Source: an uncultured Anaerovibrio sp. (GTDB taxonomy: Bacteria > Bacillota > Negativicutes > Selenomonadales > Selenomonadaceae). Taken from it: a DNA stretch of 64,000 bases. The translations under genes were made by a program, and so were the position numbers. Position 1 is the first letter of the stretch; the number at the start of each line of letters is the position of its first letter. The notes beneath the pieces were generated by a model. It searched no databases. It was not told the DNA's origin and saw only the letters and a list, made by a program, of their open reading frames with translations. The stretch lies in the NCBI RefSeq assembly GCF_947302755.1, contig NZ_CAMYWM010000001.1, forward strand, positions 625-64,624. The letters are read 5' to 3'. Shown in pieces: positions 1 through 64,000 of the stretch.

Positions 1-888
1 CACGGTCACAGTGACGGTCTGCTGGTAAAGGCCGGCTCCGGTCTGGCCACCTTTGGGGTGCCGGACAGCCCGGGAGTTACCCCGGGTACCGCCAATGATA
101 CCATTACCATACCATATAACGATTTTGAGGCCTTTACTGAGGTCATGGAAAAAAGCGGCAGTGAAATCGCTGCGGTTATCGTGGAGCCGGTGGCCGGTAA
201 TATGGGTCTGGTGCTGCCTAAGCCAGGGTATCTGGACTTACTGCGCAGGCTGACGGCCGAACAGGGTGCCCTGTTAATCTTCGATGAAGTAATGTGTGGC
301 TTCAGAGCCTCCCTGGGCGGTGCCCAGAAGGCCTACGCCGTCAAGCCGGATCTGACCTGTCTCGGTAAAATTATTGGTGGCGGTTTGCCGGTGGCCGCTT
401 ACGGTGGCCGGCGGGATATTATGAATTATATTGCCCCGGCTGGTCCTGTATATCAGGCCGGTACCCTGTCCGGCAATCCACTGGCCATGACGGCGGGACT
501 GGAAACCCTGAAAATTATCACCGCTGAGCCGGAGCCTGGGGAGCCGGATTATAGCCGAGTATTGACCATCAAGACCAAGAAGCTGGTGCTGGGTATTGCC
601 CAGAAGGCCAAGGAGGCCGGTGTTACCCTGCAGGTACAGCAGGCGGGCTCCATGTTTGGCTTCTTCTTTAACGACAAGGAAGTAGTGGACTACGAAACCT
701 CGGCTGCCTCCAATCAGGAGGCCTTTAAGGTGTGGTTCAGGGCCATGCTGGAGCAGGGAATTTATCTGGCCCCATCCCAGTTTGAAACCCTGTTCATGTC
801 CGGGGCCCACACTGATGAGGATATCGATAAAACCATCGAAGCCGCCGGCGTGGCCCTTAAAAAGGTTGCAGAGTTTCTGAAATACTAA
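1..888 (+). CDS. hemL: Glutamate-1-semialdehyde 2,1-aminomutase, C-terminal part (5' end lies outside the window)
   Basis: Frame 1 is open from nt 1 (HGHSDGLLVKAGSGLATFGVPDSPGV). It carries the class-III aminotransferase PLP-lysine block CLGKIIGGGLPVAAYGGRRDIM. Stop codon at 886-888. Confidence 0.9.
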   Translation, partial: HGHSDGLLVKAGSGLATFGVPDSPGVTPGTANDTITIPYNDFEAFTEVMEKSGSEIAAVIVEPVAGNMGLVLPKPGYLDLLRRLTAEQGALLIFDEVMCGFRASLGGAQKAYAVKPDLTCLGKIIGGGLPVAAYGGRRDIMNYIAPAGPVYQAGTLSGNPLAMTAGLETLKIITAEPEPGEPDYSRVLTIKTKKLVLGIAQKAKEAGVTLQVQQAGSMFGFFFNDKEVVDYETSAASNQEAFKVWFRAMLEQGIYLAPSQFETLFMSGAHTDEDIDKTIEAAGVALKKVAEFLKY

Positions 889-1078
889 TTTCAATAGGGG
901 CATTGCCTTCAGCAAGGGACTCAGGACTAAATCTATTGTTTTGCTTTTAATTAGTCAGCAAGAAAAATCCAAACTCGCTTCGCTCAAACAGTGGATGTTT
1001 TCTCGCTGTGTAAGTATGCAAAAAAATAGCTTCTTAACGTCCATCGCCCAACGCTTCAAGCAATTGCCCCTATCAGAA
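889..1078. repeat. Long imperfect-palindrome intergenic repeat, family A, copy 1
   Basis: Near-identical to 35639-35840. The outer arms ATAGGGGCATTGCC.. and ..GCAATTGCCCCTAT are mutually complementary. An inner hairpin CAGCAAGAAAAATCCA / TGGATGTTTTCTCGCTG encloses the core AAACTCGCTTCGCTCAAACA (970-989). Confidence 0.85.
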
Positions 1079-1139
1079 AGCTATAATCTAAATTTATTCA
1101 TATTCTAATCAGATTTAAATGTTTACATTGTATAAGAAA

Positions 1140-1203
1140 GGCAGGGGGATGCTGTGTTGAACATTTAACGCCGGTACGGCGTAAAGCACAGCATTATCCT
1201 GCC
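1140..1203 (+). promoter_or_regulatory. Two-tier hairpin in the 5' leader of the 1234 CDS, function unknown
   Basis: Outer stem GGCAGGgggATGCTGTG (1140-1156) pairs with CACAGCATtatCCTGCC (1187-1203). Inner stem is ACGCCGgtaCGGCGT (1168-1182). No U-tract follows. It sits about 30 nt upstream of the start codon. Confidence 0.3.
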
Positions 1204-1233
1204 GTTATCACTGCATGTAGGAGGATTTTTGAA

Positions 1234-2163
1234 ATGCTTAAGAAATTATTCAGTATCTTTTTAAGCACGGTGTTCCTGGTGTCTTCATTGGGGACGGCGG
1301 CCGCGGCGGTGCCGAATACCGCCAACGGCAAGCTGGGAGCCGTGGAGATTGCCACCTATGGCCAGGAGCAGACCGGGGCCATCGTTCAGCGCATCGAAAA
1401 GCTGGAAAAGGATTTTGGTGGTACCACGAAAAAGGGGGCCATGATGGATCGCATTAACAGCCTCTACGATGAAGCCTTTGACAATTCCACCAGCCCGTCC
1501 CTGATTACTCAGCTCAACGCTCTAGAATGGACCATTTCCCATAAGGTGAGTATGGACTCCATTCAAAAGCGGGTCAACGACATGGAACTGCAGATCAACG
1601 GCAATAATTCCGATGACTCCATCAAGACGCGCATTGAGAGCTTGTCTACCTTCGCCTTTGGCAGTACCACCATTCCACTGACTCAGGTAAACGTACCGGC
1701 AAACACCCTGGTAAAGATTTCTCTGGTAACTCCAATTAATGCCAAGGAATTAAAAAAGGGTGACATTATAAAGTTCAAGGCAGCAGAGGACGTTATTGAA
1801 AATGACATGCTTCTTATAACGGCTGGCGCCCTGGGCGAAGGTGAAGTTACCGATGTATCCCAGGCCCAGAACTTCGGGCGCGACGCCAAAATCAACATTG
1901 ACTTCAAGGAAATGGAGGCCGTGGACGGTACCAGGGTTGATATGACCCTGGGTGAGGAAGCCAAGGCAAGCATGGAGCAGATGGGTATGGCAGCCGGTGC
2001 CAGCCTGGCCGGCATGCTTATCCTCGGTCCAATCGGTATCATTGGCGGTGCCTTTGTAAAGGGCAAAAATGTCAACCTGCCTGAGGGCACCGACTTGTAT
2101 CTGCAAACAGAAAAGGCTTGCACCGTATACGCCATTCCAACCACCAGCACAGAGCAGTTTTAA
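1234..2163 (+). CDS. Secreted or membrane-anchored protein of unknown function with internal repeats
   Basis: AGGAGG at 1219-1224 precedes the ATG. The N-terminus looks like a signal peptide (MLKKLFSIFLSTVFLVSSLGTAAAA). Four segments of the type I-x-x-R-I-x-x-L recur. A Gly-rich hydrophobic segment (GMAAGASLAGMLILGPIGIIGGAF) lies near the C-terminus. No family recognised. Confidence 0.6.
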   Translation: MLKKLFSIFLSTVFLVSSLGTAAAAVPNTANGKLGAVEIATYGQEQTGAIVQRIEKLEKDFGGTTKKGAMMDRINSLYDEAFDNSTSPSLITQLNALEWTISHKVSMDSIQKRVNDMELQINGNNSDDSIKTRIESLSTFAFGSTTIPLTQVNVPANTLVKISLVTPINAKELKKGDIIKFKAAEDVIENDMLLITAGALGEGEVTDVSQAQNFGRDAKINIDFKEMEAVDGTRVDMTLGEEAKASMEQMGMAAGASLAGMLILGPIGIIGGAFVKGKNVNLPEGTDLYLQTEKACTVYAIPTTSTEQF

Positions 2164-2183
2164 TTGAACACAGAAACAATCTG

Positions 2184-2227
2184 GCCTCCTCCGATGGAGA
2201 ATATTACAATCGGGGGAGGCTTTTCTT
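2184..2227 (+). terminator. Rho-independent terminator
   Basis: Stem GCCTCCTCCGAT...ATCGGGGGAGGC followed by TTTTCTT. Confidence 0.7.
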
Positions 2228-2317
2228 GTGTTATACAGTTAAAAGGAGTATCATATAGTAGAGTATGTATGCAATTAAGGGCGACAGCCAATTGATTAGA
2301 TAGGGGAAAACAATTTG

Positions 2318-3853
2318 ATGAAGAACAATACCAAAGCACTGCTTTGTGCCGGAATGCTGGTGACCATCATGGTTCTGCCGGGAGTGGGGACGGCAGCCCA
2401 ATACAACTCCAGTACTGATACTAATGCAAATGTGCTGGATTATCTGGAAAATAATCGGCGTGCGGCGCGGGAGAATGCTCTGACCGATGAACAGCAGCAG
2501 CTGGTGCAGGATGCCCTGGAAATGAGCAGAAACCTGCGTGATCCACTGGATCCCACCAAAAATGTTCCGGTGGCCCTGGAAGGGGATGAGCTGTTTTACG
2601 ATCAGCGTAATGGTGATTTTTACGCTGTCGGTCAGGTTAATATTACCTCCATGGATGCCCAGCGGTTTAAGACTGAGGAAATAAAAGGAAACCTTCAAAA
2701 CACGGAGATAAATGTACCGGGGAAGGGTCATATGGTACAAATGACCCCGCAGCAGGCCAAAATAATTATGGATGGGTACAGAATCCAATACAATTATGGC
2801 AAAAAAACCGGCAGCATGGAGGATGTCAGTGGCAAGATTGACCACGAATACATTAAGGGAAAGCGCATTGAATTGTACCCGGACAAGATTTTGGTCTTTG
2901 ACGGCTATATAACCAAGTGCTCGGCTGTTCACCCGGATTATCGTACCTCTGCCGCCATGGTTGAGGTATATCCAGGGGATAAAATGATTTGCCATGATTT
3001 GAAGTTTTGGCTGGGGGATACCCCCATTTATTCCGCCAAGAAGAAGACCTTTAGGTTGGACCGGGACGATAGCCAGATGGATTTGCCACGGGTGGGCTAT
3101 AATCCGGATGATGGATGGTGGATACGCAAGAACTTTACTAAGGATTTAAATAAAAATCTGTATTTAACAGGTGATGTGATTTATACGGGGAAGCATGGCT
3201 TTCATAGCAATGGTGGCCTTGTATACATCAACAGTCTAGGGAAATTTGAGTTGCTAACTGGATACTATGAGAGCAGTAACAATAAGTGGATAAAGAAGGC
3301 TCCATCCTTCCGGTATAGCAAATCCATACCCTTGGGGGACTCACCTTTTACGGTAAATTTGAGGTATGAACGGGGGCATTGGAGCCAGGATAATATTCAC
3401 AGTATGCACACCTTTTACGAGGCTACCTTGAAGCATAAGCCAATCGATTTGGGCGGTAATCACAAGTTGGATTTGAGTACCAGTTATTCTGTTACAGACG
3501 AAAGTTATAATCATTCCCGGATAAAGGGCCTTGGCTATGCGGCTCTGCTGTGGCGGGATGTGGATCCACGGTGGTCGTATTACACCAGGTACAGCTATAC
3601 CCAGGCCAACAGCAAGAATTCCGTATTCGATTACGATCTGGACAGCTATTCCCGGAAATTATCGGCGGGCTTCAGCTATAAGTTCAATGACCATGATCGG
3701 GTGGTTGTGGGTACGGCCTTTAATATGAATAACTACCATTTGGCGGATATGGACTTGTATTGGTTCCACGAGTTCCATTGCCTCCAGCTGATTTCCCGTT
3801 ATCGGGTAAAGCGGCATCAGGTTAACTTTACATTACAGTTTAATCCGTGGTGA
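2318..3853 (+). CDS. LptD/OstA-like outer-membrane beta-barrel protein
   Basis: Signal peptide (MKNNTKALLCAGMLVTIMVLPGVGTAAQ). OstA-like N-terminal pattern (LEGDELFYDQRNGDFYAVGQVNI). The segment ITKCSAVHPDYRTSAAMVEV..DLKFWLGDTPIYS resembles the LptD T-T-C..P-W core. Aromatic-rich alternating strands end in the OMP-type C-terminus LQFNPW. The gene sits directly upstream of heptose genes. Confidence 0.5.
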   Translation: MKNNTKALLCAGMLVTIMVLPGVGTAAQYNSSTDTNANVLDYLENNRRAARENALTDEQQQLVQDALEMSRNLRDPLDPTKNVPVALEGDELFYDQRNGDFYAVGQVNITSMDAQRFKTEEIKGNLQNTEINVPGKGHMVQMTPQQAKIIMDGYRIQYNYGKKTGSMEDVSGKIDHEYIKGKRIELYPDKILVFDGYITKCSAVHPDYRTSAAMVEVYPGDKMICHDLKFWLGDTPIYSAKKKTFRLDRDDSQMDLPRVGYNPDDGWWIRKNFTKDLNKNLYLTGDVIYTGKHGFHSNGGLVYINSLGKFELLTGYYESSNNKWIKKAPSFRYSKSIPLGDSPFTVNLRYERGHWSQDNIHSMHTFYEATLKHKPIDLGGNHKLDLSTSYSVTDESYNHSRIKGLGYAALLWRDVDPRWSYYTRYSYTQANSKNSVFDYDLDSYSRKLSAGFSYKFNDHDRVVVGTAFNMNNYHLADMDLYWFHEFHCLQLISRYRVKRHQVNFTLQFNPW

Positions 3854-4857
3854 TAAATGTGGATAAAGAGTTATTATTGAACGTAATAGACAAAATGCAT
3901 GGCAGTGAGGTCCTGGTAATCGGCGATATGATTGCTGATATCTACCTTGAGGGTACCATTTCCCGCATTTCCCGAGAAGCACCTGTATTGGTGCTGGAGC
4001 AGGCTGCTGAAAAGGTGGTGGCCGGTGGTGCGGCTAATGTGGTGAATAATGCGGCAACCCTTGGCGGTAATGTTCACGCCGCAGGCCTCTTGGGCGATGA
4101 CAGTGGTGCCAAGGGACTTACGGAGATTCTTAAAGGCCGCGGGGTGGATGTGGCTGGATTTATAAAGGATACCAGCCGGGACACCATTTCCAAAACCCGG
4201 GTTATTGCCGGGGGACGCACTACCGTGAGCCAGCAGATTGTCCGCATTGATAAGGAATCCAAGGAACCCATGTCCTCAGAGCATGAGTCCGTTATGTCCC
4301 GGTATTTGGCGGAGGTCTTGCCCAAGGTTAAGGGAGTCGTCCTCAGCGATTATGGCAGTGGTACTATTACGGAGAAGCTGAAAAATCAGATTTTTGACTA
4401 TTGTCATCAGAATGATATCCCTACCATTGTGGATTCCCGTTATGATATTCTTCGCTTTAAAACCGTAGATTTTATAAAGCAAAATGATGCGGAGCTGGCT
4501 AACGCCGTGGGGCGCACTCTCCATAATGAGGAGGAGCTTGTAGCGGCCGGCAAGGAGCTGCTGAAAAACCTGGAAGCCAAGGGAGCCCTTATTACCCGGG
4601 GTGAACAGGGCATGACCCTGTTTATGGCTGACGGCAGTGTGGAACATATTCCAGTTTCCGATAAGAGCGAGGTTTTTGATGTTTCCGGTGCCGGCGATAC
4701 CTGTGTAGCTACGGTTATATTGGCCTTGGCAGCAGGAGTGGAGCCATTGACTGCCGCTACCCTGTCCAATATAGCCTCCGGGATTGCCGTAAGGAAAATG
4801 GGTACTTCTACCGTAAGTGCCCAAGAGCTTAAAGATTATATTACGAAACATATGTAA
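3847..4857 (+). CDS. hldA: D-glycero-beta-D-manno-heptose-7-phosphate kinase (RfaE domain I type, pfkB family)
   Basis: Motifs VLVIGDMIADIYLEG..SREAPV, GGAANV, and the C-terminal VFDVSGAGDT anion-hole motif. Immediately followed by the adenylyltransferase gene. Confidence 0.75.
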   Translation: MVINVDKELLLNVIDKMHGSEVLVIGDMIADIYLEGTISRISREAPVLVLEQAAEKVVAGGAANVVNNAATLGGNVHAAGLLGDDSGAKGLTEILKGRGVDVAGFIKDTSRDTISKTRVIAGGRTTVSQQIVRIDKESKEPMSSEHESVMSRYLAEVLPKVKGVVLSDYGSGTITEKLKNQIFDYCHQNDIPTIVDSRYDILRFKTVDFIKQNDAELANAVGRTLHNEEELVAAGKELLKNLEAKGALITRGEQGMTLFMADGSVEHIPVSDKSEVFDVSGAGDTCVATVILALAAGVEPLTAATLSNIASGIAVRKMGTSTVSAQELKDYITKHM

Positions 4858-4887
4858 GGGATACTCCCTTACTTAAAGGTATTTATT

Positions 4888-5364
4888 ATGCTGATAGATG
4901 GTTCAAAAATAGCAGATTTTTGTAAGGTCCTGCGGGAGGGCGGCCAGAAGGTGGTATTTACCAATGGCTGCTTCGATATTCTTCACGCAGGTCATGTGAG
5001 ATATTTGAAAAAGGCCCGTTCCTTTGGGGACTGCCTGGTGCTGGGCCTTAACAGTGATGCGTCAGTGCGGCGTATCAAGGGGTCCACCCGGCCCATTAAC
5101 TGCGAGGCGGACCGGGCGGAGGTGGCCGATGCCCTGGCCTGTGTTGATTATGTGGTAATATTTGACGAGCCAACGGCGGAGGAGCTTATTACCAAGGTCC
5201 ATCCCGATGTTTATGTTAAGGGTGGGGATTATACCCTGGAAACCCTGCCAGAGGGCCGAATCGTCAAGGCATATGGGGGCGAGGTGGAGCTGGTGTCCCT
5301 GGTGGAGGGCCGGTCTACCACCAATATTATTAAGAAAATTCAGGCAGGTGACAGCAATGGCTAA
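4888..5364 (+). CDS. hldC: D-glycero-beta-D-manno-heptose-1-phosphate adenylyltransferase (RfaE domain II type)
   Basis: Cytidylyltransferase fold motif FTNGCFDILHAGHVRYL (HxGH) and the C-terminal RSTTNII. Confidence 0.85.
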   Translation: MLIDGSKIADFCKVLREGGQKVVFTNGCFDILHAGHVRYLKKARSFGDCLVLGLNSDASVRRIKGSTRPINCEADRAEVADALACVDYVVIFDEPTAEELITKVHPDVYVKGGDYTLETLPEGRIVKAYGGEVELVSLVEGRSTTNIIKKIQAGDSNG

Positions 5365-6382
5365 TATAAAAAGTGTTCTTGTAGTAAAGCTTAGTGCCAT
5401 TGGGGATGTGATTCATGCCCTGCCTGTTTCATACGCCATCAAGGAAACCTATCCGGATGCAAAAATCACCTGGGTAGTGGAGCCGCCGGCTTACGACTTA
5501 TTAAAGGACAACCCGTATATAGACAAGATAATTGTTTTTGAAAAGAAGAAATTTAAGTCCTTTAAGGGCTTTTTGAAAAATTACGGACCATTTTCCAAGA
5601 TAATCAGGGCAGAGCGTTATGATGCTTCCTTGGATTTACAGGGCCTCTTTAAGTCCGCAGCAATTGTGTGGAATGCCAAGGCCCGTCTTCGTCTTGGCAC
5701 CTGCAACATGCGGGAAATGTCCCACAAAATTAGTCGTCCGGTAGCTGGTCCTAATTCCAATGGTCACATTGTGGAGCGTTACCTGGACGTGGCCAGGGCT
5801 TTGGGATGTAAAGTGAAAAATGTGGTATTTCCCATGGAAATCACAGAGCGTGACCGTATAGGGGCTGAAGGAGCCATGCAGCAGGCGGGAGCCCGTATGG
5901 AGAATCCCTATGTAGTGCTGGCTGTGGGAGCCAACTGGCCTAACAAGCGGTGGCCAACCAGATACTATGCCCAGCTGTCTGACTGGCTTTATGGTATGAA
6001 AATTATTCCGGTTATTATCGGTGGTGGTGTTTTGGACAGCACCTTGGCGGCAGATATTGAAGCAGCAGCAGAAATCCCACCAATTAATTTGGTTGGCAAG
6101 ACCTCGTTAAAGCAGCTGGCCTATATTATTCAACAGTCTCAGGCAGTAATTGGTGGCGATACCGGTCCGGTTCACCTTTCCGCAGGCCTCGGAAGGCCAA
6201 CGGTAATGGTGATGGGTCCTACTGATGCCAACCGTAATGGTCCATATGGGCAGCTGGAAAATGCCATTGAGGCCAATCGTCCATGCAAATATTGCTGGAA
6301 ACGGGCTTGTCCTAAGGGACTGGAATGCTTATCGGTAATTCACCCGAAGGAAGTGGAAAACAAGCTAAAGAATCTATTGTGA
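5357..6382 (+). CDS. ADP-heptose:LPS heptosyltransferase (GT9), copy 1
   Basis: N-terminus MANIKSVLVVKLSAIGDVIHALP and C-terminal GGDTGPVHLSAGLGRPTVMVMGPTD. The internal ATG at 5357 was chosen because the 5162 extension only shadows hldC in another frame. Confidence 0.85.
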   Translation: MANIKSVLVVKLSAIGDVIHALPVSYAIKETYPDAKITWVVEPPAYDLLKDNPYIDKIIVFEKKKFKSFKGFLKNYGPFSKIIRAERYDASLDLQGLFKSAAIVWNAKARLRLGTCNMREMSHKISRPVAGPNSNGHIVERYLDVARALGCKVKNVVFPMEITERDRIGAEGAMQQAGARMENPYVVLAVGANWPNKRWPTRYYAQLSDWLYGMKIIPVIIGGGVLDSTLAADIEAAAEIPPINLVGKTSLKQLAYIIQQSQAVIGGDTGPVHLSAGLGRPTVMVMGPTDANRNGPYGQLENAIEANRPCKYCWKRACPKGLECLSVIHPKEVENKLKNLL

Positions 6383-6451
6383 ATTTTGGCTCTCTTGAGG
6401 AAACTGTCTGCCCTGCAGACTGAGGGGGGTATACCTATCTGAAAGGTCAAT

Positions 6452-7480
6452 ATGGATATAAATAAGTTAAAAATTAAAAGAATACTAATAATAGATTTAG
6501 CCTTTATTGGCGATGTGATTTTGGCTACGCCGGTTACCCGGGCGGTGAAGGCCAGGTGGCCAGAGGCGGAGCTTACCATGCTGACGGTTCCCTTTACCGA
6601 AGCCGTGGCCAAAATGAACCCCTACGTGGATAAAACCCTGGTCTATGACAAGCGGGGAAGACACAAGGGCTTGTCCGGGATGTGGCAAATGGCCAAAAGC
6701 CTTAAAAAATACAAATTTGATTTGGCCATTTGTATGAATTTTGCCCTTCGTGGTGCTGTGGTAGCCTGGCTGGCCCGGATTCCATATAGATTAGGCTATG
6801 ACGCTCAGCACGCCAGCTTCTTTTTGACCTGGGCTGTCAGCCATATAAGGGAGGGCATCAAGCATGAAACGGAAAATCACTTGGAAATACTGAAGCCCTT
6901 TGGTTTTTCCACGGAGGACACCTCCATAAAGCTGGAGCCGACCGCTGAGGCAATTTTATCCATGGAAGAAAAATATAAAAATTATGGTATAAAAAAAAGC
7001 AAGTATTATGTAGTATGCCCCATAGGAAGTTATGAGCGTAAAAATATGCCCATTAATATAGTTTCATATCTTATTAAGGAGCTTAAAAACACCTATCCGG
7101 TGTATTTTATTGGAGGCACAAGGGAGAAAACAGAGCTTATTGGTTATGCTCAGGCCGTACAGTTATCTGAGACTCATGTTTTTGCCGGCACATTTAACTT
7201 ACAGGAATTGGCAGTATTTATAAAAAATGCTGCTGGAATGGCTACTGTAGATACTGGTCCAATGCACATAGCCCAGGCTGTGAATTGTCCAACAATAGCT
7301 GTTTTTGGTCCAACGGATCCCATAGTGTGGGGGCCACGAAATGAAAACAGTTGTTATATCTACACTAATGAGGCGTGTTCTCCGTGCTGGGGAAAGGGCG
7401 AGTGTAAGGATAATGTTTGCATAAAAAAAATTAAGGCAAAGGACTTATATGAAAAGCTACGACAATATTCTGGTCATTAA
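6452..7480 (+). CDS. ADP-heptose:LPS heptosyltransferase (GT9), copy 2
   Basis: Motifs ILIIDLAFIGDVILATP and VDTGPMHIAQAVNCPTIAVFGPTD. Confidence 0.85.
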   Translation: MDINKLKIKRILIIDLAFIGDVILATPVTRAVKARWPEAELTMLTVPFTEAVAKMNPYVDKTLVYDKRGRHKGLSGMWQMAKSLKKYKFDLAICMNFALRGAVVAWLARIPYRLGYDAQHASFFLTWAVSHIREGIKHETENHLEILKPFGFSTEDTSIKLEPTAEAILSMEEKYKNYGIKKSKYYVVCPIGSYERKNMPINIVSYLIKELKNTYPVYFIGGTREKTELIGYAQAVQLSETHVFAGTFNLQELAVFIKNAAGMATVDTGPMHIAQAVNCPTIAVFGPTDPIVWGPRNENSCYIYTNEACSPCWGKGECKDNVCIKKIKAKDLYEKLRQYSGH

Positions 7481-8627
7481 TCTCATGCACATTGGGGATT
7501 TAATGCTGACTACACCGGTATTGAGAACCATGAGGTCCAATTATCCCCAGTCACGAATAACCCTGTTGGCGGATAAAAAGCTGGCGGATTTGGTGATTAA
7601 TAATAAGTGGATTAATGAATGCTTATTGATAGACAAAAAGGGGGCCGATAATTCACTGCCGGCCTTAATAAAATTCATTGGCAGAGTCCGTGAGAAAAAA
7701 TACGATTTGGTGATAAACCTCCACCGGAACGAACGGGCCTCGGCCATAGCGGCCTTTAGCGGGGCTAAGACCATCGTAGGCTACAGCAAGCCCGTCTTTT
7801 CCCTGTGGTTTACCGAGGTGAGAAATAATCCCTCCATAGCTCATCACATCGGTTGGGGGCCTCTGCATTTGCTTCCCCCATATAAATATGTACCGGGCTG
7901 GGAGCATCAGGTTCACGCTCATCTAAACCTGTTAAAGGAAACCCTGAACATAGATAAAATCGATGATGGGGGCCTGGAAATGTGGATCGATGAGCAGACT
8001 ACAGCCAGGGCAGAGCAGCTTTGGCAGGACAGCTTTCCTCCGGGAGTCAGGGTGGTGGCCTTCAATATTGGGGCCAGCTGGATTACCAAGCGGTGGCTGG
8101 ACAGCTATTTTGCCCAATGCGGTGATACGCTTATTGACAGGGGCTATGGCGTAGCCTTCTTTGGTGGGCCAATGGATGATGAAATAGTCCAGAGCTGTAT
8201 CAGCCTTATGAAGCATAGGGACAGTAAGCTTATCAAGGTATTTACCGGCAAATTGTCCCTGGGGGAATTGGGGGCCATGCTGAAAAAATGCGCCCTGATG
8301 CTGACCACCGACTCCGGGCCCATGCATGTGGGGGTATCCCAAAATGTGCCGATTGTAACCATGTTTGGGGCCTCCCCGGTGCCGGGCTTTTATCCCTATG
8401 ATGCCAAGGATGTGCTTATAAAGAGCCCGGAGCCATGTCATCCATGTGGCATTCATCGATGTCCACATGAGGGGGAGCAAAATCTGGCCTGCATGAAGCA
8501 TATTACCGTTGATATAGTGATGAAATACGTGTGGGAGCTGCTGGAAAAATACGAAGCTCAGGCCGGAAACGTGCCTAGAGAATACGGTGCTTACCAGTGC
8601 CGTGTGATAGATGTAGCAAAAGGGTAG
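7449..8627 (+). CDS. ADP-heptose:LPS heptosyltransferase (GT9), copy 3, with an internal insertion
   Basis: Motifs ILVINLMHIGDLMLTTP and TTDSGPMHVGVSQNVPIVTMFG. The start overlaps the previous gene by 32 nt. Confidence 0.8.
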   Translation: MKSYDNILVINLMHIGDLMLTTPVLRTMRSNYPQSRITLLADKKLADLVINNKWINECLLIDKKGADNSLPALIKFIGRVREKKYDLVINLHRNERASAIAAFSGAKTIVGYSKPVFSLWFTEVRNNPSIAHHIGWGPLHLLPPYKYVPGWEHQVHAHLNLLKETLNIDKIDDGGLEMWIDEQTTARAEQLWQDSFPPGVRVVAFNIGASWITKRWLDSYFAQCGDTLIDRGYGVAFFGGPMDDEIVQSCISLMKHRDSKLIKVFTGKLSLGELGAMLKKCALMLTTDSGPMHVGVSQNVPIVTMFGASPVPGFYPYDAKDVLIKSPEPCHPCGIHRCPHEGEQNLACMKHITVDIVMKYVWELLEKYEAQAGNVPREYGAYQCRVIDVAKG

Positions 8628-8645
8628 TAAGGAGGAAATAGTATC

Positions 8646-9653
8646 ATGACCGCAAGCAAGGATAGATTAAAGGAATTTGTGACCTCAGGCATGTCCAAGG
8701 TACATCTTTTGGTGGTGGGGGATGTAATGCTGGATAAGTATTACTATGGCGAGGTAACCAGGATATCCCCGGAGGCTCCGGTTCCCATTACTCGGGTGGT
8801 GGAGACCAAGGATACCATGGGCGGTGCCGCCAACGTAGCCCACAACCTGGCCCTGCTGGGGTGTAAGACATCTATTGCCGGATTTGTGGGGGATGATTAT
8901 CACTGTCAGACCCTGGTGGATAAATTTATATCCCGGGGGATTGATTACAAGGGGATTATTTATCGTGAGGAACCGACTACCACCAAGCTGAGGGTAATTG
9001 GCGGCCATCAGCAGATGCTGCGCCTTGATTTTGAGGATACGGAGCCGGTGAAGCCACTGTATGCCAATCGTCTGTTAAATTATGTGGAGCAGGCATTGGA
9101 GGAATTCGATGCTGTTATTATCTCCGATTACGGCAAGGGAGCCTGTACGCCGGAGGTGTGCACCAGTATTATTGAAATGTGCAATAATGCCAATATTCCT
9201 GTACTGGTGGATCCGAAGGGCCGGGAATGGCAGAAATACACCAACGCGGATTTTATCACCCCAAATGTAAAGGAAATCAATGAAATTTTGGAAAAACCGA
9301 TTAAGAACCGGGATGAGGCAGTACAGCAGGCTGCTACCTACATTATGAGCAGGTTTAAAATCAAGAATGTACTGGCCACCCGTTCTGAATGCGGTATGTC
9401 AATGGTGAGTCCAACCGATGCCGTTCATATCCCGACCAAGTCTCAGGAGGTTTTTGATGTATCCGGTGCCGGTGATACGGTAATTGCCGTATTTGCTCTG
9501 GGTATTGCCGGCGGACTTATTCCCCGGGAGGCAGCTTATTTGGCAAATCTGGCAGCCAGCGTAGTGGTGGCCAAGCTGGGGACCTATGCGGTGAGCAAGG
9601 ATGAATTGGAAAATGTACTTTTGCAGAGCATCAGGGCTGAGGAGGAAAAATAA
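8646..9653 (+). CDS. Second RfaE-domain-I-type sugar kinase (pfkB family), paralog of 3847-4857
   Basis: Motifs HLLVVGDVMLDKYYYGEVTRISPEAPVP, GGAANVAHN, VFDVSGAGDT. Confidence 0.75.
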   Translation: MTASKDRLKEFVTSGMSKVHLLVVGDVMLDKYYYGEVTRISPEAPVPITRVVETKDTMGGAANVAHNLALLGCKTSIAGFVGDDYHCQTLVDKFISRGIDYKGIIYREEPTTTKLRVIGGHQQMLRLDFEDTEPVKPLYANRLLNYVEQALEEFDAVIISDYGKGACTPEVCTSIIEMCNNANIPVLVDPKGREWQKYTNADFITPNVKEINEILEKPIKNRDEAVQQAATYIMSRFKIKNVLATRSECGMSMVSPTDAVHIPTKSQEVFDVSGAGDTVIAVFALGIAGGLIPREAAYLANLAASVVVAKLGTYAVSKDELENVLLQSIRAEEEK

Positions 9654-9656
9654 CCC

Positions 9657-10658
9657 ATGATTATTGTAACCGGTGGTGCCGGGTTTATTGGCAGCAATAT
9701 CGTAAAGGAGCTGAACCGTCAGGGGCGCAGTGATATCCTTATTGTGGATGATTTGAACAATCGTAAGGAGCAGAGTCAGTCCTACCGGAACCTGCGGGGG
9801 CTGCAGTTCATTGATTATATGCACAAGGATGATTTCCTCGCTGCTATCCAACGCAAGGAATTTGACGGTGTGGATGTGGACGTGGTATTCCATGAGGGAG
9901 CTTGCTCCGATACCATGGAGTACGATGTAAACTACATGATGAAGGCCAACTACGAGTATTCCAAGGCAGTGCTTCATTTCTGCATGGAGCATCGGATCCC
10001 CTTCCTTTATGCCTCCTCTGCCTCCACCTACGGAGCGGGGGAGCATGGCTTCCGGGAGGGAAATGAGTGCGAGGATGCCCTGAATCCTTACGCCTACTCC
10101 AAGCTGTTATTTGACCGCTATGTTCGTCAGGTGATTTCTGATACTCAGAGCCAGATTGTGGGTCTCAAATATTTCAACGTATATGGTCCTCAGGAGCACC
10201 ACAAGGGCAATATGGCCTCTATTTTCTATCAGCTGTATCATCAGGTGAAGAAGGATGGAGTATGCCGTCTTTTTGAAGGATGGGGCAAGTTCAGTGATGG
10301 TACTGACGTGCCAAATGGCGGTCAGAAGCGTGACTTTATTTACGTAAAGGACGTGGTAAAGGTAAATTTGTGGTTCTGGCAGCACAAGGGCCCCAGCGGA
10401 ATCTATAACTGCGGTACAGGCAAGGCCCATACCTACAATGAGGTGGCTGACAGCGTAATCAAGGCATTAGGCAAAGGTAAAATTGAGTACCGTGATTTCC
10501 CAGAGGTGTTAAAGGGCAAGTATCAAAACTATACTGAATCTGATACCACCAAGTTGCTGGAGGCCGGCTACGACCAGGGCTTCTATGATATGTACGATGC
10601 CGTAAAGGAATATTGTGACTTCCTGGATGAGGGCGGCTATTTTAAGTATGGCAAATAG
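9657..10658 (+). CDS. hldD: ADP-L-glycero-D-manno-heptose 6-epimerase
   Basis: Rossmann start MIIVTGGAGFIGSNIV, then YASSASTYG and the YAYSK catalytic Y-x3-K. The length is typical of HldD/RfaD. Confidence 0.9.
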   Translation: MIIVTGGAGFIGSNIVKELNRQGRSDILIVDDLNNRKEQSQSYRNLRGLQFIDYMHKDDFLAAIQRKEFDGVDVDVVFHEGACSDTMEYDVNYMMKANYEYSKAVLHFCMEHRIPFLYASSASTYGAGEHGFREGNECEDALNPYAYSKLLFDRYVRQVISDTQSQIVGLKYFNVYGPQEHHKGNMASIFYQLYHQVKKDGVCRLFEGWGKFSDGTDVPNGGQKRDFIYVKDVVKVNLWFWQHKGPSGIYNCGTGKAHTYNEVADSVIKALGKGKIEYRDFPEVLKGKYQNYTESDTTKLLEAGYDQGFYDMYDAVKEYCDFLDEGGYFKYGK

Positions 10659-10660
10659 GT

Positions 10661-11170
10661 ATGACCATGAATAGGGCGGTATTTTTTGATCGGGATGGCA
10701 CCTTAAACGAGGAGGTCCATTACCTGCACAAAATAGAAGACTTTAAATGGATAGATGGAGCCATTGACGCCATAAGGTATTGTAATGACAATGGTTATCT
10801 GGTCATTGTCATTACTAATCAGAGCGGCGTTGCCCGGGGGTATTATCCGGAAAGTGACATTATGAAGCTTTATGAGTGGATGAACGCCGATTTGGCCAAG
10901 CATGGAGCCCATCTTGACGGTATTTATTATTGTCCCCACCATCCTACTGGCAAGGTAAAGGAATACGCCATAGAATGCGATTGCCGCAAGCCAAAGGCCG
11001 GTATGCTGCTTCAGGCCCAGCGGGATCATGATATTGACCTGAAGGCGTCTTACCTTATTGGTGATGGGGCCAGGGATGTGGAATGTGCTGAGGCAGCCGG
11101 AGTAATAGGGATACGGTATAATGGGGGTAATCTTTATAAGGCCCTTATATATGGTATGAAAAATAAATAA
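10661..11170 (+). CDS. gmhB: D-glycero-D-manno-heptose 1,7-bisphosphate phosphatase (HAD family)
   Basis: Motifs FFDRDGTLN (DxDGT), ITNQSG, CDCRKPKAGM, GDGARD. Confidence 0.85.
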   Translation: MTMNRAVFFDRDGTLNEEVHYLHKIEDFKWIDGAIDAIRYCNDNGYLVIVITNQSGVARGYYPESDIMKLYEWMNADLAKHGAHLDGIYYCPHHPTGKVKEYAIECDCRKPKAGMLLQAQRDHDIDLKASYLIGDGARDVECAEAAGVIGIRYNGGNLYKALIYGMKNK

Positions 11171-11184
11171 AGGACGAGGATATA

Positions 11185-12261
11185 ATGAAGTTTGTGCAGA
11201 TTGCTCACGCGATTACAAAGGATGATGCGGCCAGTAGACAGCTTCTGAATATGGATTCCATGCTTAAGGAGCTGGGATACGATACGGCGATGTTTGCCCA
11301 CAAGGTGGACAGTCGCTTGACAGATCAGGTAAAATCCATGGAGGCTTTTTCGGCCACAGCGGAAGATATCATCATATATCATATGACTACCGGCACCTCC
11401 TTTAACAAGTGGGTGTATAATTATCCTCAAAAAATCGTGCTGTATTATCACAATATTACTCCTGCCAAATTTTTCTTCGGTAATGCCTGGGGATCCTGGT
11501 GGAAGTGTATAAAGGGCCGGCGGGAATTAAAAAAAATTGCTGCCAACAGCTTTTTTGCCTGGGGAGCTTCTGAGTATTCCCGTAAGGAGCTGGTTGATCT
11601 GGGAATGGAACGTACGGCTGTAATGTCCATTGTGGTGGAGCCGGGAAAATACACTCAGTATGAACCAGTAGCTTCTCTGCTGGATAAGTATCAGGATGAT
11701 GTGCCAACACTGCTGATGGTGGGACGTGGGGTGCCACACAAAAAGCTAGATGAAGCTATAGTGGCAGTCCATTGGTATAAGGAACATATCTCGCCAGTTA
11801 TTCGGTTGGTACTGGCGGGAAATATCAAGAGCAGTTACGCCAAGAAGCTCCATCGAATGGTGGAGAGTCTTGGATTGGTTGAACAGGTGATTTTTACCGG
11901 CCAGATATCCAATGAGGAATTGTGTACCTGGTATCGGATTACTGATGCAGTTCTGTCCCTTAGTGAGCATGAAGGATTCTGCGTGCCATTGGTGGAGGGG
12001 ATGATTTTCGACAAACCGGTATTTGCCTATGCCTGCTCTGCTGTGCCGGAGACACTGGGCGAGGCCGGTGTACTGTTAAAGGATAAATCGCCTGAAGCAA
12101 TAGCTACTATTATAAAAAATGTGTTAAATGACCAGGATAAACTGGCCCAACTGGCTGATGGAAGAAAAAAGCGGTTGGCGGCACTTTCCTATGACAGATT
12201 GATGGAAAAATTCCGTCAGGATATAAAAACTATAATTGAGCTGAAGAAACAGCTCAGCTAG
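11185..12261 (+). CDS. GT-B fold glycosyltransferase (GT4-like)
   Basis: C-terminal EHEGFCVPLVEGM (E-x7-E type) motif. Located in the LPS core cluster. Confidence 0.7.
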   Translation: MKFVQIAHAITKDDAASRQLLNMDSMLKELGYDTAMFAHKVDSRLTDQVKSMEAFSATAEDIIIYHMTTGTSFNKWVYNYPQKIVLYYHNITPAKFFFGNAWGSWWKCIKGRRELKKIAANSFFAWGASEYSRKELVDLGMERTAVMSIVVEPGKYTQYEPVASLLDKYQDDVPTLLMVGRGVPHKKLDEAIVAVHWYKEHISPVIRLVLAGNIKSSYAKKLHRMVESLGLVEQVIFTGQISNEELCTWYRITDAVLSLSEHEGFCVPLVEGMIFDKPVFAYACSAVPETLGEAGVLLKDKSPEAIATIIKNVLNDQDKLAQLADGRKKRLAALSYDRLMEKFRQDIKTIIELKKQLS

Positions 12262-12272
12262 GATGTGCAACA

Positions 12273-13049
12273 ATGGCCAAGCTTACGGTTTTGATTTTGG
12301 CAAAAAATGAAGAAAAAAATATCAGCGACTGCATAAAAAGTGTCTTGTTCGCTGATGAAATACTGGTTATAGATGATTTTAGCACGGATACCACGGCAAG
12401 GATTGCTGAAGAACTGGGGGCCAGGGTTATCCAGCATTCTATGGATGGCAATTGGGGTCAGCAAAAAACCTTTGGCATTGAGCAGGCCAGCCACCCATGG
12501 ATTTACCTGTTGGATGCGGATGAACGGGTTACTGAGCCATTGAAGGAGGAAATCCTCAAGGCCATAAATAGTGAGGAAAAGTTTGTTTATTATAATGCCC
12601 GGTTAAATCATTTCTGCGGTAAAGTAGTAAGATACAGTGGCTGGTTTCCGGATTACGGTATTCATCTTATTCCCAAGGATGGCTCCTATGTAACGGGGTA
12701 TGTTCATGAGGAAATACACTATAATTATCCGGTGAAAAAAATGCCTAAGTCGGCATATTTGCTGCATTATACCTATGTGTCCTGGGAACAGTATCTGCGG
12801 AAGCTGAATAACTATACCACTTTGGGGGCCAGAAAAAAGTTTGATGCGGGCAAGCGGGCCGGTATTTTGGATATTATATTTCACCCGTTGTTTGGTATGT
12901 TTAAAATCTTTTTTGTCCAGCGAGCCTTTCTGGATGGACTGACTGGTTGCTTCCTGACGGTAGGGCATGGGATAAGCGTGTTTATGAAATATTCCAAGCT
13001 GTACTATCTGGGGAAGGGGATTGGTACCGCTGACAAGGAAAAGAGCTGA
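12273..13049 (+). CDS. GT2 glycosyltransferase, WaaE/KdtX-like LPS core enzyme
   Basis: Motifs VLILAKNEEKNISDCIKSV, DEILVIDDFSTDTT, LLDADERV. The size (258 aa) matches KdtX-type proteins. Confidence 0.7.
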   Translation: MAKLTVLILAKNEEKNISDCIKSVLFADEILVIDDFSTDTTARIAEELGARVIQHSMDGNWGQQKTFGIEQASHPWIYLLDADERVTEPLKEEILKAINSEEKFVYYNARLNHFCGKVVRYSGWFPDYGIHLIPKDGSYVTGYVHEEIHYNYPVKKMPKSAYLLHYTYVSWEQYLRKLNNYTTLGARKKFDAGKRAGILDIIFHPLFGMFKIFFVQRAFLDGLTGCFLTVGHGISVFMKYSKLYYLGKGIGTADKEKS

Positions 13050-13055
13050 TAATTA

Positions 13056-13973
13056 GTGAGTGACAATAAATTGCAAAGCTATACTGCTTTAGGAAAGCAG
13101 ATTTACGATATAAGAAAGACCAGAGAGGCCAGACGGTATTATGTATTTGTGCTGCGGTCAGTTTTTTTGCGGGGGAAATTGGACAAGCTACAGCGGCATT
13201 TTACCAGTACACCGTTGCTGACTGAGGTACAGAAGCTGTACCCCTTTGTTTATGAACAGCCTACCCGGGCTTTTTTTTATAACAAGTCCACCTTTGAGGA
13301 GCGGGCTGAGATTGTAACAAAGCATATGGATTATTTAGCTGAAACGCTAAAACCAGAGGTGTTGTTGGACATTTATCGGGAAAAGGATATCCCGCTTTGG
13401 GAAGGCGGCGATGTAGATGGCAAACGATTTTGGGCATCGCTTTTCTATGAGCCGGGACAGCGGAAGGAAGGCATTTTATCTGTGATGTTGCGCCTGGATG
13501 AGGAACCGCTGTACCAGATGATTTTTTGGATTGCTCCGGATAAGGCCGGGAACTGGTCCATGTGGATTGGGGCTATGCAAGGTCCGAATATGGACGATGC
13601 CAAGGAGGTTATCAAAAAAATAACCAAGCGGTGTCATAGCTATCGCACGAAAAATCTTATTCTTTATATTGCCCAGGCGGTGGCCCGGGGCTTGGGGTTA
13701 AAGCGAATTTATGCTGTAACTAATTATGGTTATTATGCCAATAACCATGTAAGGATGGATCGGAAGCTGAAGACATCCTTTAGCGATTTTTGGGCAGAAG
13801 CCGGAGGACATCCCACCGAGGATAAGCGCTTTGATATCCTGCCGTTAGTGGAAACCCGGAAAACCATGGAGGAAGTACCTACCAGAAAACGGGCAGTATA
13901 CCGCCGGCGGTTTGAATTGTTAGATGAGATAGATGAAAGTGTAAATAGTGCCTTGGGGGCATTGTTGAAATAA
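13056..13973 (+). CDS. VirK/YbjX (DUF535) family protein
   Basis: Blocks WIGAMQGPN, ITKRCH..RTKNLILY, IYAV and SFSDFWAEAGG match my recollection of YbjX (IGGLQGP, ATK, IYAV, SY-EFWE-LGG). GTG start. Confidence 0.6.
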   Translation: MSDNKLQSYTALGKQIYDIRKTREARRYYVFVLRSVFLRGKLDKLQRHFTSTPLLTEVQKLYPFVYEQPTRAFFYNKSTFEERAEIVTKHMDYLAETLKPEVLLDIYREKDIPLWEGGDVDGKRFWASLFYEPGQRKEGILSVMLRLDEEPLYQMIFWIAPDKAGNWSMWIGAMQGPNMDDAKEVIKKITKRCHSYRTKNLILYIAQAVARGLGLKRIYAVTNYGYYANNHVRMDRKLKTSFSDFWAEAGGHPTEDKRFDILPLVETRKTMEEVPTRKRAVYRRRFELLDEIDESVNSALGALLK

Positions 13974-14007
13974 TAAAAGGATATTATTGGAAATAAAGGA
14001 GATTTAA

Positions 14008-15207
14008 ATGAAACTTCTTTTTGTGTGTACAACGGAATTGCAGCTTTTGACGGCTTTGAATTTAAAATATAACATCTATAAGGATGATATTGCAGATATA
14101 ATTGTAGATAATTATCATGGAGAAGAGGCTGCATTGGCAGACCGTATTAAACAAACCAATATATTCAGGAATGTTTGTTTTGTAAAATCCAATATAGAAG
14201 AAAAGACTATACACGCATATTTACGCGGTATTAGCGATGGCAAAACAAATATAACCTCCGGAGATGCTTTAGTGAATAGCTTCTTTTTTGTCTGGAGTCG
14301 TATAAAAACTGTTTTCAGTAAAGACAAGGGATGGCTAAGTGTTTTAGTTAATGATTTCTCCAAGCTGACTATGTCAGAGTATGATGCATTTTTTGGCTAC
14401 GGTGGGAAAAAAATCACAAAACATGTGCGTTTATTTTTAGATGAGATTAATCCATCCTGTAAGATTGTTCAGCTTGATGAGGGCGTAGGGGCTTATTGCG
14501 CCGGAAATGTTGGGGAAAATACTAAAATTGATTCTTGCGAGGTTTATGAGCCTGATTTGTTGCAGTTTACGGCTGTGACTAAAAAAGTTCCAGCAATAGA
14601 CAAAGAAGATATCACTTTTGTAAACATTGTCAATCAGATTTTTGAGTATGATGATACAAAAAATGTAGATTTTAGTGGGAATATTGTTTTTTTTGATCAG
14701 GGTGTTTCTAGTCCAATGCCAAAGTATTTAAGAAATGCCTCCTTCCTTACAAAATTGATATTTCATAATTCATATCGAAGGCACAAAGTTGAAGAAGATG
14801 TTTATGAAAGATGGAAGCAGATTACATTGGAAATATTAAAATCTGTAGGAGAAAAAAATATTTGGGTTAAAATGCATCCAAGAGCTTCTTCAGAGGCGTT
14901 ATCATTTTTTGCGGCTATGCCTAATGTTAATATAATGCCACAGTATAGAGTTCCGTGGGAAATTATGGCTCTAAATTCTAAAGTTGAGGATAGTGTTTTG
15001 ATGTCTTTTTTTTCCAGTTCGACCTGTCTGCATAATTCTGTTGTAAAATCGGCTGGCAAAAATATGATTATATTGCTATATGACATGGTTGATTTACCAA
15101 TAGAGCAAGTCGTGGTTGATTATTGTAAAGCACTAAGTAAACGCTTCAATAACAAAATTTTTATCCCAAAAGATAGGGAGGAATTCTTATCATTCTGGAA
15201 AAAATAA
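14008..15207 (+). CDS. Putative nonulosonic-acid (sialyl-type) transferase, paralog 1
   Basis: D-E-G at 14476-14484 (VQLDEGVGAY) and H-P at 14875-14880 (VKMHPR) match the two motifs shared by bacterial sialyltransferases. It aligns by eye with 28539-29786 (LFVC-T-L-L--AL, NSY--H). It lies next to NulO biosynthesis genes. Confidence 0.5.
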   Translation: MKLLFVCTTELQLLTALNLKYNIYKDDIADIIVDNYHGEEAALADRIKQTNIFRNVCFVKSNIEEKTIHAYLRGISDGKTNITSGDALVNSFFFVWSRIKTVFSKDKGWLSVLVNDFSKLTMSEYDAFFGYGGKKITKHVRLFLDEINPSCKIVQLDEGVGAYCAGNVGENTKIDSCEVYEPDLLQFTAVTKKVPAIDKEDITFVNIVNQIFEYDDTKNVDFSGNIVFFDQGVSSPMPKYLRNASFLTKLIFHNSYRRHKVEEDVYERWKQITLEILKSVGEKNIWVKMHPRASSEALSFFAAMPNVNIMPQYRVPWEIMALNSKVEDSVLMSFFSSSTCLHNSVVKSAGKNMIILLYDMVDLPIEQVVVDYCKALSKRFNNKIFIPKDREEFLSFWKK

Positions 15208-15344
15208 TGTACTCCACATAATAAATGTCCTCTAAATTTGTGATGTTGCAGATTATGGCAGAGGATTTTCAAGTAAGTACCTTTGGGTGTTATAATTTAA
15301 CTATGATACTTTGAACTAAAGTTGTTTAGTATTGGAGGAACACA

Positions 15345-16304
15345 ATGTATAATGTTGTAATAATCGGTGTAGGTGCTCTTGGAAGAAGACATCTTTCGTC
15401 TATATTAAATTCTACATTAGATCTTGATGTGTGTTGTTATGATATTAATGGGCATGCTTTGGAAGGTTTTGAGTGGGAGAATACATACAATAATAAAAAA
15501 CTAACTATGGTCAAAGCCTTCAAAGATTTGCCACAAACAATAGATTTCGCTTTATTTGCTATGACTGCCAATGGTCGGAGGGAAATGTTTGACCAGCTTA
15601 TTGAACACTGTACTGTTAAGAATATTTTATTCGAAAAAGTGTTATTCCAGAAGGTTGAAGATTATGAGCATGTTGCCAGTAAGCTAAATGAACTCCGTAT
15701 AAAGGCCTGGGTGAATTGTGCCAGACGACAGATGAATTGCTATCAGGATTTAAAGAAAGAGTTGGAATCTGCCAAGGAAATGCGAGTTAACATATCAGGC
15801 GGTGAGTGGGGATTGGGCTGCAATGCTATCCACGAAATCGATTTGATTGAGTTTTTATCCGGCAGTAGTGCGACAAAGATTGATAAGTTGAGTCTTCTGC
15901 CACAGATAGCTGATAGCAAACGTAAGGGATTCAAAGAAGTTTATGGTACCATATCAGGGCATAGCGGGAAATGTTCATATTTTTCCATTACCTGCATGAA
16001 AGAGACTCATGTTCCGAGTGTAATGACAATTTCCACTGATATTGGGCAGTACATAGTATTTGAAGAAAACCAAAAGCTGGTGTGCATGACAAAGAGTGGC
16101 GAGTACGATCTTATAGAAAGAGATTTTGTTATGCCATATCAGAGTCAGATGACGCAGTTTGTAATGGAAGATATTTTATTGACCGGAGAATCACGTTTGG
16201 CCAAGTACGATGTATCAAGTAGACTTCATTTGGAGTTTATTGAGCCGCTTATTAAATTCTTTAACAAAAATGGATGGGAGAGTAATTCATGTCCAATAAC
16301 TTAA
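15345..16304 (+). CDS. Gfo/Idh/MocA-like NAD(P) oxidoreductase
   Basis: RBS GGAGG upstream. N-terminal Rossmann VVIIGVGALGRRH and ILFEKV (EK-type motif). Family assignment is moderate. Confidence 0.6.
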   Translation: MYNVVIIGVGALGRRHLSSILNSTLDLDVCCYDINGHALEGFEWENTYNNKKLTMVKAFKDLPQTIDFALFAMTANGRREMFDQLIEHCTVKNILFEKVLFQKVEDYEHVASKLNELRIKAWVNCARRQMNCYQDLKKELESAKEMRVNISGGEWGLGCNAIHEIDLIEFLSGSSATKIDKLSLLPQIADSKRKGFKEVYGTISGHSGKCSYFSITCMKETHVPSVMTISTDIGQYIVFEENQKLVCMTKSGEYDLIERDFVMPYQSQMTQFVMEDILLTGESRLAKYDVSSRLHLEFIEPLIKFFNKNGWESNSCPIT

Positions 16305-17248
16305 AACAAGTTCTGATTGTAGGCACAGGAGGAATAGCAGGAGAGTATTGCAAGGTACTTCATGCTATTGGTATAGAGCCCGACGTTGTGGGAAGAAATG
16401 AAGATAAGGCAAAGAAGTTTGGGGAAAAACATGCTGTCACAGCCTTTGGCGGTGGTATCGATAATTATTTGGCAAATACTGGAAAAAAATATGATTATGC
16501 CATTGTTGCCACTGATGTTTTGAATCTTTGTACCAATACTTGTTCTTTGCTTGAGCATGGCATAAAAAAAATTTTCACAGAAAAACCAGCTGGTATGAAT
16601 AAGGCAGAGATTACCAAGATATGTCAGAATGCAGAAAAATATAATGCCAAGGTATATGTGGCATATAACAGAAGATTTTATGCTTCAACTACTAAAGCTA
16701 TAGATATTATACAGGAGGATGGTGGAGTACAATCATTCAATTTTGAATTTACCGAGTGGAGTCATGAAATTGAGTCATTGCCTACCCCGGCCGAAGTGAA
16801 AGAAGAATGGTTTTTGGCAAATTCTACGCATGTAGTGGATTTGGCTTTTTTCTTAGGAGGTGAGCCTGAAAAAATGGCCAGCTTTATTACTGGTGGCTTA
16901 TATTGGCACCCAAAAGGCTGTGTTTATTCCGGTGCCGGAATGACCAAGAATAAGGCACTTTTTAGTTATCAGGCTAACTGGGCAGCTCCGGGCCGTTGGG
17001 TAGTTGAAATATTAACTAGCAAACATAGATTGTATTTTAGCCCTATGGAGAAATTGTCCATTCAGGAATTGGGTTCTGTAGTTGTTAATCCTGTTGAGAT
17101 TGATGACAAGATAGACTTGGATTATAAACCAGGCTTTTATAAGGAGGTTGATTCCTTTATAAATGAAATTGATGATGGTAAAAAGAAGACAATTCAGGAT
17201 CAGCTCCGTTATATGGAATATTTTGACAAGATAGAAGGAAAAGCATAA
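16289..17248 (+). CDS. Gfo/Idh/MocA-like NAD(P) oxidoreductase
   Basis: Motifs VLIVGTGGIAGEY and IFTEKPAG (EKP motif). Overlaps the upstream gene by 16 nt. Confidence 0.65.
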   Translation: MSNNLKQVLIVGTGGIAGEYCKVLHAIGIEPDVVGRNEDKAKKFGEKHAVTAFGGGIDNYLANTGKKYDYAIVATDVLNLCTNTCSLLEHGIKKIFTEKPAGMNKAEITKICQNAEKYNAKVYVAYNRRFYASTTKAIDIIQEDGGVQSFNFEFTEWSHEIESLPTPAEVKEEWFLANSTHVVDLAFFLGGEPEKMASFITGGLYWHPKGCVYSGAGMTKNKALFSYQANWAAPGRWVVEILTSKHRLYFSPMEKLSIQELGSVVVNPVEIDDKIDLDYKPGFYKEVDSFINEIDDGKKKTIQDQLRYMEYFDKIEGKA

Positions 17249-17283
17249 TATCTATCAAGATTATTGTATTAGGATGATATAAC

Positions 17284-18492
17284 ATGTTTAATTTAGATGC
17301 ATTTATTAATAAATACGTTATCAAGCGGGAGCAAAGCATGTTCCTTGGGGATATCGAGGTAAATAAAGTGCAGTTAAGTAAAAAAATAGCTGGAAAAACG
17401 GTTTTGGTTATTGGTGGAGCTGGTTCTATTGGTTCATCATTTATTAAGGCTATTTTGCCGTTTAAGCCTGCGACTCTTGTTGTGGTGGATATAAACGAAA
17501 ACGGCCTAGCTGAGCTGACACGTGATTTGCGTTCCACTAAAGGTATGTATGTGCCAAAAGACTATGTTCCCTATCCAATGAACTTTGCTTCTACTGTGTT
17601 TGAAAAAATGTTCAGAATTCGAGGGGGCTTTGATATTGTGGCAAACTTTTCCGCTCATAAGCATGTTCGCTCGGAAAAAGATATTTATTCCGTTGAGGCC
17701 CTCTTGCAAAATAATGTTTTGCAGGCCAAGAAACTCTTAGATTTACTGGCGGAGCTACCTCCAGAGGAATTTTTTTGCGTGTCGACAGATAAGGCAGCTA
17801 ATCCGGCAAATATCATGGGAGCCAGCAAACGTATCATGGAGGATGTTATTTTCGCATACTCCGATAAGTTCCCGGTAAAGACGGCCCGTTTTGCCAATGT
17901 GGCCTTTTCCAATGGGTCTCTTCCAGCTGGCTTCATTGCCAGATTGCAGAAGCTACAGCCAATAAGTGCACCATCTGATGTAAAGCGGTATTTTGTATCG
18001 CCGGAGGAAAGCGGACAGATTTGTATGCTGTCCTGCATGTTGGGCAACAATCGGGAAATTTTCTTCCCACGTCTTGAAGAGGCCCAAATGATGACCTTTG
18101 ATAAGATTGCAACAACCCTTTTGGAAGAACATGGCTATGAAGTGCTGGAATGCGATAGTGATGAAGAGGCTATCGAAAAAGCGGCCGAATTGAGAAAAGG
18201 CAGCAAGCAATATCCAGTTCATTATTCTGGTTCCAATACCTCCGGTGAAAAGGCATATGAGGAATTTTATACCGAAAGCGAGACTGTAGACTTAGCACGG
18301 CTGAAATCATTGGGTGTGGTTACTGGTAAAGAAATACCTGATAAAGCAAAGGTGAAGGCTTTGTTTGACAAGCTGACCGCTGTGTTTGATAAAGAAAGTA
18401 CCACTAAAGAAGAAGTGGTAAAGATTATAGCGGAGTATTTACCGAATTTTGAGCATATTGAGACGGGGAAGTCACTGGATAGTAAGATGTAG
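17284..18492 (+). CDS. NDP-HexNAc 4,6-dehydratase, soluble CapD/PglF-type
   Basis: Motifs VLVIGGAGSIGSSF and STDKAANPANIMGASKRIME (Polysacc_synt_2 signature). Confidence 0.75.
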   Translation: MFNLDAFINKYVIKREQSMFLGDIEVNKVQLSKKIAGKTVLVIGGAGSIGSSFIKAILPFKPATLVVVDINENGLAELTRDLRSTKGMYVPKDYVPYPMNFASTVFEKMFRIRGGFDIVANFSAHKHVRSEKDIYSVEALLQNNVLQAKKLLDLLAELPPEEFFCVSTDKAANPANIMGASKRIMEDVIFAYSDKFPVKTARFANVAFSNGSLPAGFIARLQKLQPISAPSDVKRYFVSPEESGQICMLSCMLGNNREIFFPRLEEAQMMTFDKIATTLLEEHGYEVLECDSDEEAIEKAAELRKGSKQYPVHYSGSNTSGEKAYEEFYTESETVDLARLKSLGVVTGKEIPDKAKVKALFDKLTAVFDKESTTKEEVVKIIAEYLPNFEHIETGKSLDSKM

Positions 18493-18565
18493 ACCTCATC
18501 CGCCCTTCGGGGGATTAACCTCATCCGTCAGCATAGCGGCTGCCACCTTCCCCAGAGGGGAAGGC
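18493..18565 (-). repeat. REP-like hairpin repeat, family B, copy 1 (inverted relative to the copies at 44996 and 45083)
   Basis: Its reverse complement matches the shared modules GCCTTCCCCTCTGGGGAAGGTGGCA, a variable hairpin, GACGGATGAGGT, and a small hairpin. Confidence 0.8.
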
Positions 18566-18581
18566 AAAAAACGAAGGAGAT

Positions 18582-19766
18582 GTGAATGTGAGCAGATTTA
18601 TACCTTTATCTATACCGAATTTTGAAGGTAATGAACGGAAATATGTAGATGATGCCATTGATCAGGGGTGGGTATCCACTGGTGGTGCCTATATTACCAA
18701 GCTAGAGGAAAAGCTGGCAGGTTTTTTACATACAGATAATGTGGCAGCTTGTCAGAGCGGTACCGCTGCGCTGCATCTTTCAATGGTGGAGGCTGGTGTA
18801 CGGCCAGGCGATGTGGTTTTGGTTCCGCCACTTACCTTTATTGCAGCGGTAAATCCGGTAAAGTATCAGTTTGCTACTCCTGTATTTATCGATTGTGATG
18901 ACAGTTTTTGTATGTCTCCAGTAAAATTACAGGCATTTTGTGAAAATGAGTGCAGCTTTGATGGAAATCAGCTTCGTTATAATAATCAGCCAGTTAAGGC
19001 TGTAGTCGTGGTTCACATATTTGGCAATATGGCGGATATGGTGGCCATTATGGATATTGCTCAAAAGTATAACCTCAAAGTAGTTGAGGATGCTACCGAG
19101 GCCTTGGGTAGTAAATTTACAGCTGGTCCATTGGCGGGGCAATATGCTGGTACTATTGGTGATTTTGGCTGCTACTCCTTCAATGGGAATAAGATTATTA
19201 CCACTGGTGGCGGTGGTGCGGTTACGGCCAATAACACCAAAGTGGTAGACCATCTTCGTTATTTATCCACACAGGCAAAAAATGATGTGCATTATTACAT
19301 TCATAACGAGGTTGGTTATAACTATCGCATGACTAATCTTCAAGCCGCCTTGGGGGTGGCTCAGATGGAAGAACTGCCAGAGTTTATCCGCCGTAAGCAG
19401 GCTAATTTTCAGCTATACTGTGAATTGTTTGATAGTTTCGAGTTTGGTAAAATGGTAGGATTCCGCGATGATATTGATTCAAATATGTGGTTCTATTCTC
19501 TGGAAATAAATCGTGATAAGGTGAAAAACTCTATGCGGGATATCATTACGGCGTTGGAAAAATGTGGGATTCAGACTAGAGCTATATGGGGGCTTATTAA
19601 TGAGCAGATACCATATAAGAATGAGGTAACCTACGAGCTAGAAAAAGCACCGTATTATGCTAAGAGGATCTTAAATTTGCCGTCCAGTACCCAAATAACC
19701 AAAGCGGAAATTGAGTATGTGGTCGAGCAGGTAAAGAAAGTGTTAGGTGATTTTGCTCATGGATAA
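18582..19766 (+). CDS. DegT/DnrJ/EryC1-family sugar aminotransferase (LegC/PglE-like)
   Basis: Motifs CQSGTAALHL, FNGNKIITTGGGGAV (PLP lysine) and GYNYRMTNLQAALG. GTG start after AAGGAG. Confidence 0.85.
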   Translation: MNVSRFIPLSIPNFEGNERKYVDDAIDQGWVSTGGAYITKLEEKLAGFLHTDNVAACQSGTAALHLSMVEAGVRPGDVVLVPPLTFIAAVNPVKYQFATPVFIDCDDSFCMSPVKLQAFCENECSFDGNQLRYNNQPVKAVVVVHIFGNMADMVAIMDIAQKYNLKVVEDATEALGSKFTAGPLAGQYAGTIGDFGCYSFNGNKIITTGGGGAVTANNTKVVDHLRYLSTQAKNDVHYYIHNEVGYNYRMTNLQAALGVAQMEELPEFIRRKQANFQLYCELFDSFEFGKMVGFRDDIDSNMWFYSLEINRDKVKNSMRDIITALEKCGIQTRAIWGLINEQIPYKNEVTYELEKAPYYAKRILNLPSSTQITKAEIEYVVEQVKKVLGDFAHG

Positions 19767-20838
19767 GGAGCGAATGCAGGAGTTTTTAGCAAAATTGCCA
19801 TTGTCTGTAGTTGAGGCCATGGCAATGATAGATAGTCATGCCCACGATGCTGGATTGGTATTTATTGTTGATGAAATAAATAGACTGGTTGGCTGTATAA
19901 CAGATGGAGATATTCGTCGTTGGATATTAAAGGGCGGTGAAGTGAATGCTCCGGCAGAAAAAGTTATGTACAAAACGCCTATATATTTGTCCGAACGTGA
20001 TGCAGCCAATGCAAAGGCGGTATTGATTAAGGAAAGCATTACCGCCGTTCCCATTGTGGATGATGATAATAAAATTGTTGATATTGCGCTGTCACGAGAA
20101 GTAAGTAACATAAAAAACAGGAAAAAGAGGCTAAAAGGTGTTCCGGTGGTCATAATGGCTGGCGGTAAAGGTACTCGGCTTTATCCATATACCAAAATAT
20201 TGCCTAAGCCCCTTATTCCTATTGGAGACACCCCTATAGTGGAGCGAATCATTGATTGTTACGTGGAATATGGTATTGACAAATACTATATGACGGTTAA
20301 TTATAAAAAGGGAATGCTTCGATCCTATTTCAATGATTTGGCACCAAACTACGGCATAAAATTCGTGGAGGAGGATAAGCCATTAGGAACTGGTGGCAGC
20401 ATCAAGTTGATTGAAGATAAGTTTGACAGACCACTATTTGTTACCAATTGTGATGCACTTATTCGGGCAGATTACTCGGATATCTATGAACATCATATTA
20501 AGTGCGGGAATGATATTACAATGGTAGTTGCCCTGAAGAATATCACAGTGCCCTATGGTGTGGTGAATTCCGGGGAGAACGGCGAGTTACTCTCTATGGA
20601 AGAAAAACCTACCCTATCCTATTTCATTAATACAGGTATGTATATCATCAACCCTGAAACCATTGACTTGATACCGGATGCTACCATGTTCCACATGACG
20701 CATTTGGTGGAAAAGGTGATGAAACAGGGGGGCAAGGTTGGCACTTACCCTATAAGTGAGGATTCCTTCCTGGATATGGGTGAGTTTGAGGAAATGAAAC
20801 GAATGGAGCAGAAATTAAATATTATTTCTGATAAATGA
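19747..20838 (+). CDS. CBS-pair plus sugar-phosphate nucleotidyltransferase (PtmE-like); start uncertain (19747, 19759 or 19774)
   Basis: N-terminal CBS-like segments (LVGCITDGDIRRW, AVPIVDDDNKIVDI), then VVIMAGGKGTRLYPYTKILPKPLIPIG and EEDKPLGTGGS. Confidence 0.75.
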   Translation: MILLMDKERMQEFLAKLPLSVVEAMAMIDSHAHDAGLVFIVDEINRLVGCITDGDIRRWILKGGEVNAPAEKVMYKTPIYLSERDAANAKAVLIKESITAVPIVDDDNKIVDIALSREVSNIKNRKKRLKGVPVVIMAGGKGTRLYPYTKILPKPLIPIGDTPIVERIIDCYVEYGIDKYYMTVNYKKGMLRSYFNDLAPNYGIKFVEEDKPLGTGGSIKLIEDKFDRPLFVTNCDALIRADYSDIYEHHIKCGNDITMVVALKNITVPYGVVNSGENGELLSMEEKPTLSYFINTGMYIINPETIDLIPDATMFHMTHLVEKVMKQGGKVGTYPISEDSFLDMGEFEEMKRMEQKLNIISDK

Positions 20839-21410
20839 TTATGGAAGATATTGTGCTGGTTGGCTTTGGCGGTCATGCCAAAAGCGTGGCTGACTGTCTT
20901 GAACGGGAAGAAAAATATCATATTGTTGGTTATACAGATATGCAGGCAGCAACTTCCCAGTATGCATATTTGGGCACTGATGACAAGCTGCAGGCCATTT
21001 TTGACCGCGGTGTAAAAAATGCTGTTATTGGTATTGGCTATATGGGACGGGGAGCTATTCGGCAGCAGCTTTATAGTAAACTGAAAGAAATAGGTTTTGA
21101 GTTACCTGTTATCGTTGATCCATCTGCTATTGTTTCTGCCACAGCACTCATTGGCGAAGGTACTTTCGTGGGCAAGGGTGCCATAGTAAATGCCGAAGCA
21201 AAAATTGGGAAAATGACCATCATTAATACTAAAGCACTTGTGGAGCATGAGTGTGTAGTGGGGGATTTTGCCCATGTGGCTGTAGGAGCTGTGTTGTGCG
21301 GACAGGTGGAGATTGGCGAAGGAGCTTTTATCGGGGCGAATGCCACTGTTATTCAGTGCCGAAAAGTGGAGCCAAATACTGTAATTCCGGCAGGGGCAAC
21401 TATCAGATAA
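20835..21410 (+). CDS. NeuD/PglD-family sugar N-acetyltransferase (hexapeptide repeat)
   Basis: N-terminal VLVGFGGHAKSV, then left-handed beta-helix repeats (IGEGTFVGKGAIVNAEAKIG ... VEIGEGAFIGANATV). Confidence 0.8.
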   Translation: MIMEDIVLVGFGGHAKSVADCLEREEKYHIVGYTDMQAATSQYAYLGTDDKLQAIFDRGVKNAVIGIGYMGRGAIRQQLYSKLKEIGFELPVIVDPSAIVSATALIGEGTFVGKGAIVNAEAKIGKMTIINTKALVEHECVVGDFAHVAVGAVLCGQVEIGEGAFIGANATVIQCRKVEPNTVIPAGATIR

Positions 21411-21412
21411 GG

Positions 21413-22417
21413 ATGAAGGTTATGCAAAAGGTGTTGATTATTGCCGAGGCTGGCGTTAATCATAATGGAGATATAAATATTGCCAAAAGGCTGATAGATG
21501 AGGCTAAAAGAAGCGGAGCGGATATTGTGAAGTTTCAGACCTTTAATCCACAAAAGCTGGCTTCGAAATATGCGACAATGGCGGAATATCAAAAGGATAA
21601 TCTGGGCCGGGAAGAATCACAGGAAGCAATGCTCAGCAAGTTGACACTGAGTTGGGGCGAATATGTGGAGTTGGCGGAGTATTGTAAAAAGATAGGTATT
21701 AAATTCTTGTCTACTCCGTTTGAAAGCGAAAGTATTCATTTCTTGGATGATTTGCAGGATATATGGAAAATCCCGTCTGGGGAAATTACCAATTATCCTT
21801 ATCTGGTGGATATTGCCAAGACTGGAAAAGAGGTTATTCTTTCTACGGGAATGAGTAATATTGATGAGGTTAAAGGGGCCATTGATGTTTTGAAGAAACA
21901 TGGCGCAGGAAAAATCACGCTGCTCCATTGTACCACTAATTATCCAACTCCGATGGATGATGTTAATCTTAGGGCTATGCTGACGCTTGAAAAGGAATGT
22001 GGCTGTGCGGTAGGCTATTCTGACCATACGCAGGGAATAGAAGTCCCTATTGCGGCTGTGGCCATGGGGGCAACCGTAATTGAAAAGCATTTTACCCTTG
22101 ACAGGAATATGGATGGACCTGATCATAAGGCCAGCTTGGAGCCAGATGAGTTAAAGGCAATGGTTTCTGCCATTAGAAATGTGGAGAAGGCTATGGGAGA
22201 TGGCAATAAAGTACCGTCACCATCCGAAATGGCCAATATAGCTGTGGTCAGAAAGAGCATTATTGCAGCCAAGGACATAAGGGCCGGTGAAATTTTTTCT
22301 GAGGAAAATTTGACGACCAAACGGCCGGGAACAGGAATCAATCCAATGCGTTGGAATGAGGTTTTAGGGCAAAAAGCTAAACGGGATTTTGCAGAGGATG
22401 AACTGATAGAGTTATGA
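21413..22417 (+). CDS. Nonulosonic acid synthase (NeuB/LegI family)
   Basis: Motifs IIAEAGVNHNGD, GADIVKFQTF, KIPSGEITNYP, STGMS, LLHCTTNYP, GYSDHT, EKHFTLD, plus a C-terminal SAF-like domain. The internal ATG was chosen because the 21251 extension overlaps the acetyltransferase gene. Confidence 0.9.
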   Translation: MKVMQKVLIIAEAGVNHNGDINIAKRLIDEAKRSGADIVKFQTFNPQKLASKYATMAEYQKDNLGREESQEAMLSKLTLSWGEYVELAEYCKKIGIKFLSTPFESESIHFLDDLQDIWKIPSGEITNYPYLVDIAKTGKEVILSTGMSNIDEVKGAIDVLKKHGAGKITLLHCTTNYPTPMDDVNLRAMLTLEKECGCAVGYSDHTQGIEVPIAAVAMGATVIEKHFTLDRNMDGPDHKASLEPDELKAMVSAIRNVEKAMGDGNKVPSPSEMANIAVVRKSIIAAKDIRAGEIFSEENLTTKRPGTGINPMRWNEVLGQKAKRDFAEDELIEL

Positions 22418-23568
22418 AGAAAATAGCTGTTGTCACTGCAACAAGGGCCGAGTATGGCCTTCTGTCGCCAGTAATAAAAGAATTACGAAAACAGGAAACC
22501 GCAGATTTTAAGGTCGATTTAATTGTCACCGGAACTCATCTTAGTGAAAAATATGGAATGACTTTAAATGAGATTGATGAAAGAGTTGATTGTAAATTAC
22601 CTATTTCGGTTGAATCTGATACAGAATTGGATATTTCCCAAAATCAGGCTGAGGTATTGGTAAAATTTACTGAGTTATTCGTCAAAGAACAATATAAAGC
22701 GGTTCTTCTGCTTGGTGACAGATATGAAACCCTGACTGTTGCTATTGCGGCTGGAAATACGAGGACACCGATTTTCCATCTCTGTGGCGGTGATACTACA
22801 GAGGGAGCATTGGATGAGTGGATTAGGCACTCTATTACCAAAATGAGTTATCTACATTTTGTGACTAATGAGGATAGCCGCAAGCGGGTAATGCAGCTGG
22901 GTGAATCACCTGATAGGGTGTTTAACTATGGGTCTACCAGCATAGATAATATTTTGCATGTTGCTGATATGACCAAAACTGAGGCACTGCAAAGTATCGG
23001 CTTGGGTGATTGTAAATATGCTCTTTGTACCTATCACCCAGTGACTATGGATAATGGCAATGTTGATGAGCTAATAAAGGCTTTTCTTGCGGCGATTAAG
23101 GCATTTCCAGAGTTACAGTTCATTGTAACCAAATCCAATGCCGACCAGGGCGGGGCCAGGATAAATGAGTTGCTGGATGAAGCCGAAAAGCAGATAGATA
23201 ATCTTCATGTATATACTTCCCTCGGAGTGAGACGGTATTTGTCATTGATGAAGTATGCTGAGTTGGTGCTGGGTAACTCTTCCAGTGGTATAATAGAAAC
23301 GCCGGCTTTTCGTGTGCCAACGGTAAATATTGGAGATAGACAACGGGGAAGACTGCAGTCCGTAAGCATTATTAACTCTGATGTAGATAAAAACAGCATT
23401 GTGAATGCAATCAGACAAGCATTATCTGATGAACATAAAATCATTTGTAAAAGTGTGATCAGCCCGTATGGTGATGGTACCGCAGCGGAGAAAATTGCGA
23501 AAAAGATAGTTGAAATCGTTACAAATGGCACGATAGACTTGAAAAAGAATTTTTATATTGTATCATAG
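22414..23568 (+). CDS. Hydrolysing NDP-HexNAc 2-epimerase (NeuC/LegG family)
   Basis: Motifs IAVVTATRAEYGLLSPV, LLGDRYE, HLCGGDTTEGALDE, GNSSSGIIETPAF..PTVNIGDRQRGR. Confidence 0.85.
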   Translation: MKKIAVVTATRAEYGLLSPVIKELRKQETADFKVDLIVTGTHLSEKYGMTLNEIDERVDCKLPISVESDTELDISQNQAEVLVKFTELFVKEQYKAVLLLGDRYETLTVAIAAGNTRTPIFHLCGGDTTEGALDEWIRHSITKMSYLHFVTNEDSRKRVMQLGESPDRVFNYGSTSIDNILHVADMTKTEALQSIGLGDCKYALCTYHPVTMDNGNVDELIKAFLAAIKAFPELQFIVTKSNADQGGARINELLDEAEKQIDNLHVYTSLGVRRYLSLMKYAELVLGNSSSGIIETPAFRVPTVNIGDRQRGRLQSVSIINSDVDKNSIVNAIRQALSDEHKIICKSVISPYGDGTAAEKIAKKIVEIVTNGTIDLKKNFYIVS

Positions 23569-23588
23569 ACGAAGAAAGGTTGAGTATT

Positions 23589-24584
23589 ATGAATGCGATT
23601 GTCGTCGGTCTTGGCTCAATGGGAAGACGAAGAGCCAGATTGCTACATGATTTAGACAAAACTATAAAAATAATTGGTGTGGATATGCAAGATTCCCGCA
23701 GAAAACAAGCTGAGGATGAATTGGGGATTGTAACTTGTGAGACGATTGAAAAGGCATGTAAGGAATATCAACCAGATATGGCATTTGTTTCCACCTCGCC
23801 GTTATCACATGCAGCAATTATAAATGAGTGTCTGGAGAATAATCTCCATGTTTTCACTGAGTTAAACTTAGTTACTAATGGCTATGACGAGAATGTTAAG
23901 CTGGCCCAAACCAAAGGAAAAAAATTGTTTTTGTCGTCGACGTTCCTTTATAGAAAAGAGATTCAATATATAAAGCAAGCCGTTTCTTCTGCTGGATGCC
24001 CGCTTTCGTATATGTATCATGCCGGGCAATATTTACCAGATTGGCATCCTTGGGAAAGCTACAAGGACTTTTTCATAGGAAAAAAAGAGACAAACGGTTG
24101 TCGCGAGTTTATGGCAATCGAATTTCCATGGTTGATTGATGTTTTTGGCAATATAAAGTCTATTAAATCGATTAAAGGAAATGACAGCAGTCTGGATATT
24201 GATTTTGCCGATATATACCACATTATGATAGAACATGAGACTGGTCATAAAGGAATGATTACTGTTGATGTCGTTTCGCGGAAGGCTGTCCGCAATATGG
24301 AAATATCAGGTGAAAAGCTCTATTTAACTTGGCATGGAACCCCGGATTCCCTGAAGGTTTATGACTATGACAACAAGCTGGATAAGGATATAGTTCTATA
24401 TGATTCAGTAGAAAACAGAGCTGGATATAGTGCATTTATCATTGAAGATGCATATAGAAGTGAAATTGAGAATTTCCTGAATGTGGTTGCAGGGAAAGAA
24501 AAAGCCAAATACTCGTTTGAACAGGACAAAAGAGTTCTTTCAATAATAGATGAGATTGAAGAAAGTGAGGATAACTTAAAATGA
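23589..24584 (+). CDS. Gfo/Idh/MocA-like oxidoreductase, intact paralog of 26706-27687
   Basis: Motifs MNAIVVGLGSMGRRRA and YHAGQYLPDWHPWES, shared almost verbatim with the split gene downstream. RBS GAAAGG lies 9 nt upstream of the ATG at 23589. Confidence 0.6.
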   Translation: MNAIVVGLGSMGRRRARLLHDLDKTIKIIGVDMQDSRRKQAEDELGIVTCETIEKACKEYQPDMAFVSTSPLSHAAIINECLENNLHVFTELNLVTNGYDENVKLAQTKGKKLFLSSTFLYRKEIQYIKQAVSSAGCPLSYMYHAGQYLPDWHPWESYKDFFIGKKETNGCREFMAIEFPWLIDVFGNIKSIKSIKGNDSSLDIDFADIYHIMIEHETGHKGMITVDVVSRKAVRNMEISGEKLYLTWHGTPDSLKVYDYDNKLDKDIVLYDSVENRAGYSAFIIEDAYRSEIENFLNVVAGKEKAKYSFEQDKRVLSIIDEIEESEDNLK

Positions 24585-25882
24585 CACAAAATGAGATTTA
24601 TGGCAAAAAGGCACATGAGCTGATTCCAGCCGGTGCACATACTTATAGCAGAACAGATGAGGTTTTTCCAGAAAATGCTCCGCGTGTATTCAGTCATACA
24701 AAGGGAGTTTATGCCTGGGATGTTGATGGAAATAAATATTTGGATTTTGCCATGGCGTGCCGCTCAGTAACTATTGGCTATGATTATGAGCGGATTTCAA
24801 ATGCTGCCATTGCCCAGATTCATAACGGAAATACAGCAAGTAAGGCTTCCAAGGTTGAGGTTGATGCTGCCCAGACTATGGTTGATCTTATTCCGTGGAT
24901 TGATATGGTTAAGTTTGCTAAAAATGGTTCCACGGTAACTTCGGCTGCCACTAAGCTTGCCAGGGCATATACTGGCAGAAAATATATCGTACGGTGCAAG
25001 GAGCATTCTTTTTTCTCCTACGATGACTGGTTTATTGGTGATACTGTCATGGATGGCGGTATTCCAAAGGATATTAAGGATTTAACACTGCAGTTCAATT
25101 ACAATGATATAGCATCTGTTAAGAGTGTATTTGAAAAGTATAAGGGCCAGATTGCCTGCCTTATTATGGAGCCGGTTGATGACCAGGAGCCAACAAATAA
25201 TTTCCTGCAGGAAGTTGGCAAACTTTGTAAGGAATATGGTGTAGTGTATATTTTGGATGAAATGATTACCGGATTCCGTTGGGATTTACAAGGTGCTTGC
25301 AAATATTATGGTGTAGAACCAGATTTGGTGACCTACGGCAAGGGAATGGCCAATGGCTTCTCTGTAGCAGCTCTTGGTGGAAAGCGAGAGATTATGGACT
25401 TGGGTGGACTTACACCTGGCAAGGAAAGAGTGTTCCTGATCTCGACCACCCATGGTGCAGAGATGAGCAGCCTGGGCGCATTTATTGAAACTGTAAAAGT
25501 ATACAAAGAATTAAATGTTACAGATCATATTTGGGCAATGGGTAAAAAGCTTTGTTCCGGGCTTCGTGATTTAGCCAAAGAGTATTCTTTGGAAGATTAT
25601 TTTTATATCACTGGGGCTGAATGCTCACCTAATATGGTTATTTGCGGTAATGACAAAAAGCCATCCTTTGAGCATAGAACAGTATTTTGCCAGGAAATGC
25701 TAAAGGCTGGAATTTTGATGCCGTATATTGCCATTGCATATGAACACAATGACAAGGAGATAGATATGGCCTTGGAAGCTGCCCGGAAAGCTATGAAGGT
25801 GTTGTCTGATTCGTTAAACGGCAATGTTAATGACTTTATTATTGGCAATGTTATTAAACCTGTTTTCAGAAAATATAACTGA
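24581..25882 (+). CDS. Class-III (GSA-aminomutase-like) PLP aminotransferase
   Basis: Motifs ILDEMITGFRW and VTYGKGMANGFSVAALGGKREIM, parallel to the hemL block at the start of the window. Confidence 0.8.
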   Translation: MTQNEIYGKKAHELIPAGAHTYSRTDEVFPENAPRVFSHTKGVYAWDVDGNKYLDFAMACRSVTIGYDYERISNAAIAQIHNGNTASKASKVEVDAAQTMVDLIPWIDMVKFAKNGSTVTSAATKLARAYTGRKYIVRCKEHSFFSYDDWFIGDTVMDGGIPKDIKDLTLQFNYNDIASVKSVFEKYKGQIACLIMEPVDDQEPTNNFLQEVGKLCKEYGVVYILDEMITGFRWDLQGACKYYGVEPDLVTYGKGMANGFSVAALGGKREIMDLGGLTPGKERVFLISTTHGAEMSSLGAFIETVKVYKELNVTDHIWAMGKKLCSGLRDLAKEYSLEDYFYITGAECSPNMVICGNDKKPSFEHRTVFCQEMLKAGILMPYIAIAYEHNDKEIDMALEAARKAMKVLSDSLNGNVNDFIIGNVIKPVFRKYN

Positions 25883-25992
25883 TTTTTATTGCGCATTAAG
25901 GCGGCACCCTAATTGTAGATATGGTATATTATTATCTGCTATTAGCGAGGTATAGAAAGGTGGAGAATGTATCCGCCGCAGATACATAATTG

Positions 25993-26709
25993 ATGTATAA
26001 GGGAAAAAAGATTTTGGCGGTTGTGACGGCTCGGGGGGGCTCCAAAGGACTTCCTGGCAAAAATATACGGCCAATGCACGGTAAACCACTGATACAGTGG
26101 ACTATTAAATCCGCTCATAATAGTAAGTATTTGGATAAGTTGTTCATTTCCACAGATAGCCTGGAAATTGCTGATGTTTGTGAAATGGCGGGTGCACCGG
26201 TTCCGGAACTGAGACCGGAGGAACTGGCCCAGGACAAGTCATCATCGATGGATGTGCTGGTATATACACTGGAATTGCTGGAAAAACAAGGAGAAAAATA
26301 TGACTATTTGATTCTGCTGGAACCGACCTCACCTCTTCGTAAAGAACAGGATATAGACAAGATGATCGAGCTGGCGGTAGATAATCCTGAGGCTGATGGG
26401 GTTATTTCTGTGGGCCGGGTCCACTTGGAGCATCCGTCTATTGTGAAAAAAATAGACGAAAATGGGTTTATTTGTCCGTATTTTGAGCATGTACCAACCT
26501 TTTATCAAAGACAGGAAGAAGATGCGGCATATTTCCCATATGGGGTAGGTTATCTGGTTCGGGTGGACAGGTTTAAAGAAACTCATGCTGTCTACATGGA
26601 AAAAATGTTGCCATATTATATCGAAAGATGGCAGAACTATGAGATAGACGATATCTATGATTTTGAGTGTATTGAAAAAATAATGGAGCTGGAGGAACAG
26701 TATAAATGA
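25993..26709 (+). CDS. CMP-nonulosonic acid synthetase (NeuA/LegF family cytidylyltransferase)
   Basis: Motif ILAVVTARGGSKGLPGKNIRPMHGKPLI. About 239 aa. Confidence 0.85.
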   Translation: MYKGKKILAVVTARGGSKGLPGKNIRPMHGKPLIQWTIKSAHNSKYLDKLFISTDSLEIADVCEMAGAPVPELRPEELAQDKSSSMDVLVYTLELLEKQGEKYDYLILLEPTSPLRKEQDIDKMIELAVDNPEADGVISVGRVHLEHPSIVKKIDENGFICPYFEHVPTFYQRQEEDAAYFPYGVGYLVRVDRFKETHAVYMEKMLPYYIERWQNYEIDDIYDFECIEKIMELEEQYK

Positions 26710-27687
26710 GTTGTTATTATGTTAAAGGCCTGGGCTCAATGGGTAAGCGTCGTGTGCGTTGCCTTATGGCACTGGGCGTAAAGCCAGAGAATATCTGGGG
26801 AAATGATATAAGACAGGATCGGTGTGATGAAGCCAAGGAAAAGTATGGTATCAATATAGTGGATGATGAATCAGAGCTGGATTTTGACAAGATTGATGCT
26901 GTTATTGTATCCTTGCCACCGGATAAGCATAAAATTGGTGTTGATATAGCTGTTAAATACCATAAGCCTGTTTTCGTGGAAGCCAGTGTGGTTCTTGAGG
27001 AAAAACGATAGCAATGGCATTTTTGTTGCGCCTTCCTGCACATTTGTTTTCCATCCTATGGTTAAGGAAATAAAGAAGATCGTTGAAACTGGCAAATTGG
27101 GCAAGATGTGCAATTTCTCATACCATAGTGGCCAGTATTTACCTGATTGGCACCCATGGGAAAGTGTAAATGATTTTTATGTAGGCAATCGGTTGACTGG
27201 TGGGGCTAGAGAAATAGTTCCTTATGAATTAACCTGGCTGACAGATGTTTTTGGGTTCCCAAAAGAAATTAAGGGATATTTCCGTAAGACAGGCGATATT
27301 GGCTGTGATATAGAGGACAGCTATGCAAGCACTATCGACTATGGTGATTCCATAGGTACCCTGATTGTCGATGTAATGAGCCGTTATCCAGCCAGAAACC
27401 TTATTATCAATTTCCAGAATGGCCAGATTCAGTGGAAATGGGATGAGGAGCGTCTGACTGTATATAATGCAGCGGATGGAACTACTACATATATAAAACA
27501 GGAAAAGCAGCCGCATGAAGAAGGCTATGCTGATATGATAGGCGAGCAGATGTATATCGATGAAATAGCGGCTTTCCTCGCCGGTACAAAAGATGCGAAA
27601 GCTTATCCTAGCACGGTAGATAAGGATATACAGGTCCTCAGGCTTTTGAATTCAATTGAGGATTCAGATGGAGGCTTTGACAGATAA
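26706..27687 (+). pseudogene. Gfo/Idh/MocA-like oxidoreductase split by a +1 frame change at an A5 run (27001-27005)
   Basis: The 101-aa ORF (26706-27011) matches the N-terminus of the 23589 paralog (KGLGSMGKRR). The 233-aa ORF (26986-27687) matches its C-terminal two thirds (YHSGQYLPDWHPWES). Removing one A would join them as ..VVLEENDSNGIF.. Confidence 0.75.
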
Positions 27688-27689
27688 AA

Positions 27690-28448
27690 ATGAAAGTTGC
27701 TCTTGCGCAATTCGATATAATTTGGGAGGATAAGGAATCTAATATTGCCAACGCTGAATCTCTTATTGCTGCTGCTGCAAACGATGGCTCAGACATTATA
27801 TTTTTTCCTGAAATGAGCTTTACTGGGTTTTCCATGAATACGCGTGTTACAGGGGAGAAGAACAGCTACACTGTTGACAGGATAAGCAATATTGCGAAAC
27901 AAAATGATATAGCTGTTGGTTTTGGTTGGGTGAGATGGCATGACAATAAATGTGAGAATGTTTATACTCTGTTAGATTCTTCAGGTAAAATAGTATCAGA
28001 ATATGTTAAGATGCATCCTTTTTCCTATTCCGGGGAAGATAAGTATTTTGCCGGCGGAGAGAAAGTAATGGTTGCTGATTTTAAGGGGATACCCTTCTCG
28101 ACATTCATTTGTTATGATTTGAGATTCCCTGAAATATTCCGGGCAGTTGCAAAGGATGTGCATATGATAATCGTGCCTGCATGTTGGCCTTCCAAACGTG
28201 CTGAACATTGGAAAACCTTGCTTAGGGCACGGGCAATTGAAAATCAGGTGTATATTCTGGGAATAAATTGTCAGGGAAATATCGGTGGGCTGTATTACTC
28301 CGGTGACAGTTGCGTTATTACCCCTAATGGGGATATAGCCGTATCAATGTCGAATGAGTGTGGATTATTAACTTATAACTTGATGGATGATGTTGAAGAG
28401 TATAGAAAGGGATTTCCGGTTCTCAAGGATATGAAGCCAATCCCTTAA
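27690..28448 (+). CDS. Carbon-nitrogen hydrolase (nitrilase superfamily)
   Basis: Glu-Lys-Cys triad context: FFPEMSFTGF, YVKMHPF, ICYDLRFPE. Confidence 0.8.
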   Translation: MKVALAQFDIIWEDKESNIANAESLIAAAANDGSDIIFFPEMSFTGFSMNTRVTGEKNSYTVDRISNIAKQNDIAVGFGWVRWHDNKCENVYTLLDSSGKIVSEYVKMHPFSYSGEDKYFAGGEKVMVADFKGIPFSTFICYDLRFPEIFRAVAKDVHMIIVPACWPSKRAEHWKTLLRARAIENQVYILGINCQGNIGGLYYSGDSCVITPNGDIAVSMSNECGLLTYNLMDDVEEYRKGFPVLKDMKPIP

Positions 28449-28538
28449 AAAAGGGAAAAGCGGATGTTTCAAATAATTTCTAATGTGATATTTGCAGGAG
28501 AGAATGAAGGCATAGAAGGGATTAGGTGAATTTGTCAA

Positions 28539-29786
28539 ATGGATATCAATGATAATAGGGCAAGAATATTATTTGTCTGCTCTACAAAATTATTATTATT
28601 TAATGCTTTGCATGTTCGTATGCATATGTTCCCAAATGCCAAAGCAGATATAATATTTGATTTTTCGCGTCCGGAAACAGTTGCCTGCGCTGAGCGAATC
28701 AGTCAAACAAAATTGTTTGATAATGTTGCATTTAGATCGCCTCCCTATGTCGATTTTAAGGAATATTTCAGTTTAGTTAGAAATAATCAGCCTGCACCAT
28801 CACTCTTTACTGCCATCAAAAATACTGTCAATAAATATGGTAAAACAGGCCATAGAAATGCTGATAGCAGAGAACAGTATCTGGAGCAACAAATACATGG
28901 GTATGAAAAACTGGATATTAGCCGGTATACACATATATTTGGGTATGGTAATACCGATACTATAAGGAACATAGTTTCGCTAGCCAAAGAAAAAAATAAA
29001 ACCTGTAAAATGTGTGTGTTGGAAGAGGGAATAGGTTCATATTTCAGAGAATATATTTGCAACGATATAAAGCCTGACAGTATTTTCCTTTACAGTCCCA
29101 ATATGGTTTTGTATGAATATGATGAAAGAATAACTAAAATTCCGCCAATAGATAAAAATGACAAGGAATTTATTGATTGTGTAAACCTTGTTTTTAATCA
29201 CAGAGATAAAGAGAAGGTAGAAAATAAAATTATCTTTTTTGATGACCATGCTTCTGACATGCCGGGGTATTTGAAAATAAGTAAATTGTTATCAAAAACC
29301 CTGCTTCGCAATTCATATAAAAAACATGTGAGAGAAATGCGCTTTCTTCAGTTGCAGAGAGAAGCTTTTGAATTACTTTGCAAATACCGTAATAACAGGG
29401 AGGTAATTGTAAAACTTCATCCTACTACTAAACGCAATACTATCGAAGAGGAATATTTAAACAGACCCGGAGTTTCGGTACTGGAGGCAGCCTTTGCACC
29501 GTGGGAAGTGGTTTGTTTAAATAACGATGTACATAATAACATTATTGTAACTATGATGTCGGCGGCAGTTAAAGGAAATAGTATTTTCACGGGATACACG
29601 GACAATAACGTATATATTGTTTTGGTTGATCTTGTGTCAGATATCTATGACAATGAGAAGGGCAGTGCATTACTCAAAAAATGGAGTGAGCAGGAAAATA
29701 TACATGTTATTTTCCCGCAAGATATTGGTGAATATGAAGAATATTTAAAGTCCAATAATTCCAAGATGACAGATAACTGGAGATAA
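28539..29786 (+). CDS. Putative nonulosonic-acid (sialyl-type) transferase, paralog 2
   Basis: E-E-G at 29022-29030 (CVLEEGIGSY) and H-P at 29418-29423 (VKLHPTTKR). Paralogous to 14008-15207. Confidence 0.5.
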   Translation: MDINDNRARILFVCSTKLLLFNALHVRMHMFPNAKADIIFDFSRPETVACAERISQTKLFDNVAFRSPPYVDFKEYFSLVRNNQPAPSLFTAIKNTVNKYGKTGHRNADSREQYLEQQIHGYEKLDISRYTHIFGYGNTDTIRNIVSLAKEKNKTCKMCVLEEGIGSYFREYICNDIKPDSIFLYSPNMVLYEYDERITKIPPIDKNDKEFIDCVNLVFNHRDKEKVENKIIFFDDHASDMPGYLKISKLLSKTLLRNSYKKHVREMRFLQLQREAFELLCKYRNNREVIVKLHPTTKRNTIEEEYLNRPGVSVLEAAFAPWEVVCLNNDVHNNIIVTMMSAAVKGNSIFTGYTDNNVYIVLVDLVSDIYDNEKGSALLKKWSEQENIHVIFPQDIGEYEEYLKSNNSKMTDNWR

Positions 29787-29787
29787 T

Positions 29788-31212
29788 ATGAATTTTAATT
29801 CTTTGGAATATGCTATATTTTTGCCAATAGTATTTTGCTTGTATTGGCTTATGCCTCATCGTTTTCGATGGGCATTTTTATTGTTGGCGAGCTACTATTT
29901 CTATATGAGCTGGAATCCGCAATATATTGTGTTGATATTGGGGACTACAGCAATTTCATTTTTTGCGGCATTGTTGATAGAAAAATGTGACACAGTCCGG
30001 GCAAAGAAGATGGTTTTGGCGGGAGCTGTGTTCGTTTGTCTGGGTGTACTGTTTTGTTTTAAATATTTTAATTTCATGTCAGCTTCTTTGGTTGAGCTGT
30101 GTTCCCTTTTGGCCATAAATCTTCATCCCATAACTCTAAATGTGCTGTTGCCAGTTGGAATATCCTTCTACACATTTCAGACCATGGGATATGTTATAGA
30201 TGTTTACCGGGGGAATGTGAAGGCAGAGAGACATTTTGGCGAGTATGCGGCATTTATATCCTTCTTTCCCCAGTTGGTAGCTGGTCCTATTGAGCGGACA
30301 GCCAATCTTCTGCCTCAAATAAAAACAGTCAAAAAATTTGATTATGATGAAGCTGCCTATGGCCTTCGGCTCATGGCTTGGGGGTTCTTCAAAAAAATAG
30401 TTATAGCTGATAATGCTGCTATTGTAGTAGATAGCGTTTATTCATCTTTGGATAGATGCACGGGATTTGATCTGATACTTGCAGTGCTGTTTTTTACGAT
30501 GCAGATATATTGTGATTTTTCCGGGTACTCGGATATTGCTATTGGTACTGCCAGATTGTTGGGCATAAAGCTTATGACAAATTTCAAAAGCCCGTATTTT
30601 TCCGGCAGTTTAAAAGAATTTTGGAGCAGATGGCATATATCCCTTTCCACCTGGTTTAGAGATTATTTGTATATTCCTTTGGGGGGCAACAGGTGCTCCA
30701 AATTCAGGCACAACATGAATATCATGATAACCTTTCTTATAAGTGGCCTGTGGCATGGGGCAAATTGGACATTTGTACTATGGGGAGGAATTCATGGATT
30801 CATTCAGGTTGTTGAAAATGTTCTTGGTCTGAATAAAATTACGAAATCAAAATTGCAGCATATTATTTCGGTTGTTATAATTTTTTTAATTTGCAATATA
30901 GCCTGGGTATTCTTTCGTTCTAAATCAATTACAGATGCTTTTTATATTCTTGGCAATATTATTTCTGCCAACGGTGGTATTGATTGGTATATACGAAGCG
31001 GTATAGAGATAGACGAGAGTACCATTTATCACATATTGATACCTGTGGTGGCGATGATGGTATATGATTTTATATCCTTGAAACGGGATGTGATAAAATG
31101 GGTTGGTTCACAAAAAATGCTGGTACGTTGGTGCCTGTATTTTGTAATAATATTTTGGACCATACTTATGCTGCCTCTGGAAAACTCCGGCTTTATATAT
31201 TTCCAATTTTAA
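29788..31212 (+). CDS. MBOAT-family membrane O-acyltransferase (AlgI/DltB-like)
   Basis: Multi-TM protein with WHISLSTWFRDYLYIPLGGNR and LISGLWHGANW (conserved His). Confidence 0.85.
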   Translation: MNFNSLEYAIFLPIVFCLYWLMPHRFRWAFLLLASYYFYMSWNPQYIVLILGTTAISFFAALLIEKCDTVRAKKMVLAGAVFVCLGVLFCFKYFNFMSASLVELCSLLAINLHPITLNVLLPVGISFYTFQTMGYVIDVYRGNVKAERHFGEYAAFISFFPQLVAGPIERTANLLPQIKTVKKFDYDEAAYGLRLMAWGFFKKIVIADNAAIVVDSVYSSLDRCTGFDLILAVLFFTMQIYCDFSGYSDIAIGTARLLGIKLMTNFKSPYFSGSLKEFWSRWHISLSTWFRDYLYIPLGGNRCSKFRHNMNIMITFLISGLWHGANWTFVLWGGIHGFIQVVENVLGLNKITKSKLQHIISVVIIFLICNIAWVFFRSKSITDAFYILGNIISANGGIDWYIRSGIEIDESTIYHILIPVVAMMVYDFISLKRDVIKWVGSQKMLVRWCLYFVIIFWTILMLPLENSGFIYFQF

Positions 31213-31224
31213 TGGGGTATTATT

Positions 31225-32301
31225 GTGAGAACAATATTAATAAAAATGATAATACTGGCATTGACAGTATATAGCGTGGTTATATCAGTTAATTATTTTG
31301 TTGACCCTGCCAATTTATATCATGAGGGCACAGTTACCAAATTGGTGGATTGTCTCAATGATGGCAAAAATGTTAAAATTCCCGCAAATATTGATGAGGG
31401 GGTATTTCAGGAAAAAAGAATTGCAACTATGACCTGGAATCCAGAGACAGTAATAATTGGCTCAAGCCATGTTATGTATATGCCCTTTGATGATGGCAGT
31501 ATGGTATACAATGCAGGTATGTCCGGAGCATATTTAGGAGATTATTATGCTTTAACCGGACTGCTGCAATATTATGATAAAATGCCCAAGAAAATAATAA
31601 TAGGCGTTGATCCCTGGACCTTTATGCGCGGCAGTCTCGATGGGAAACATCCTTCATTGCATAGGTATGCGGAATACATGAAAAAAAACATTGATGGCTC
31701 CCAGGATACATACTATGGAGGAAATTATATTGATGATAAGTTAAAGGAACTGATTTCATTATCATATTTTCAGTCTTCCATTGCATATGCCAGAAAAAAT
31801 CTTTTTAAGGCAGAAGATGATGTAGAGACTGTTTCTGATGATCAGATTGGAGATGATGTCAAGATTATCGTGGATGGAAGGCGTGTTCCATCAGTTAAAA
31901 ATTTTCTTACCCAGAAAGAAATTGATGAGGAAATTTTAAAGCTGTTGAATAAAGGTACTATGTATCAAATGGGAACAGGCTTTAAAGAGGTTCAGCATGA
32001 TAATATTGCAGATTTTGAAAAATTGTTGCAATATTTACAGGCCAATGGGGTGGAGGTAAGCATTTATTTACCAGTATGGCATCCGAAGATTTACAGTTTT
32101 TTCTGTGAAAGTGAAGCATTTTCCGGAGTGAAAAAAATTGAGGACACCATACGCAAAATTGGTTATGGGTACCAGATTCCCGTTCATGGTGGATATGATC
32201 CAAGGGATTGTGGTATTACAGAAAACGACTTTATGGATTATCTACACCTGAAGCCGGAGAAGATGAAGGAAAACTATGAACTGATATTGGACAGTAAGTA
32301 G
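31225..32301 (+). CDS. Membrane-anchored extracytoplasmic partner of the MBOAT (DltD/AlgX-like role inferred)
   Basis: Single N-terminal TM segment (ILIKMIILALTVYSVVISV), then YFVDPANLYHEG and VIIGSSHVMYM, which is reminiscent of the DltD GSSE region. GTG start. Assigned mainly from position. Confidence 0.4.
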   Translation: MRTILIKMIILALTVYSVVISVNYFVDPANLYHEGTVTKLVDCLNDGKNVKIPANIDEGVFQEKRIATMTWNPETVIIGSSHVMYMPFDDGSMVYNAGMSGAYLGDYYALTGLLQYYDKMPKKIIIGVDPWTFMRGSLDGKHPSLHRYAEYMKKNIDGSQDTYYGGNYIDDKLKELISLSYFQSSIAYARKNLFKAEDDVETVSDDQIGDDVKIIVDGRRVPSVKNFLTQKEIDEEILKLLNKGTMYQMGTGFKEVQHDNIADFEKLLQYLQANGVEVSIYLPVWHPKIYSFFCESEAFSGVKKIEDTIRKIGYGYQIPVHGGYDPRDCGITENDFMDYLHLKPEKMKENYELILDSK

Positions 32302-32338
32302 TTTTTGGGCCACGAAGACAGCTGTTTGCTTTTTACTG

Positions 32339-32712
32339 AATAGTTACAAAATTGGCTTTATTTTTGTGGTGGGAAAGTTGAGTTATTATCAAATGGCCAT
32401 TAAGTATATCACTGATAGGGTTGGCGATATACAATTATTTGTTTTTTCCAATGATATTCCTTGGGCGAGGAAAATATAAAAACAGCTCAGGAAATCCATT
32501 TTGTGGACAACAACACGGAAGAAAAGGGCTATGAGGATATGCGGTTAATGAGCCTTTGCCGGCATCACATTATTGCCAACAGCTCCTTTAGCTGGTGGGG
32601 TGCCTGGCTGGGAACGGCTGGGGATAAGATTGTGGCAGCCCCTAAAAAGTGGTTGGCTAATGAACAATCTGGCCATGAGGATGTTGTGCCCAGTGGATGG
32701 ATTAAAATGTAA
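32339..32712 (+). pseudogene. Remnant of a GT11 alpha-1,2-fucosyltransferase (5'-truncated and frameshifted)
   Basis: C-terminal GT11 signature EDMRLMSLCRHHIIANSSFSWWGAWLG..KIVAAPKKW in the 32461 frame. The preceding part (YYQMAIKYITDRVGDIQLFVFSNDIPWAR) is in another frame that stops at 32477-32479. The N-terminal roughly 150 aa are absent. Confidence 0.65.
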
Positions 32713-32903
32713 CTGGAATATGTCCAAATCATAGTATAAATTCAAAAGACTATTTTGTGTAGAATATATCAAACAACGTAGAATAACAATTATTTTTCCT
32801 CTACGTCTGCTAGACAAGCGTGATACAATGGAATAAAATAGATTAGCTCAATATAGCTTTTAAGCCTACATTAACATAGAAAATATAAGGAGTGTGCTGA
32901 GTA

Positions 32904-34322
32904 ATGTTTAAGAAGACTAAAATCGTTTGTACCATGGGACCTACAACTGATAAGCCGGGAATCATTGAAGAATTGATGAAAAACGGCATGAACTGTGCCC
33001 GTTTTAACTTTTCCCATGGTGACCACGCCGAGCAGTTAGGCCGTATCGAGCGGGTGCGTGAAGCAGCCCGTCATACGGATAAGATTATACCATTGTTGCT
33101 GGATACCAAGGGGCCGGAGATGCGTCTGGGGGCCTTTAAGGATGGCAAGGTGCAGCTCACCAAGGGCAATACCTTCCGTCTCACCCAGTCCGATGAGCCA
33201 GGTGATGAAACCGGGGCACCAATAAGCTACAAGAACCTCTATAAGGAAGTAAAGCCAGGAGATACCATTTTGCTGTCCGATGGATTGGTTGGCCTTAAGG
33301 TGAAGGAAATTCAGGGACAGGATATTGTGACGGAAATTCTCAACAACGGCCCAATGAGCACTCGCAAGCGGGTGGCTGTACCGGGAGTAGCCATTGGCCT
33401 TCCACCTATTTCTGAGCAGGACGAAAAGGACATTCTCTTCGGTATTGAGCATGATATGGATTTCGTAGCCGCCTCCTTTATTCAGCGGGCCAGTGACGTG
33501 GAGGCCATCAGAAAGCTGATCACGGACAACAACGGCCACATGGAGATTATCGCCAAGATTGAAAATCTGGAGGGCGTAAAGAATATTGATGCCATTATTG
33601 AGGCTGCCGATGGAATCATGGTAGCCCGTGGTGATCTGGGGGTAGAAATTCCGGCTGAGGATGTGCCGGTTATTCAGAAGGAGGTCATTGCCAAGTGCAA
33701 CAAGGCCGGTAAGCTGGTAATCGTGGCTACCCAGATGCTGGAGTCCATGACCAACAATCCGCGGCCAACCAGAGCTGAGGTATCTGATGTAGGTAATGCG
33801 GTATTTGATGGTACGGATGCTATCATGCTCAGCGGCGAAACTGCCAGCGGTGATTATCCGGTAGAGGCTGTTCAGACCATGAGCACCATTGCCAAGCGCA
33901 TCGAGTCATCTATTCATTATGAAAATCGGTTTGCAACTAAGGGCATGGAGCATAAAAAGAGCATTACCGACGCAGTAGCTCATTCCACGGTGCAGCTGGC
34001 CTATGAGCTGGATGCCACCGCCATTATCACCCCAACGGAAACCGGCTTTACGGCCCAGATGGTATCCAAATACCGTCCACAGGCCACCATTATCGCCTAT
34101 GCCTCCACCTCCAAGGTAGCCCGTCAGTTGAACCTGCGCTGGGGCATTCAGCTGGTAAATGGCCGCATTTGGGATGATGAACCGGATCGCACCGGAGCCT
34201 CCATTGCCGCCGCTCTCCGCGCCGGTCTGGTGGAGAAGGGGGATATTGCCGTGGTAACCTCCGGTATTAACATGAGCAGGTGGAACAACACCAACAAGAT
34301 TCAGATAAGAACCATTGACTAA
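32904..34322 (+). CDS. pyk: Pyruvate kinase
   Basis: Motifs KTKIVCTMGPT, NCARFNFSHG, LLDTKGPEMR, AKIENLEG, MVARGDLGVEIP, VATQMLESM, SGETASG. Confidence 0.95.
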   Translation: MFKKTKIVCTMGPTTDKPGIIEELMKNGMNCARFNFSHGDHAEQLGRIERVREAARHTDKIIPLLLDTKGPEMRLGAFKDGKVQLTKGNTFRLTQSDEPGDETGAPISYKNLYKEVKPGDTILLSDGLVGLKVKEIQGQDIVTEILNNGPMSTRKRVAVPGVAIGLPPISEQDEKDILFGIEHDMDFVAASFIQRASDVEAIRKLITDNNGHMEIIAKIENLEGVKNIDAIIEAADGIMVARGDLGVEIPAEDVPVIQKEVIAKCNKAGKLVIVATQMLESMTNNPRPTRAEVSDVGNAVFDGTDAIMLSGETASGDYPVEAVQTMSTIAKRIESSIHYENRFATKGMEHKKSITDAVAHSTVQLAYELDATAIITPTETGFTAQMVSKYRPQATIIAYASTSKVARQLNLRWGIQLVNGRIWDDEPDRTGASIAAALRAGLVEKGDIAVVTSGINMSRWNNTNKIQIRTID

Positions 34323-34551
34323 GCCCTTCTATTGTATTTCGTATCATATTGTGCTATGATGTAACATACTGACAGAAAATTTTCCCCATAAGCAAGCTGA
34401 CAACCACCTGGCTTTCATCAGCCCTTACGCGAAATCTAAAGCTCATCTCTATCTTTCAGATTTGATGAACTGAGATTTCTTGGTAAAAATGAGGAAAATT
34501 TTAAACAATTGCGTTATACTATATTTTGAGATGGAATAGGAGGTCCGCAGA

Positions 34552-34776
34552 GTGCTTACGGTTTTAATGGTAATGGATGCATTGGTAGCCATCGTGCTGA
34601 TCGGTTCAGTACTGGCCCAGTCACCAAAGTCGGCCGGTATGGGCCTGGGCGGCGGCAGTGATACCGTATTCAGCAGCAATGCCCGGGGTATGGATGCACT
34701 GCTGGCACGGGTGACGATAGTCTTTGCAATTCTCTTTGCAGTGGTTACGCTGGTTATTGCGAAGATGACCATGTAG
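34552..34776 (+). CDS. secG: Preprotein translocase subunit SecG
   Basis: GTG start 8 nt after AGGAGG. 74 aa with two TM segments and the central SPKSAGMGLGGGSDTVFSS loop. Confidence 0.8.
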   Translation: MLTVLMVMDALVAIVLIGSVLAQSPKSAGMGLGGGSDTVFSSNARGMDALLARVTIVFAILFAVVTLVIAKMTM

Positions 34777-34789
34777 GTTTGACACCAAA

Positions 34790-34840
34790 CGCTTACTATC
34801 CATCATAGAATGTATGGTAGATAGTGGGCGTTTTTTATTT
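34790..34840 (+). terminator. Imperfect hairpin plus T-tract after secG
   Basis: CGCTTACTATCCATCATA ... TGTATGGTAGATAGTGGGCG followed by TTTTTTATTT. Confidence 0.5.
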
Positions 34841-34858
34841 AACGAAAGGATTACCAAT

Positions 34859-35602
34859 ATGATTATTAACGGCGGCGAGCCTTTCTTTTTTAAGGGGGGG
34901 CCACATGGCATACTTTTAATCCACGGCTTCACCGGGGTACCGGCGGAAATGCTGTTATTGGGCCGATATTTAAATGAACAGGGCTACACGATACTGGGGG
35001 TTCGCCTGGCGGGCCATGGCACCACCACGGAGGATATGGCCCATATGACCGCAGAGGATTGGTACGACTCTGTGTGCGATGGTTATTCCATATTGGCGTC
35101 CTTTTGCGATAAGGTGTCTGTGGTAGGTCAGTCCATGGGCGGCCTGTTGGCCATTATTTTGTCGGCCAATGCCCAGGTTAAATGCTGCTGCAGCCTGGCG
35201 GCTCCGATTTATATTCACGAGGATAAGCAGCTGTACCGCCTGCCGGCTAGGGAGTATTGCCAGAATAAATATTGGCCGAAAAAGAAGCGGATGAATTTTG
35301 ATGTTCCCCAGGTGTGCAATGCCTCCTATGGGGAGTATCCGATGATGTCCGTCCATGAGCTGCTGGATCTTATTGACAGAACCAAGCGGGAGCTTCCCCG
35401 GGTGAAATGCCCTATGCTGGTGGTGCACAGCCACAATGACCACACGGCCAGGGACCGCAGTGCCAACAAGATATACGATTTGTCGGGGAGCTATGAAAAG
35501 GAGCTGGTGTGGCTGGAGGAGTCCGGTCATTTGATAACCATCGGCAGTGAGCGGGACAAGGCCTTTGAGCTGGTGGATGAGTTTATTAGGGAGCATTCAT
35601 AA
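34859..35602 (+). CDS. Alpha/beta-hydrolase carboxylesterase (Est/YvaK-like)
   Basis: HGFTG oxyanion region and the GQSMGG nucleophile elbow. It occupies the same position as yvaK in the Bacillus secG-yvaK-rnr-smpB arrangement. The ATG at 34859 follows AAAGGA. Confidence 0.75.
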   Translation: MIINGGEPFFFKGGPHGILLIHGFTGVPAEMLLLGRYLNEQGYTILGVRLAGHGTTTEDMAHMTAEDWYDSVCDGYSILASFCDKVSVVGQSMGGLLAIILSANAQVKCCCSLAAPIYIHEDKQLYRLPAREYCQNKYWPKKKRMNFDVPQVCNASYGEYPMMSVHELLDLIDRTKRELPRVKCPMLVVHSHNDHTARDRSANKIYDLSGSYEKELVWLEESGHLITIGSERDKAFELVDEFIREHS

Positions 35603-35638
35603 GAGACATAATAGACAGAGGACTGTTGTATACTAACT

Positions 35639-35840
35639 TTCGATAGAGGCATTGCTTTCAGCAGGGACTCAGGGCTAAAACTATTGTTTTGCTTTCAATT
35701 AGTCAGCAAGAAAAATCCAAACTCGCTTCGTCCTTATAGGACTCGCTCAAACAGTGGATGTTTTCTCGCTGTGTAAGTATGCAAAAAATAGTTTCTTTAC
35801 GCCCATCGCCCAACGCTTCAAGCAATTGCCTCTATCAAAG
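35639..35840. repeat. Family A palindromic repeat, copy 2 (carries a 16-nt internal insertion in the core)
   Basis: Matches 889-1078 along its whole length. The core is interrupted: AAACTCGCTTCG[TCCTTATAGGACTCGC]TCAAACA. Confidence 0.85.
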
Positions 35841-35876
35841 TAATATATGGCAGTGGACTGTTGAGTTGAACATTTA

Positions 35877-36004
35877 GTCTCAGTGCGTTAAGAAACTTTT
35901 TATTGCTATACCTTGATTATAGTGGTAAAAATCATTTGTTTGAGCGAAGCGAGTTATGATTTTTGCCACTATATAAAAACAAGAAAAAGTTTTAGTACTG
36001 AGAC
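35877..36004. repeat. Family A-related hairpin element (variant C) with the same core in reverse orientation
   Basis: Arms GTCTCAGT..AAGAAACTTTTT / AAAAAGTTT..ACTGAGAC. Inner stem AAAAATCAT / ATGATTTTT. The loop TGTTTGAGCGAAGCGAGTT (35937-35955) is the reverse complement of the family A core. Confidence 0.75.
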
Positions 36005-36061
36005 GGCGTGAAACGCAACACTCTACTGCCAATATAAAATACATTTGACGAAAGATATATT

Positions 36062-38422
36062 ATGAAGAGAAAATTACAATATAAAAAAATAGATAAAAAA
36101 ATAAAGCAGGTAAAAAATAAAATAACCAATAGGGAGCCGGAGGCGGAGGAGCTGGTTACCGGTGTGCTGTCCCTGTCCAGCCGGGGCTTTGGCTTTGTTA
36201 CCCCGGAGGGGAAGCAGAAAAATGAGGAGGATATCTTCATTGGGAAAAGCGGCCTTCATACTGCCATGAACGGTGACACCGTGCAGGTGCGCCTGTTTCC
36301 CCAATATGCTGTGACCCCAGGCCGTTCCAAGGAGGGGGAGGTATATAAGGTTATCGAGCGGGCCAACAGTAAGATTGTAGGTATTTTTGCGGCCAGCCGG
36401 AAATTTGGCTTTGTATCCCCGGATGATACCCGGATTAGGGAGGATATTTATATTCCTGAGGGTCAGTTTATGGGGGCCACCACTGGTGACAAGGTGGTGG
36501 TGGAGGTTACCCAGTGGCCGGAGAATGGCCGCAAGGCCGAGGGTCATGTGGTGGAGGTATTGGGCAAGGCCGATGCCCCTGGGGTGGATATTCTATCCAT
36601 TATGCGCCATTACGAGCTGTCCGAGACCTTCCCGGAGGCGGTACAGCAGGCGGCCGGCAATGTGGAGCAGTCCATCAATGCGGAGGACCATATCGGTAAA
36701 AATGGCCGGGAGGACCGCCGCCATTTGAAAATTGTCACCATTGACGGGGAGGATGCCAAGGACCTGGATGATGGTGTCTATGTGGAAAAGCATGAGGATG
36801 GCAGCTTCTTTCTGGGAGTCTACATTGCCGATGTCAGCTGGTATGTCCGGGAAAATCAGCCCCTGGATATTGAGGCCCAGGCCCGGGGCACCAGTGTGTA
36901 CCTGGTGGATCGGGTGGTACCAATGCTGCCCAAGGAGCTGTCCAATGGGATATGCAGCTTAAACGCCGGGGTGGATCGCCTGTCCATGGCCTGTGAAATG
37001 GAAATAAGTCCGGAGGGCCGGGTGACCAAATACAAAATCCTGCCGGTGGTGGTGCATGTATACCGCCGCCTGACCTACACACTGGTCAACAAGATTTTGG
37101 TGGAGCGGGACAAGGATTTTTGTAAGGACAATGAGGATATATTACCCCTTCTCTACAATCTGGAGGAGGTCCGTAACGCCATGTACAGCTATCGTCACAG
37201 ACGGGGAGCCATAAACTTCGAGGTGCCGGAAATAAAGGTGAAGCTGGATGAAAAGGGCCGGGCTGTGGGGCTGAAGAAGCGGGTCAGCAATTTGGGCGAG
37301 TCCATTGTGGAGCAGTGTATGCTGGCGGCCAATGAAACGGTGGCGGAGCACATGTGCCGCCGGAAGCAGCCATTTATGTACCGTATCCATGAGCAGCCGG
37401 AGCCAGGCAAAATAGAGGCACTAAATCAGCTGATGATGACTTTTGGACTGCGTTTGCGGACGAGTCAGGATGGAAGTATTCGGCCCAAGGATTTGCAGAT
37501 TGCCTTGGAAAAAATCGCCGGCAAGCCGGAGGAGAAAATATTGAGCACCGTCTCCCTGCGCTCTATGCAGCAGGCCCGTTATGCGGCGGAAAATGAGGGC
37601 CATTTTGGCCTGGCGGCAGAATATTATACCCATTTCACCTCGCCAATCCGTCGTTACCCGGATCTGATAGTTCACCGTTTGCTGCGGGAAAGCTTCCCTA
37701 CCGGGTCTATTCCCAAGGAGCGGCGGGAGCAGCTGATAAACAAGCTGCCGGAAATGGCGGATCACGCCTCCAAACGGGAGCGGATAGCCGTAGCGGCGGA
37801 GCGTGATACCACGGATCTGAAGAAGGTAGAATACATGGAGCAGTTCGTGGGGGATGCCTTTGAGGGGGTTATCAGCAGCGTCACCGGCTTTGGCTTTTTC
37901 GTGGAGCTGGATAATGGCGTAGAAGGGCTGGTGCACATGACCAGCTTACAGGATGATTACTACGATTACGTGGAATCCCGTTATGCGCTGGTGGGCAATC
38001 ACCATCACCGCAGCTATCAGCTGGGGGATACGGTGGAGGTTATTCTGGTGCGGGCCAGCGTGGAGGAAAAGGCCCTGGACTTCGTGGTAAAGGATAACTG
38101 CGATTCCAGAGCCCTTAATATGGCCAATTCCGCTGACCGGCGGGCTGGGGAAGAAGCCGGAAAGGCAACCGAGGCAGCAGGCCGGAGTGGCAGAGGGGCC
38201 CACAAGGGCGACAAAGGGCCCGCTAAGTCGGATAAAAAAGCCGCCAAGAAAAAATTCGACCGCAAAAAGCCGGCTAACGCTAAAAAAGCCAAGGCCAAGG
38301 AGAACAAGGCCAAGACGGCTGTCACCGCCTCCAAACCGAAAAAGAAAACCAAAGTGTCCAAGCGCAACAAGCACGACCACAAGGCCGTAAAGCGCAAAAA
38401 GGATATTATTGTCGAAATATAA
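36062..38422 (+). CDS. rnr: Ribonuclease R
   Basis: N-terminal OB/cold-shock region, RNB domain (TIDGEDAKDLDDGV, GTSVYLVDRVVPMLP, HFGLA..YTHFTSPIRRYPDLIVHR), S1 domain (FEGVISSVTGFGFFVELD) and a Lys-rich basic tail. Confidence 0.9.
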   Translation: MKRKLQYKKIDKKIKQVKNKITNREPEAEELVTGVLSLSSRGFGFVTPEGKQKNEEDIFIGKSGLHTAMNGDTVQVRLFPQYAVTPGRSKEGEVYKVIERANSKIVGIFAASRKFGFVSPDDTRIREDIYIPEGQFMGATTGDKVVVEVTQWPENGRKAEGHVVEVLGKADAPGVDILSIMRHYELSETFPEAVQQAAGNVEQSINAEDHIGKNGREDRRHLKIVTIDGEDAKDLDDGVYVEKHEDGSFFLGVYIADVSWYVRENQPLDIEAQARGTSVYLVDRVVPMLPKELSNGICSLNAGVDRLSMACEMEISPEGRVTKYKILPVVVHVYRRLTYTLVNKILVERDKDFCKDNEDILPLLYNLEEVRNAMYSYRHRRGAINFEVPEIKVKLDEKGRAVGLKKRVSNLGESIVEQCMLAANETVAEHMCRRKQPFMYRIHEQPEPGKIEALNQLMMTFGLRLRTSQDGSIRPKDLQIALEKIAGKPEEKILSTVSLRSMQQARYAAENEGHFGLAAEYYTHFTSPIRRYPDLIVHRLLRESFPTGSIPKERREQLINKLPEMADHASKRERIAVAAERDTTDLKKVEYMEQFVGDAFEGVISSVTGFGFFVELDNGVEGLVHMTSLQDDYYDYVESRYALVGNHHHRSYQLGDTVEVILVRASVEEKALDFVVKDNCDSRALNMANSADRRAGEEAGKATEAAGRSGRGAHKGDKGPAKSDKKAAKKKFDRKKPANAKKAKAKENKAKTAVTASKPKKKTKVSKRNKHDHKAVKRKKDIIVEI

Positions 38423-38450
38423 AGTATAACGCCTTCTTCTATTTTTATTT

Positions 38451-38570
38451 GGCCTTCCCCTTGCGACGCGAATGAAATGAGCTAGTCCCTTTAGGGGAGG
38501 GGAAGCACCCAAGGGTACTAGGAGCAAAGCTCCGTCGGTGTCCCGTCGAAGACGGTGGATGAGGTGTAAC
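38451..38570. repeat. REP-like composite repeat upstream of smpB
   Basis: Contains GGCCTTCCCC, CCCTTTAGGGGAGGGGAAG and GGTGGATGAGGTG modules related to family B. The core at 38513-38544 is the inverse of 39092-39126. Confidence 0.6.
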
Positions 38571-38583
38571 AGAAAGGTAACTA

Positions 38584-39051
38584 ATGGGAAGAAAAAATCA
38601 AGGCATAAAAATAGTCTGCGAAAACCGTAAGGCCCGTCACGATTATTTTATCCATGACACATTTGAGGCCGGGCTGGTGCTGCAGGGAACCGAAGTAAAA
38701 TCCCTGCGGGCGGGCAAGGCCAATCTTAAGGACAGCTACGCCGAAATCAAAAATGGCGAAATATTCATCGTGAATATGCATATCAGTCCCTATGACCATG
38801 GGAATATTTTCAATCACGACGAACGCAGGCCCCGCAAGCTATTGATGCACAAACAGGAAATAATTAAATTATTTAGTAAGACCCGGGAGAAGGGTTTTAC
38901 CATAGTTCCGTTGAAAATATACTTTGTCAAGGGCCGGGCCAAAATCGAAATCGCCCTGGCCAGTGGTAAACACAACTTTGACAAACGCCAGGACCTGAAG
39001 GACAAGGCCGTAAAGCGTGATGTGGAACGGGAATTGAGAGGGAAAGGATAA
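38584..39051 (+). CDS. smpB: SsrA-binding protein SmpB
   Basis: Motifs [57 protein letters not shown]. Confidence 0.95.
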
Positions 39052-39068
39052 TTGTCGCTTCAAATAAT

Positions 39069-39180
39069 AAGCACCCCTTCCGTCAGCCCAAGGGATGCCA
39101 CCGATGGAGCCTTGCTCCTAGTAACCTTGCTGTCACAATCCCTTTCCTTGCCTCCCTCGGGGGAGGTGCCCGGAGGGGGT
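39069..39180. repeat. REP-like composite repeat downstream of smpB
   Basis: The reverse complement of 39092-39126 (GGTTACTAGGAGCAAGGCTCCATCGGTGGCATCCC) matches 38513-38544. Also contains the hairpin CCTCCCTCGGGGGAGG. Confidence 0.6.
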
Positions 39181-39205
39181 AACAATTTTTAAGGAGGGTT
39201 TTTTG

Positions 39206-40183
39206 ATGTCAAAAAATATAGCAGTACTAACCAGCGGTAACGACTGCCCAGGCATGAACGCCTGTATCCGGGCAGTGGTACGCACCGCAGTTCATCAGGG
39301 CGCACGGATTTGGGGCGTTCATAACGGCTACAGAGGCCTGATTAACGACGAAATCGAAGAGCTGAACACCCGCAGCGTCGGTGACATGATACAGCGGGGC
39401 GGCACCTTTTTGGGCATTGCCCGCAGCGGTGAATTCTTTGAAGAGGAGGGCCGCCGTCAGGGGTATGAAAACCTGATAAAGCACGGTATCGACGGCCTCA
39501 TTGTCATCGGTGGCAGCGGCAGCATCAAGGGAGCCGCTACCATGAGCAAGGAATGTGGCATGCCGGTTATCGGCATTCCTGGCACCATTGAAAACGATGT
39601 ATGGGGCACCGACTACACTATTGGCTCCGATACAGCAGCCAATACAGTGGTGGATGCCATCAACAAGCTCCGGGATACCGCCTGTGCCCATCGCCGTATC
39701 GTCCTTATCGAGGTAATGGGCAAAACCTCCGGCTGGCTGGCCATGACGGCTGGCATTGCCGGCGGTGCCGAGTATGTATTGGTGCCTGAAACCAAATCCA
39801 ATATCGACCAGATTTGTGCCGAAATCCGGGAGGACTACGCCAAGGGTAAAAAATACAGCCTGCTGGTAGTAGCCGATGGTGCCCTGAAGGGCATGGGGGT
39901 CACCACCACGGAGCTGGGCAAGCAGATTCAGGAAAAAACGGAAATCGATACCCGGGTGACGGTGCTGGGCCACATCCAGCGGGGCGGCTCCCCAACAGTG
40001 GAGGACCGCATCAACGCCAGCATGCTGGGTGAAAAGGCCGTCCTGGCCATGCTGGAGGGCAAGCAGGACGTGGTAGTAGGCTTCGATACCGGCGTAGTAG
40101 TAGAAATTCCAATAGACGAAGCCACCAACAACCGCAAGACCCTGGATACAGAGTTCATAAGACTCTCCAAGGTACTGGCTTAA
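39206..40183 (+). CDS. pfkA: PfkA-family 6-phosphofructokinase homolog with non-canonical active-site residues
   Basis: Full-length colinearity with PfkA (NIAVLTSG, PGMNA, RGGTFLG, GIPGTI-ND, GTDYTIG, VLGHIQRGGSP). However GGD is GND, GGDGS is GGSGS, TIDND is TIEND and MGR is MGK. Confidence 0.8.
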   Translation: MSKNIAVLTSGNDCPGMNACIRAVVRTAVHQGARIWGVHNGYRGLINDEIEELNTRSVGDMIQRGGTFLGIARSGEFFEEEGRRQGYENLIKHGIDGLIVIGGSGSIKGAATMSKECGMPVIGIPGTIENDVWGTDYTIGSDTAANTVVDAINKLRDTACAHRRIVLIEVMGKTSGWLAMTAGIAGGAEYVLVPETKSNIDQICAEIREDYAKGKKYSLLVVADGALKGMGVTTTELGKQIQEKTEIDTRVTVLGHIQRGGSPTVEDRINASMLGEKAVLAMLEGKQDVVVGFDTGVVVEIPIDEATNNRKTLDTEFIRLSKVLA

Positions 40184-40219
40184 TAGTTCGCAAAGTGATA
40201 TTTTTCATATAAGAATTAT

Positions 40220-40277
40220 CAGATAAAGACTTGTCGCATTACATTTGGTTTGTCATGCGACAAGTTTATCTGTTTTT
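40220..40277 (+). terminator. Rho-independent terminator after pfkA
   Basis: CAGATAAAGACTTGTCGCAT ... ATGCGACAAGTTTATCTG followed by TTTTT. Confidence 0.8.
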
Positions 40278-40322
40278 AGTTTTGAATAAAATACCATAGG
40301 GCATTTTTTTTACCAACTAAGT

Positions 40323-40351
40323 TTGACTACAGTCATTTATGATAGTATAAT
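40323..40351 (+). promoter_or_regulatory. Near-consensus sigma-70-type promoter for the kinase/HIRAN module
   Basis: TTGACT (40323-40328), 17-nt spacer, TATAAT (40346-40351). Confidence 0.6.
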
Positions 40352-40392
40352 CACAGTGAATTATAGCTATATCTTTGTGGAGGAAAATTGAA

Positions 40393-41304
40393 TTGAAAGT
40401 TGTGACAATTAAAGACTTTAGTTCATGGTCTCTTTATGATGGATTTGCTGAGGGTAGTGGACGTAGCGAGAAGGTTTGGTTGCAATCCTCTTCAGGCCGA
40501 ATAGGCTTATTTAAATATCCCAAAACTGATGAAAACAATATAAGCAATACTACAGAGCATGTATCTGAACATTTGGCATATTGTTTAGGACTTTGTTTGG
40601 GAATTCCTATTGCTGAAGTAGATATCGGTGTATATAAAAATCGTATTGGGTGTATGAGCTATTTAATTAATGGCAAACATGAGTCAATTGTTGAGGCTGC
40701 TCTGTTCATTAGTGGGTTTCATTCAGATTATGACTTGAATGAAATGATGGAAAAAGAGTCGGGGCGGTATTATTGCTTAGAACATGTATTTGAAGTGACA
40801 GCATTACCTCATATGAAATATCAAGCAATTCAAATGATGGTATTTGACTTTATAATTGGCAATTCGGATAGACATCAAAATAATTGGGCAATGATAATTA
40901 AACATGACAAGGCAAATAAACCAGTAGATTGGAAATTTTGTCCACTGTATGATAATGGATCATCGCTGTGTTGTTATGTTGATGATTCGGCTGTGGATGA
41001 ATATCTTGGCAGAGATAGGAATCGTTTTGAATCGCTAGTTAATTCGAAGTCAAGGTCTATGATACGAATTGACGGTAATACCAAGAAGAGGCCAACGCAT
41101 ACGGAGATGGTAAGGCATTTATTGATGAATTATTCTGACACTGGGAAAATTGTGGATGATTTTTTAGGGAAATTATCAAATGAAAGAATTAATTTGTTAT
41201 TAGATTCGTATGAAAATGTGTTGTCTATTCGTAAAATTGAGTTAATAAAGAAGTTTTTGATTAGAAAGCTAGAAATATTATCTCACTTGAAAGATGGTGG
41301 TTAA
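40393..41304 (+). CDS. Short HipA-family Ser/Thr kinase (core kinase only, HipT-like architecture)
   Basis: Gly-rich EGSGRSEKVW, catalytic IGNSDRHQNNW (DRHQNN at 40867-40884) and CPLYDNGSS. It lacks the N-terminal HipA subdomain. The TTG at 40393 lies 8 nt after GGAGGA; the longest ORF starts at 40375. Confidence 0.7.
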   Translation: MKVVTIKDFSSWSLYDGFAEGSGRSEKVWLQSSSGRIGLFKYPKTDENNISNTTEHVSEHLAYCLGLCLGIPIAEVDIGVYKNRIGCMSYLINGKHESIVEAALFISGFHSDYDLNEMMEKESGRYYCLEHVFEVTALPHMKYQAIQMMVFDFIIGNSDRHQNNWAMIIKHDKANKPVDWKFCPLYDNGSSLCCYVDDSAVDEYLGRDRNRFESLVNSKSRSMIRIDGNTKKRPTHTEMVRHLLMNYSDTGKIVDDFLGKLSNERINLLLDSYENVLSIRKIELIKKFLIRKLEILSHLKDGG

Positions 41305-41306
41305 TA

Positions 41307-41990
41307 ATGGAAGCAAAACAATATTTGTATTTGGTATGGAAAGATCCTATTAGTAGAAGAAATTACACGGTTGGTAAGTTGTCAAAAGGAAGCGAGTATA
41401 CATTTGAGTATTGTGGTGAGTACCTGCAAGCCAAAGACGTAGGTTGGGATTATATTAAGTCATTTCCTAACGATGAAACATATCATAGTAAAGTGCTTTT
41501 TCCAGCTTTTTCTAGTCGTCTACCCGATAAAAAAAGAAAAGATATTGTTTCTGTTTTAACTAAATATGGTTTATCTGAATATAATGGTTTTGATTTGTTG
41601 AGAAAAAGTGGTGGAAGGCTACCAATCGATAATTATGAATTCGTTGAACCAATTGTTTTTTGTGATAATGTTGCAATTAAGGAATTTTATGTTGGTGGGA
41701 TTAGGCATGTTAGTAAGTGTTTTGGGAAAGACTGTCGATCTTTACCCAAATTAAGTGGAGGTACGCAGTTAAATTTAGTACCGGAACCAAATAACGAGTA
41801 TGATACTAATGCTGTACTAGTTAAAACTATAGACGGAAACAGTGTTGGATATGTACCTAGGTACTACAGTAAAGATGTTACATCCTTTTTGAAAACAGAT
41901 GGAAAGTATGAATGTGTAGTATTAGAAAAAAATAACGAAAAGAATTGTCAAGACTGTGTGAAAGTTAAATTGGTAATGTCAAAAGTATAA
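41307..41990 (+). CDS. HipS-like N-terminal domain fused to a HIRAN domain (putative cognate partner/antitoxin)
   Basis: N-terminal half: LVWKDPISRRNYTVGKL, FPAFSSRLPDKKRKD and LLRKSGGRLPIDNYEF resemble the HipA N-subdomain. C-terminal half: GIRH..GTQLNLVPEPNNEYDTNAVLV..GNSVGYVPRYYSKDV is a HIRAN-type pattern. A 2-nt gap separates it from the kinase. Confidence 0.6.
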   Translation: MEAKQYLYLVWKDPISRRNYTVGKLSKGSEYTFEYCGEYLQAKDVGWDYIKSFPNDETYHSKVLFPAFSSRLPDKKRKDIVSVLTKYGLSEYNGFDLLRKSGGRLPIDNYEFVEPIVFCDNVAIKEFYVGGIRHVSKCFGKDCRSLPKLSGGTQLNLVPEPNNEYDTNAVLVKTIDGNSVGYVPRYYSKDVTSFLKTDGKYECVVLEKNNEKNCQDCVKVKLVMSKV

Positions 41991-42066
41991 TGAGTATTAA
42001 AACTGTGTTTGAACTCTTATTGCAGCAAATTGTTTAATAGGGTGCTGACATATACAGAAGATGAAT

Positions 42067-42095
42067 TTGACAGACTATTTGTGTCTGTACATAAT
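42067..42095 (+). promoter_or_regulatory. Candidate promoter upstream of desulfoferrodoxin
   Basis: TTGACA (42067-42072), 17-nt spacer, CATAAT (42090-42095). Confidence 0.45.
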
Positions 42096-42214
42096 AAATA
42101 ATTTTACACCCACATTTTTCCTTTTATTTTTCAGACTCATATCATATAATTAACCCAGATATCCGTTTTGAGCGATTTTTTTAATATTGTGTGTATTGAT
42201 TGGAGTGGATCGAA

Positions 42215-42583
42215 ATGAGATTTTTCAAGTGTGATTTGTGCGGCAACATTACTACGGCCCTGACTGATGTAAAGGGGCCTTTGTCCTGCTGTGGTCAGGG
42301 GATGACCGAGCTTATCCCTGGCACCACTGATGCCGCTCAGGAGAAGCATGTACCGGCTGTTACGGTGGAGGGCAACAAGGTCGCCGTCAAGGTGGGCAGC
42401 GTGGAGCATCCAATGACGGACGCCCATTACATTCAGTGGATTGTCATTGAAACAGACAAGGGCTGCCAGATGAAGAAGCTGACTCCACAGGACAAGCCAG
42501 AGGCAGAGTTCCTGCTGCTGGAGGGAGAGAAGCTGGTGGCCACCTATGAGTACTGCAACCTCCATGGTTTGTGGAAGGCCTGA
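42215..42583 (+). CDS. dfx: Desulfoferrodoxin (2Fe superoxide reductase)
   Basis: N-terminal desulforedoxin-like CDLC..CCG cysteines. EKHVP motif. C-terminal C-N-L-H-G-L-W (Cys/His ligands of centre II). Confidence 0.85.
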   Translation: MRFFKCDLCGNITTALTDVKGPLSCCGQGMTELIPGTTDAAQEKHVPAVTVEGNKVAVKVGSVEHPMTDAHYIQWIVIETDKGCQMKKLTPQDKPEAEFLLLEGEKLVATYEYCNLHGLWKA

Positions 42584-42629
42584 TGATACACAAAGGCTTG
42601 TTGTATAACATCATAAATAATTAAACGCT

Positions 42630-42673
42630 AAAGAACCGGTAAATGGGTTGCTCTCATTGGCCGGTTCTTTTAT
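42630..42673 (+). terminator. Rho-independent terminator after dfx
   Basis: AAAGAACCGG ... CCGGTTCTTT followed by TAT. Confidence 0.65.
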
Positions 42674-42704
42674 TGTGGCATAGGCTAATGAAATATACAT
42701 CATC

Positions 42705-44222
42705 ATGTTGAATATGTATGTAGACTATGGTAAAATGGCTTTTAGGTTTTATACGAAAATAATTTTTGGAGGAAAAAATTTGCAGGAAGAAACAAAACAT
42801 AATTCCTCAGCCTTTCGTCACTATACCCATGTGCTGGTGTTCATGGCGGTGGATTATGCAGCCGTGGTGCTGGCCCAGCTGCTTTCCTATCAGCTGTGTA
42901 TTTTGAACGGCAGGGTATTGGCCAAATCCTTGGTATTTTCACCAGAATATCAATACATATATATACCAGTCATCTTTATCCTTTGTATCGGTACCAATCA
43001 CGGCTACCGGTTCAATCGCCCATCCATGGAATTTAGCCGGGATGTGTTCAAGGGCGTAGTATTTGGTATAATTATGTGCGGTATTCTGCTTTTTGCTATG
43101 CATGAAAGCCTGTTGGTATCGAGAGCCTATGCGGCCTTTGTGTCAGTGTCGGTGATGCTGCTGGTGGCAGTTTTTCGTTATGGCATACTAAAGAAGTTGA
43201 AAACCATGCCTATATTAAAGGAAAATCTTCTGATTATCGGTGCAGGAAAAACGGCTGAACGAATAAAAAATTACTTTGATAATGATATAGTATATAGGTA
43301 TAATGTAGTAGGTCTTTTGGACGATCATCCAATATCCGAAAAGCTGGCGGAGGAATATCCTTTGCTGGGGGGAATTGATGACTCTATTGAAGTGATACAG
43401 CGGGAGGAAGTAAAGTCTGTATTGGTAGCCATTCCGGGCATGGAGCATGAACGGATGAACGTGTTGCTGGCGGATATTCGTCCCTATGTGCGCAATATCC
43501 TCTTTGCCCCTGACTTGGTGGGCACCCCTATGGGGCGGGTTCATATTCATACCCTGTTCAGTCAGCAGATCACTCTTATCAAGAGCTATAACGATATGTC
43601 CAGAACCTGGAATAAATTCGTCAAGCGGTCCTTTGACCTTATCAGCACCACTATCAGTCTGCCAATTATAATTCCGGTGTTGACTATTTTGGGAATTATT
43701 ATAAAATTAGACTCAAAGGGCAGTGTATTTTACAATGCAGAGCGCATGGGTGAGGGTGGCAAAAGCTTCACCTGCTATAAGTTCCGCTCCATGTACACCG
43801 ATGGTGATGAACGGCTGAAAAAATATCTGGCCGAAAATCCTGAGGCGGCGGCCGAGTGGAAGGAATTCGCCAAGCTGCGAGGCTATGACCCCAGAGTCAC
43901 CAAATGTGGCAAGTGGATGCGCCGCCTGAGCCTGGACGAGTTTCCCCAGCTCATAAACGTGCTGGAGGGCACCATGAGCCTGGTGGGACCAAGACCATAT
44001 CTGCCACGGGAAAAGGCGGATATAGGTGCTGACCTTGATACCATCATTTTGTCCAAGCCGGGAATTACCGGCTTTTGGCAGGTAAACGGCCGCAATGATG
44101 TGTCCTTTGCCGCCAGGGTGGCCATGGATGTATGGTATGTAAACAACTGGTCCTTTGCCAGGGATATTATGTTCCTGCTGAAGACGGTAAAAATAGTGTT
44201 TGATAAAAATGGAGCTTACTGA
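42705..44222 (+). CDS. Polyprenyl-phosphate sugar-1-phosphate transferase (WbaP/EpsL type initiating enzyme); start uncertain (alternative TTG at 42780 after GGAGG)
   Basis: N-terminal TM block, central Rossmann-like LLIIGAGKTAERI, and the C-terminal Bac_transf domain (KRSFDLISTTISLPII, GSVFYNAERMGEGGKSFTCYKFRSM, MSLVGPRP). Confidence 0.85.
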   Translation: MLNMYVDYGKMAFRFYTKIIFGGKNLQEETKHNSSAFRHYTHVLVFMAVDYAAVVLAQLLSYQLCILNGRVLAKSLVFSPEYQYIYIPVIFILCIGTNHGYRFNRPSMEFSRDVFKGVVFGIIMCGILLFAMHESLLVSRAYAAFVSVSVMLLVAVFRYGILKKLKTMPILKENLLIIGAGKTAERIKNYFDNDIVYRYNVVGLLDDHPISEKLAEEYPLLGGIDDSIEVIQREEVKSVLVAIPGMEHERMNVLLADIRPYVRNILFAPDLVGTPMGRVHIHTLFSQQITLIKSYNDMSRTWNKFVKRSFDLISTTISLPIIIPVLTILGIIIKLDSKGSVFYNAERMGEGGKSFTCYKFRSMYTDGDERLKKYLAENPEAAAEWKEFAKLRGYDPRVTKCGKWMRRLSLDEFPQLINVLEGTMSLVGPRPYLPREKADIGADLDTIILSKPGITGFWQVNGRNDVSFAARVAMDVWYVNNWSFARDIMFLLKTVKIVFDKNGAY

Positions 44223-44235
44223 ACGGAGAAATATT

Positions 44236-44979
44236 ATGAAAAAAAAGCTATCGACAATGATAATGGCCTGCCTGCTGGGAGCCAGTGTGGCGGTAGGCAG
44301 CTACGGCAGTATGGCCCAGGCAGCCCCGGTTTCCGAGGATAAAGTGGTGGTTGTTACCGATGACAGTGGCGTGTTTAAGGTGGCTAAAATTAGACCGGAA
44401 AGAATAATGGAAGAATATAGACTGTTCAAGAACGATACCATTGAGCTGATGGCCCTGGGACAGCATGACAGTGCTGTTGACAAGGAAATAAGAGTAGGTG
44501 TGGATGGTATGGTCCAGGTGCCATACGCCGGTAATGTGAAGCTGGTGGGTCTTACCCTTGATGAAGCTAAAGAGCTTATTCATAAAAAATTAAGCAGATA
44601 CTTTAAGATACCAGAATACTATATTATTTTAAAATCCTATGGGCCCAGGAAGGTCTATGTAATGGGAAATGTGGTAAATCCAGGTATAAAGGATATGTCG
44701 GTAGATAATATGAACGTTTATGCGGCGATTTCCAGTGCCGGCGGAGTGGATAAACGGGGCCGATCCAAGCATGTCCAGATTCTTCGCCAGATAGATAATG
44801 CCCTGTATTTTAAGGAAATAAGTCTGGATGGATTTGTGAAGCAGCATGATTTGACTCAGAATATAGCCCTGGAAGACGGTGACATAGTGTATGTACCAGA
44901 CTCCGGCAAGGTGGTATGGAGCGAGGACATCGCACCATATGTCAGCATTTATTCGGTATACAGATCTATAACACGATAA
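44236..44979 (+). CDS. Polysaccharide export protein (Wza/Poly_export plus SLBB)
   Basis: Signal peptide MKKKLSTMIMACLLGASVAVGSYGSMAQA. Motifs YRLFKNDTIEL, VGVDGMVQVPYAGNVKLVGLTLDEAKELI, VYVMGNVVNPG. Confidence 0.75.
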   Translation: MKKKLSTMIMACLLGASVAVGSYGSMAQAAPVSEDKVVVVTDDSGVFKVAKIRPERIMEEYRLFKNDTIELMALGQHDSAVDKEIRVGVDGMVQVPYAGNVKLVGLTLDEAKELIHKKLSRYFKIPEYYIILKSYGPRKVYVMGNVVNPGIKDMSVDNMNVYAAISSAGGVDKRGRSKHVQILRQIDNALYFKEISLDGFVKQHDLTQNIALEDGDIVYVPDSGKVVWSEDIAPYVSIYSVYRSITR

Positions 44980-44995
44980 ATTTGCACCTATTTAA

Positions 44996-45058
44996 GCCTT
45001 CCCCTCTGGGGAAGGTGTCAGCGCAGCTGACGGATGAGGTTCATGCCCAACGGGAGTA
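44996..45058 (+). repeat. REP-like hairpin repeat, family B, copy 2
   Basis: GCCTTCCCCTCTGGGGAAGGTG, GTCAGCgcaGCTGAC, GGATGAGGT, CCCAACGGG. Confidence 0.8.
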
Positions 45059-45082
45059 CTCAAATGGCACCCCCATTAACTA

Positions 45083-45150
45083 GCCTTTCCCTCTGGGGAA
45101 GGTGGCACACAAAGTGTGACGGATGAGGTTTGCCTCCGAAGGGAACTCAT
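45083..45150 (+). repeat. REP-like hairpin repeat, family B, copy 3 (tandem with copy 2)
   Basis: GCCTTTCCCTCTGGGGAAGGTGG, CACACaaaGTGTG, ACGGATGAGGT, CCTCCGAAGGGA. Confidence 0.8.
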
Positions 45151-45184
45151 TTCTAATTGATAATCAATTTAAAGGAGCACGGAA

Positions 45185-46549
45185 ATGAACGACAAGCTTA
45201 AAGATGATGATGAAATAGAGATTGATCTGGGAAAACTCTTTGGCATTATTTTGGATAGAAAAAAAATAATGGGTGGTATCGTGGCAGTTTGCACCATTAT
45301 TGCTATGGTTATTTCCCTCATTATACCCCCAACCTTTGAATCCAATACTTTGGTGCAGACTAATAGTTCTGGTAAATTGGATATATCCGGGGCTTCGGCA
45401 GCCATGGCTATGTTTGGAGTAAGTTCTGGTGCTTCATCACCAACTATGAACTATATGGAAATGATGAAATCCCGTACAGTATTAGAACCAATTATGGACC
45501 AGCTGGAGGATATTACCCCAGAACAGCGGGAAAAAATGACAGCGCAGGGTTTTGCCAAGGGTAATCTTAATATAGAAAATGTTAAAGGAACTAACCTGAT
45601 AAACGTAACTGGAAAGGGGCGTACTCCAGAGGAAGCTCAGATGATTTCTTCCGCTGTGGTGGAGAATTTCTTGAAGCTGATGACGGAGATGAACCAGAGC
45701 AGTCAGTCCTTTATGGTAAAATTCCTCAATGAACGCATAGCTACAGCCAAGAAAGAGTCGGATGAGGCTTCGGAAAAGCTGGAAAAATATGCCAGGGAGC
45801 ATAAGGTATATGTACCAGAGGATCAGACCAAGGCTATGCTGGAAAGGGAAGCAATTTACAATAAAACCCTGGGAGAGTTAATAGTACATCAGCAGGCGGC
45901 CAGTGCAAAAATTGAGGCAGTCAGCAGTGAGCTGGGCAAGCAGAATGCCAATTTAGCTGCATACAATGTGGCTGATGGTGATGTGGTGGTAGCATTGCGG
46001 AATAAGATTGCGGCCCAAGAGGTAGAAATCGTCAAGCTGGAGCAAAAATATACCGAAGAGCATCCAGACCTGATAAGTGCCAGAGCCCAGCTGACTTCCT
46101 TGCGTGATAATTTGTCCCAGGAGGTGGCAGCTGCTGTAGCCAGTGGAACGGTCTCTATGAACCCAACCCAGGCAGCCTTGGTACAGGCTCAGGCCATGGC
46201 CCAGGTAGATATGGCAGTGGCCAAGGCCAGTGAAGAGGCTGTACGGGCCCAGATGGAAAAGGCGGATGCCGATATGGCCCAGCTTTCCGAAGATGCTTTG
46301 GCATATGTAAAACTGCAACGTGAGGCTGGGATAAAAAATGAGGTCTATGTGGCTTTGGTAAAGCAAAGTGAGCAGTCACGTATTCAGGCTACCATGGAAA
46401 GTATGGATATTCAGATAATAGATAAGGCCAATCTGCCAATTCAGAAGAGTGCACCAAGGAGAAAGCTTATTACATTAGGTGGTATGGGTATTGGCCTAGT
46501 GGTTTGCCTAGTTTATGGATTTTGGCTGTATAGGAAAGAAGAAATGTAA
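45185..46549 (+). CDS. Wzz/GumC-type polysaccharide co-polymerase (no tyrosine-kinase domain)
   Basis: N-terminal Wzz block (EIDLGKLFGIILDRKKIM plus a TM segment), a long coiled-coil periplasmic region, and a C-terminal TM segment (LITLGGMGIGLVVCLVYGFWLY). Confidence 0.7.
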   Translation: MNDKLKDDDEIEIDLGKLFGIILDRKKIMGGIVAVCTIIAMVISLIIPPTFESNTLVQTNSSGKLDISGASAAMAMFGVSSGASSPTMNYMEMMKSRTVLEPIMDQLEDITPEQREKMTAQGFAKGNLNIENVKGTNLINVTGKGRTPEEAQMISSAVVENFLKLMTEMNQSSQSFMVKFLNERIATAKKESDEASEKLEKYAREHKVYVPEDQTKAMLEREAIYNKTLGELIVHQQAASAKIEAVSSELGKQNANLAAYNVADGDVVVALRNKIAAQEVEIVKLEQKYTEEHPDLISARAQLTSLRDNLSQEVAAAVASGTVSMNPTQAALVQAQAMAQVDMAVAKASEEAVRAQMEKADADMAQLSEDALAYVKLQREAGIKNEVYVALVKQSEQSRIQATMESMDIQIIDKANLPIQKSAPRRKLITLGGMGIGLVVCLVYGFWLYRKEEM

Positions 46550-46552
46550 GCC

Positions 46553-47320
46553 ATGGCCTATCAGCATAAAATCGACAAAAATCAAATACCAAGTTGCAAC
46601 ATATTGGGCGTAAATATTGCAGCTATAAATATGGACTGGTTACTAGGATTTATTCACAAAAATATAGAAAATCTTTCAGGAGATTATATGTGTGTAAGCA
46701 ATGTACACACGACAGTTACCGCTTATGAAGATTCAAAATATCGTGACGTTCAAAATGGCGGTATTATGGCTATTCCAGATGGTGGACCTCTATCTACTGT
46801 TGGTAGGAAACGTGGGTATAAAGAGATGACACGCACTACAGGCCCAGATTTTTTAAAAGCTATTTTAGAGGTTAGTCCCGAAAAAGGGTATAAACACTTT
46901 TTTTACGGCTCTACCAATGAAACTTTAGAAAAACTGCGGGTAGAAATTAATAAAAGTAATCCTGGGGTAGAAATTGTTGGCATGTATAGTCCTCCATTCC
47001 GCCCACTGACTGAAGATGAGGATGTACAAATAATTAAAGTCATAAATAAAACAAAGCCCGATTTTATATGGGTTGGAATAGGAGCACCAAAGCAGGAACA
47101 ATGGATGGCTCAACACCAGGGGAAAGTACATGGTTTTATGGTAGGTGTAGGTGCGGCCTTTGACTATATGGCTGGCAACATAAAGAGGGCTCCAGCTTGG
47201 ATGCAAAGGAACAATTTGGAATGGTTATACAGGTTGGCACAAGATCCCGTAAGACTTTTTAGGAGATATTTAGTGACTAATAGCAAGTTTGTATGGAATG
47301 CAGTGATAAGGGGAAAGTAA
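46553..47320 (+). CDS. WecG/TagA/CpsF-family glycosyltransferase (GT26)
   Basis: Motifs [59 protein letters not shown]...LEWLYRL..DP.R. Confidence 0.85.
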
Positions 47321-48552
47321 TGATGAATATTGCAGTGGCTGGAACAGGATATGTAGGACTTTCCTTAGCGGTATTACTAGCACAGCATAATCATGTTGTG
47401 GCTGTAGATATACTACCAGAAAAGGTAGAAAAAATTAATAAAAAAATCAGTCCAATTCAAGACGAGTATATTGAGAGTTTTTTAGCAGAAAAAAAATTGG
47501 ATTTAATAGCTACTACGAATGGAGAAGAGGCTTATAGTAATGCTGATTATGTAATTATAGCCGCACCAACCAACTACGACGCACAGAAAAATTTTTTTGA
47601 TTGTAGTGCAGTAGAGTCAGTTATCGATTTAGTATTAAAGAGTAGCGGTACTGCTATAATGATAATAAAGTCTACGATTCCAGTTGGTTTTACGGAAGGT
47701 ATAAGGAAAAAATTCAATACAGATAGGATATTGTTTAGTCCGGAATTTCTTAGAGAATCAAAGGCACTGTATGATAATCTCTATCCCAGCCGTATAATTG
47801 TGGGTTGTGATGCTGCCAGCAGAGATAAGGCGACAGTTTTTGCAAAGCTCCTACAGGAAGGAGCGAAAAAGAAAAATATTGATACTTTATTTATGGGATT
47901 TACAGAAGCGGAAGCAGTAAAACTCTTTGCCAACACTTACCTTGCTCTGCGGGTAAGTTATTTTAATGAACTTGATACTTATGCTGAGCAAAAGAATCTG
48001 TCTACTACTGACATAATTAAGGGCGTTTGTTTGGATCCAAGAGTTGGTGATTTCTATAACAATCCAAGCTTTGGTTATGGTGGATATTGTTTACCGAAAG
48101 ATACTAAACAGTTATTAGCCAATTACGCTCATGTACCACAAAATATGATAACGGCCATAGTGGAAAGCAATAGAACACGCAAGGATTTCATTGCTGATCA
48201 GGTGTTGAAAAAAGCTGGTTACTATGATTATTACAGTCGTGGAGATTATAGCCAAGATAAGGAAAAGGATTGTGTTGTTGGTGTTTATCGACTGACCATG
48301 AAAAGTAACTCAGATAATTTCCGGCATTCTGCTATACAAGGTGTGATGAAACGTATTAAAGCCAAGGGAGCTACCGTAGTGGTGTATGAGCCTACATTGG
48401 AGGATGGCAGTACCTTCTTCGGCAGTAAAGTTGTTGGTGACTTGAAAAAATTTAAGGATGTGAGCCAGTGCATTATTGCAAATAGATGTGACAAATGCCT
48501 GCAAGATGTGGCTGATAAGGTTTATACCAGAGATATTTTTTACAGAGATTGA
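47320..48552 (+). CDS. ugd: UDP-glucose 6-dehydrogenase
   Basis: [46 protein letters not shown] parallels E. coli Ugd. Also has [10 protein letters not shown]-type [15 protein letters not shown]. The start overlaps the WecG stop (TAATG). Confidence 0.9.
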
Positions 48553-48575
48553 ATAAAACGATGGGGATATAACTT

Positions 48576-49670
48576 ATGAAAATAATGCCAAATAGAATGG
48601 ACAGAGGTTTCTTTAAATACCAAAAAGAATTTGAGAACAAGGCCTTAGCGGTTTTGCGTTCAGGTTGGTATGTTCTGGGAAAAGAAGTGTCATCCTTTGA
48701 AGAAGAGTTTGCTTCATATGTTGGTACTAAATATTGTGTAGGTTTGGCTTCTGGGTTGGATGCTCTTTGGATAGCCTTTAGACTACTCCACATAGGGGCT
48801 GGCGATGAAGTTATTGTTCAGGGCAATACCTATATTGCATCTGTTATGGGGATAACCATGAATAGTGCAACACCGGTATTTGTGGAACCAGATGAACATT
48901 ATGGTATGGATCCATTGGAAATTGAGAAGAATATTACCAGCAAGACCAAGGCAGTGTTGGTGACGCACTTGTATGGTATGGCTTCACGTATGGATGAAAT
49001 AGTTGCAATATGCAAAAAGCACAAATTGCGCCTTGTGGAGGACTGTGCACAGTCCCATGGAGCAAAATTTAATAACACTATGACGGGAAGTTTTGGTGAC
49101 ATAGGTTGTTTTTCTTTTTATCCTTCAAAAAATTTGGGGGCTTTCGGTGAAGGTGGAGCCATTACCACCAATGATGAAGGCATTGCCAAGGCATGTAAGG
49201 TGTTTAGGAACTACGGTTCTCAGAAACGTTACTATAACGAGGTGGTTGGCACCAATTCCAGGCTGGATGAATTACAGGCTGGTTTGCTGCGGGTAAGATT
49301 ATCTCACTTGCAAGATTTAACAGAAGAAAGAGTTAAATTAGCTCAAAGATATGATGAAGGAATTAATAATCCAATCATAAAAAAACCAGTACTTGCTAAT
49401 GGAGCTACTGGTGTGTGGCATCAATATGTTATTTCTTGTGAAGCAAGGGAGAGATTAATTGATTATTTAAATGATAAGGAAATTGGCACCATCATCCATT
49501 ACCCTGTACCACCGCATCTTCAGGAATGTTACCAATATTTGGGTCACCAAAAAGGCGATTATCCGATTACAGAAAAAATTGCAAATATAGTATTGTCCAT
49601 CCCAATGTATAACGGCATGACTGATGAAGAACAAGATTATGTAATAAATGCTATAAACGATTTTAGATAA
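48576..49670 (+). CDS. DegT/DnrJ/EryC1-family dTDP-keto-deoxyhexose aminotransferase (FdtB/QdtB/WecE-like)
   Basis: Motifs GLASGLDALWIA, FSFYPSKNLGAFGEGGAITT (PLP lysine), GTNSRLDELQAGLL. Confidence 0.85.
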   Translation: MKIMPNRMDRGFFKYQKEFENKALAVLRSGWYVLGKEVSSFEEEFASYVGTKYCVGLASGLDALWIAFRLLHIGAGDEVIVQGNTYIASVMGITMNSATPVFVEPDEHYGMDPLEIEKNITSKTKAVLVTHLYGMASRMDEIVAICKKHKLRLVEDCAQSHGAKFNNTMTGSFGDIGCFSFYPSKNLGAFGEGGAITTNDEGIAKACKVFRNYGSQKRYYNEVVGTNSRLDELQAGLLRVRLSHLQDLTEERVKLAQRYDEGINNPIIKKPVLANGATGVWHQYVISCEARERLIDYLNDKEIGTIIHYPVPPHLQECYQYLGHQKGDYPITEKIANIVLSIPMYNGMTDEEQDYVINAINDFR

Positions 49671-49687
49671 AAATATGGGAGAGAATA

Positions 49688-50107
49688 ATGACTTTAAAGG
49701 ATAGATGTAGGGTAATACAGTTCGCTGATTTTGGTGACGAACGTGGAAAGTTGGTAGTTATAGAAGGCAATCAGGCTATTCCCTTTAAGATTAAGCGTGT
49801 ATTTTATATTTACGATTCTGATTCTACTGTCGTTCGTGGTCAGCATGCCAATAAGGAATCTGAGTTTGTTTTAATTAATGTTGCTGGGCAGAGCAAGGTA
49901 AGAATAACTGACGGCAAAGAAGAATTCATTGTGGAACTCAATAAACCGATGATGGGGGTATATATTCCAAAGATGATATGGAAGGATATGTATGATTTTT
50001 CATCAGATTCAGTGTTGTTGGTACTGGCTAGCACCCATTATGACGGCAAGGAATACATTAGAAATTATGATGATTATCTAAAAATTATGGGAGAAATCCA
50101 TGATTAA
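49688..50107 (+). CDS. WxcM/FdtA-like cupin (dTDP-4-keto-6-deoxyhexose 3,4-isomerase family)
   Basis: DERGKLVVIE..IPFKIKRVFYIYD..VRGQHANK pattern. 139 aa. Adjacent to the aminotransferase. Confidence 0.7.
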   Translation: MTLKDRCRVIQFADFGDERGKLVVIEGNQAIPFKIKRVFYIYDSDSTVVRGQHANKESEFVLINVAGQSKVRITDGKEEFIVELNKPMMGVYIPKMIWKDMYDFSSDSVLLVLASTHYDGKEYIRNYDDYLKIMGEIHD

Positions 50108-51116
50108 TTTTTGCACTTTATTTGACAGCTACTACTTGGATAAAGGTATTGCTTTGTATAAATCATTGGAGCGTGTTAGTGATGATTTTACACTGTATAT
50201 TTTCTGTTTTGATAATAAGTCTTTTGAGGTATTAAATAAGCTGAACTTTAAACATGCGGTGATTTTACATCATTCCAGTTTTGAAACTCCTGAACTTCTG
50301 GTGAAGAAAGCTGAGCGCTCAAAAGCGGAATATTGCTGGACCTGCACATCGGTAATTATTGAATATGTACTGGATAATTTTGATGTTGATTCCTGCACTT
50401 ATCTGGACTCAGATTTATATTTTTATCATGATCCACAAATTTTATTTGATGAAATATGGGAAGCTAATGCAGATGTGGTAATAGTAGAGCATAGATTTAA
50501 AAATAATGCCTATGGCAAAAAGCTGGAAGAACGAAATGGTAAATACTGTGTTGAATTTAATTATTTCCGGCAAACGGATAAATCCCGCAAGATACTCAAC
50601 TGGTGGAAGGAAAGATGTTTTGAGTGGTGCTATGACATTCCTGAGCTGGACAGAATGGGTGACCAAAAGTATTTAAATAAGTTCAAGGAATTGTTTACCG
50701 GAGTTCACGAATTACAGTATTTAGGAGGCGGTGTGGCCCCCTGGAATCTGGAGCAATACAATTTAAAACAACAAAATGGTTATAACATCATAATGAATGA
50801 CAATAAAATGGGAGATTTTCATTTGGTGTTTTATCATTTCCAGAATATAAGGTATTTGCCTGGACGAAAAGTCAATATAAAATCCCAGACCAAAAACAAG
50901 AAATTGAAATATGCCATATATATTCCTTATTTAACAGAAATTGAGGACATACGGCAGATGTTGATTAAGGAATATGGTTTATCCTATTCAGATAAAGGAA
51001 TAGTAAGGTCAAGTAATCCAATAGTTGGTTTTCTGCAAAAACATTTTGCAGCATTCAAGGTTCAGACGTGGTCTGATGTGATTGATTTGGATAAACTTGA
51101 AAGTTACAACTATTAA
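50100..51116 (+). CDS. Putative GT-A glycosyltransferase (DxD, GT8-like)
   Basis: N-terminal FCTLFDSYYLDKGIALYKSL and the YLDSDLYF DxD motif. Family not firmly recognised. Confidence 0.45.
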   Translation: MINFCTLFDSYYLDKGIALYKSLERVSDDFTLYIFCFDNKSFEVLNKLNFKHAVILHHSSFETPELLVKKAERSKAEYCWTCTSVIIEYVLDNFDVDSCTYLDSDLYFYHDPQILFDEIWEANADVVIVEHRFKNNAYGKKLEERNGKYCVEFNYFRQTDKSRKILNWWKERCFEWCYDIPELDRMGDQKYLNKFKELFTGVHELQYLGGGVAPWNLEQYNLKQQNGYNIIMNDNKMGDFHLVFYHFQNIRYLPGRKVNIKSQTKNKKLKYAIYIPYLTEIEDIRQMLIKEYGLSYSDKGIVRSSNPIVGFLQKHFAAFKVQTWSDVIDLDKLESYNY

Positions 51117-51126
51117 AGTTATTTAG

Positions 51127-52302
51127 GTGATAAATTTGAAGAAAATTGCAATTATCTCAGCTATTAATACAAATTATGGAACTTTACTTCAAGCCTACGC
51201 CACACAGCAGGAATTACAAAAGTTGGGATTGGATACAGAAATTTTTTACTATACCAGTGATCCAATCAAACAGTTTTATAGGGTGTTTAACTTACCATTT
51301 CTTGTTACCAAGCTAAAGGCACTTAATGTGCGACTGGCGACCAAGCTTTGGCATCCGGAGATTTACAAGGAAATTTTGGTTAGGGAAAAAGTCTTTATGG
51401 ATTTTAGACTTAATAAACTGAGAATTTCATCCAAAATATCTTCAAAGGAAGAACTTAAGAATAAGGTTATAAACTATGATGGTGTGGTTTTGGGCAGTGA
51501 TCAGGTCTGGAATCCGCAGAATTTAGAGATGGATTACTACACTTTGAATTTTGTTCCGGATAATATTCCAAAGATTACCTATGCACCAAGCTTTGGCGTA
51601 GATATAATCCCTGACTCTCAGATAAAAAAAACAAGGGAATACTTATCACGAATAGAATATATTTCTGTTCGTGAAATGGCTGGCAGTAAAATAGTGAAGT
51701 CCATTACAGGCAGAGATGTACCAACGGTATGTGATCCAACTGCATTGCTTACCAAGGAACAATGGGACAACATGAAATCGGCTAAGAAATACACAGATGA
51801 TAAATATATTTTTTGTTATTTTCTGGGGGCAAACAAACAGTACAGGAAATTTGCCAATGAAGTTACCAAATTGACTGGGTATAAATTAATTGCTATACAG
51901 CATATGGATGAATTTGTCAAAGATGATCTGAACTTCGCAGATATAAAGCCATATGACGTGGATCCTGCTGACTTTGTAAATTTGGTGGCCAATGCAGAGA
52001 TGGTATTGACTGACTCCTTCCATGGCACTATGTTTTCCATTTATTACAGTATTCCATTTTTTACATTCAATTATGATATTCAGGGAAGCAAAAATTCTGT
52101 AAATTCACGTATTGATTCAATAATGAAGATTTTAGATATTGGCGATAGGCGATTTACCGGTACTGAAGACGTAGCTGAATGCCTAAAAATGGGTATTGAT
52201 TGGAATAAGATTCATTGTAAGTTGGATGATTTTAGAAAAACATCCGAAAGCTATCTTATCAACGCATTGAGGTCAGCCAATTTGTTGGAGAATACCAAAT
52301 GA
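51127..52302 (+). CDS. Polysaccharide pyruvyl transferase family protein
   Basis: Motifs IAIISAINTNYGTLLQAYA, LGSDQVWNP, SVRE, TDSFHGTMFS. GTG start. Confidence 0.7.
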   Translation: MINLKKIAIISAINTNYGTLLQAYATQQELQKLGLDTEIFYYTSDPIKQFYRVFNLPFLVTKLKALNVRLATKLWHPEIYKEILVREKVFMDFRLNKLRISSKISSKEELKNKVINYDGVVLGSDQVWNPQNLEMDYYTLNFVPDNIPKITYAPSFGVDIIPDSQIKKTREYLSRIEYISVREMAGSKIVKSITGRDVPTVCDPTALLTKEQWDNMKSAKKYTDDKYIFCYFLGANKQYRKFANEVTKLTGYKLIAIQHMDEFVKDDLNFADIKPYDVDPADFVNLVANAEMVLTDSFHGTMFSIYYSIPFFTFNYDIQGSKNSVNSRIDSIMKILDIGDRRFTGTEDVAECLKMGIDWNKIHCKLDDFRKTSESYLINALRSANLLENTK

Positions 52303-53492
52303 TAACAATTTACAAGAGAGAACAATGTTGTGGCTGTGAGGCCTGTGCCAATATTTGTCCTAAAGATTGTATCGAAATGGAAGCCGATAACGAGGGCTTT
52401 TTATACCCTCATGTTGATGAAAATAAATGTATTTCCTGCGGACTATGTGAGAGGGTCTGCCCATTCATAAACACCAATTTATCTAATGGAGTCAATCAGG
52501 GCCTTGCTATGCAGGCGAAAGACAAAGAGCTCCTAAAGGAATGTGCCTCTGGGGGTGTTTATAGTGTGCTGGCTAAGGAAATTACCTCTGCGGGGGGATA
52601 TGCTATTGGGGCAAGCATTAATAATGATACCGTAAAACATACTGTACTTAATGATTCAATATCTGTGGTATCCCACTCATCCAGTAAATACTCCCAGTCT
52701 AGAACATTCAGCATTTACAAGGAAACTAAACAATTATTGGAACGTTATCCAAATCATAAAGTGCTGTTTTCCGGAACCCCTTGTCAGGTATTAGCCCTAA
52801 AGAATTATTTGGGGCATGAATATAATAACTTATATACCATTGATGTGGTATGCGCCGGAGTAATGTCACCGAGAATATTGTCTGACTATGTTCATTATAT
52901 GGAAGGGCGAAAGGGTAGCAAAATTTCTAAGTTAAACTTTAAATTCAAAGAGTATGGATATGCTTCCTTTACAACAAAACTGTTGTTTGACTGCGGGGAT
53001 GAGTATTCACGAAGTAGACTTACGGATTACCTTATTAAGGTTTTCACTGCCCATATTGCGGACAGGCCATCCTGTGGTGCTTGTTTGGTCAAGGGAGACA
53101 AACGGGCTTCGGATATTTCTATATTTGACTGCTGGCATTTTGTTGAGCTCACAGGCAAAGATGATAATGATTTAGGACATACCAATGTGTTGGTAAGAAC
53201 CGCCAAGGGACAAGAATTGCTGGAAACATATAAGAATTGTTTTGATATGTATGATGTAAATTGGCAGGAAGCCATACATTGGGATGGCAATATGGTTTAT
53301 GGTATACAAAAGCACCATCCCAAAAGGCAGGAGTTTTTTTACCATCTAAATGAAGGCGGGCTTGAATATGCCATACAAAAAGTTATTCCTGTAACTTGCA
53401 GCGATAAAATCAAAGAAAAGTTAAAGCGGCCATTATATAAAATTGGTTTAATAAAGCTAGCTGGTCGTATTAACAAAAAATATTTTAGTTAA
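52299..53492 (+). CDS. FrhB/FdhB-like (coenzyme F420 hydrogenase beta-like) iron-sulfur protein
   Basis: Two N-terminal 4Fe-4S ferredoxin motifs (CCGCEACANICP, CISCGLCERVCP), then FSGTPCQVLALKN typical of the FrhB family. Confidence 0.65.
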   Translation: MITIYKREQCCGCEACANICPKDCIEMEADNEGFLYPHVDENKCISCGLCERVCPFINTNLSNGVNQGLAMQAKDKELLKECASGGVYSVLAKEITSAGGYAIGASINNDTVKHTVLNDSISVVSHSSSKYSQSRTFSIYKETKQLLERYPNHKVLFSGTPCQVLALKNYLGHEYNNLYTIDVVCAGVMSPRILSDYVHYMEGRKGSKISKLNFKFKEYGYASFTTKLLFDCGDEYSRSRLTDYLIKVFTAHIADRPSCGACLVKGDKRASDISIFDCWHFVELTGKDDNDLGHTNVLVRTAKGQELLETYKNCFDMYDVNWQEAIHWDGNMVYGIQKHHPKRQEFFYHLNEGGLEYAIQKVIPVTCSDKIKEKLKRPLYKIGLIKLAGRINKKYFS

Positions 53493-53507
53493 AAGGAAGG
53501 AAACTAA

Positions 53508-54425
53508 GTGTTAGCACCTGTAGTGATATTTGTATATAACCGGCTTGAGCATACCCAAAGGTTGGTAGAATCCCTGGCTAAAAACACGCTGGCAGCCGAG
53601 TCGGAGATTTTCATATTTTCTGATGCAGCTAAAAATGATAATGCCAAGCAAAAGGTAGATGCAGTCAGGGAATATATAAAAGCGTTGGAGCAGAGCAAAG
53701 ATTTCAAAAGCGTTAAGGCAATATATGCTGAAAATAATCAAGGATTGGCTAAGTCAGTAATATCAGGTGTAGACAGGATTATCCAAGAGTACGGGAAAGT
53801 AATAGTACTGGAAGATGATCTAGTGTTATCCCCACATTTTTTGGAATTTATGAACCAATCACTGGAAAAATACCAAAAAGAACCACGAGTTTTTTCTGTA
53901 TCTGGTTTTAGCCGGGATATTGAATATTTACGTAATCTGGATGTGGATATGTATTTTGCGGTTCGTGCCCAAAGCTGGAGTTGGGGAACTTGGTTAGACA
54001 GGTGGGAAAAGATTGACTGGGATGTTAAGGATTACAACAAGTTTAAGTATAGCCTATCTGCTCGATCGGCTTTTAATGCCGGCGGAGATGATATGTCTAG
54101 TCTGTTAGATCGACAGCAGTGCGGAAAAATCAATTCTTGGGCCATAAGATTCTGTTATGCCCAGTATAAACAAAATGCTTACACTGTGCAGCCACGGGAA
54201 ACCTTGGTGGGAAACTGTGGTCAGGATGGAAGCGGCACTCACTGCAACTATGTTCGTGAGAAGTCTGAATTGTCTCAGGAAGCAAAATGGGATTTGCGAC
54301 CATTTAGTGAAGACACAGAGATAAATGCCGAATTAAAAAGAACCAGGAAAAAAATTCCATGGTGGAAGTTGTTGGGAAGTTATTTGTTTTTTGTGGTATT
54401 AAAGAGGAAGGTTCCGTTTGTATAG
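53508..54425 (+). CDS. Putative GT-A glycosyltransferase (GT2/GNT-I-like)
   Basis: Motifs APVVIFVYNRLEHTQRLVESL and VLEDDLVLSPHF (DxD-like). GTG start. Confidence 0.45.
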   Translation: MLAPVVIFVYNRLEHTQRLVESLAKNTLAAESEIFIFSDAAKNDNAKQKVDAVREYIKALEQSKDFKSVKAIYAENNQGLAKSVISGVDRIIQEYGKVIVLEDDLVLSPHFLEFMNQSLEKYQKEPRVFSVSGFSRDIEYLRNLDVDMYFAVRAQSWSWGTWLDRWEKIDWDVKDYNKFKYSLSARSAFNAGGDDMSSLLDRQQCGKINSWAIRFCYAQYKQNAYTVQPRETLVGNCGQDGSGTHCNYVREKSELSQEAKWDLRPFSEDTEINAELKRTRKKIPWWKLLGSYLFFVVLKRKVPFV

Positions 54426-54458
54426 TACTATTAAGTTTTTGCAGGGGAGTGTATTTTA

Positions 54459-55343
54459 ATGAGTGAAAATGTTTTAGGAGGGGGAATTCGTAGTGGTATA
54501 AAAACCATTTTATCCACGTTGTCTCCCAAATTTACGACATATTTAATGTATTTATATAATTTCAGAAGGTTGCCGGATTTTGATAATCCCAAGGATATTA
54601 ATGACTGGCTGCAAAAGCTAAAGCTTGGCGAATATTATCACAATCCTGTTATTACCCAGTGTGTAGATAAATATCGGGTGCGTGATTACATAATTAATAA
54701 AGGATTGAAAAAAATTTTGCCTGATTTGTATGTAGGCGGAATAGAAAATCCTGATGAATTGCGGTCTTATTGGGAGAAATTCCCTGACGCCTTGGTAATT
54801 AAATGCAATCATGGCTGTGGTTACAATATGCTTATTAATGATAAACGCAGTGTTAATATGGATGATGCGATAAGTCAGTTAAAAGAATGGTTAGAAGAAG
54901 ACCATTGGAAGAAATATTGTGAGCCTCAGTATATGGACGTAAAGAAATGTGTTTTGGCCGAGGAGTATCTGGGAGATGAAATAAAGACTTACAAATTTTA
55001 TTGTTTTAATGGAGAGCCAAAGGTGCTGTACGTATCAGCTAATGGAGCAAATGGCGAAAAGGATTTATACCTTGATTATTTTGATATGGATTGGAACTGG
55101 ATGGATTTAACTTTAGAAGGGCATTTGCATAACCAAGATGGATACGAAAAACCAGTATGTTTTGATGAAATGATAAAAGTTTCAAGGATACTGGCAAAGG
55201 ATTTTCCATTTGTTCGAGTAGATTTGTATGATGTGGCTGGAAAAGTATATTTTTCAGAGTTGACATTCATTCCTACTGGTGGAAATATGAAACTTACCCC
55301 AAGCAAGTATTTGATAGAGTGGGGGGAGTGGATGAAAAAGTAG
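54459..55343 (+). CDS. TupA-like ATP-grasp amidoligase
   Basis: Motifs DKYRVRDYI, ALVIKCNHGCGYNMLI, EPQYMDVKKCVLAEEYL, YKFYCFNGEPKVLYV, FPFVRVDLYDVAGKVYFSELTFIPTGG. Confidence 0.65.
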   Translation: MSENVLGGGIRSGIKTILSTLSPKFTTYLMYLYNFRRLPDFDNPKDINDWLQKLKLGEYYHNPVITQCVDKYRVRDYIINKGLKKILPDLYVGGIENPDELRSYWEKFPDALVIKCNHGCGYNMLINDKRSVNMDDAISQLKEWLEEDHWKKYCEPQYMDVKKCVLAEEYLGDEIKTYKFYCFNGEPKVLYVSANGANGEKDLYLDYFDMDWNWMDLTLEGHLHNQDGYEKPVCFDEMIKVSRILAKDFPFVRVDLYDVAGKVYFSELTFIPTGGNMKLTPSKYLIEWGEWMKK

Positions 55344-55379
55344 GGATTTTGGGAAAAATGGTGGAGAATAGTAAATAAA

Positions 55380-56534
55380 ATGATTTTAAAGATGAAGAAT
55401 ATAAATAAGTTGACAAGTGAACATAAGAGTCCTCTTTTATACATTTGGATATTTATATTAGTTTATCTTATGTTATCAGAGACGGCAGTTTTGGAAGTTT
55501 TATCCAATTATAACGGATATGTGACGTTTGCTACAATTCTCGTTTGCACTTTGTTTGAAGTTATAAATAACTATAGTTATTCAAAAACAGAATTTATGTT
55601 TGCTGTTTTTGTTATAGTCCTTTTTTTTCAAGGTGTTTTTTTGGGACATATATCTATTATGGCAGAAATCTTTTTTTATTTATTTGTTTTGAGAAAGGTA
55701 AATAAAAAGCAACTTGTTAGAACTACTTTGTATACCATAATTGTTGTATTATTTTTTGTTGTGGTGTTATGTGCCTGCCAAATAATACCTGATACTATTG
55801 TGTTAATAGATGGGCGACTAAGATTTTCATTGGGCTTTTTATACCCGTCAAAATTACAAACTTACTTGATGCTTGTTATATTTTTGTGGATTAATGCTGG
55901 TTTTAGTCGTAAAAATCATATAAAAGGACTTGTGTTACTAAATCTAATAGTGATTACTTGTTTCCTATTCACAGATGCTAAGTATCCATTCTATATTAGT
56001 TTAATGGTGTCTATATTGTCAGTACTTTCTATATTGGTTCCTTGCCGGATAAAAAAAGGAGAACTAATACTATATCTTTTTGCGATGCTTGTACCACTTA
56101 TGCCGGCTGTTTTGTCATTTATTTACAATCCAAACATTAGGTTTTTAGTTAAGCTCAATGAGCTATTAACTGGGCGTTTGTCTTTATCGCTGGCTGCAAT
56201 TTCATATAGGACATTATTCTTTTTTAATTATGCGCCTAATATAAGTGTTCAGCAAGGTACTGAAGGTATATATGGTTACCTAGATAGTGGATATTTATAT
56301 GTTATGTACAATTATGGGATATATTTGTTTATAGCGGTTGTCCTACTGGTATTAATAGCTATTTACGGAGCAATGAAGAAAAAAGACGATCAGTTTATTA
56401 TAATTATTGTAGGTACAATAGTTTATTCAATGTGGTATGGACATGTGATAACTTATCTTCAGTATTCGATTCCGATATTACTATGTACATTTTATATTCC
56501 CTGGAAAAGAAGGGTTAGACGTTTTTTATGTTAA
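55380..56534 (+). CDS. Multi-TM O-antigen/repeat-unit polymerase candidate (Wzy-like)
   Basis: About 10 predicted hydrophobic segments, AT-rich, no soluble domain. Its position between glycosyltransferases in a wzx-containing locus supports the call. No motif-level support. Confidence 0.5.
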   Translation: MILKMKNINKLTSEHKSPLLYIWIFILVYLMLSETAVLEVLSNYNGYVTFATILVCTLFEVINNYSYSKTEFMFAVFVIVLFFQGVFLGHISIMAEIFFYLFVLRKVNKKQLVRTTLYTIIVVLFFVVVLCACQIIPDTIVLIDGRLRFSLGFLYPSKLQTYLMLVIFLWINAGFSRKNHIKGLVLLNLIVITCFLFTDAKYPFYISLMVSILSVLSILVPCRIKKGELILYLFAMLVPLMPAVLSFIYNPNIRFLVKLNELLTGRLSLSLAAISYRTLFFFNYAPNISVQQGTEGIYGYLDSGYLYVMYNYGIYLFIAVVLLVLIAIYGAMKKKDDQFIIIIVGTIVYSMWYGHVITYLQYSIPILLCTFYIPWKRRVRRFLC

Positions 56535-56555
56535 ATTTAAATAAAAGGAGCAAAA

Positions 56556-57635
56556 ATGGCTAAAATAATTGCATTTTATCTACCACAATTTCATCCCATT
56601 AAAGAAAATGATGAATGGTATGGAAAAGGATACACAGAATGGAGAATTGTTGCTGCTACTAAAAAGCAATATAGAGGGCATTATCAACCACATATACCAG
56701 CTGATTTAGGTTTTTATGATTTGCGCTTAAAGCAGACATTAATAGAGCAGGTTAAACTTGCTAACCAGTATGGTGTCGATGGATTCTGCTATTGGCATTA
56801 TTGGTTTGGTAATGGAAAGGAACTATTGGAGCAACCATTTAAAATGCTTTTAGCCGACAAAACTATAAAAATTGATTTTTCGCTCGCTTGGGCCAACCAT
56901 TCATGGAACAAGAAAGGATGGAGCCCGAATGAAAAGGATGAATTATTAGTCTCACAGGAGTATTTGGGAAGGCAAGATTATGAAAAGCATTTTTACGCTT
57001 ATTTAGATGCTTTTAAGGATCCAAGGTACACCAAAGTTGATGATAAACCTTTGTTTATCATTTTTTCACCATTAGCTTCTCCGCAGATAGAATGTTTTAT
57101 AAATGTGTGGAGAGAATTGGCACATAAAGAAGGCATAGGTGATTTTTATTTTGTAGGACATGATATTAATGGGATGAATAAAGCGCAGATTCTTAATATT
57201 GGTTTCGATGCTGTGTATGATGATAGGATGTTAGAAATTAATAATCGTCAAAATAATGTAATGAAATTTCTTAGAAAAATAAAAAGAGAGGTTCTTCATT
57301 GTCCCGTGGTATTTGATTATAAAGATGCAATTAAATACATGGTTACAGATGATAGTATTGCAGAGGATATAATACCTACTGTTGTGCCAAATTGGGATCA
57401 TACTCCGAGGGATGGTGGCAAAGGGATAATCTTAGATAATTGTAAGCCAGAATATTTTGAGTTATTGCTAAATAGTGCAATAAAAAATATCAAAAATAAA
57501 CCACAGTCCAAGCAGATAATTTTAGTAAAATCTTGGAATGAATGGGGAGAAGGTAATTATCTTGAGCCAGATATGAAATATGGCAAAGGATATCTGAAGG
57601 TAATACAAAAGGCAAGAAAAGAGAATGGATTATAG
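56556..57635 (+). CDS. WbsX-family glycosyltransferase/glycosidase-like protein
   Basis: N-terminal IIAFYLPQFHPIKENDEWYGKGYTEWRIV, GHYQPHIPADLGFYDLR, YGVDGFCYWHYWFGNGKELLE, SWNEWGEGNYLEPD. Confidence 0.7.
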   Translation: MAKIIAFYLPQFHPIKENDEWYGKGYTEWRIVAATKKQYRGHYQPHIPADLGFYDLRLKQTLIEQVKLANQYGVDGFCYWHYWFGNGKELLEQPFKMLLADKTIKIDFSLAWANHSWNKKGWSPNEKDELLVSQEYLGRQDYEKHFYAYLDAFKDPRYTKVDDKPLFIIFSPLASPQIECFINVWRELAHKEGIGDFYFVGHDINGMNKAQILNIGFDAVYDDRMLEINNRQNNVMKFLRKIKREVLHCPVVFDYKDAIKYMVTDDSIAEDIIPTVVPNWDHTPRDGGKGIILDNCKPEYFELLLNSAIKNIKNKPQSKQIILVKSWNEWGEGNYLEPDMKYGKGYLKVIQKARKENGL

Positions 57636-57663
57636 TTTGAGTAAGTGAGATAAGGATAGTATA

Positions 57664-58665
57664 ATGACAAAAAGGAAAATTTTTGAGAAATGTATATGGT
57701 GGTTGCCTATCTCCCATATCAGTAAATTCAAATTGAGCAGAGTTGTTAATATTATATACAACACCATAAGTGGGAATAGCAGGCGTAATGGTAATGTTCC
57801 TATCATAGGGTGTAATAGCAATTATGGTCATGAATATTGGATAAAAAAGTATTCGAAATGGAAACATCCAGTTTATGGCGTAATTGAACATGGAGTGTAT
57901 TTTGGTCGAAATACGAATATGGTAGGAGATGCTAGAGATTATTTATTAAAGAAAATTATTACTTTTGGTGATTATCGAGAGGAAACTCTTGGAATGGCAT
58001 TTCCAGAACATAGTGTTATTAAGATTGGACCAAGAATAGCATATGCCGAAACGGATAGCAAATTTTTAAAGCAGCTTGAGGAAGAGGCTAAAGGTGAAAA
58101 AGTCTTGACATTATTTCCAGCTCATTCTCTAGAGAATTTTAAGTGTGAATATGATGTTGATTATTTAATTTCTCAAGCTAGAAATGTTATGGTTAAATAT
58201 AAACTAAAGCGGTTAAGAATTTGTTTAAAAGAACAGGATATGGTAAATGGCACAGCAGAACTATTTAATAGAATGGGGTGTACGGTTGTAACTGCGGGTG
58301 AGGCATCAATAGATTTTTTGCCTCGATTGAGAGCCATTATAGAAGCATCTGATGTGACAATGTCAAATTCTTTAGGAACACATTTAGGCTATTGCATTTA
58401 TCTGCATAAACCGCATATTTTAATAAAACAAAATAGAACTCATACGGGATTAGGCAAAGATTTTGTAAAAGAATATGAAATATGCAAGTCACGCGAAAAA
58501 CAATTTCAAAAAGAAGAAAAAATGTTCTTAAATTATTTTAGTTCTGATAATGCAATGTATATAACAGAGGAACAGTATGAATTATGTGACTATTATTGGG
58601 GCTTTCGACACGTAAAAAAGCCTTCAGAAATGTATAAAGCACTTGAGAGTCTTTACCGCAGCTAA
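57664..58665 (+). CDS. Hypothetical protein (possible uncharacterised transferase)
   Basis: 333-aa ORF in the operon with no recognised motif. Confidence 0.4.
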   Translation: MTKRKIFEKCIWWLPISHISKFKLSRVVNIIYNTISGNSRRNGNVPIIGCNSNYGHEYWIKKYSKWKHPVYGVIEHGVYFGRNTNMVGDARDYLLKKIITFGDYREETLGMAFPEHSVIKIGPRIAYAETDSKFLKQLEEEAKGEKVLTLFPAHSLENFKCEYDVDYLISQARNVMVKYKLKRLRICLKEQDMVNGTAELFNRMGCTVVTAGEASIDFLPRLRAIIEASDVTMSNSLGTHLGYCIYLHKPHILIKQNRTHTGLGKDFVKEYEICKSREKQFQKEEKMFLNYFSSDNAMYITEEQYELCDYYWGFRHVKKPSEMYKALESLYRS

Positions 58666-58678
58666 TATGAGGTGCTAC

Positions 58679-60199
58679 ATGCAGTCAAGAATATACAACA
58701 CAAAACGAAATATAGTTGCTTCTTATATTCTTATGGTAGTTCAGATACTGTTTTCGTTTATATCCAGAACAGCGATTGTTTATACATTAGGTGCTGATTA
58801 TTTAGGCTTATCCAGTTTATTTACTTCAATATTACAGGTGCTGAATATCGCTGAATCGGGATTTTCTTCTTCAGTTATTTATTTTATGTATAAACCAATA
58901 GCTTCCGGTGATACTAGGCAAGTGTGTGCCCTTCTTAATTATCTTAGAAAGGTATATAGGCTTGTAGGATTTGTTATATTGTGTGTTGGAATACTAGTAA
59001 CACCTTTTATAGAATATCTTATAAAAGGCGATGTTCCTAATGATATCAATATCTATGTATTGTATTTGCTTTATTTAGTTAATACGAGTATAAGTTACTT
59101 TTTATATGCATATAAAACATCGCTTTTAACAGCAATACAACGGTTGGATCTAACGAAAGTAGCAAATACGATTACGATAGTAATACAGTATGGTCTGCAA
59201 TTAATTGCACTTTTTGTATTCCATAATTACTACATGTTTGTTGTAGTGATGATTTTGGGAACAGGATGTGTAAATGTTTTTACTGCTTATATAAGCAAGA
59301 AGAAATATCCTGAATATAGATGTGAAGGTGAGATAAATAGTGTAGCTAAAAAAGACATCCTTAAGAAGGTAAAGGGCCTACTTATATGCAATATAAGTGG
59401 AGTTACATACAATACGTTTGATAGCATTATAATTTCAGCTTATATTGGCCTTTCCTCGGTAGCAATTTACAATAATTATTTTGTTATTGTTAGTACAGTA
59501 TCATCTTTTATTGCAATAATAAGAGCATCTATGCAAGCAAGTGTTGGTAATAGCGTGGCTAGTGAGACATTAGAAAAAAACTATAATGATTTAAAATTGT
59601 GGCAATTTTTGTTTTCGCTGATTGCAACAATATTTGCTTCGTGCTTGATTTGTTTGTGCCAACCTTTTATGAAGGTTTGGATGGGAGAAGATATGCTTCT
59701 TCCGTTTTGTGATGTGGTTCTACTTGGAATGTGGTTTATTTCAGGAACAGTTCAGCATGCTTTTTATTTATATCTAAGTGCTGCTGGATTGTGGCATGAA
59801 CTGAAGTGGGTATACATATCTAGTACATTTTTTAATTTAATTTTGAATATTTTTTTAGGAAAAGTAATGGGAATGACCGGTATTATTTTGGCGAGTCTTT
59901 TGGCAGGGATAATATTTGGACTTATATGGCAATGCACTATTATTCTTAAACATTATTTTAAAATTTCATCAAGAGATTATCTTAGGCAGCAAGGAAAGTA
60001 TTTTAGTGTTGCTGCGTTTATAGTAATTACCGCATATGCAAGTTGTGGTCTTATTGTAGCGGGTGGAATCGAAGGATTAATACTTAAGACCATAATGTGT
60101 GTTGTAGTGTCTACATTGCTAATAATTTTGATTTATCATAGGAGTCCTCATTTCACTAGATCAAAACAAATATTTTTGAAAGTTATTCATAAACATTGA
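58679..60199 (+). CDS. wzx: Wzx-type flippase (MOP/polysaccharide biosynthesis protein family); start at 58667 or 58679
   Basis: N-terminus NTKRNIVASYILMVVQILFSFISRT and about 12-14 hydrophobic segments. GAGGTG precedes the ATG at 58679. Confidence 0.7.
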   Translation: MQSRIYNTKRNIVASYILMVVQILFSFISRTAIVYTLGADYLGLSSLFTSILQVLNIAESGFSSSVIYFMYKPIASGDTRQVCALLNYLRKVYRLVGFVILCVGILVTPFIEYLIKGDVPNDINIYVLYLLYLVNTSISYFLYAYKTSLLTAIQRLDLTKVANTITIVIQYGLQLIALFVFHNYYMFVVVMILGTGCVNVFTAYISKKKYPEYRCEGEINSVAKKDILKKVKGLLICNISGVTYNTFDSIIISAYIGLSSVAIYNNYFVIVSTVSSFIAIIRASMQASVGNSVASETLEKNYNDLKLWQFLFSLIATIFASCLICLCQPFMKVWMGEDMLLPFCDVVLLGMWFISGTVQHAFYLYLSAAGLWHELKWVYISSTFFNLILNIFLGKVMGMTGIILASLLAGIIFGLIWQCTIILKHYFKISSRDYLRQQGKYFSVAAFIVITAYASCGLIVAGGIEGLILKTIMCVVVSTLLIILIYHRSPHFTRSKQIFLKVIHKH

Positions 60200-60270
60200 C
60201 TGACACATTCACATAAAATATAAATAATGATATTATCATTTTCTAAAAATCTTTATGAGTAAGTTCAATA

Positions 60271-60307
60271 TCGCATGGCAGTTTTTTGTGTCATGCGATT
60301 ATTGTTC
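60271..60307 (+). terminator. Hairpin after wzx (weak T-tract)
   Basis: ATCGCATG (60271-60278) pairs with CATGCGAT (60293-60300) and is followed by TATTGTT. Confidence 0.4.
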
Positions 60308-60327
60308 ATGAGAGATATTTTTCGTAA

Positions 60328-60356
60328 TTGCTATTATCCTTGTTTAAGCGTATAAT
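60328..60356 (+). promoter_or_regulatory. Candidate promoter of the pse operon
   Basis: TTGCTA (60328-60333), 17-nt spacer, TATAAT (60351-60356). Confidence 0.5.
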
Positions 60357-60419
60357 TATTGTGGCTTTTGGCTAATAAATGGTGAAAAAATATAATGAAT
60401 AAAACTGGAGGGCAATTAA

Positions 60420-61415
60420 ATGCTTACAAATAAGACAATCTTAGTTACCGGAGGTACTGGTTCTTTTGGTAATACCTTTGTACCAATGACATTAAAAAAA
60501 TACAATCCCAAGAAGCTGATTATTTATTCTCGGGACGAGATGAAGCAGTGGAATATGGCTAAGAAGTTCCAAGGTGATGGGAGAGTACGCTTCTTTATTG
60601 GCGATGTGCGTGATAAAGACAGACTTTATCGTGCATTGGATGGAGTAGACTATGTTGTTCATGCTGCTGCCACCAAAATTGTGCCAACGGCTGAGTACAA
60701 TCCATTTGAATGTATAAAGACAAATGTAAATGGCGCCATGAACCTTATTGATGCATGTATCGATAAGGGCGTTAAGCGTGTGGTTGCACTATCAACGGAT
60801 AAGGCCAGTTCTCCAATTAATTTGTATGGTGCCACTAAGCTTTGTTCAGATAAGATTTTTATTGCCGGTAACTCATATTCAGGTGGTAAAACTAAGTTTG
60901 CAGTTGTTAGATATGGAAATGTAATGGGCTCCCGTGGATCTGTTATTCCGTTTTTTATGGAAATTGCCAAGACTGGAAAGCTTACTATCACTGACAAACG
61001 TATGACCAGGTTTATGATTTCCCTTGAACAGGGTGTAGAACTGGTGTGGCACGCATTTGAGGATATGGAGGGTGGCGAGATTTATGTTAAAAAGATCCCG
61101 TCCATGAATATTTGTGATATTGCCACTGCTGTAGATGCCAAGGCAGAACAAGTGGAAATTGGTATCCGTCCAGGTGAAAAGCTTCATGAGCAGATGATTG
61201 GTGTGGAAGATGCACATTTCACTTATGAGTATCCTGAGCATTTTAAGATTTTGCCACAGATTTGCACTTGGGGAAAGATGGAGTCCATGATAAAGGGCGG
61301 TACCCAGGTTCCAGAAGGATTCAGCTATACTTCCGACAACAACAAGGAATGGATGACCATCCCTCAGTTACAGGATTGGATTGAGGCAAATCGGGTTAAA
61401 ATTGGCAGTATTTAA
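60420..61415 (+). CDS. pseB: UDP-GlcNAc 4,6-dehydratase (inverting), PseB/FlaA1
   Basis: Motifs ILVTGGTGSFGNTFV, LIIYSRDEMKQ, AAATKIVP, STDKASSPINLYGATK. Confidence 0.9.
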   Translation: MLTNKTILVTGGTGSFGNTFVPMTLKKYNPKKLIIYSRDEMKQWNMAKKFQGDGRVRFFIGDVRDKDRLYRALDGVDYVVHAAATKIVPTAEYNPFECIKTNVNGAMNLIDACIDKGVKRVVALSTDKASSPINLYGATKLCSDKIFIAGNSYSGGKTKFAVVRYGNVMGSRGSVIPFFMEIAKTGKLTITDKRMTRFMISLEQGVELVWHAFEDMEGGEIYVKKIPSMNICDIATAVDAKAEQVEIGIRPGEKLHEQMIGVEDAHFTYEYPEHFKILPQICTWGKMESMIKGGTQVPEGFSYTSDNNKEWMTIPQLQDWIEANRVKIGSI

Positions 61416-61416
61416 T

Positions 61417-62625
61417 ATGGGGGAAATTACATTGGATGAGTTAGCAATAAATGGCGGAAATCCGGTATTCGAAAAGAAAATTGGCTATGGTCATCAGTAT
61501 ATTGATGATGAAGATATTCAGGCGGTAGTTGATGTTTTAAAAAGTGATTATCTCACTTGTGGACCAAAGATTGAAGAAGCAGAGCGCAAACTTTGTGAAA
61601 TTACTGGAGCAAAATATGCAGTCCTTATTGCTAATGGCACAGCAGCTCTTCATGCAACTATGTTTGCTGCTGGAGTGGGACAGGGGGATGAGGTTATCAC
61701 CACCCCAATAACTTTTGCGGCTTCGGCTAATTGCTCCCTATATTGTGGTGCCAAACCTGTTTTTGCCGATATAAATCCGGAGACATATAACATTGATCCA
61801 GATAGTATCGAAGCAAAAATTACCAGTAAGACCAAAGCTATTGTAGCGGTTGATTTTACGGGGCAGGCGGTGGAAGTAGATAAAATTCGTGCTATTTGTG
61901 ATAAGCATAATTTGATTTTCATTGAAGATGCAGCTCATTCTTTGGGAACTAAGTACAATGGTAAACCAGTGGGCAGCTTGGCTGATATGACGGAGTTCAG
62001 CTTCCATCCGGTTAAGACATGTACTGCCGGTGAAGGCGGTGCTATTACCACTAATGATGAGAAATTATATGAGAGGCTTGTACTGTTCCGTACTCACGGC
62101 ATTACTCGTAGTCAGAAGCTTATGGATAAGCCTAGTGAAGGTGGATGGTACTATCAGCAGGTAGATTTGGGCTATAATTACCGCATGACGGATATGCAGG
62201 CAGCCCTGCTTAGTTCTCAGCTAAAAAAATTGGAGATGTTTAGCAAGCGTCGCAAGGAGCTTGTAAAACGCTATGATGAAGCCTTTTCAACTATGCCAGA
62301 AATAGTTGTGCAAAAGGAAATTGCAGAGTCTGATACGGTTCGTCATCTTTATATCATCCAGTTAAACTTGGAGTTATTAAAATGCTCCCGTAGGGAAGTT
62401 TTTGATGCTCTGCAGGCTGAGGGCGTTGGAGTAAATGTTCATTATATTCCAGTATATTCATTCCCATATTACCAAAAACTTGGCTATCAGATGGGTGAAT
62501 GCCCAAACGCTGAGAAGCTGTATGAAAGAATTATTTCCATTCCGCTTTATTATTCATTGACTGATGAGGAGCAGAATAAGGTTATTGAAGCTGTTATGAA
62601 AGTAATAAATTACTACAAGAAATAA
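61417..62625 (+). CDS. pseC: UDP-4-amino-4,6-dideoxy-N-acetyl-beta-L-altrosamine transaminase
   Basis: IGYGHQYIDDEDI start region typical of PseC, then FSFHPVKTCTAGEGGAITT (PLP lysine) and GYNYRMTDMQAALL. The ATG at 61417 comes directly after the pseB stop. Confidence 0.85.
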   Translation: MGEITLDELAINGGNPVFEKKIGYGHQYIDDEDIQAVVDVLKSDYLTCGPKIEEAERKLCEITGAKYAVLIANGTAALHATMFAAGVGQGDEVITTPITFAASANCSLYCGAKPVFADINPETYNIDPDSIEAKITSKTKAIVAVDFTGQAVEVDKIRAICDKHNLIFIEDAAHSLGTKYNGKPVGSLADMTEFSFHPVKTCTAGEGGAITTNDEKLYERLVLFRTHGITRSQKLMDKPSEGGWYYQQVDLGYNYRMTDMQAALLSSQLKKLEMFSKRRKELVKRYDEAFSTMPEIVVQKEIAESDTVRHLYIIQLNLELLKCSRREVFDALQAEGVGVNVHYIPVYSFPYYQKLGYQMGECPNAEKLYERIISIPLYYSLTDEEQNKVIEAVMKVINYYKK

Positions 62626-62639
62626 GTGGTGAATTTAAG

Positions 62640-63332
62640 ATGAGTGCGGTAGCTATCATTACTGCCCGAGGTGGCAGTAAAAGAATACCAAAGAAAAATA
62701 TTAAAGATTTTTGTGGAAAGCCCATTATTGCCTATTCTATCGAAGCGGCACTGGAATCAAACTTATTTGAAGAAGTGATGGTTTCAACAGATAGTGAGGA
62801 AATTGCTGAAGTGGCAAAACGGTACGGTGCAAAAATTCCATTTATGCGCAGCGAAAAAAATAGTGATGATTTTGCTACTACTGCTGATGTTTTGCAGGAA
62901 GTAATCAGTGAATACGAAAAGCTGGGGCAACACTACGACTATATGTGCTGTATTTATCCTACTGCACCATTTGTCACCGGGGCTAAACTGAAACAGGCAT
63001 ATCAGGTGTTTGTTGAATCGAAGGCAGATATATTGGAACCAGTAGTAAATTTTTCCTTCCCCCCTCAGCGGGCATTTGTAATTCGAGAAGGTAAGCTGGT
63101 ATACCGTTATCCGGAATGTGCGTCAATGCGGTCACAGGATTTGGAAAATTGGTATCATGATGCAGGGCAATTTTATTTTCATAATGTAGAAATATTTATG
63201 AAGGGACTGTCTGCTGGAGAACAAATGAAAATCGTTCCATTTGAACTTCCTGAAACAGAAGTTCAGGATATCGATAATATGGTAGATTGGCAGTTGGCAG
63301 AAATGAAATACAAGATAATGTCCCAACACTAA
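62640..63332 (+). CDS. pseF: Pseudaminic acid cytidylyltransferase
   Basis: AIITARGGSKRIPKKNIKDFCGKPIIAYSI. Sits within the pseB-pseC-...-pseG context. Confidence 0.8.
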   Translation: MSAVAIITARGGSKRIPKKNIKDFCGKPIIAYSIEAALESNLFEEVMVSTDSEEIAEVAKRYGAKIPFMRSEKNSDDFATTADVLQEVISEYEKLGQHYDYMCCIYPTAPFVTGAKLKQAYQVFVESKADILEPVVNFSFPPQRAFVIREGKLVYRYPECASMRSQDLENWYHDAGQFYFHNVEIFMKGLSAGEQMKIVPFELPETEVQDIDNMVDWQLAEMKYKIMSQH

Positions 63333-63347
63333 GATTTGTTTTCAAAA

Positions 63348-64000
63348 ATGAGGCTGGATGGTGATAAGGTGATTATCGTCTTTCGTGTGGATGCTTCGAC
63401 GCAAATAGGTACTGGCCACATGATGCGTTGCTTGGCATTGGCGTCTCGTATGAAGAAGAAGTATTCTGCTGATATTATTTTTTTATCAAGGGATTTACCA
63501 GGTAATATAAACGATAGAGTAGAAGCAAATGGCTACAGGTTACTCGTTTTACCACGACGTACACCTAACGAAAAATTGAAAGGCTATGCTGCCTGGTTAA
63601 CGGTTCCACAATCGCAGGATGCTGCAGAATCGATTGAAGTGTTAGGGAATATTGGGCAAATTGATAGGTTGGTAGTGGATAGTTATGCCATAGATGAAAC
63701 ATGGGAGAAGTGTCTACGCCCGTGGGTTGGAGAGATTTTTGTAGTTGATGACTTGGCTAATCGGCGACATGATTGTGATATATTATTGGATCATGGCTTT
63801 TTACCAGGCAAAGAGGAAAGTTATCGAAAACTTGTCCCCGAAGGTTGTCAACTTATGCTTGGGGTTAAATACGCTCTTATAAGAGATGAATTTATATTGG
63901 CGCGTGCCTCTTTGCCTCCTATGAAAAAAAATATTCGAAATATTTTGATATTTTATGGTGGTGCGGATGTTACAAATGAAACGGAAAAAGCTATTGATGC
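63348..64000 (+). CDS. pseG: UDP-2,4-diacetamido-2,4,6-trideoxy-beta-L-altropyranose hydrolase, N-terminal part (3' end outside the window)
   Basis: I translated this frame by hand; it stays open to the window end and is not in the supplied ORF track. Motifs: VIIVFRVDASTQIGTGHMMRCLALA, VVDDLANRRHDCDILLD, GVKYALIRDEF. Confidence 0.75.
   Translation, partial: MRLDGDKVIIVFRVDASTQIGTGHMMRCLALASRMKKKYSADIIFLSRDLPGNINDRVEANGYRLLVLPRRTPNEKLKGYAAWLTVPQSQDAAESIEVLGNIGQIDRLVVDSYAIDETWEKCLRPWVGEIFVVDDLANRRHDCDILLDHGFLPGKEESYRKLVPEGCQLMLGVKYALIRDEFILARASLPPMKKNIRNILIFYGGADVTNETEKAID

Follow-up and report, generated by a model that had tools for sequence, protein, structure and literature searches.

Positions 14008-32712 of the window (the whole stretch of 64,000 nucleotides that was analysed) hold a strain-specific, horizontally acquired cassette at the end of an LPS-core operon. 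Judged by homology, its six core enzymes and a PtmE-like nucleotidyltransferase form a full set for a "bacterial sialic acid" of the legionaminic acid (Leg) type, and the route is neither plain Neu5Ac nor Pse. The explanation as a whole, i.e., a hot-spot allele with a Leg-type pathway, accessory modification, LOS-type transfer and late O-acylation, was given a probability of about 60%.

The host is a rumen-type Anaerovibrio of the Selenomonadaceae (its pyk is 96% identical to that of A. lipolyticus), which bears out the diderm Firmicute proposed in the first-pass annotation. The 18.7 kb block is co-directional, with all genes on the + strand, and lies between the heptose/LPS-core operon on the left and pyk, a conserved housekeeping gene, on the right. 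The flanking features were as follows:

5162-8627, three GT9 heptosyltransferases, upstream core genes
8646-9653, PfkB kinase, upstream core gene
9657-10658, epimerase, upstream core gene
10661-11170, HAD phosphatase, upstream core gene
13056..13973, + strand, DUF535 (VirK/YbjX-like), Pfam PF04393, 258.8 bits
32904..34322, + strand, pyk (pyruvate kinase), right boundary, TIGR01064, 574 bits

A GT1-group glycosyltransferase (Pfam Glycos_transf_1) and then a GT2 were found between the HAD phosphatase and DUF535. DUF535 homologues with 75-85% identity were present in A. lipolyticus DSM 3074, RM50 and the MAG RUI081. DUF535 is the last conserved gene of the operon and the left boundary of the variable cassette, which contained:

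14008..15207, + strand, transferase A, divergent GT38-like, putative CMP-nonulosonate transferase
15345..16304, + strand, GFO-1, GFO/IDH/MocA-type NAD(P) oxidoreductase, PF01408, 23.7 bits (at threshold)
16289..17248, + strand, GFO-2, GFO/IDH/MocA-type oxidoreductase, PF01408, 31.2 bits
17284..18492, + strand, LegB-like NDP-GlcNAc 4,6-dehydratase (402 aa, soluble CapD-type), Polysacc_synt_2 PF02719, 129 bits
18582..19766, + strand, LegC-family DegT aminotransferase, TIGR04181, 434.7 bits (cut-off 420)
19747..20838, + strand, PtmE-like CBS-domain sugar-1-phosphate nucleotidyltransferase, Pfam CBS and NTP_transferase
20835..21410, + strand, NeuD/PglD/LegH-type N-acetyltransferase, TIGR03570, 178.8 bits (cut-off 160.8), PglD_N and Hexapep
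about 21413..22417, + strand, NeuB-family nonulosonate synthase, LegI-like, TIGR03569, 500 bits
22414..23568, + strand, hydrolysing NDP-sugar 2-epimerase, NeuC/LegG-like, TIGR03568, 400 bits (cut-off 236)
23580..24584, + strand, GFO-3, GFO/IDH/MocA oxidoreductase, PF01408, 46.6 bits
24581..25882, + strand, class-III PLP aminotransferase (PRK06209-type, "GSA-aminomutase-like"), NF004856, 585.9 bits (cut-off 486)
25990..26709, + strand, CMP-nonulosonate synthetase, LegF/NeuA-like, PF02348, 93.6 bits
26706..27687, + strand, GFO-4, oxidoreductase pseudogene (ORFs 26706-27011, 101 aa, and 26986-27687, 233 aa)
27690..28448, + strand, carbon-nitrogen hydrolase, YafV/omega-amidase-like, PF00795, 142 bits
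28539..29786, + strand, transferase B, paralogue of transferase A, 466 bits against the family HMM
29788..31212, + strand, MBOAT membrane O-acyltransferase (DltB/AlgI-like), PF03062, 93 bits
31225..32301, + strand, 358-aa membrane-anchored MBOAT partner, N-terminal hydrophobic anchor and "IIGSSH" motif
32461..32712, + strand, GT11 (fucosyltransferase-family) 5'-truncated remnant, 83 aa, PF01531 positions 221-295 of 298

Re-analysis reproduced the coordinates and gene order of the first-pass annotation. The genes it listed were all present, but its inventory lacked seven ORFs of the block (six genes): the four GFO/IDH/MocA oxidoreductases (one of them broken), the PRK06209-type class-III aminotransferase and the omega-amidase-like CN-hydrolase. 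A second nonulosonate pathway, of the Pse type, was seen at 60.4-64 kb of the same window.

The AT-richer composition previously noticed by eye was real. Both GC and GC3 were lower in the island (0.394 and 0.382) than in the upstream core genes (0.469 and 0.524) and in the stretch from pyk to pfk (0.510 and 0.623), and per-gene GC3 differed between island and flanks with p = 2.4e-6 (Mann-Whitney). Comparison of related genomes, which had been suggested as a check on whether the island varies, revealed a different DUF535-pyk interval in every Anaerovibrio genome compared. This interval held a GT4 and unknown ORFs in DSM 3074, a different Leg set in LB2005, GT2s and an intact GT11 in JC8, the transferase only in RM50 and RUI081, and PseG and PseI in RUG13183. 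The interval is thus hypervariable among Anaerovibrio, with Leg-type genes, Pse-type genes, non-nonulosonate glycosyltransferases, or the transferase only. Island proteins were 59-82% identical to those of Eubacterium ruminantium, while for pyk the identity to the Lachnospiraceae gene product was just 48%. The island had neither a tRNA gene nor a mobility gene, as expected if replacement ran via flanking homology. Composition, variability and these identities uphold the horizontal acquisition proposed earlier; the picture of an island "grafted" onto the core locus is better worded as one allele of a cassette-exchange hot spot. Such an allele would have been gained by recombination at the 3' end of the heptose/LPS-core operon, and much of it is common to rumen Clostridia.

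Homologues of all core enzymes were present in the Leg cluster of E. coli O161, which has Leg5Ac7Ala in its O antigen (PMC7685785). The LegB-like dehydratase was 80% identical to its E. ruminantium homologue and 43% to the O161 one; the CMP-synthetase was 69% identical to that of E. ruminantium, and its counterparts in E. coli O161 and Sulfitobacter were each 35% identical. The PtmE-like protein shared 80% identity with its homologue in A. lipolyticus LB2005 and 33% with that in E. coli O161; a Sulfitobacter plasmid cassette has a gene in the PtmE position whose product was 31% identical. Other assignments were rejected: PseC for the LegC-family aminotransferase (only 215 bits, cut-off 423), PseI for NeuB (307 bits vs 500 for TIGR03569), wecB for the epimerase (only 115 bits vs 400 for TIGR03568) and PseF for the CMP-synthetase (134 bits, cut-off 205.7).

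NeuB shared 57% identity with the E. coli O161 synthase. In a small neighbour-joining tree of 12 sequences, which does not separate Leg from its 4- or 8-epimers, it clustered with O161 and Leg-context synthases (bootstrap 100), apart from the Neu5Ac synthases of E. coli O24 and N. meningitidis and from PseI. The NeuB phylogeny that had been called for therefore gave the Leg clade, not Neu or Pse. With the enzyme set complete and the aminotransferase above the NCBIfam cut-off for the LegC family, the earlier proposal of a Leg-type route stands.

By homology, the PtmE-like nucleotidyltransferase would supply NDP-GlcN(Ac). In Campylobacter, the sugar at the PtmE step is GDP-linked. Dehydration by LegB, C4 amination by LegC and acetylation of the new amine by NeuD/LegH would follow. 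NeuC/LegG would then remove the nucleotide with 2-epimerisation, NeuB/LegI would condense the product with PEP, and the cytidylyltransferase would make the CMP-sugar.

The conserved oxidoreductase/aminotransferase/amidase module that was previously overlooked makes plain Leg5Ac7Ac an improbable product. The arrangement GFO-aminotransferase-CMP-synthetase-GFO(-CN hydrolase) recurs beside Leg genes in E. ruminantium and a MAG, with 59-82% identity in rumen Clostridia. GFO-3 shared 59% identity with its counterpart in the E. ruminantium module and was paralogous to GFO-4 (33-34%). The class-III aminotransferase had relatives in at least 120 clusters at 78-100% identity, several named Lachnospiraceae or Eubacterium ruminantium, and among its relatives in the PDB are class-III enzymes that aminate ketones and sugars. 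It was 30% identical to a hemL-like fragment at window positions 1-888; housekeeping HemL was rejected for it (TIGR00713, 213 bits vs cut-off 527). The CN-hydrolase scored 151 bits against NF007757 (PRK10438 amidohydrolase), under the cut-off of 249, and had a 60% identical homologue in the equivalent position of a MAG locus (L087). The related Leg clusters that were examined had neither GFO-1 nor GFO-2, and a PDB search by sequence gave no relative of GFO-1.

The extra genes could instead supply the hexosamine precursor (GlcN-phosphate or NDP-GlcN) of an ordinary Leg5Ac7Ac, a possible but rather doubtful reading. Schoenhofen and colleagues reportedly placed Campylobacter PtmF (a GFO) and PtmA in the first, building-block segment (GlcN-6-P precursor supply) in 2009, which would give the accessory module a different role. 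That ptmA belongs to the first pathway segment is also stated in PMC4481668. GFO-3 is a distant relative of the PtmF/ElaA-position oxidoreductase: aligned over its full length with the GFO from a PtmE-GFO-CMP-synthetase-SDR cassette, it was 23% identical (E 3e-22). However, a 2026 structural and genetic study assigned epimerisation of CMP-Leg5Ac7Ac at C8 to the GFO-CMP-synthetase-SDR cassette; ElaA (a GFO), whose gene adjoins that of the CMP-synthetase ElaB, oxidises C8 of this compound (PMC13656337). In the window it is likewise the CMP-synthetase, not PtmE, that is flanked by module genes.

Modification of the nonulosonate is thus the preferred role. By analogy with ElaA-ElaB-ElaC, the module that surrounds the CMP-synthetase (GFO-3, class-III aminotransferase, GFO-4 and omega-amidase-like hydrolase) would begin by oxidising a secondary hydroxyl of the (CMP-)nonulosonate. 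The oxidised position may then be transaminated, in a glutamine-dependent reaction pulled forward by the amidase, or re-reduced to give an epimer. In the window strain, GFO-4 is inactivated by a 14-nt deletion near 27005, seen as a 14-nt gap in the nucleotide alignment; tblastn with intact 329-aa homologues changes frame there at residues 100/103.

The two flanking paralogs described earlier as carrying sialyltransferase motifs did so: transferase A had DEG (157-159) and HP (290-291), and transferase B had EEG and HP. They were 28% identical over their full length (403 columns, E 8e-51). DEG was invariant in 18/18 family members and HP occurred in 15/18. Transferase A had no Pfam match at the default threshold, and neither protein reached the threshold of PF07388 (polysialyltransferase; E 0.0021 for transferase A), which more distant relatives of transferase A do pass (transitive homology). 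The AF2 model of transferase A (pLDDT 88.7) best matched the Neisseria LOS sialyltransferase NST (GT52, E 4.8e-7) and Pasteurella GT80 sialyltransferases, although TM-scores to solved sialyltransferases were low (0.3-0.45). Motifs, fold and transitive PF07388 homology agree in making transferases A and B divergent GT38-like GT-B enzymes of sialyltransferase fold. Family members adjoin DUF535 and/or NeuB, CMP-synthetase, PseB or PseC genes in independent contigs. RM50, RUI081 and locus L092 contain the family with no nonulosonate synthesis genes in the DUF535-pyk interval or fetched locus, so the family may not be nonulosonate-specific, or genes elsewhere are used.

Gene position, together with the finding of no Wzx, Wzy, ABC transporter, initiating transferase or Maf-type gene in the island, suggests the LPS core or LOS as the acceptor. 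The pathway as such is independent of LPS, since a monoderm, E. ruminantium, has almost identical biosynthesis genes. Since most biosynthesis genes are closest to those of this bacterium without LPS, and flagellin glycosylation with Leg is well documented (PMC4481668), the sugar might decorate flagellin or another surface protein, as in Campylobacter, Plesiomonas and Clostridium. This is quite improbable, as the window has no Maf/DUF115-type flagellin glycosyltransferase or flagellar gene, the best structural match of the sialyltransferase-fold enzymes is LOS-specific, and a transferase A-family gene lies directly 3' of the LPS-core gene DUF535 in several other genomes.

Entry into a capsule or O-antigen repeat unit, with transferases A and B acting on undecaprenyl-linked intermediates, was considered unlikely. 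A separate, complete-looking Wzx-type cluster (initiating transferase, Wza-like, Wzz-like, flippase) lies 10 kb downstream at 42.7-64 kb, and Leg, Neu and Pse sugars do occur in E. coli O-antigen repeat units. In locus L094 a family member adjoins PseB and PseC after pfk, a position that corresponds in the window to a HipA-like pair and the Wzx-type cluster. This cluster, however, has its own Pse-type pathway (PseB, 77% identity, PseC, PseF and PseG) and is separated from the Leg island by six housekeeping genes, whereas the island is contiguous with the core operon. Under LOS-type transfer, transferases A and B would work at the cytoplasmic face and attach the sugar to acceptors in the outer core of lipid A-core; the result would be a lipooligosaccharide-type cap.

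The exported glycan may then be O-acylated by the MBOAT protein (158 bits against TIGR04091, DltB; cut-off 375) and its partner. The 358-aa partner, which matched no family searched and nothing in the PDB, may have a DltD/AlgJ-like role; A. lipolyticus DSM 3074 has a homologue with 49% identity, also placed after that of the MBOAT. As described before, the block ends in this pair and a dead GT11, a C-terminal remnant just before the GC-richer pyk. The remnant was 74% identical to an intact 297-aa GT11 of Anaerovibrio sp. JC8, its GC3 (0.524) matched the native flanks, and it is a relic of an earlier cassette.

The frameshifting deletion in GFO-4 and the GT11 stump indicate that part of the island is decaying. 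That the whole is a non-functional remnant and the strain makes no nonulosonate is very unlikely: all seven genes of the core pathway, the two transferase genes and the MBOAT pair are undisrupted ORFs of full length with tight or overlapping junctions (-20 to +137 nt), and the GT11 stump stands outside the Leg pathway. The island is of the expected kind for surface sugars; besides, it carries two transferases from a family not yet studied and an uncharacterised module for sugar modification.

The Leg-type island at 14008-32712 formed a co-directional block on the plus strand in the ORF listing and family scans. Every gene named in the first-pass annotation was recovered, but seven ORFs (six genes) inside the block had been overlooked. 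The island and its flanks were organized as follows (GFO, GFO/IDH/MocA oxidoreductase; Leg, legionaminic acid; Pse, pseudaminic acid; NulO, nonulosonic acid):

Upstream, heptose/LPS-core operon: three GT9 heptosyltransferases
Upstream, same operon: PfkB kinase, NAD epimerase and HAD phosphatase (hldE/hldD/gmhB-type set)
Upstream, same operon: GT1-group glycosyltransferase (Pfam Glycos_transf_1), GT2, then DUF535/VirK gene ending at 13973
14008-15207, plus: transferase A
15345-16304, plus: GFO-1
16289-17248, plus: GFO-2
Between GFO-2 and GFO-3, plus: LegB/CapD-type NDP-GlcNAc 4,6-dehydratase, 402 aa; PF02719 (Polysacc_synt_2), 129 bits
Same interval, plus: LegC-family DegT aminotransferase; TIGR04181, 434.7 bits (cut-off 420); PseC model, 215 bits (cut-off 423)
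Same interval, plus: PtmE-like nucleotidyltransferase; CBS and NTP_transferase domains
Same interval, plus: NeuD/PglD N-acetyltransferase; TIGR03570, 178.8 bits (cut-off 160.8)
Same interval, plus: NeuB; TIGR03569, 500 bits; PseI model, 307
Same interval, plus: hydrolysing NeuC-type 2-epimerase; TIGR03568, 400 bits (cut-off 236)
23580-24584, plus: GFO-3
24581-25882, plus: class-III aminotransferase
25990-26709, plus: CMP-nonulosonate synthetase (CTP_transf_3 cytidylyltransferase); PF02348, 93.6 bits
26706-27687, plus: GFO-4
27690-28448, plus: carbon-nitrogen (CN) hydrolase
28539-29786, plus: transferase B
After transferase B, plus: MBOAT and its 358-aa partner
32461-32712, plus: GT11 stump, 83 aa; profile positions 221-295 of 298
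32904-34322: pyk
Beyond pyk: alpha/beta hydrolase, RNase R, SmpB and pfk

The AT-richness of the block, originally judged by eye, held up on computation. GC content and mean GC3 were 0.394 and 0.382 in the island, 0.469 and 0.524 in the upstream core genes, and 0.510 and 0.623 in the pyk-to-pfk block (per-gene GC3 difference, Mann-Whitney p = 2.4e-6). The host had been correctly called a diderm Firmicute: pyk shared 96% identity with its counterparts in Anaerovibrio lipolyticus DSM 3074, in LB2005 and in Anaerovibrio sp. RM50, and 95% with that of JC8; the figure was 64-77% among the Selenomonadaceae-type matches (Selenomonas, Propionispira, Megamonas) and approximately 48% in comparison with Lachnospiraceae. 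Scans of the window for promoters (84 vs. 65 +/- 10 in shuffled sequence) and terminators (22 vs. 14.6 +/- 3.8) were not usefully above background and gave no operon boundaries.

Within the core operon, two PfkB-family kinases (3847-4857 and 8646-9653) were separated by a CTP_transf_like gene (4888-5364), which suggests either two sugar kinases or a split HldE whose kinase and adenylyltransferase are encoded separately. No Pfam match was obtained for ORFs 1234-2163 and 2315-3853. The window began with the C-terminal fragment of a GC-rich class-III aminotransferase (1-888, cut off at the window start), probably the housekeeping hemL.

The island's synthesis genes were assigned to the predicted Leg route on the basis of the LegC-family aminotransferase, a NeuC-type enzyme in place of a PseG-type hydrolase, and the NeuB tree; this class is taken to include Leg epimers and derivatives, which these data do not separate. 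For a chemically anchored comparison, three O-antigen clusters of E. coli were used: O161, O24, and one pseB-pseI cluster. The O161 O antigen contains Leg5Ac7Ala and that of O24 contains Neu5Ac (PMC7685785). Each core enzyme of the island was matched in the O161 cluster at 33-57% identity: LegB 43%, LegC 37%, PtmE 33%, NeuB 57%, NeuC 38%, and CMP-synthetase 35%. A NeuB phylogeny had been proposed as a check, and a small one (neighbor-joining, 12 sequences, 200 bootstraps) placed the window NeuB, the O161 synthase and four other Leg-context synthases in one clade with support of 100. The O24 Neu5Ac synthase, Neisseria meningitidis NeuB and the PseI clade fell outside it. Pairwise, the window NeuB was 57% identical to O161, 53% to O24 (Neu5Ac), 34% to N. 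meningitidis NeuB, and 35% to PseI. The aminotransferase, the NeuC-type enzyme and this tree together decided the refuting condition named in the first-pass annotation (clustering with plain Neu5Ac enzymes) in favor of the Leg route.

A plain Neu5Ac pathway was ruled out by the dehydratase, LegC and acetyltransferase together with the NeuB clade. A Pse pathway was likewise ruled out for the island, where PseG and PseH were absent and the PseI and PseC scores lay under their cut-offs; the sole PseG homologue of the window was found at 63375-63995.

The additional oxidoreductases and aminotransferase make a derivative likely as the island's sugar, rather than plain Leg. Two unrelated GFO genes, GFO-1 and GFO-2, lay between transferase A and the dehydratase; in sequence searches of the PDB, GFO-1 returned only noise and GFO-2 only Rossmann domains of KtrA. 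GFO-3 and the class-III aminotransferase lay between NeuC and the CMP-synthetase, and GFO-4 followed by the CN hydrolase lay after it, so that GFO-3 and GFO-4 bracketed the aminotransferase and CMP-synthetase. GFO-4 was split into ORFs of 101 aa and 233 aa, and intact 329-aa homologues aligned across the frame switch. Nucleotide alignment with the Eubacterium ruminantium and metagenome-assembled genome (MAG) homologues located a 14-nt deletion near 27005, outside any homopolymer, which ruled out a sequencing slip. GFO-4 is a pseudogene, the operon around it being otherwise intact.

The island's class-III aminotransferase was of the NF004856/PRK06209 type (586 bits, cut-off 486). Housekeeping HemL was excluded for this gene, which scored under the hemL cut-off and was 30% identical to the fragment at 1-888. 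At least 120 database clusters matched it at 78-100% identity, several named Lachnospiraceae or E. ruminantium, and its solved relatives included ketone and sugar aminotransferases. The order GFO, aminotransferase, CMP-synthetase, GFO (329 aa) recurred in E. ruminantium, adjoining LegB, LegC, PtmE, NeuD, NeuB and NeuC homologues, and in one MAG, adjoining PtmE, NeuD, NeuB and NeuC homologues, with a CN hydrolase after the second GFO as in the window. An Agrobacterium plasmid homologue of the aminotransferase stood in another polysaccharide context without NeuB and was uninformative. In the O-antigen cluster of Legionella pneumophila serogroup 6/12 a class-III aminotransferase lies next to a nonulosonate cytidylyltransferase (PMC3694923).

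The arrangement resembles the ElaABC system of Acinetobacter baumannii KL49 and Vibrio vulnificus, in which a GFO also stands beside the CMP-synthetase inside a Leg cluster. In a 2026 study, ElaA (GFO), ElaB (CMP-synthetase) and ElaC (SDR) carried out C8 epimerization of CMP-Leg5Ac7Ac through an 8-keto intermediate (PMC13656337). A Sulfitobacter plasmid had the canonical PtmE-GFO-CMP-synthetase-SDR arrangement. GFO-3 was a distant full-length homologue of this cassette-type GFO, at only approximately 23% identity (E 3e-22). Family scans detected no adh_short/SDR gene (ElaC/PtmA partner) among the island ORFs, which instead included the PLP aminotransferase and the amidase. The E. coli O161 cluster, with homologues of LegB, LegC, PtmE, NeuB, NeuC and CMP-synthetase and a NeuB of the same clade, differed in lacking the GFO, class-III aminotransferase or amidase module found in the island.

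From the missing SDR, the presence of the PLP aminotransferase and an omega-amidase-like hydrolase, and the aminotransferase's solved relatives, we infer that the module would oxidize a secondary hydroxyl of the (CMP-)nonulosonate and that the oxidized position would then be transaminated, possibly in a glutamine-dependent manner. By analogy with ElaABC, this suggests amination instead of, or besides, epimerization. The rival explanation is that the module supplies precursors. The Campylobacter jejuni/coli CMP-Leg pathway (LegB/C/H/G/I/F and PtmE/F/A) has the same core enzyme families, including the CBS-nucleotidyltransferase PtmE, and in both systems a GFO-family oxidoreductase adjoins the CMP-synthetase. 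In that pathway, as reportedly set out by Schoenhofen in 2009, PtmA and PtmF act in precursor supply. Another source for the precursor-supply statements is PMC4481668. Campylobacter, however, has an SDR (PtmA), whereas the island has the class-III aminotransferase, the second GFO paralogue, the CN hydrolase and two more GFO genes.

A fuller version of the amination proposal is speculative and, in our estimate, improbable as a whole: that the module, very widespread in rumen and gut Firmicutes, makes an undescribed 5,7,8- (or 4,5,7-) triamino Leg derivative via CMP-Leg oxidation and glutamine-dependent transamination, and that in diderm Firmicutes a hitherto unrecognized GT38-related transferase subfamily caps the LPS core with it.

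Transferases A and B were paralogues (28% identity, E 8e-51) and the only two members of their family in the window. Their identity, motifs and GT-B model agreed with the earlier description of two flanking paralogues with sialyltransferase motifs. Neither had a Pfam match at the default threshold. PF07388 (GT38 polysialyltransferase) matched transferase A at 18.1 bits (E 0.0021), under the gathering threshold of 23.3 bits, and did not match transferase B. Distant relatives of 360-390 aa passed the PF07388 threshold at 34-60 bits and provided the only link to that family, a transitive one. Transferase A contained the motifs DEG and HP, and transferase B EEG and HP; in an 18-sequence family alignment the D/E-E-G motif was invariant (18/18) and HP was present in 15.

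The AlphaFold model of transferase A (pLDDT 88.7) had a GT-B two-Rossmann fold. In Foldseek it matched best NST, a sialyltransferase of Neisseria specific for LOS (GT52; 2yk5, E 4.8e-7), and PmST1-type Pasteurella GT80 sialyltransferases, each with a probability of 1.00 yet with low TM-scores (0.3-0.45), as would be expected of two-domain enzymes in different conformations. A sequence search of the PDB with transferase A returned only noise. The two enzymes share the GT-B fold and the D/E-D/E-G and HP motifs with GT38 (PF07388), Neisseria Lst/NST GT52 and Pasteurella GT80, but were approximately 10% identical to the solved enzymes and under the PF07388 cut-off. An exhaustive profile search returned 50 representatives at E <= 1e-30, among 1.84 billion, and 908 at E <= 1e-10. 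Taken together, the sub-threshold PF07388 scores, motifs, fold and transitive relatives indicate a divergent small subfamily linked to GT38, whose members A and B are non-members of GT38 by Pfam's own criterion.

Genomic context suggests that A and B act on a CMP-activated nonulosonate, a putative role. An uncultured relative had the order hldE-hldD-gmhB ... GT2-GT8-DUF535, family member, cytidylyltransferase/PseG-like fusion, NeuB-like gene. On three other contigs, respectively, DUF535 was followed by two tandem family members, two family members bracketed NeuB, cytidylyltransferase, PseB and PseC genes, and a family member lay immediately ahead of PseB and PseC. There were counter-examples, with a family member but no synthesis gene in the DUF535-pyk interval (RM50, RUI081) or in the fetched locus (L092).

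Two further proteins were of note. In P0142 (716 aa), a polysaccharide pyruvyl-transferase domain was naturally fused to a transferase-family domain (34 bits on PF07388). In L081, a relative's locus, a NeuB-family synthase (13050-14120) lay beside a cytidylyltransferase/PseG-like fusion; in the small tree it belonged to none of the Leg, Neu5Ac and PseI clades, it had 'GVNYYD' in place of the usual 'NHNG', and may be a different ulosonic-acid synthase.

The island contained no flippase, polymerase, ABC exporter, initiating transferase or Maf-type gene, and directly adjoined the core operon. Apart from it, at 42.7-64 kb, lay a Wzx-type polysaccharide cluster that ended in its own Pse-type genes:

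60420-61412: PseB, 77% identical to E. coli PseB
approximately 61474-62595: PseC, 47% identical to the E. coli enzyme
62649-63317: PseF, 45% identical to the E. coli enzyme
63375-63995: PseG, partial, 37% identical to the E. coli enzyme; the Pse set runs off the window end

With this second set at 60420-64000, the strain seems to have genes for sugars of the Leg as well as the Pse type inside 64 kb.

These features, together with the LOS sialyltransferase fold match, make an LOS-type outer-core cap, built on lipid A-core at the cytoplasmic face, the best-supported putative acceptor (probability roughly 0.55-0.6). Flagellin is an alternative, being the target of the Campylobacter pathway, which proceeds there via Maf proteins of the type absent from the island. 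The other alternative is a Wzx polymer. The E. coli O161 sugar belongs to a Wzx/Wzy repeat-unit O antigen, with a FemAB-type alanyl transferase; in the window the Wzx-type cluster is separate and has its own Pse genes, and the island is without export or polymerase genes. In V. vulnificus the Leg cluster sits in an LPS-core locus (PMC13656337).

The Wzx-type cluster proper (42705-60199) had a low GC content (0.30-0.45) and contained a Bac_transf initiating transferase, a Wza-like exporter, a Wzz/GNVR protein, WecG/TagA, a UDP-sugar dehydrogenase, DegT, a pyruvyl transferase, an FrhB-like Fe-S protein, GT2, a TupA ATP-grasp protein, WbsX, and a Polysacc_synt flippase. The cluster probably specifies an O antigen or a capsule, and probably constitutes a second variable region. 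Between pfk and this cluster was a very AT-rich gene pair (40375-41990, GC 0.32-0.34) encoding a HipA_C-like kinase and a protein with a HipA N-terminal coupling domain and a HIRAN domain. The pair was missing from all related Anaerovibrio loci compared and may be a toxin-antitoxin or defense insertion.

The DUF535-pyk interval differed in every Anaerovibrio genome compared, which answered the suggestion that the locus be checked for variability in related genomes:

DSM 3074: GT4 and small unknown ORFs
LB2005 (within the 10 kb covered): a Leg-type set differing from the island's, an opposite-strand family transferase, and GT4
JC8: GT2-FkbM, GT2, intact GT11, AAA ATPase
RM50 and RUI081: transferase only
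RUG13183: PseG, PseI, and class-III aminotransferase (31% identical)

By closest homologue the island was a mosaic. LegB (80%), LegC (71%), NeuB (67%), the aminotransferase (81%), the CMP-synthetase (69%) and GFO-4 (72-82%) were closest to E. ruminantium; PtmE (80%), NeuD (81%) and NeuC (77%) were closest to LB2005. The atypical composition of the island, and its variable occurrence between flanks that close relatives conserve, bore out the proposed horizontal acquisition. No tRNA or tmRNA was found in the window, and no integrase, transposase or IS family among the island ORFs in the family scans, which fits allelic replacement through the conserved flanks, as at O-antigen/LOS loci; by analogy, the island's origin is consistent with such replacement. 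Campylobacter LOS and enterobacterial/Acinetobacter outer-core or O-antigen hot spots likewise have conserved flanks, alternating low-GC cassettes, remnants of earlier alleles and no mobility genes; the island differs in its Negativicute host and in its flanks, DUF535 and pyk.

The right end of the island held such a remnant. As first described, an MBOAT pair and a dead GT11 gene preceded pyk. Set against the glycan O-acylation systems DltB/DltD, AlgI/AlgJ and PatA/PatB, the MBOAT scored 93 bits on PF03062 and was DltB-like at a sub-threshold level; its 358-aa partner had an N-terminal anchor and a GSSH motif, no family or PDB match, and a single-sequence AlphaFold model (pLDDT 36.5) unusable for fold search. 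At this locus JC8 has an intact GT11 of 297 aa, with which the stump shares 74% identity. The stump's GC3 was native-like (0.524, against 0.38 in the rest of the island), and it is therefore a relic of the cassette that preceded the Leg island there.

In relatives, the variable region of the LPS core also contained AAA_15/AAA_21 ATPase genes: in loci L081-L084 (5519-7273 in L081) the ATPase was paired with DUF4276, and in L003 (5580-7429) it was followed by an ORF without a Pfam match. These had the look of defense-type pairs, and defense genes and glycan cassettes appear to share the LPS-core hot spot. The best BLASTp match of a Campylobacter coli LOS class XII gene is an A. lipolyticus hypothetical protein at 65% identity (bioRxiv 10.1101/050328), a hint that Anaerovibrio and Campylobacter LOS loci have exchanged genes.

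Overall, there are precedents for Leg clusters, for their integration in the LPS core (V. vulnificus; PMC13656337) and for variable glycan hot spots. Our literature search found no paper joining nonulosonic acids with Negativicutes, and the Selenomonas and Veillonella matches were incidental only. New here are the host group (Negativicutes) for a NulO cassette, a module of aminotransferase, second GFO and amidase that apparently stands in for the SDR partner, and the putative GT38-related transferase subfamily tied to DUF535.

NulO on LPS/LOS shapes immune recognition, phage adsorption and serum/complement interactions in proteobacterial pathogens; to our knowledge, almost nothing is known of it in diderm Firmicutes. 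The locus is a variable-antigen site in Selenomonadaceae, with DUF535/pyk flanks and alternating Leg-type, Pse-type and non-NulO alleles, and documents NulO gene transfer between rumen Clostridia and Negativicutes. The very common oxidoreductase/aminotransferase/amidase module around the CMP-synthetase poses a testable question. The small sialyltransferase-fold family offers candidate legionaminic/pseudaminic acid transferases, which are wanted for glycoengineering. If amino-NulO synthesis and GT38-related capping were both true, Negativicutes would gain a hypervariable, sialic-acid-like LOS epitope.

Follow-up and report, generated by a model that had tools for sequence, protein, structure and literature searches.

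Two divergent GT38-like proteins flanking a legionaminic-acid pathway are candidate CMP-nonulosonic-acid transferases in an uncultured Anaerovibrio

Legionaminic acid (Leg) and pseudaminic acid (Pse) are sialic-acid mimics that occur on many bacterial surfaces. To our knowledge, almost no enzymes that attach Leg to glycans have been described, and chemoenzymatic work uses promiscuous sialyltransferases for this reason. Two proteins encoded in an uncultured Anaerovibrio sp., here called A and B, are good candidates for enzymes that attach Leg to bacterial surface glycans.

The closest described counterparts of A and B are the GT38 polysialyltransferases, including NeuS of Escherichia coli K1, SiaD of Neisseria and MhPST of Mannheimia haemolytica (PDB 5wc6/5wcn), which have a GT-B fold and use a CMP-activated nonulosonic acid as donor. 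Every characterized GT38 member polymerizes (PMC5517516). The structure and mutants of MhPST show that the loop residue E153 is the catalytic base, that K289, H291, P292, E323 and S339/T340 are CMP ligands, and that an electropositive groove binds the polyanion (PMC5517516). The D/E-D/E-G and HP motifs of these enzymes, as defined by Freiberger et al. 2007 (cited in PMC5420450 and PMC7439481; also PMC5517516), are shared with two further GT-B families that decorate lipooligosaccharide, namely GT52, with the Neisseria LOS sialyltransferase (NST/Lst, PDB 2yk4-2yk6), and GT80, with PmST1 and PdST of Pasteurella/Photobacterium. The natural donor of the GT52 and GT80 enzymes is CMP-Neu5Ac and no Leg pathway lies next to their genes, but CMP-Leg5,7Ac2 is accepted in vitro by Lst and PmST1 (PMC11356810; PMC4668040).

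Other transferases of CMP-ulosonic acids are retaining, as in WbbB (GT99), KpsC/KpsS (GT107), KpsS1 (GT118) and KrkA (GT140), and carry a K/RxHP motif (described in PMC12887879) in the C-terminal Rossmann domain, as do A and B. A two-step retaining mechanism has been described for KpsC and WbbB and is supported for KrkA, with a modified GT-B fold and a reduced N-domain (PMC12887879). KpsS1 is a Pse5Ac7Ac transferase, which shows that a transferase family can be dedicated to nonulosonic acids. In addition, the TagB-domain proteins of Tannerella forsythia (Tanf_01245, TFUB4_00887), which carry D/E-D/E-G and HP motifs (PMC5420450), and the Maf flagellin glycosyltransferases have been proposed as Leg/Pse transferases encoded near nonulosonic-acid pathways. 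These belong to other domain families than A and B, and their acceptors are proteins rather than LPS.

A legionaminic-acid pathway between two paralogs

The stretch of DNA analyzed here (the window) is 64,000 nucleotides long, and the genes described below at 3847-32301 lie on its forward strand. Gene A (14008-15207) encodes 399 residues and gene B (28539-29786) encodes 415. The two proteins are 28% identical over ~400 residues (BLASTP E 8e-51) and are therefore real divergent paralogs, as the initial annotation had proposed; they also share the N-terminal LFVC.T.L.L..AL segment that it had pointed out. Identity is similar in the N-terminal (27.5%) and C-terminal (25.4%) domains and so gives no hint as to which domain holds a functional difference. 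When an HMM built from relatives was run against all six-frame open reading frames, A and B were the only family members in the window. Hydropathy analysis found no transmembrane segment or signal peptide in either protein, and both are close to neutral (A, computed pI 6.7 and net charge −1; B, pI 7.2 and net charge 0).

Gene A is the last gene of an LPS inner/outer-core block, whose preceding genes (3847-13973) encode, in order and as judged from Pfam matches, a PfkB kinase, a heptose nucleotidyltransferase-like protein, three GT9 heptosyltransferases, a second PfkB kinase, an HldD-like epimerase, a GmhB-like phosphatase, a GT4, a GT2 and a DUF535 protein. This gene order recurs in one closely related locus (L011) at 74-97% identity, and partly in L001-3 and in Selenomonas sp. 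ND2010 (L007).

Between A and B lies a run of Leg biosynthesis and modification genes (15345-28448; Pfam, NCBIfam), so that the two paralogs do bracket a donor-sugar pathway, as had been claimed for them. Two GFO oxidoreductase genes come first, followed by genes for a LegB-like 4,6-dehydratase (17284-18492; Polysacc_synt_2), LegC (18582-19766; TIGR04181, 434.7 bits against a cutoff of 420), a CBS-NTP-transferase (19747-20838), a NeuD/PglD-type acetyltransferase (20835-21410; NeuD family, 178.8 bits), a NeuB-type synthase (21251-22417; NeuB_NnaB, 500.5) and a NeuC-type hydrolyzing 2-epimerase (22414-23568; NeuC_NnaA, 400.3), the last three above their cutoffs. A GFO oxidoreductase and a class-III aminotransferase gene follow, then a CMP-sugar synthetase gene (25990-26709; CTP_transf_3), a frameshifted GFO gene and a CN-hydrolase gene. 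NCBIfam gave no equivalog-level match for the LegB-like dehydratase or the cytidylyltransferase. Judged from their domain matches, the genes at 17284-26709 make up a pathway to legionaminic acid in which all the expected enzyme types are represented.

Gene B stands at the 3′ end of this pathway, and its stop codon precedes by 1 nt the start of an MBOAT O-acyltransferase gene (29788-31212; Pfam MBOAT). The next gene (31225-32301) encodes a 358-residue protein with one N-terminal membrane segment by hydropathy and no Pfam match. The probable role of these two proteins is to O-acylate the glycan once it has left the cytoplasm, and in Selenomonas sp. ND2010 the Leg cluster likewise ends with an MBOAT gene. 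No gene scanned at 1-32.3 kb matched a Wzx, Wzy, WaaL or ABC-transporter Pfam family. A second CMP-sugar is available in the window, since a Pse pathway with PseB, PseC and PseF equivalogs above NCBIfam cutoffs lies at 60.4-63.3 kb, within a separate Wzx-type polysaccharide locus that has its own glycosyltransferases.

The promoters predicted at 13-32.9 kb tell little, with 83 promoter-like sites where 66 were expected, and no intergenic terminator in this interval was convincing. A search of the window returned no tRNA or tmRNA genes. Farther along, a 333-residue unannotated protein (57664-58665) was considered as a third family member and ruled out (hhalign probability 0.1%).

Sequence, fold and active-site comparison with GT38

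As judged from profile comparisons and predicted structures, A and B are remote relatives of the GT38 polysialyltransferases (PF07388, A-2_8-polyST). The initial annotation had placed the two proteins in no family that it could name. This holds insofar as neither reaches the PF07388 gathering threshold of 23.3 bits (A, 18.1 bits, E 0.0021; B, no match in the Pfam scan), but it overlooks a remote relationship that is apparent in A itself and in 29 of 36 aligned relatives, which match PF07388 at E <= 0.01 (best E 8e-10). A third paralog in L011 lies above the cutoff (27.9 bits), as do more distant representatives of the family (44.8 and 67.2 bits). A profile of 48 family sequences aligned with NeuS plus MhPST over 203 columns that cover all motifs (hhalign probability 95.7%, E 8.5e-9), and with NeuS alone at a probability of 77.7% (E 1.9e-5).

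The suggestion that A and B may define a distinct subfamily also gains support from these searches. In addition to the sub-threshold scores of A and B, a phmmer search of 205 family proteins with NeuS of E. coli K1 returned nothing even at E <= 10, and the family itself comprises 2,436 clusters at 50% identity (E <= 0.001). A homolog search with a broad alignment added almost no further members, and a related-locus search with a narrower alignment yielded three genomes, all Selenomonadales. Neither protein had a significant match to another Pfam family or a meaningful match in NCBIfam, and PDB sequence searches with A, B and the 36- and 48-sequence profiles returned nothing relevant, only Kelch-repeat and LeuRS noise. 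No non-glycosyltransferase family fits A or B.

AlphaFold models of both proteins are two-Rossmann-domain GT-B folds of high confidence (A, pLDDT 90.0 and pTM 0.89; B, pLDDT 91.2 and pTM 0.90). In Foldseek searches of the PDB, the best match of each was the GT38 structure 5wc6_A (E 2.1e-8 for A and 4.8e-10 for B, with 5wcn_A also among the top matches of B). For A, GT52 NST and the GT80 enzymes PdST/PmST1 came after GT38, with GT52/GT80 as the second and fourth structural matches; these two families score below GT38 and have no detectable sequence similarity to A or B. The TM-scores to GT38 are only 0.47-0.50 at 13-14% identity in the structural alignment, values that may reflect domain orientation and are not strong when taken alone. 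GT99, GT107, GT118 and GT140 did not appear in the top Foldseek lists of either protein.

The D/E-D/E-G and HP motifs are present, conserved and at homologous positions in A and B, exactly where they had first been annotated, with a spacing of 132 residues in both (~130 had been given). In A, DEG (14476-14484; D157-E158-G159) is followed by NSYRRH (14767-14784; residues 254-259), K-x-H-P (14869-14880; K288-M-H290-P291, with HP at 14875-14880 and its histidine at residue 290), PWE (14953-14961; P316-W317-E318) and SSS (15013-15021; S336-S337-S338). In B, the corresponding elements are EEG (29022-29030; residues 162-164), NSYKKH (residues 258-263), KLHP (29412-29423; residues 292-295, with HP starting at residue 294, 29418-29423), PWE (29499-29507; residues 321-323) and, at the S-S/T position, the single serine S341 (29559-29561) without a second hydroxyl residue. 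The NSY segment had been described as common to both proteins with one basic residue before the histidine; the segment is indeed shared, but it carries two basic residues in each.

E158, G159, K288, P291, P316, W317, E318 and N323 (A numbering) are invariant in all 36 relatives, with at least 90% conservation of H290 and S336; H290, P291, E318 and S336 remain invariant in the alignment of 48 more distant members. Aligned with GT38, the DEG of A falls on E163/E164/G165 of NeuS, the counterpart of MhPST E152/E153; K288/H290/P291 fall on MhPST K289/H291/P292; E318 falls on NeuS E321, the counterpart of MhPST E323; and S336/S337 fall on MhPST S339/T340. The counterparts of these MhPST residues in B are E163, K292, H294, P295, E323 and S341. 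By alignment, then, the DEG/EEG loop, the K-x-H-P motif, the glutamate of PWE and the serine match the catalytic base and CMP contacts of MhPST, such that E158 is predicted to be the catalytic base, K-x-H-P to bind the cytosine and phosphate of CMP, E318 to bind the ribose 2′,3′-OH groups and the SSS residues to bind the CMP phosphate. Spacing is near-identical (MhPST E153-H291-S339; A E158-H290-S336), and the contexts h-h-[DE]-E-G-x-G-x-Y and (I/V)-K-x-H-P are common to both groups. In the model of A, DEG occupies a loop between a strand (152-156) and a helix (160-164), and in both models strands carry the motif residues at their C-terminal ends, a position that suits a GT-B inter-domain cleft; topology and alignment with the catalytic base and CMP-phosphate histidine of MhPST would thus place the motifs in the cleft rather than away from it.

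A and B also differ from GT38 in several respects. The family carries an extra conserved segment of ~20-30 residues, PMPxYL...NSY[KR][KR]H (approximately residues 233-262 of A, in the wider family PMPxYL...NxY[KR][KR]H), which contains NSYRRH and the conserved residues P238, Y240, N254, Y256 and H259; NeuS has a gap across this segment in the hhalign alignment. Furthermore, A and B are roughly neutral whereas MhPST and NeuS are strongly basic, and A and B lie in an LPS-core/Leg locus without an ABC exporter, whereas NeuS of E. coli K1 belongs to a kps/neu group-2 capsule locus. Compared with GT38, the donor of A and B is likely Leg, and the two would more probably add one residue than polymerize.

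Family neighborhoods and the probable donor

Linkage to nonulosonic-acid genes is a family-wide property. Among 14 family genes from the window and ten other distinct loci, 11 have a cytidylyltransferase (CTP_transf_3) gene within ~10 kb, and ten of these a NeuB-type synthase gene as well. An A-like gene precedes the Leg cluster of Selenomonas sp. ND2010, and in L001-3 A-like genes stand before a PseF/G-NeuB pair. B-like genes are followed by a Leg-type pathway in L009 and by Pse pathways in L008 and L010, where they lie directly upstream of PseB/PseC...PseI (PseI ~500 bits); neither clade follows one sugar type across loci. Remote members adjoin NeuB and CTP_transf_3 genes in L015, L016 and L017, and CTP_transf_3 in L013/14. 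The remaining three of the 14, namely the P0045 clade (L004-6) and two L011 paralogs, belong to LPS-core loci and have no nonulosonic-acid gene within 10 kb.

Remote GT38 homology, fold and aligned residues support the original reading of A and B as nonulosonic-acid transferases. We consider it probable that the two are soluble cytoplasmic GT-B enzymes that transfer a Leg derivative from CMP to two different positions of the lipid A-core oligosaccharide. We infer the donor (Leg, Pse or Kdo), the acceptors and the linkages solely from gene context, and the mechanism that we envisage is modeled on MhPST and PmST1. CMP would be held by the C-terminal Rossmann domain, where, in A, K288 would contact cytosine, P291 would line the pocket, E318 would bind the ribose hydroxyls and H290 with S336/S337 would bind the phosphate; K292, P295, E323, H294 and S341 would take the same roles in B. 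The acceptor hydroxyl would be deprotonated by the second acidic residue of the N-domain D/E-E-G loop (E158 in A, E163 in B), in a metal-independent, SN2-like inverting reaction that would leave an alpha-linked Leg residue. We presume that a single residue is transferred in the cytoplasm, and that after export the glycan would be O-acylated by the MBOAT protein and its partner encoded downstream of B.

Other readings of the same evidence deserve consideration. It is unlikely that one of the two enzymes, more plausibly B, draws on CMP-Pse from the PseB/PseC/PseF genes at 60.4-63.3 kb instead of CMP-Leg; the Pse equivalogs in the window, the position of B-clade relatives in L008 and L010 and the mixed sugar types of both clades would fit such a donor, but B directly follows the last Leg-pathway gene at a distance of 30 kb from the Pse genes, which have glycosyltransferases of their own, and in L009 the B-like gene is next to a Leg-type pathway. 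Kdo transferases, moreover, have the K/RxHP motif and CMP-binding mode in common with these proteins (PMC12887879; PMC5517516), and A ends a conserved core block (GT4-GT2-DUF535-A), so that A, or both proteins, might be CMP-Kdo-dependent and add extra Kdo to the LPS core, with a merely positional link to nonulosonic-acid genes. The family genes in LPS-core loci that lack NeuB and CTP_transf_3 neighbors would agree with this. We nonetheless find a Kdo donor quite improbable, given the cytidylyltransferase linkage of most family genes and given that the A-like gene of Selenomonas sp. ND2010 is the sole family member within a 21-kb Leg locus. In addition, GT99, GT107 and GT140, the beta-Kdo transferases known to date, are reduced in their N-domain (PMC12887879) and are absent from top structural matches that include GT38, GT52 and GT80, whereas in A and B the N-terminal Rossmann domain is complete and the D/E-E-G base is that of inverting sialyltransferases.

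The polymerizing habit of GT38 raises the further idea that one of the two proteins is a processive polymerase making a poly-legionaminic-acid chain, comparable to GT38 polysialic acid or the O-chain of Legionella pneumophila, and two paralogs could indeed represent an initiator and a polymerase. We see little prospect of this, as the 1-32 kb cluster holds no ABC-transporter or KpsMT-type export genes and, as a more indirect point, the near-zero net charges of A and B differ from those of MhPST (+25) and NeuS (+28), whose pI values are 9.6-9.7. Finally, sub-threshold Pfam and NCBIfam scores and the lack of PDB sequence matches could be taken to mean that the motifs are coincidental and that A and B are not nucleotide-sugar transferases. 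That is very hard to reconcile with a profile-profile homology that spans all motifs, two independent models that each retrieve GT38 first, and CMP-binding residues that are invariant across the family; when either protein is shuffled, an acidic-acidic-Gly motif with HP 120-145 residues on arises in just 0.3% of cases.

Possible native legionaminic-acid transferases

Beyond the proposed transfer of Leg by A and B to the lipid A-core, it is tempting to speculate about the family as a whole. Our search of the literature found no prior description of a PF07388 or polysialyltransferase-like Leg/Pse transferase, and papers on the Vibrionaceae nab cluster and the Legionella LPS locus do not mention such a gene. 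We tentatively suggest that A and B belong to a large, separate family related to GT38 (at least 2,400 clusters at 50% identity) whose natural donors are CMP-5,7-diamino nonulosonic acids (Leg, Pse and relatives) and which would be the main route of LPS-core capping in many bacteria. Perhaps the PMPxYL...NSY[KR][KR]H insertion recognizes the di-N-acylated 9-deoxy sugar, and perhaps A and B are the first legionaminyltransferases that act natively on glycans, a single locus encoding two acceptor specificities.

Should A and B prove to be native Leg transferases, glycoengineering would have a pair of enzymes that share a donor and differ in acceptor specificity, a function could be given to a widespread family that is unannotated, and the GT38 scaffold would serve single-residue LPS decoration in addition to capsule polymerization. 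For genome annotation, sub-threshold PF07388 matches that lie beside NeuB and CTP_transf_3 genes can be read as candidate CMP-nonulosonic-acid transferases.

Sequence and structural relationship to polysialyltransferases

The genes at 14008-15207 (A, 399 aa) and 28539-29786 (B, 415 aa), both on the plus strand, were confirmed as open reading frames, and their products share 28% identity over ~400 aligned residues (BLASTP, E 8e-51), which bears out their initial annotation as divergent paralogs. Searching all frames of the window with an HMM of A/B relatives revealed no third family member. The acidic motifs (DEG of A, 14476-14484; EEG of B, 29022-29030) and the HP motifs (14875-14880 and 29418-29423), all on the plus strand, lie exactly where they had been placed, and their spacing, put at about 130 residues, is 132 in both proteins; a pair at such spacing occurs in 0.3% of shuffled sequences, for A and for B. 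An NSY motif is shared as claimed, but two basic residues follow it (NSYRRH in A, NSYKKH in B) rather than one. It lies within a conserved family-specific segment, PMPxYL...NSY[KR][KR]H (~residues 233-262), which is absent from NeuS, the GT38 enzyme of E. coli K1, in alignment with the A/B family. Neither protein has a membrane segment or signal peptide, and A and B have the highest AT content of all genes in the cluster.

Among 36 relatives, E158, G159, K288, P291, P316-W317-E318, and N323 (A numbering) are invariant, and H290 and S336 are conserved in at least 90%; H290, P291, E318, and S336 are still invariant in a 48-sequence alignment that extends to ~20% identity. The HP histidine is otherwise invariant, the three exceptions being the A-clade homologs P0015, P0016, and P0017, in which it is replaced by Ser or Asn (KLSPRA, KLNPRA).

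Judging by profile scores, the suggestion that the two proteins match no family holds only in part. A falls below the cutoff of PF07388, the Pfam family of alpha-2,8-polysialyltransferases (GT38) (E 0.0021, 18.1 bits; cutoff 23.3), B has no PF07388 match in Pfam, and NCBIfam yielded nothing useful for either. The sub-threshold match of A nevertheless covers residues 144-338, with both motifs inside, and 29 of the 36 aligned relatives match PF07388 at E <= 0.01 (best 8e-10). Scores rise to 44.8 and 67.2 bits in more distant representatives, and a third paralog, from a locus closely related to the window (L011), scores 27.9 bits. The family is evidently large, since an exhaustive profile search returned 2,436 clusters (50% identity) at E <= 0.001, with 131 at E <= 1e-30; none of the matches from the homolog searches or the cluster look-up carried a name in any source. 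One 716-aa relative (P0061) is a fusion of a polysaccharide pyruvyl transferase domain with a complete family domain that scores 34.2 bits against PF07388, above cutoff.

Sequence and profile queries found no PDB chains, and phmmer with NeuS (sequence from the UTI89 kps locus) found none of 205 family proteins. In profile-profile comparison, the family profile matched NeuS plus MhPST, the GT38 enzyme of Mannheimia haemolytica, with 95.7% probability (E 8.5e-9), the 203 aligned columns starting at the acidic motif and reaching the C-terminal helices, and NeuS alone with 77.7% probability. These profiles show a remote homology between the A/B family and polysialyltransferases. The confident AlphaFold2 models of A (pLDDT 90.0, pTM 0.89) and B (pLDDT 91.2, pTM 0.90) both comprise two alternating beta/alpha domains. 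Comparing such models with GT-B sialyltransferases had been proposed in the initial annotation, and Foldseek against the PDB ranked MhPST first for A (5wc6_A, E 2.1e-8) and for B (5wc6_A, 4.8e-10, plus 5wcn_A), followed for A by the Neisseria GT52 LOS sialyltransferase and Pasteurella GT80 sialyltransferases, then generic GT-B enzymes. TM-scores were modest (~0.5), and the MhPST reference was crystallised in the open state (PMC5517516).

Residue roles defined experimentally in MhPST (PMC5517516) were transferred to A and B through alignments. The catalytic base E153, in the E152-E153-G loop, aligns with E158 of A and E163 of B; K289, which reads cytosine, with K288 and K292; H291, an alpha-phosphate ligand that stabilises the CMP leaving group, with H290 and H294; P292, lining the cytosine pocket, with P291 and P295; the ribose hydroxyl ligand E323 with E318 and E323; and the phosphate ligands S339 and T340 with S336/S337 of A and S341 of B. 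The acidic-loop contexts (QLDEGVGAY in A, VLEEGIGSY in B, LIEEGTGTY in NeuS) and HP contexts (VKMHPR, VKLHPT, and IKPHPK, respectively) are alike. In the models, the acidic loop comes after the fifth N-domain strand, and the HP, PWE, and Ser motifs each come after a C-domain strand, a topology as expected around a GT-B inter-domain cleft, where these motifs would be predicted to lie.

By analogy, A and B probably work like the GT38, GT52, and GT80 sialyltransferases, and they are remote GT38 homologs. They are nonetheless classed here as a variant rather than as members of GT38, differing in charge, locus type, and the family-specific insertion and both failing the PF07388 threshold, in keeping with the distinct subfamily initially suggested. 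Dedicated legionaminic acid (Leg) and pseudaminic acid (Pse) enzymes are known, namely Maf proteins, the Tannerella TagB-domain proteins (PMC5420450), and the retaining GT118 KpsS1; our literature search found no description of a polysialyltransferase-like Leg or Pse transferase. Predicting a transferase here will not surprise glycobiologists, and its value lies in providing candidates that can be tested, in an enzyme class about which little is known.

Gene neighbourhoods of the family

Upstream of A lies an LPS-core block encoding a PfkB kinase, a heptose nucleotidyltransferase-like protein, three GT9 heptosyltransferases, a second kinase, an HldD-like epimerase, a GmhB-like phosphatase, GT4, GT2, and DUF535. 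At the head of this locus, a 512-aa protein (2315-3853) with a signal-peptide-like N-terminus, a C-terminal aromatic residue, and no Pfam match is possibly an outer-membrane protein. Between A and B are genes for a Polysacc_synt_2 dehydratase, a LegC-family aminotransferase (434.7 bits, cutoff 420), a CBS-NTP-transferase, a NeuD/PglD acetyltransferase, a NeuB-type synthase, a NeuC-type hydrolysing epimerase, and a cytidylyltransferase, accompanied by oxidoreductase, class-III aminotransferase, and CN-hydrolase genes. By its family matches this set makes up a legionaminic-acid pathway, so that A and B do bracket a donor-sugar pathway as had been proposed.

The mechanical start of the NeuB-type synthase ORF (21251-22417) is a GTG overlapping the acetyltransferase gene; since its NCBIfam match starts at residue 61, the true start is probably near 21431. 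A GFO/IDH/MocA oxidoreductase gene of this cluster (26706-27687) is split into two overlapping frames (26706-27011 and 26986-27687) near an A-run (GAGGAAAAACG, ~26990), reflecting either a pseudogene created by a frameshift or an error in sequencing. A single nucleotide separates the stop codon of B from an MBOAT O-acyltransferase gene, which with a 358-aa partner (one N-terminal membrane segment, no Pfam match) occupies 29788-32301 and resembles MBOAT-plus-partner systems for O-acylation of extracytoplasmic polymers. Beyond this pair, the stretch from 32.9 to 40 kb carries housekeeping genes.

Selenomonas sp. ND2010 (L007) has one A-like gene (41% identity), located directly upstream of LegB, LegC, and PtmE homologs (77-87% identity). 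Next come NeuB, NeuC, cytidylyltransferase, and MBOAT, the last of which closes this Leg cluster as it does that of the window. Human-gut contigs (L001-3) carry GT2-GT8-DUF535, then an A-like gene, a PseF/PseG-like fusion, and NeuB. B-like genes lie upstream of a Leg-type pathway in L009 and of true Pse pathways in L008 and L010 (PseI ~500 bits), and L010 has one A-like and one B-like gene, each ahead of its own nonulosonic-acid gene set. The A-like gene of L010 (3302-4507), P0015 by length and identity, adjoins genes for a radical-SAM/SPASM protein, DegT, a cytidylyltransferase, and a short NeuB. Remote members adjoin NeuB and CTP_transf_3 in L015, L016, and L017, and CTP_transf_3 and a different aldolase in L013/14. 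Around the latter member, which is PF07388-positive, are genes for a cytidylyltransferase, an HMGL-like aldolase, a split TPP enzyme, and a SIS-domain protein (region 234-8217 of L013; also L014), a set that may lead to another CMP-activated ulosonic acid. Neither the A-like nor the B-like clade follows one sugar type, and the A/B split is thus more likely to reflect acceptor or position than donor.

Altogether, a cytidylyltransferase gene lies within ~10 kb of 11 of the 14 family genes examined, and 10 of these 11 have a NeuB-type synthase as well; the exceptions (3/14) are the P0045 clade and two L011 paralogs. The P0045-clade gene (425 aa, GC 0.37), represented by numerous near-identical variants across ENA and Logan assemblies, occurs in an LPS-core locus (L004-L006) with two GT9, GT8, GT4, a WaaL-like gene, and a phosphoethanolamine-transferase-like sulfatase, with nonulosonic-acid genes absent within 10 kb. 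In L011, whose core genes are 74-97% identical to those of the window, two tandem members follow DUF535 (8808-11200), a 392-aa paralog above the PF07388 cutoff and an A ortholog (64% identity); a different sugar-gene set lies downstream, with no NeuB within 10 kb. DUF535 (VirK-family) genes are directly upstream of A-like genes in the window (13056-13973) and L001-3 (L001, 9027-9926), separated by the extra paralog in L011 (7865-8785), and nearby in L007 (5352-6242). Those of the window, L001, L011, and L007 share 60-85% identity, and their pairing with the transferase family is recurrent.

Proposed function and alternatives

We consider it very probable that A and B are CMP-nonulosonic-acid transferases related to GT38, and, with moderate confidence, favour Leg as donor, the LPS core as acceptor, and single addition. 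Both would be cytoplasmic, metal-independent, inverting GT-B transferases using a CMP-activated nonulosonic acid, most likely a legionaminic-acid derivative at the A/B locus, with lipid A-core oligosaccharide the most likely acceptor. A, whose counterpart is the sole family member at the ND2010 Leg locus, is probably the conserved core-capping enzyme. B would attach another residue at a second position, and O-acylation of the glycan would take place after export.

One enzyme might instead use a Pse donor, as the window encodes PseB, PseC, and PseF; these genes, however, are part of another locus, of Wzx type and 30 kb away. CMP-Kdo is another candidate donor, given that the K/RxHP motif is common to Kdo transferases (PMC12887879) and that two loci (L004-6, L011) have no nonulosonic-acid genes within 10 kb, yet the sialyltransferase type is favoured by the neighbourhood statistics and by the order of the structural matches. 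Every characterised GT38 enzyme polymerises (PMC5517516), and A and B might do the same; against this, they are roughly neutral (pI 6.7 and 7.2), whereas NeuS and MhPST are strongly basic (pI 9.6-9.7, net charge +25 to +28), and the cluster lacks an exporter. Indeed, the genes scanned at 1-32.3 kb gave no flippase, polymerase, ligase, or ABC-exporter family match.

Second polysaccharide locus

Separate from the LPS-core/Leg cluster, a second polysaccharide locus (42705-64000) encodes an initiating sugar transferase, a Wza-like exporter, Wzz, a WecG-family GT, a UDP-sugar dehydrogenase, DegT, a pyruvyl transferase with an FrhB-like Fe-S protein, GT2, a TupA ATP-grasp protein, WbsX, a Wzx-like flippase, and an 8-TM protein that is possibly a polymerase (55380-56534). 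The PseB, PseC, and PseF equivalogs (60420-63332) lie downstream in this locus, which is cut by the window end. At 40375-41990, a gene for a HipA C-terminal kinase domain precedes one whose product joins a HipA N-terminal domain to a HIRAN domain, so that a HipA-like architecture is split and rearranged in an unusual way.

Follow-up and report, generated by a model that had tools for sequence, protein, structure and literature searches.

Oxidoreductase, class-III aminotransferase and amidase genes in a nonulosonic-acid cluster of a rumen Anaerovibrio: a widely shared module with a possible role in sugar amination

The window analysed, a stretch of 64,000 nucleotides, corresponds to the LPS region of a rumen Anaerovibrio (Negativicutes) and holds a complete Leg-type nonulosonic-acid (NulO) gene set together with four Gfo-like oxidoreductases, a class-III aminotransferase (AT3) and an amidase. 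Pfam and NCBIfam matches bore out the presence of the redox, aminotransferase and amidase genes that the initial annotation had described as surplus, and every gene that it listed was found on the + strand at the coordinates it gave. The features are as follows:

14008..15207, +, putative NulO (sialyl-type) transferase, paralog 1, 399 aa (motifs, paralogy)
15345..16304, +, GfoA, divergent Gfo/Idh/MocA-like oxidoreductase, first of an overlapping pair (Pfam GFO_IDH_MocA, 23.7 bits)
16289..17248, +, GfoB, Gfo/Idh/MocA oxidoreductase with a TEKP motif (Pfam GFO_IDH_MocA, 31.2 bits)
17284..18492, +, LegB-type NDP-GlcNAc 4,6-dehydratase, 402 aa (Pfam Polysacc_synt_2, E 2e-37; 80% identity with E. 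ruminantium)
18582..19766, +, LegC-family aminotransferase, DegT type (TIGR04181, 434.7 bits, cutoff 420)
19747..20838, +, PtmE/LegX-type CBS plus nucleotidyltransferase protein (Pfam CBS and NTP_transferase)
20835..21410, +, LegH/NeuD-type N-acetyltransferase (TIGR03570, 178.8 bits, cutoff 160.8)
21422..22417, +, LegI/NeuB-type NulO synthase (TIGR03569, 500.5 bits, cutoff 399.65)
22414..23568, +, LegG/NeuC-type hydrolysing 2-epimerase (TIGR03568, 400.3 bits, cutoff 235.9)
23589..24584, +, GfoC, Gfo/Idh/MocA oxidoreductase (Pfam GFO_IDH_MocA, 46.7 bits, E 6e-12)
24581..25882, +, AT3, class-III PLP aminotransferase of the PRK06209 family, annotated 'GSA aminomutase' (Aminotran_3, E 8e-42)
25990..26709, +, LegF-type CMP-NulO synthase (Pfam CTP_transf_3, E 2e-26)
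26706..27687, +, GfoD, PtmF-like Gfo oxidoreductase, disrupted, in two fragments
27690..28448, +, Nit-branch C-N hydrolase, candidate omega-amidase (2-oxoglutaramate amidase) (Pfam CN_hydrolase, E 2e-41)
28539..29786, +, putative NulO transferase, paralog 2, 415 aa (LEEGIG and KLHPT motifs; paralog of the first)
29788..31212, +, MBOAT (DltB/AlgI-like) membrane O-acyltransferase (Pfam MBOAT, E 2e-26)
31225..32301, +, 358-aa protein with an N-terminal anchor (one N-terminal hydrophobic segment)

Within the core set, the CBS and NTP_transferase architecture matches PtmE/LegX as described previously (bioRxiv 10.1101/2022.03.25.485807). The LegI/NeuB gene most likely starts at ATG 21422 (331 aa) rather than at GTG 21251 of the mechanical open reading frame; its orthologs are 331 aa long and an AAGG lies upstream of this ATG. 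LegF, whose best NCBIfam match was PseF (TIGR03584, 134 bits, under the cutoff of 205.7), is the sole CTP_transf_3 gene among the island reading frames scanned (12273-32301). The two putative transferases flanking the set are paralogs (28% identity, E 8e-51), the first of which carries D/E-D/E-G (LDEGVG) and HP (KMHPR) motifs, matches Pfam A-2_8-polyST below threshold (E 0.002; 18.1 bits, cutoff 23.3) and has a poor predicted structure (pLDDT 42), while the second gave no match by sequence in Pfam or PDB. The MBOAT protein scored 158 bits against TIGR04091, under the cutoff, and a simple hydropathy scan found seven strongly hydrophobic windows; the product of the last gene, which matched no Pfam or NCBIfam family, is possibly its partner, judging from position.

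The four Gfo genes, listed initially as a single set, are present but comprise two unrelated pairs, GfoA and GfoB sharing only the Rossmann N-terminus with GfoC and GfoD. The GfoA score lies 0.3 bit under the GFO_IDH_MocA cutoff of 24; its Methanobrevibacter ortholog is called GFO_IDH_MocA by Pfam, and GfoA shares 44% identity with the leading Gfo of a NeuB-adjacent pair in Methanobrevibacter (L177). GfoB, which overlaps GfoA by 16 nt, has 3592 homologs at E<=1e-10, including proteins from Selenomonas (83%), Roseburia, Lachnospiraceae and Methanobrevibacter (55%). The pair is kept in Selenomonas sp. FC4001 (L175), and GfoB occurs there and in L177 in NulO clusters lacking AT3. By sequence and gene order, GfoA-GfoB is a separate conserved module, possibly with a role in epimerisation.

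GfoC and GfoD, about 32% identical, are paralogous and have the YHxGQYLPDWHPWE motif in common. A GfoC-type gene precedes AT3 throughout the close clade; in L179, L180 and L001 it is the only Gfo upstream of AT3 and shares 50-59% identity with GfoC. GfoD, described initially as split, is a frameshifted gene: 14 nt present in the L008 and L004 orthologs are missing near 27000, and the resulting frameshift separates an N-terminal GFO_IDH_MocA domain (26706-27011, 26.4 bits in Pfam) from a GFO_IDH_MocA_C3 domain (26986-27687, 30.1 bits). The two fragments align in two frames to the intact E. ruminantium ortholog (83% and 72% identity), the L008 and L004 orthologs are intact (331 aa), and the deletion was seen only in this window.

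AT3 precedes the CMP-synthase, as the initial annotation had it, but does not directly follow NeuC, since GfoC intervenes. It scored 586 bits against NF004856/PRK06209 (NCBIfam cutoff 486) and just 213.6 bits against the hemL model TIGR00713 (cutoff 527.3). Its PLP lysine (K254) and D226 show no variation in our alignment, and with LegB it is the best-conserved gene of the cassette (81% identity with E. ruminantium). Among thousands of close homologs, relatives outside NulO loci neighbour NDP-sugar enzymes (nucleotidyltransferase, 4,6-dehydratase, sugar C-methyltransferase and PIG-L), and PDB relatives include GenB and NeoN, sugar C-6' aminotransferases; the family is therefore plausibly one that aminates keto or aldehyde sugars.

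The amidase, whose best NCBIfam match was PRK10438 (YafV-type amidohydrolase, 151 bits, under the cutoff of 249), has an intact and invariant Glu-Lys-Cys triad (E41, K107, C141), and yeast Nit3 and mouse Nit2 are among its relatives in PDB. Homologs adjoin AT3 in nine separate contexts (L008, L013, L015, L092-94, L104, L112, L124, L144 and L179), a pairing that is recurrent but not exclusive: of the 80 metagenomic proteins closest to the amidase, only 4 are encoded beside AT3. Glutamine transaminases team with omega-amidases (Nit2, YafV, MtnU), and a role as omega-amidase partner of a glutamine-using transaminase would explain the gene better than the glutaminase or N-acyl amidase activity proposed at first.

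The gene grouping is more than chance, because its order recurs elsewhere: the ten genes legB-legC-ptmE-legH-legI-legG-GfoC-AT3-legF-GfoD are kept in rumen contigs L004-L008 at about 90% nucleotide identity, and E. ruminantium has the same genes in one locus (59-81% protein identity), where the Gfo-AT3-LegF-Gfo block precedes legB. GfoC-AT3-CMP-synthase(-GfoD) is thus a conserved cassette whose synteny is kept across phyla, with thousands of close homologs of the GfoC-AT3-LegF module in gut and rumen anaerobes. The minimal unit, a C-type Gfo with AT3 and CTP_transf_3, is found in the Lachnospiraceae loci L179 and L180, both without GfoD, and L092/L093 carry the order Gfo-[CTPtr-AT3]-CN_hydrolase-epimerase-GT2-NeuB, a module with neither PtmE nor a DegT aminotransferase. 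Fusion proteins were identified joining CTP_transf_3 to AT3 (P0188, P0189, P0192), Gfo to AT3 (P0252), GNAT to AT3 (P0262) and Gfo, CTP_transf_3 and AT3 (P0273, adjoining NeuB), and about 30 of the 120 top matches of a Bacteroidota AT3 combined Aminotran_3 with CTP_transf_3. Across 16 Pse-type loci, CTP_transf_3 (12), an aldo-keto reductase (11), GNAT (14) and NeuB (10) were encoded no more than three genes from AT3, neighbourhoods that match Aeromonas flagellin-glycosylation islands (PMC7874193). Synteny across phyla, Rosetta-stone fusions and amidase-AT3 adjacency support the view of the initial annotation that the Gfo, aminotransferase and amidase genes have a functional link to the NulO pathway and are not bystanders.

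The island itself is mosaic. Selenomonas sp. FC4001 has a full Leg set and a GfoA-GfoB-legB-legC-ptmE-legH segment 80% nucleotide-identical to 15360-21355, and its locus lacks GfoC, AT3 and GfoD; core Leg synthesis can therefore do without the AT3 module, which is what a modifying role would lead one to expect. L008 carries the AT3 module and is 90% identical over 17.7-28.5 kb, and L004 (86-90% over 17.3-27.7 kb) lacks GfoA/B upstream of legB.

We tentatively favour, with a probability of about 0.4, a reading in which GfoC-AT3-LegF(-GfoD) and the amidase form an accessory module of the Leg-type NulO pathway that replaces a hydroxyl of the sugar by an amino group. The AT3 relatives adjoining NDP-sugar enzymes make hydroxyl to ketone to amine the most economical route, and precedents are known: KdnB/KdnA convert Kdo to Kdo8N ahead of CMP activation, and WbpB/WbpE, GnnA/GnnB and NtdC/NtdA are Gfo and aminotransferase pairs. 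We infer substrate, modified position, amino donor and reaction direction as follows. GfoC (and GfoD where intact) would act as an NAD(P)-dependent dehydrogenase that oxidises a secondary hydroxyl of a legionaminic-acid-type sugar at C8 or C4, the free positions, most likely on the free NulO or CMP-NulO because the module is tied to a cytidylyltransferase. AT3 would transaminate the ketone, L-glutamine probably serving as amino donor, and the Nit-family amidase would hydrolyse 2-oxoglutaramate to 2-oxoglutarate and ammonia, thereby making the amination irreversible. The product, a 5,7,x-triamino NulO, would be transferred into LPS by the two sialyltransferase-motif paralogs, and the MBOAT system may O-acylate it. 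Several observations count against this reading, including the low frequency of AT3 beside the closest amidase relatives. The EKP lysine of the Gfo family is missing in GfoC and GfoD (TELN and VEAS), Methanobrevibacter carries a GfoC-type gene without AT3, and GfoD is frameshifted in this genome. The aldo-keto reductases that partner AT3 in Pse clusters belong to a family that normally catalyses reduction, not oxidation, and no further N-acyltransferase is consistently found with AT3 in the close clade, so that a new amine would stay free.

The main rival, which we consider rather unlikely, places these enzymes in precursor supply: GfoD (or GfoC) and AT3, perhaps with the amidase, would be a variant of PtmF/PtmA of the Campylobacter-type Leg pathway, feeding GlcN-6-P, GlcN-1-P or GDP-GlcN to PtmE and LegB, either by oxidation and transamination of a hexose phosphate or GDP-hexose or by transamination of fructose-6-P and oxidation at C1, with ordinary Leg5Ac7Ac as the final sugar. 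Consistent with this, and counting against sugar amination, AT3 is embedded in PtmE-PtmF-LegF-PtmA modules in Proteobacteria and Bacteroidota (L010, L011, L090; PtmE-Gfo-CTPtransferase-(AT3)-SDR), where the SDR matches NCBIfam PRK09186 and FlagModPtmA and the PtmF-position Gfo is 44-49% identical to GfoD. One biochemical study reportedly assigned both PtmF and PtmA to early GlcN-6-P/GDP-GlcNAc supply, and the one N-acetyltransferase of the cassette would suffice if there were no extra amine. PtmA has also been assigned to the first (GDP-GlcNAc) pathway segment (PMC4481668). The ~326-aa oxidoreductase PtmF, which adjoins LegF and PtmE in Plesiomonas, V. fischeri, E. coli and Campylobacter, belongs to the standard gene complement of Campylobacter/Vibrio/Plesiomonas Leg clusters (PMC4481668); the four Gfo genes are therefore not all surplus, contrary to the initial view. 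However, the fusions found all involve a CMP-type cytidylyltransferase or Gfo and none involves PtmE, which is itself missing from the AT3 loci L092, L013, L039 and L021 and from the Pse-type loci; Selenomonas FC4001, with very similar PtmE, LegB and LegC, manages without AT3, GfoC and GfoD; GlmS is already present in cells; and Leg glycosylation in a heterologous host needed just PtmE/LegX and six Leg enzymes (bioRxiv 10.1101/2022.03.25.485807).

It is less probable again that the module is decaying or redundant here and the surface sugar a plain, possibly O-acylated, Leg5Ac7Ac, with GfoD a pseudogene in a mosaic island holding two alternative oxidoreductase modules. The 14-nt deletion, the juxtaposition of FC4001-like and L008-like segments and the absence of GfoA/B from the related L004 fit such a history, but GfoC, AT3, LegF and the amidase are undamaged and keep their catalytic residues, the deletion could be an artefact of assembly or population, the contig being derived from a metagenome, and loss of GfoD need not disable the module because the functional-looking modules of L179 and L180 naturally lack it. 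Least probable of all, AT3 and the amidase would act not on the sugar skeleton but on an N-acyl substituent, which they would build or remodel (forming an amino-acyl group of alanyl or glutamyl type from a keto-acyl, or removing 2-oxoglutaramyl or gamma-glutamyl), or AT3 would be a genuine glutamate-1-semialdehyde aminomutase unrelated to sugar. Leg and Pse with amino-acyl N-substituents do exist (C. botulinum Leg5GluNMe7Ac, V. vulnificus Leg5Ac7AcAla), Nit enzymes hydrolyse small amides, and the family name together with the above-cutoff NF004856 match suits an aminomutase; against this stand the hemL score far under its cutoff, a cassette without an acyl-activating enzyme (ligase, ACP) and the failure to find haem or corrin genes nearby, while fusions to Gfo, cytidylyltransferase and sugar C-methyltransferase and the NDP-sugar neighbourhoods point to a sugar substrate.

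The initial interpretation is thus partly supported. An extra amino group is the most economical outcome of the oxidoreductase and aminotransferase logic, but it would not define a new chemical class, because 8-amino-3,5,7,8,9-pentadeoxy-NulO is known in Flexibacter/Tenacibaculum maritimum (PMC3210612), nor do these genes mark the island as making something new, GfoC-AT3-LegF being widely shared and the oxidoreductase, CMP-synthase and class-III aminotransferase triad common in both Pse and Leg clusters (PMC7874193). On the sequence evidence, the extra genes are widely shared add-on modules of bacterial sialic-acid-like clusters that most likely convert a sugar hydroxyl into an amine, so that a modified NulO is plausible in this genome, but not special to it; if the sugar-amination reading is true, the LPS of this Anaerovibrio would carry a triamino-type NulO.

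Pfam and NCBIfam scans recovered every gene that the initial annotation had listed for the island, with the domains it had stated, and revealed a complete Leg-type core for nonulosonic acid (NulO) synthesis, comprising a LegB-like dehydratase, LegC, a PtmE/LegX-type CBS-nucleotidyltransferase, LegH, LegI, LegG and one CTP_transf_3 gene. The genes of this ~14-32 kb island run in a single direction and are closely packed:

14008-15207, + strand, putative NulO transferase
15345-16304, + strand, GfoA, Gfo/Idh/MocA-like oxidoreductase
16289-17248, + strand, GfoB, Gfo/Idh/MocA-like oxidoreductase
17284-18492, + strand, LegB-like dehydratase
18582-19766, + strand, LegC-family aminotransferase
19747-20838, + strand, PtmE/LegX-type CBS-nucleotidyltransferase
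20835-21410, + strand, LegH (NeuD-type) acetyltransferase
21422-22417, + strand, LegI (NeuB-type) synthase
22414-23568, + strand, LegG (NeuC-type) hydrolysing 2-epimerase
23589-24584, + strand, GfoC, Gfo/Idh/MocA-like oxidoreductase
24581-25882, + strand, AT3, class-III aminotransferase
25990-26709, + strand, LegF-type CMP-NulO synthase
26706-27687, + strand, GfoD, Gfo/Idh/MocA-like oxidoreductase (frameshifted)
27690-28448, + strand, C-N hydrolase (amidase)
28539-29786, + strand, putative NulO transferase

Family cutoffs were exceeded by the NeuB-type synthase (TIGR03569, 500.5 bits against 399.65), the NeuC-type hydrolysing 2-epimerase (TIGR03568, 400.3 against 235.9), the LegC-family aminotransferase (TIGR04181, 434.7 against 420) and the NeuD/LegH acetyltransferase (TIGR03570, 178.8 against 160.8). 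No LegB- or LegF-specific model was matched in the NCBIfam and Pfam scans of the island; the LegB candidate carries Polysacc_synt_2 (E 2e-37) and scores 49 bits with the specific PseB model (cutoff 408), and the LegF candidate carries CTP_transf_3 (E 2e-26) and scores 134 bits with the PseF model (cutoff 205.7). The start of NeuB was set, following its orthologs, at the ATG at 21422, which is preceded by AAGG and gives 331 aa; the mechanical ORF from 21251 overlaps legH by 160 nt. The ORF at 19747-20838 combines CBS and NTP_transferase domains, and this PtmE/LegX type is described as the marker telling Leg from Pse pathways (bioRxiv 10.1101/2022.03.25.485807). By gene content the set is that of a Leg-type NulO cluster, whose product would have the D-glycero-D-galacto configuration.

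The biosynthesis genes are bracketed by the two putative NulO transferases (14008-15207 and 28539-29786), which are paralogs (28% identity, E 8e-51), each with the D/E-D/E-G and HP motifs that are usual in bacterial sialyltransferases (GT38/GT52/GT80 group). The polysialyltransferase model A-2_8-polyST matched one of the two, below cutoff (E 0.002), a PDB sequence search with a putative transferase gave no match, and an AlphaFold2 model built from the two-paralog alignment was too poor for fold comparison (pLDDT 42). The two ORFs may be NulO transferases, in which case the product would be a di- or poly-NulO or have two kinds of linkage. In Selenomonas sp. FC4001 a 423-aa ORF lies upstream of GfoA, in the same position as ORF 14008.

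The source of the window, on a contig of ~65.7 kb, is a rumen Selenomonadaceae, a diderm Firmicute, as judged from its SmpB and ADP-heptose epimerase, which belong to 90%-identity clusters named Anaerovibrio lipolyticus or Anaerovibrio sp. LPS-core functions occupy 3.8-12.3 kb (three GT9 heptosyltransferases, two PfkB kinases, an HldD-type epimerase, a GmhB-like phosphatase and a GT1). A DUF535 (VirK-like) protein (13056-13973, E 8e-77) separates the LPS-core glycosyltransferases from the NulO island. Across ~14-32 kb the G+C content falls from 0.45-0.51 to 0.35-0.43, no convincing internal terminator was found in a promoter/terminator scan of 13.5-33 kb, and pyruvate kinase, RNase R, SmpB and PFK follow downstream. 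At 29788-32301 are an MBOAT protein (DltB/AlgI-like) and an anchored 358-aa protein without a family match; the pair is not present in related NulO cassettes and probably works as a two-component system that transfers O-acyl groups (acetyl or alanyl) to the NulO-containing glycan. Further on, in a low-G+C patch (0.35) at 40375-41990, an ORF with a HipA_C kinase domain is followed by one joining the HipA N-terminal coupling domain to a HIRAN domain, so that the parts of a HipA-like toxin are split and re-ordered in an unusual way. A second polysaccharide locus, of Wzx/Wzy type, spans 42705-63332 and encodes an initiating sugar transferase, a Wza-like exporter, Wzz, a WecG/TagA-type GT, a UDP-sugar dehydrogenase, two DegT aminotransferases, a pyruvyl transferase with an F420H2-dehydrogenase-like Fe-S partner, and a flippase. 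An E. coli origin or an O161-type reference was rejected, since neither megablast of window 1-12000 nor blastn of legB-legC gave any match when run against all complete E. coli genomes.

AT3 passed the NCBIfam model NF004856/PRK06209 ('GSA aminomutase', a provisional model) with 586 bits and matched Pfam Aminotran_3 (E 8e-42), with the PLP lysine K254 and the cofactor residue D226 invariant in a 30-sequence alignment; an exact-sequence look-up gave no record. Identity as a genuine HemL was rejected on scores (TIGR00713, 213.6 against 527.3; PRK00062, 223 against 398) and also on context, which in every close relative examined consists of NulO genes with no tetrapyrrole setting. Database relatives at E<=1e-30 numbered ~8000, the best 120 all being at least 78% identical and many from Lachnospiraceae, and an exhaustive profile search at the same threshold gave 1131 clusters (50% identity), many of them multi-domain. 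Fusions confirmed by Pfam scans were CTP_transf_3-AT3, Gfo-AT3 and Gfo-CTP_transf_3-AT3, with DegT, GNAT, a sugar C-methyltransferase and DUF4910 as further partners, and in a Bacteroidota branch about a quarter of the top matches were fusions of AT3 with an SpsF-type cytidylyltransferase. Representative gene orders (fused genes in square brackets) are PtmE-Gfo-[CTPtr-AT3]-SDR (L090), GNAT-NeuB-[Gfo-CTPtr-AT3] (L091) and Gfo-[CTPtr-AT3]-CN_hydrolase-epimerase-GT2-NeuB (L092/93), the last in a capsule locus that lacks PtmE, DegT and NeuC. In a GTDB species sample NeuB lay within 10 kb of the AT3-family gene at 20 of 69 loci, and in Bacteriovorax and Pontibacter AT3 is inserted into canonical PtmE-Gfo-cytidylyltransferase-PtmA(SDR) modules. 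Relatives away from NulO genes are found among NDP-sugar enzymes (nucleotidyltransferases, 4,6-dehydratases, C-methyltransferases and PIG-L deacetylases), and two sugar C-6' aminotransferases, GenB and NeoN, are among the PDB relatives. The searchable literature yielded no assigned function for the 'GSA aminomutase' family; from sequence and gene context it is best described as a family of class-III sugar aminotransferases. A very large family appears to be misnamed; its members are often fused to predicted CMP-NulO synthases and have oxidoreductases (Gfo or AKR) and a Nit amidase as partners.

The initial annotation counted four surplus Gfo/Idh/MocA-like oxidoreductases; all four are present, but a Gfo beside the CMP-synthase is ordinary and one of the four is broken here. 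They fall into two pairs that are not related to each other: the paralogs GfoC and GfoD (~32% identity), and GfoA and GfoB, which overlap by 16 nt and resemble the other pair only over the Rossmann N-terminus. Against the Pfam cutoff of 24 bits for the Rossmann domain, GfoC (46.7), GfoB (31.2) and the GfoD N-fragment (26.4) passed and GfoA (23.7) fell marginally under. At the EKP position, which holds the catalytic lysine, GfoB reads TEKP and GfoA FEKV. GfoC and GfoD are divergent Gfo members, because EKP is replaced by TELN and VEAS, respectively, and they share a motif of their own, YHxGQYLPDWHPWE; the UDP-GlcNAc 3-dehydrogenase model gave 31.6 bits with them (cutoff 450). The fragments of GfoD match the intact Eubacterium ruminantium ortholog in different frames (83% and 72% identity), and two rumen contigs (L004 and L008) have 14 additional nt at window ~27000 (~26995-27010) and an intact 331-aa GfoD. 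The deletion of 14 nt is no homopolymer slip; it may mark a genuine pseudogene or a variant within the population, or it may have arisen in assembly, the contig being derived from a metagenome. Identity between GfoD and the Gfo of PtmE-Gfo-LegF-PtmA modules is 44-49%; the putative PtmF orthology of GfoD is based on position and on this similarity to Ptm-type modules.

Comparison with related loci revealed a composite island. In E. ruminantium a Gfo-AT3-cytidylyltransferase-Gfo block stands beside legB/legC/ptmE/legH/legI/legG, identity with the Anaerovibrio proteins being highest for AT3 (81%) and LegB (80%) and lowest of the set for PtmE (42%) and LegH (46%); AT3 proteins in Lachnospiraceae are 78-85% identical to that of the window. 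The ten-gene NulO cassette is predicted to be mobile because in bovine-rumen contigs legB-legC-ptmE-legH-legI-legG-GfoC-AT3-legF-GfoD is contiguous, at ~90% DNA identity to the window (17.7-28.5 kb), and adjoins mur genes. Selenomonas sp. FC4001 is 80% identical in DNA over window 15360-21355, and there GfoA-GfoB, a pair with 3592 relatives, precedes legB-legC-ptmE-legH-formyltransferase-neuB-neuC-cytidylyltransferase, with GfoC, AT3 and GfoD missing. In Methanobrevibacter, GfoA-GfoB follows NeuB and the cluster adds a GfoC-type gene and a Gfo flanking the cytidylyltransferase, with AT3 missing; the archaeal proteins are 44-55% identical to their bacterial counterparts. On the Selenomonas and Methanobrevibacter comparisons, the island is a mosaic of two independent accessory modules (GfoA-GfoB and the AT3 module), a close relative can do without the AT3 module for core Leg synthesis, and four-Gfo NulO clusters recur in rumen and gut anaerobes, archaea included. 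The pattern suggests that NulO cassettes have moved horizontally between rumen anaerobes and points to accessory modules shared between Bacteria and Archaea. The Methanobrevibacter clusters also contain several Acyl_transf_3 genes and a GT52/polysialyltransferase-like gene. A formyltransferase just upstream of NeuB replaces LegH in a Lachnospiraceae MAG (L179) and follows a split LegH-like ORF in Selenomonas FC4001, which predicts N-formylated Leg derivatives in rumen and gut bacteria of these types.

The amidase has a Glu-Lys-Cys triad (E41, K107 and C141) that is invariant in five AT3-linked homologs. Its best NCBIfam match was the YafV-type model NF007757/PRK10438 (151.3 bits, below the cutoff of 249), and its solved relatives are headed by a C-N hydrolase of S. 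aureus that is uncharacterised, with yeast Nit3 next and mouse Nit2 lower in the ranking. AT3 has a homolog of the amidase as its immediate neighbour in nine contexts: the window and L008, one Nitrospinaceae and one Verrucomicrobia genome, the L092-94 lineage, the Lachnospiraceae MAG L179 (43% identity) and four further metagenome contigs. Exclusive partnership with AT3 was rejected, since AT3 neighbours only 4 of the 80 closest relatives of the amidase in a metagenome scan; on gene order it is a recurrent, optional partner. The omega-amidases Nit2, Nit3 and YafV cleave the 2-oxoglutaramate that glutamine-dependent transamination yields, and because Nit-branch enzymes of this type do so we read the amidase as a transamination partner, a candidate omega-amidase that would pull a glutamine-driven transamination forward.

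The best-supported model, to which we give a probability of about 40%, is the conversion of a hydroxyl through a keto group to an amine on the NulO or CMP-NulO. GfoC, possibly with GfoD, would oxidise a hydroxyl of either compound, AT3 would transaminate the keto product with glutamine as donor, and the amidase would destroy the 2-oxoglutaramate by-product. The free positions on a 9-deoxy-5,7-diacylamido NulO are C4 and C8. Surplus redox, transamination and amidase genes had been taken to suggest a modified, possibly new NulO, and this reading is partly supported: they are indeed part of the NulO pathway, and the most economical prediction is one more amino group, but the arrangement is widespread and conserved and is not the mark of a unique sugar.

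The main rival, which we consider unlikely, takes the module as a PtmF/PtmA variant supplying the amino-sugar precursor for PtmE and LegB; PtmF and PtmA are reported to act in GlcN-6-P supply. AT3 is indeed embedded in Ptm-type modules, and GfoD resembles the Gfo of such modules, whereas the fusions of AT3 are to a CMP-type cytidylyltransferase, AT3 is found in loci without PtmE, its module is missing in Selenomonas FC4001, and PtmE with the six Leg enzymes was enough in a heterologous host (bioRxiv 10.1101/2022.03.25.485807). Decay or redundancy of the module in this strain carries less weight; GfoD is optional, and its loss in the window need not inactivate the module, because the Lachnospiraceae-type loci L179 and L180 retain only Gfo(C-type)-AT3-cytidylyltransferase. 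A similarly minor alternative is N-acyl side-chain chemistry; the amidase had been proposed as a glutaminase or N-acyl amidase, and its Nit/YafV-type likeness favours the omega-amidase role instead.

Functional analogues of amination on the NulO or CMP-NulO are KdnB/KdnA and the Gfo plus aminotransferase pairs WbpB/WbpE, GnnA/GnnB and NtdC/NtdA. For Kdo8N in Shewanella, the dehydrogenase KdnB and the PLP aminotransferase KdnA exchange a hydroxyl for an amine on a 2-keto-3-deoxy-ulosonic acid, alongside a CTP_transf_3-type CMP-synthase. The two systems differ in their enzymes, the metal-dependent alcohol dehydrogenase KdnB and a KdnA outside the GSA-aminomutase-like class III type in one, a Gfo and a class III aminotransferase in the window; the Kdn enzymes target a primary alcohol (C8 of Kdo), whereas the free Leg hydroxyls are all secondary; and their pathway has no amidase. 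In the other three pairs the Gfo dehydrogenase gene adjoins an aminotransferase acting on its keto product, as in the window, although these aminotransferases are DegT-type and AT3 is class III, and GfoC and GfoD lack the EKP lysine and match the dehydrogenases of those pairs only weakly. The GTK-Nit2, MtnE-MtnU and E. coli YafV couples likewise place a Nit-branch hydrolase (E-K-C) beside a transaminase, but here the amidase scores 151 against the cutoff of 249 and the partner belongs to class III, with glutamine as its putative donor. The CMP-Leg ptm cluster of Campylobacter, Vibrio and Plesiomonas has counterparts in the window for its six Leg enzymes (LegB and LegF as candidates) and for PtmE/LegX, and it has a ~330-aa Gfo, PtmF, flanking the CMP-synthase as GfoD does; the window differs in lacking a PtmA-type SDR, with GfoC, a class-III aminotransferase and a Nit amidase instead, in the frameshift of its PtmF-like gene and in the extra GfoA/GfoB pair.

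To our knowledge, the 8-amino NulO of the Flexibacter/Tenacibaculum maritimum O-antigen is the only citable NulO with a third amino group. This sugar, an 8-amino-3,5,7,8,9-pentadeoxy-nonulosonic acid (PMC3210612), carries that group as predicted for a dehydrogenase and aminotransferase acting on C8 of a 5,7-diamino NulO, but its configuration differs, being manno-type and tentatively L. A literature search found no link between Tenacibaculum and AT3, and no Tenacibaculum was among the best 120 matches of a search seeded with Flavobacteriales AT3. The set of oxidoreductase, CMP-NulO synthase and class-III aminotransferase has been seen, without an assigned function, in Aeromonas flagellin-glycosylation islands (PMC7874193), and a like arrangement, function not given, in Legionella serogroup 6/12 O-antigen clusters (PMC3694923). 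The Aeromonas polar-flagellin group I island (pseB-pseC-AKR-pseF-class III aminotransferase-pseG-pseI) holds the triad inside a NulO cluster, as does the window, but for Pse rather than Leg and with an aldo-keto reductase instead of a Gfo (PMC7874193). Pse-type loci sampled here as Aeromonas counterparts have aminotransferases ~31-41% identical to AT3, with the triad in 16 loci, and the genes within three of AT3 in these 16 included GNAT (14), CTP_transf_3 (12), aldo-keto reductase (11) and NeuB (10).

A wider proposal, which as a whole we regard as doubtful, is that the Gfo-AT3-cytidylyltransferase(-amidase) module is the hitherto unrecognised route to triamino NulOs (8- or 4-amino Leg/Pse) by glutamine transamination with an omega-amidase, at the free-NulO or CMP-NulO stage, that such sugars are common on its carriers, and that it explains the 8-amino NulO of T. 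maritimum. NulOs are sialic-acid-like sugars, and where they occur on LPS, capsules and flagella they influence immune recognition, susceptibility to phages and motility. Precursor supply, if true, would revise the understanding of the PtmF/PtmA part of the Leg pathway. If amination of the NulO is true, the PRK06209 family, mis-annotated as glutamate-1-semialdehyde aminomutase, would gain a real function, and a new transaminase/omega-amidase coupling would enter glycan biosynthesis. Triamino NulOs would then be common on rumen and gut Lachnospiraceae, Selenomonadaceae and many environmental bacteria, because AT3 has thousands of close homologs, and would form a large unrecognised class of cationic or zwitterionic sugars on abundant gut and rumen anaerobes.
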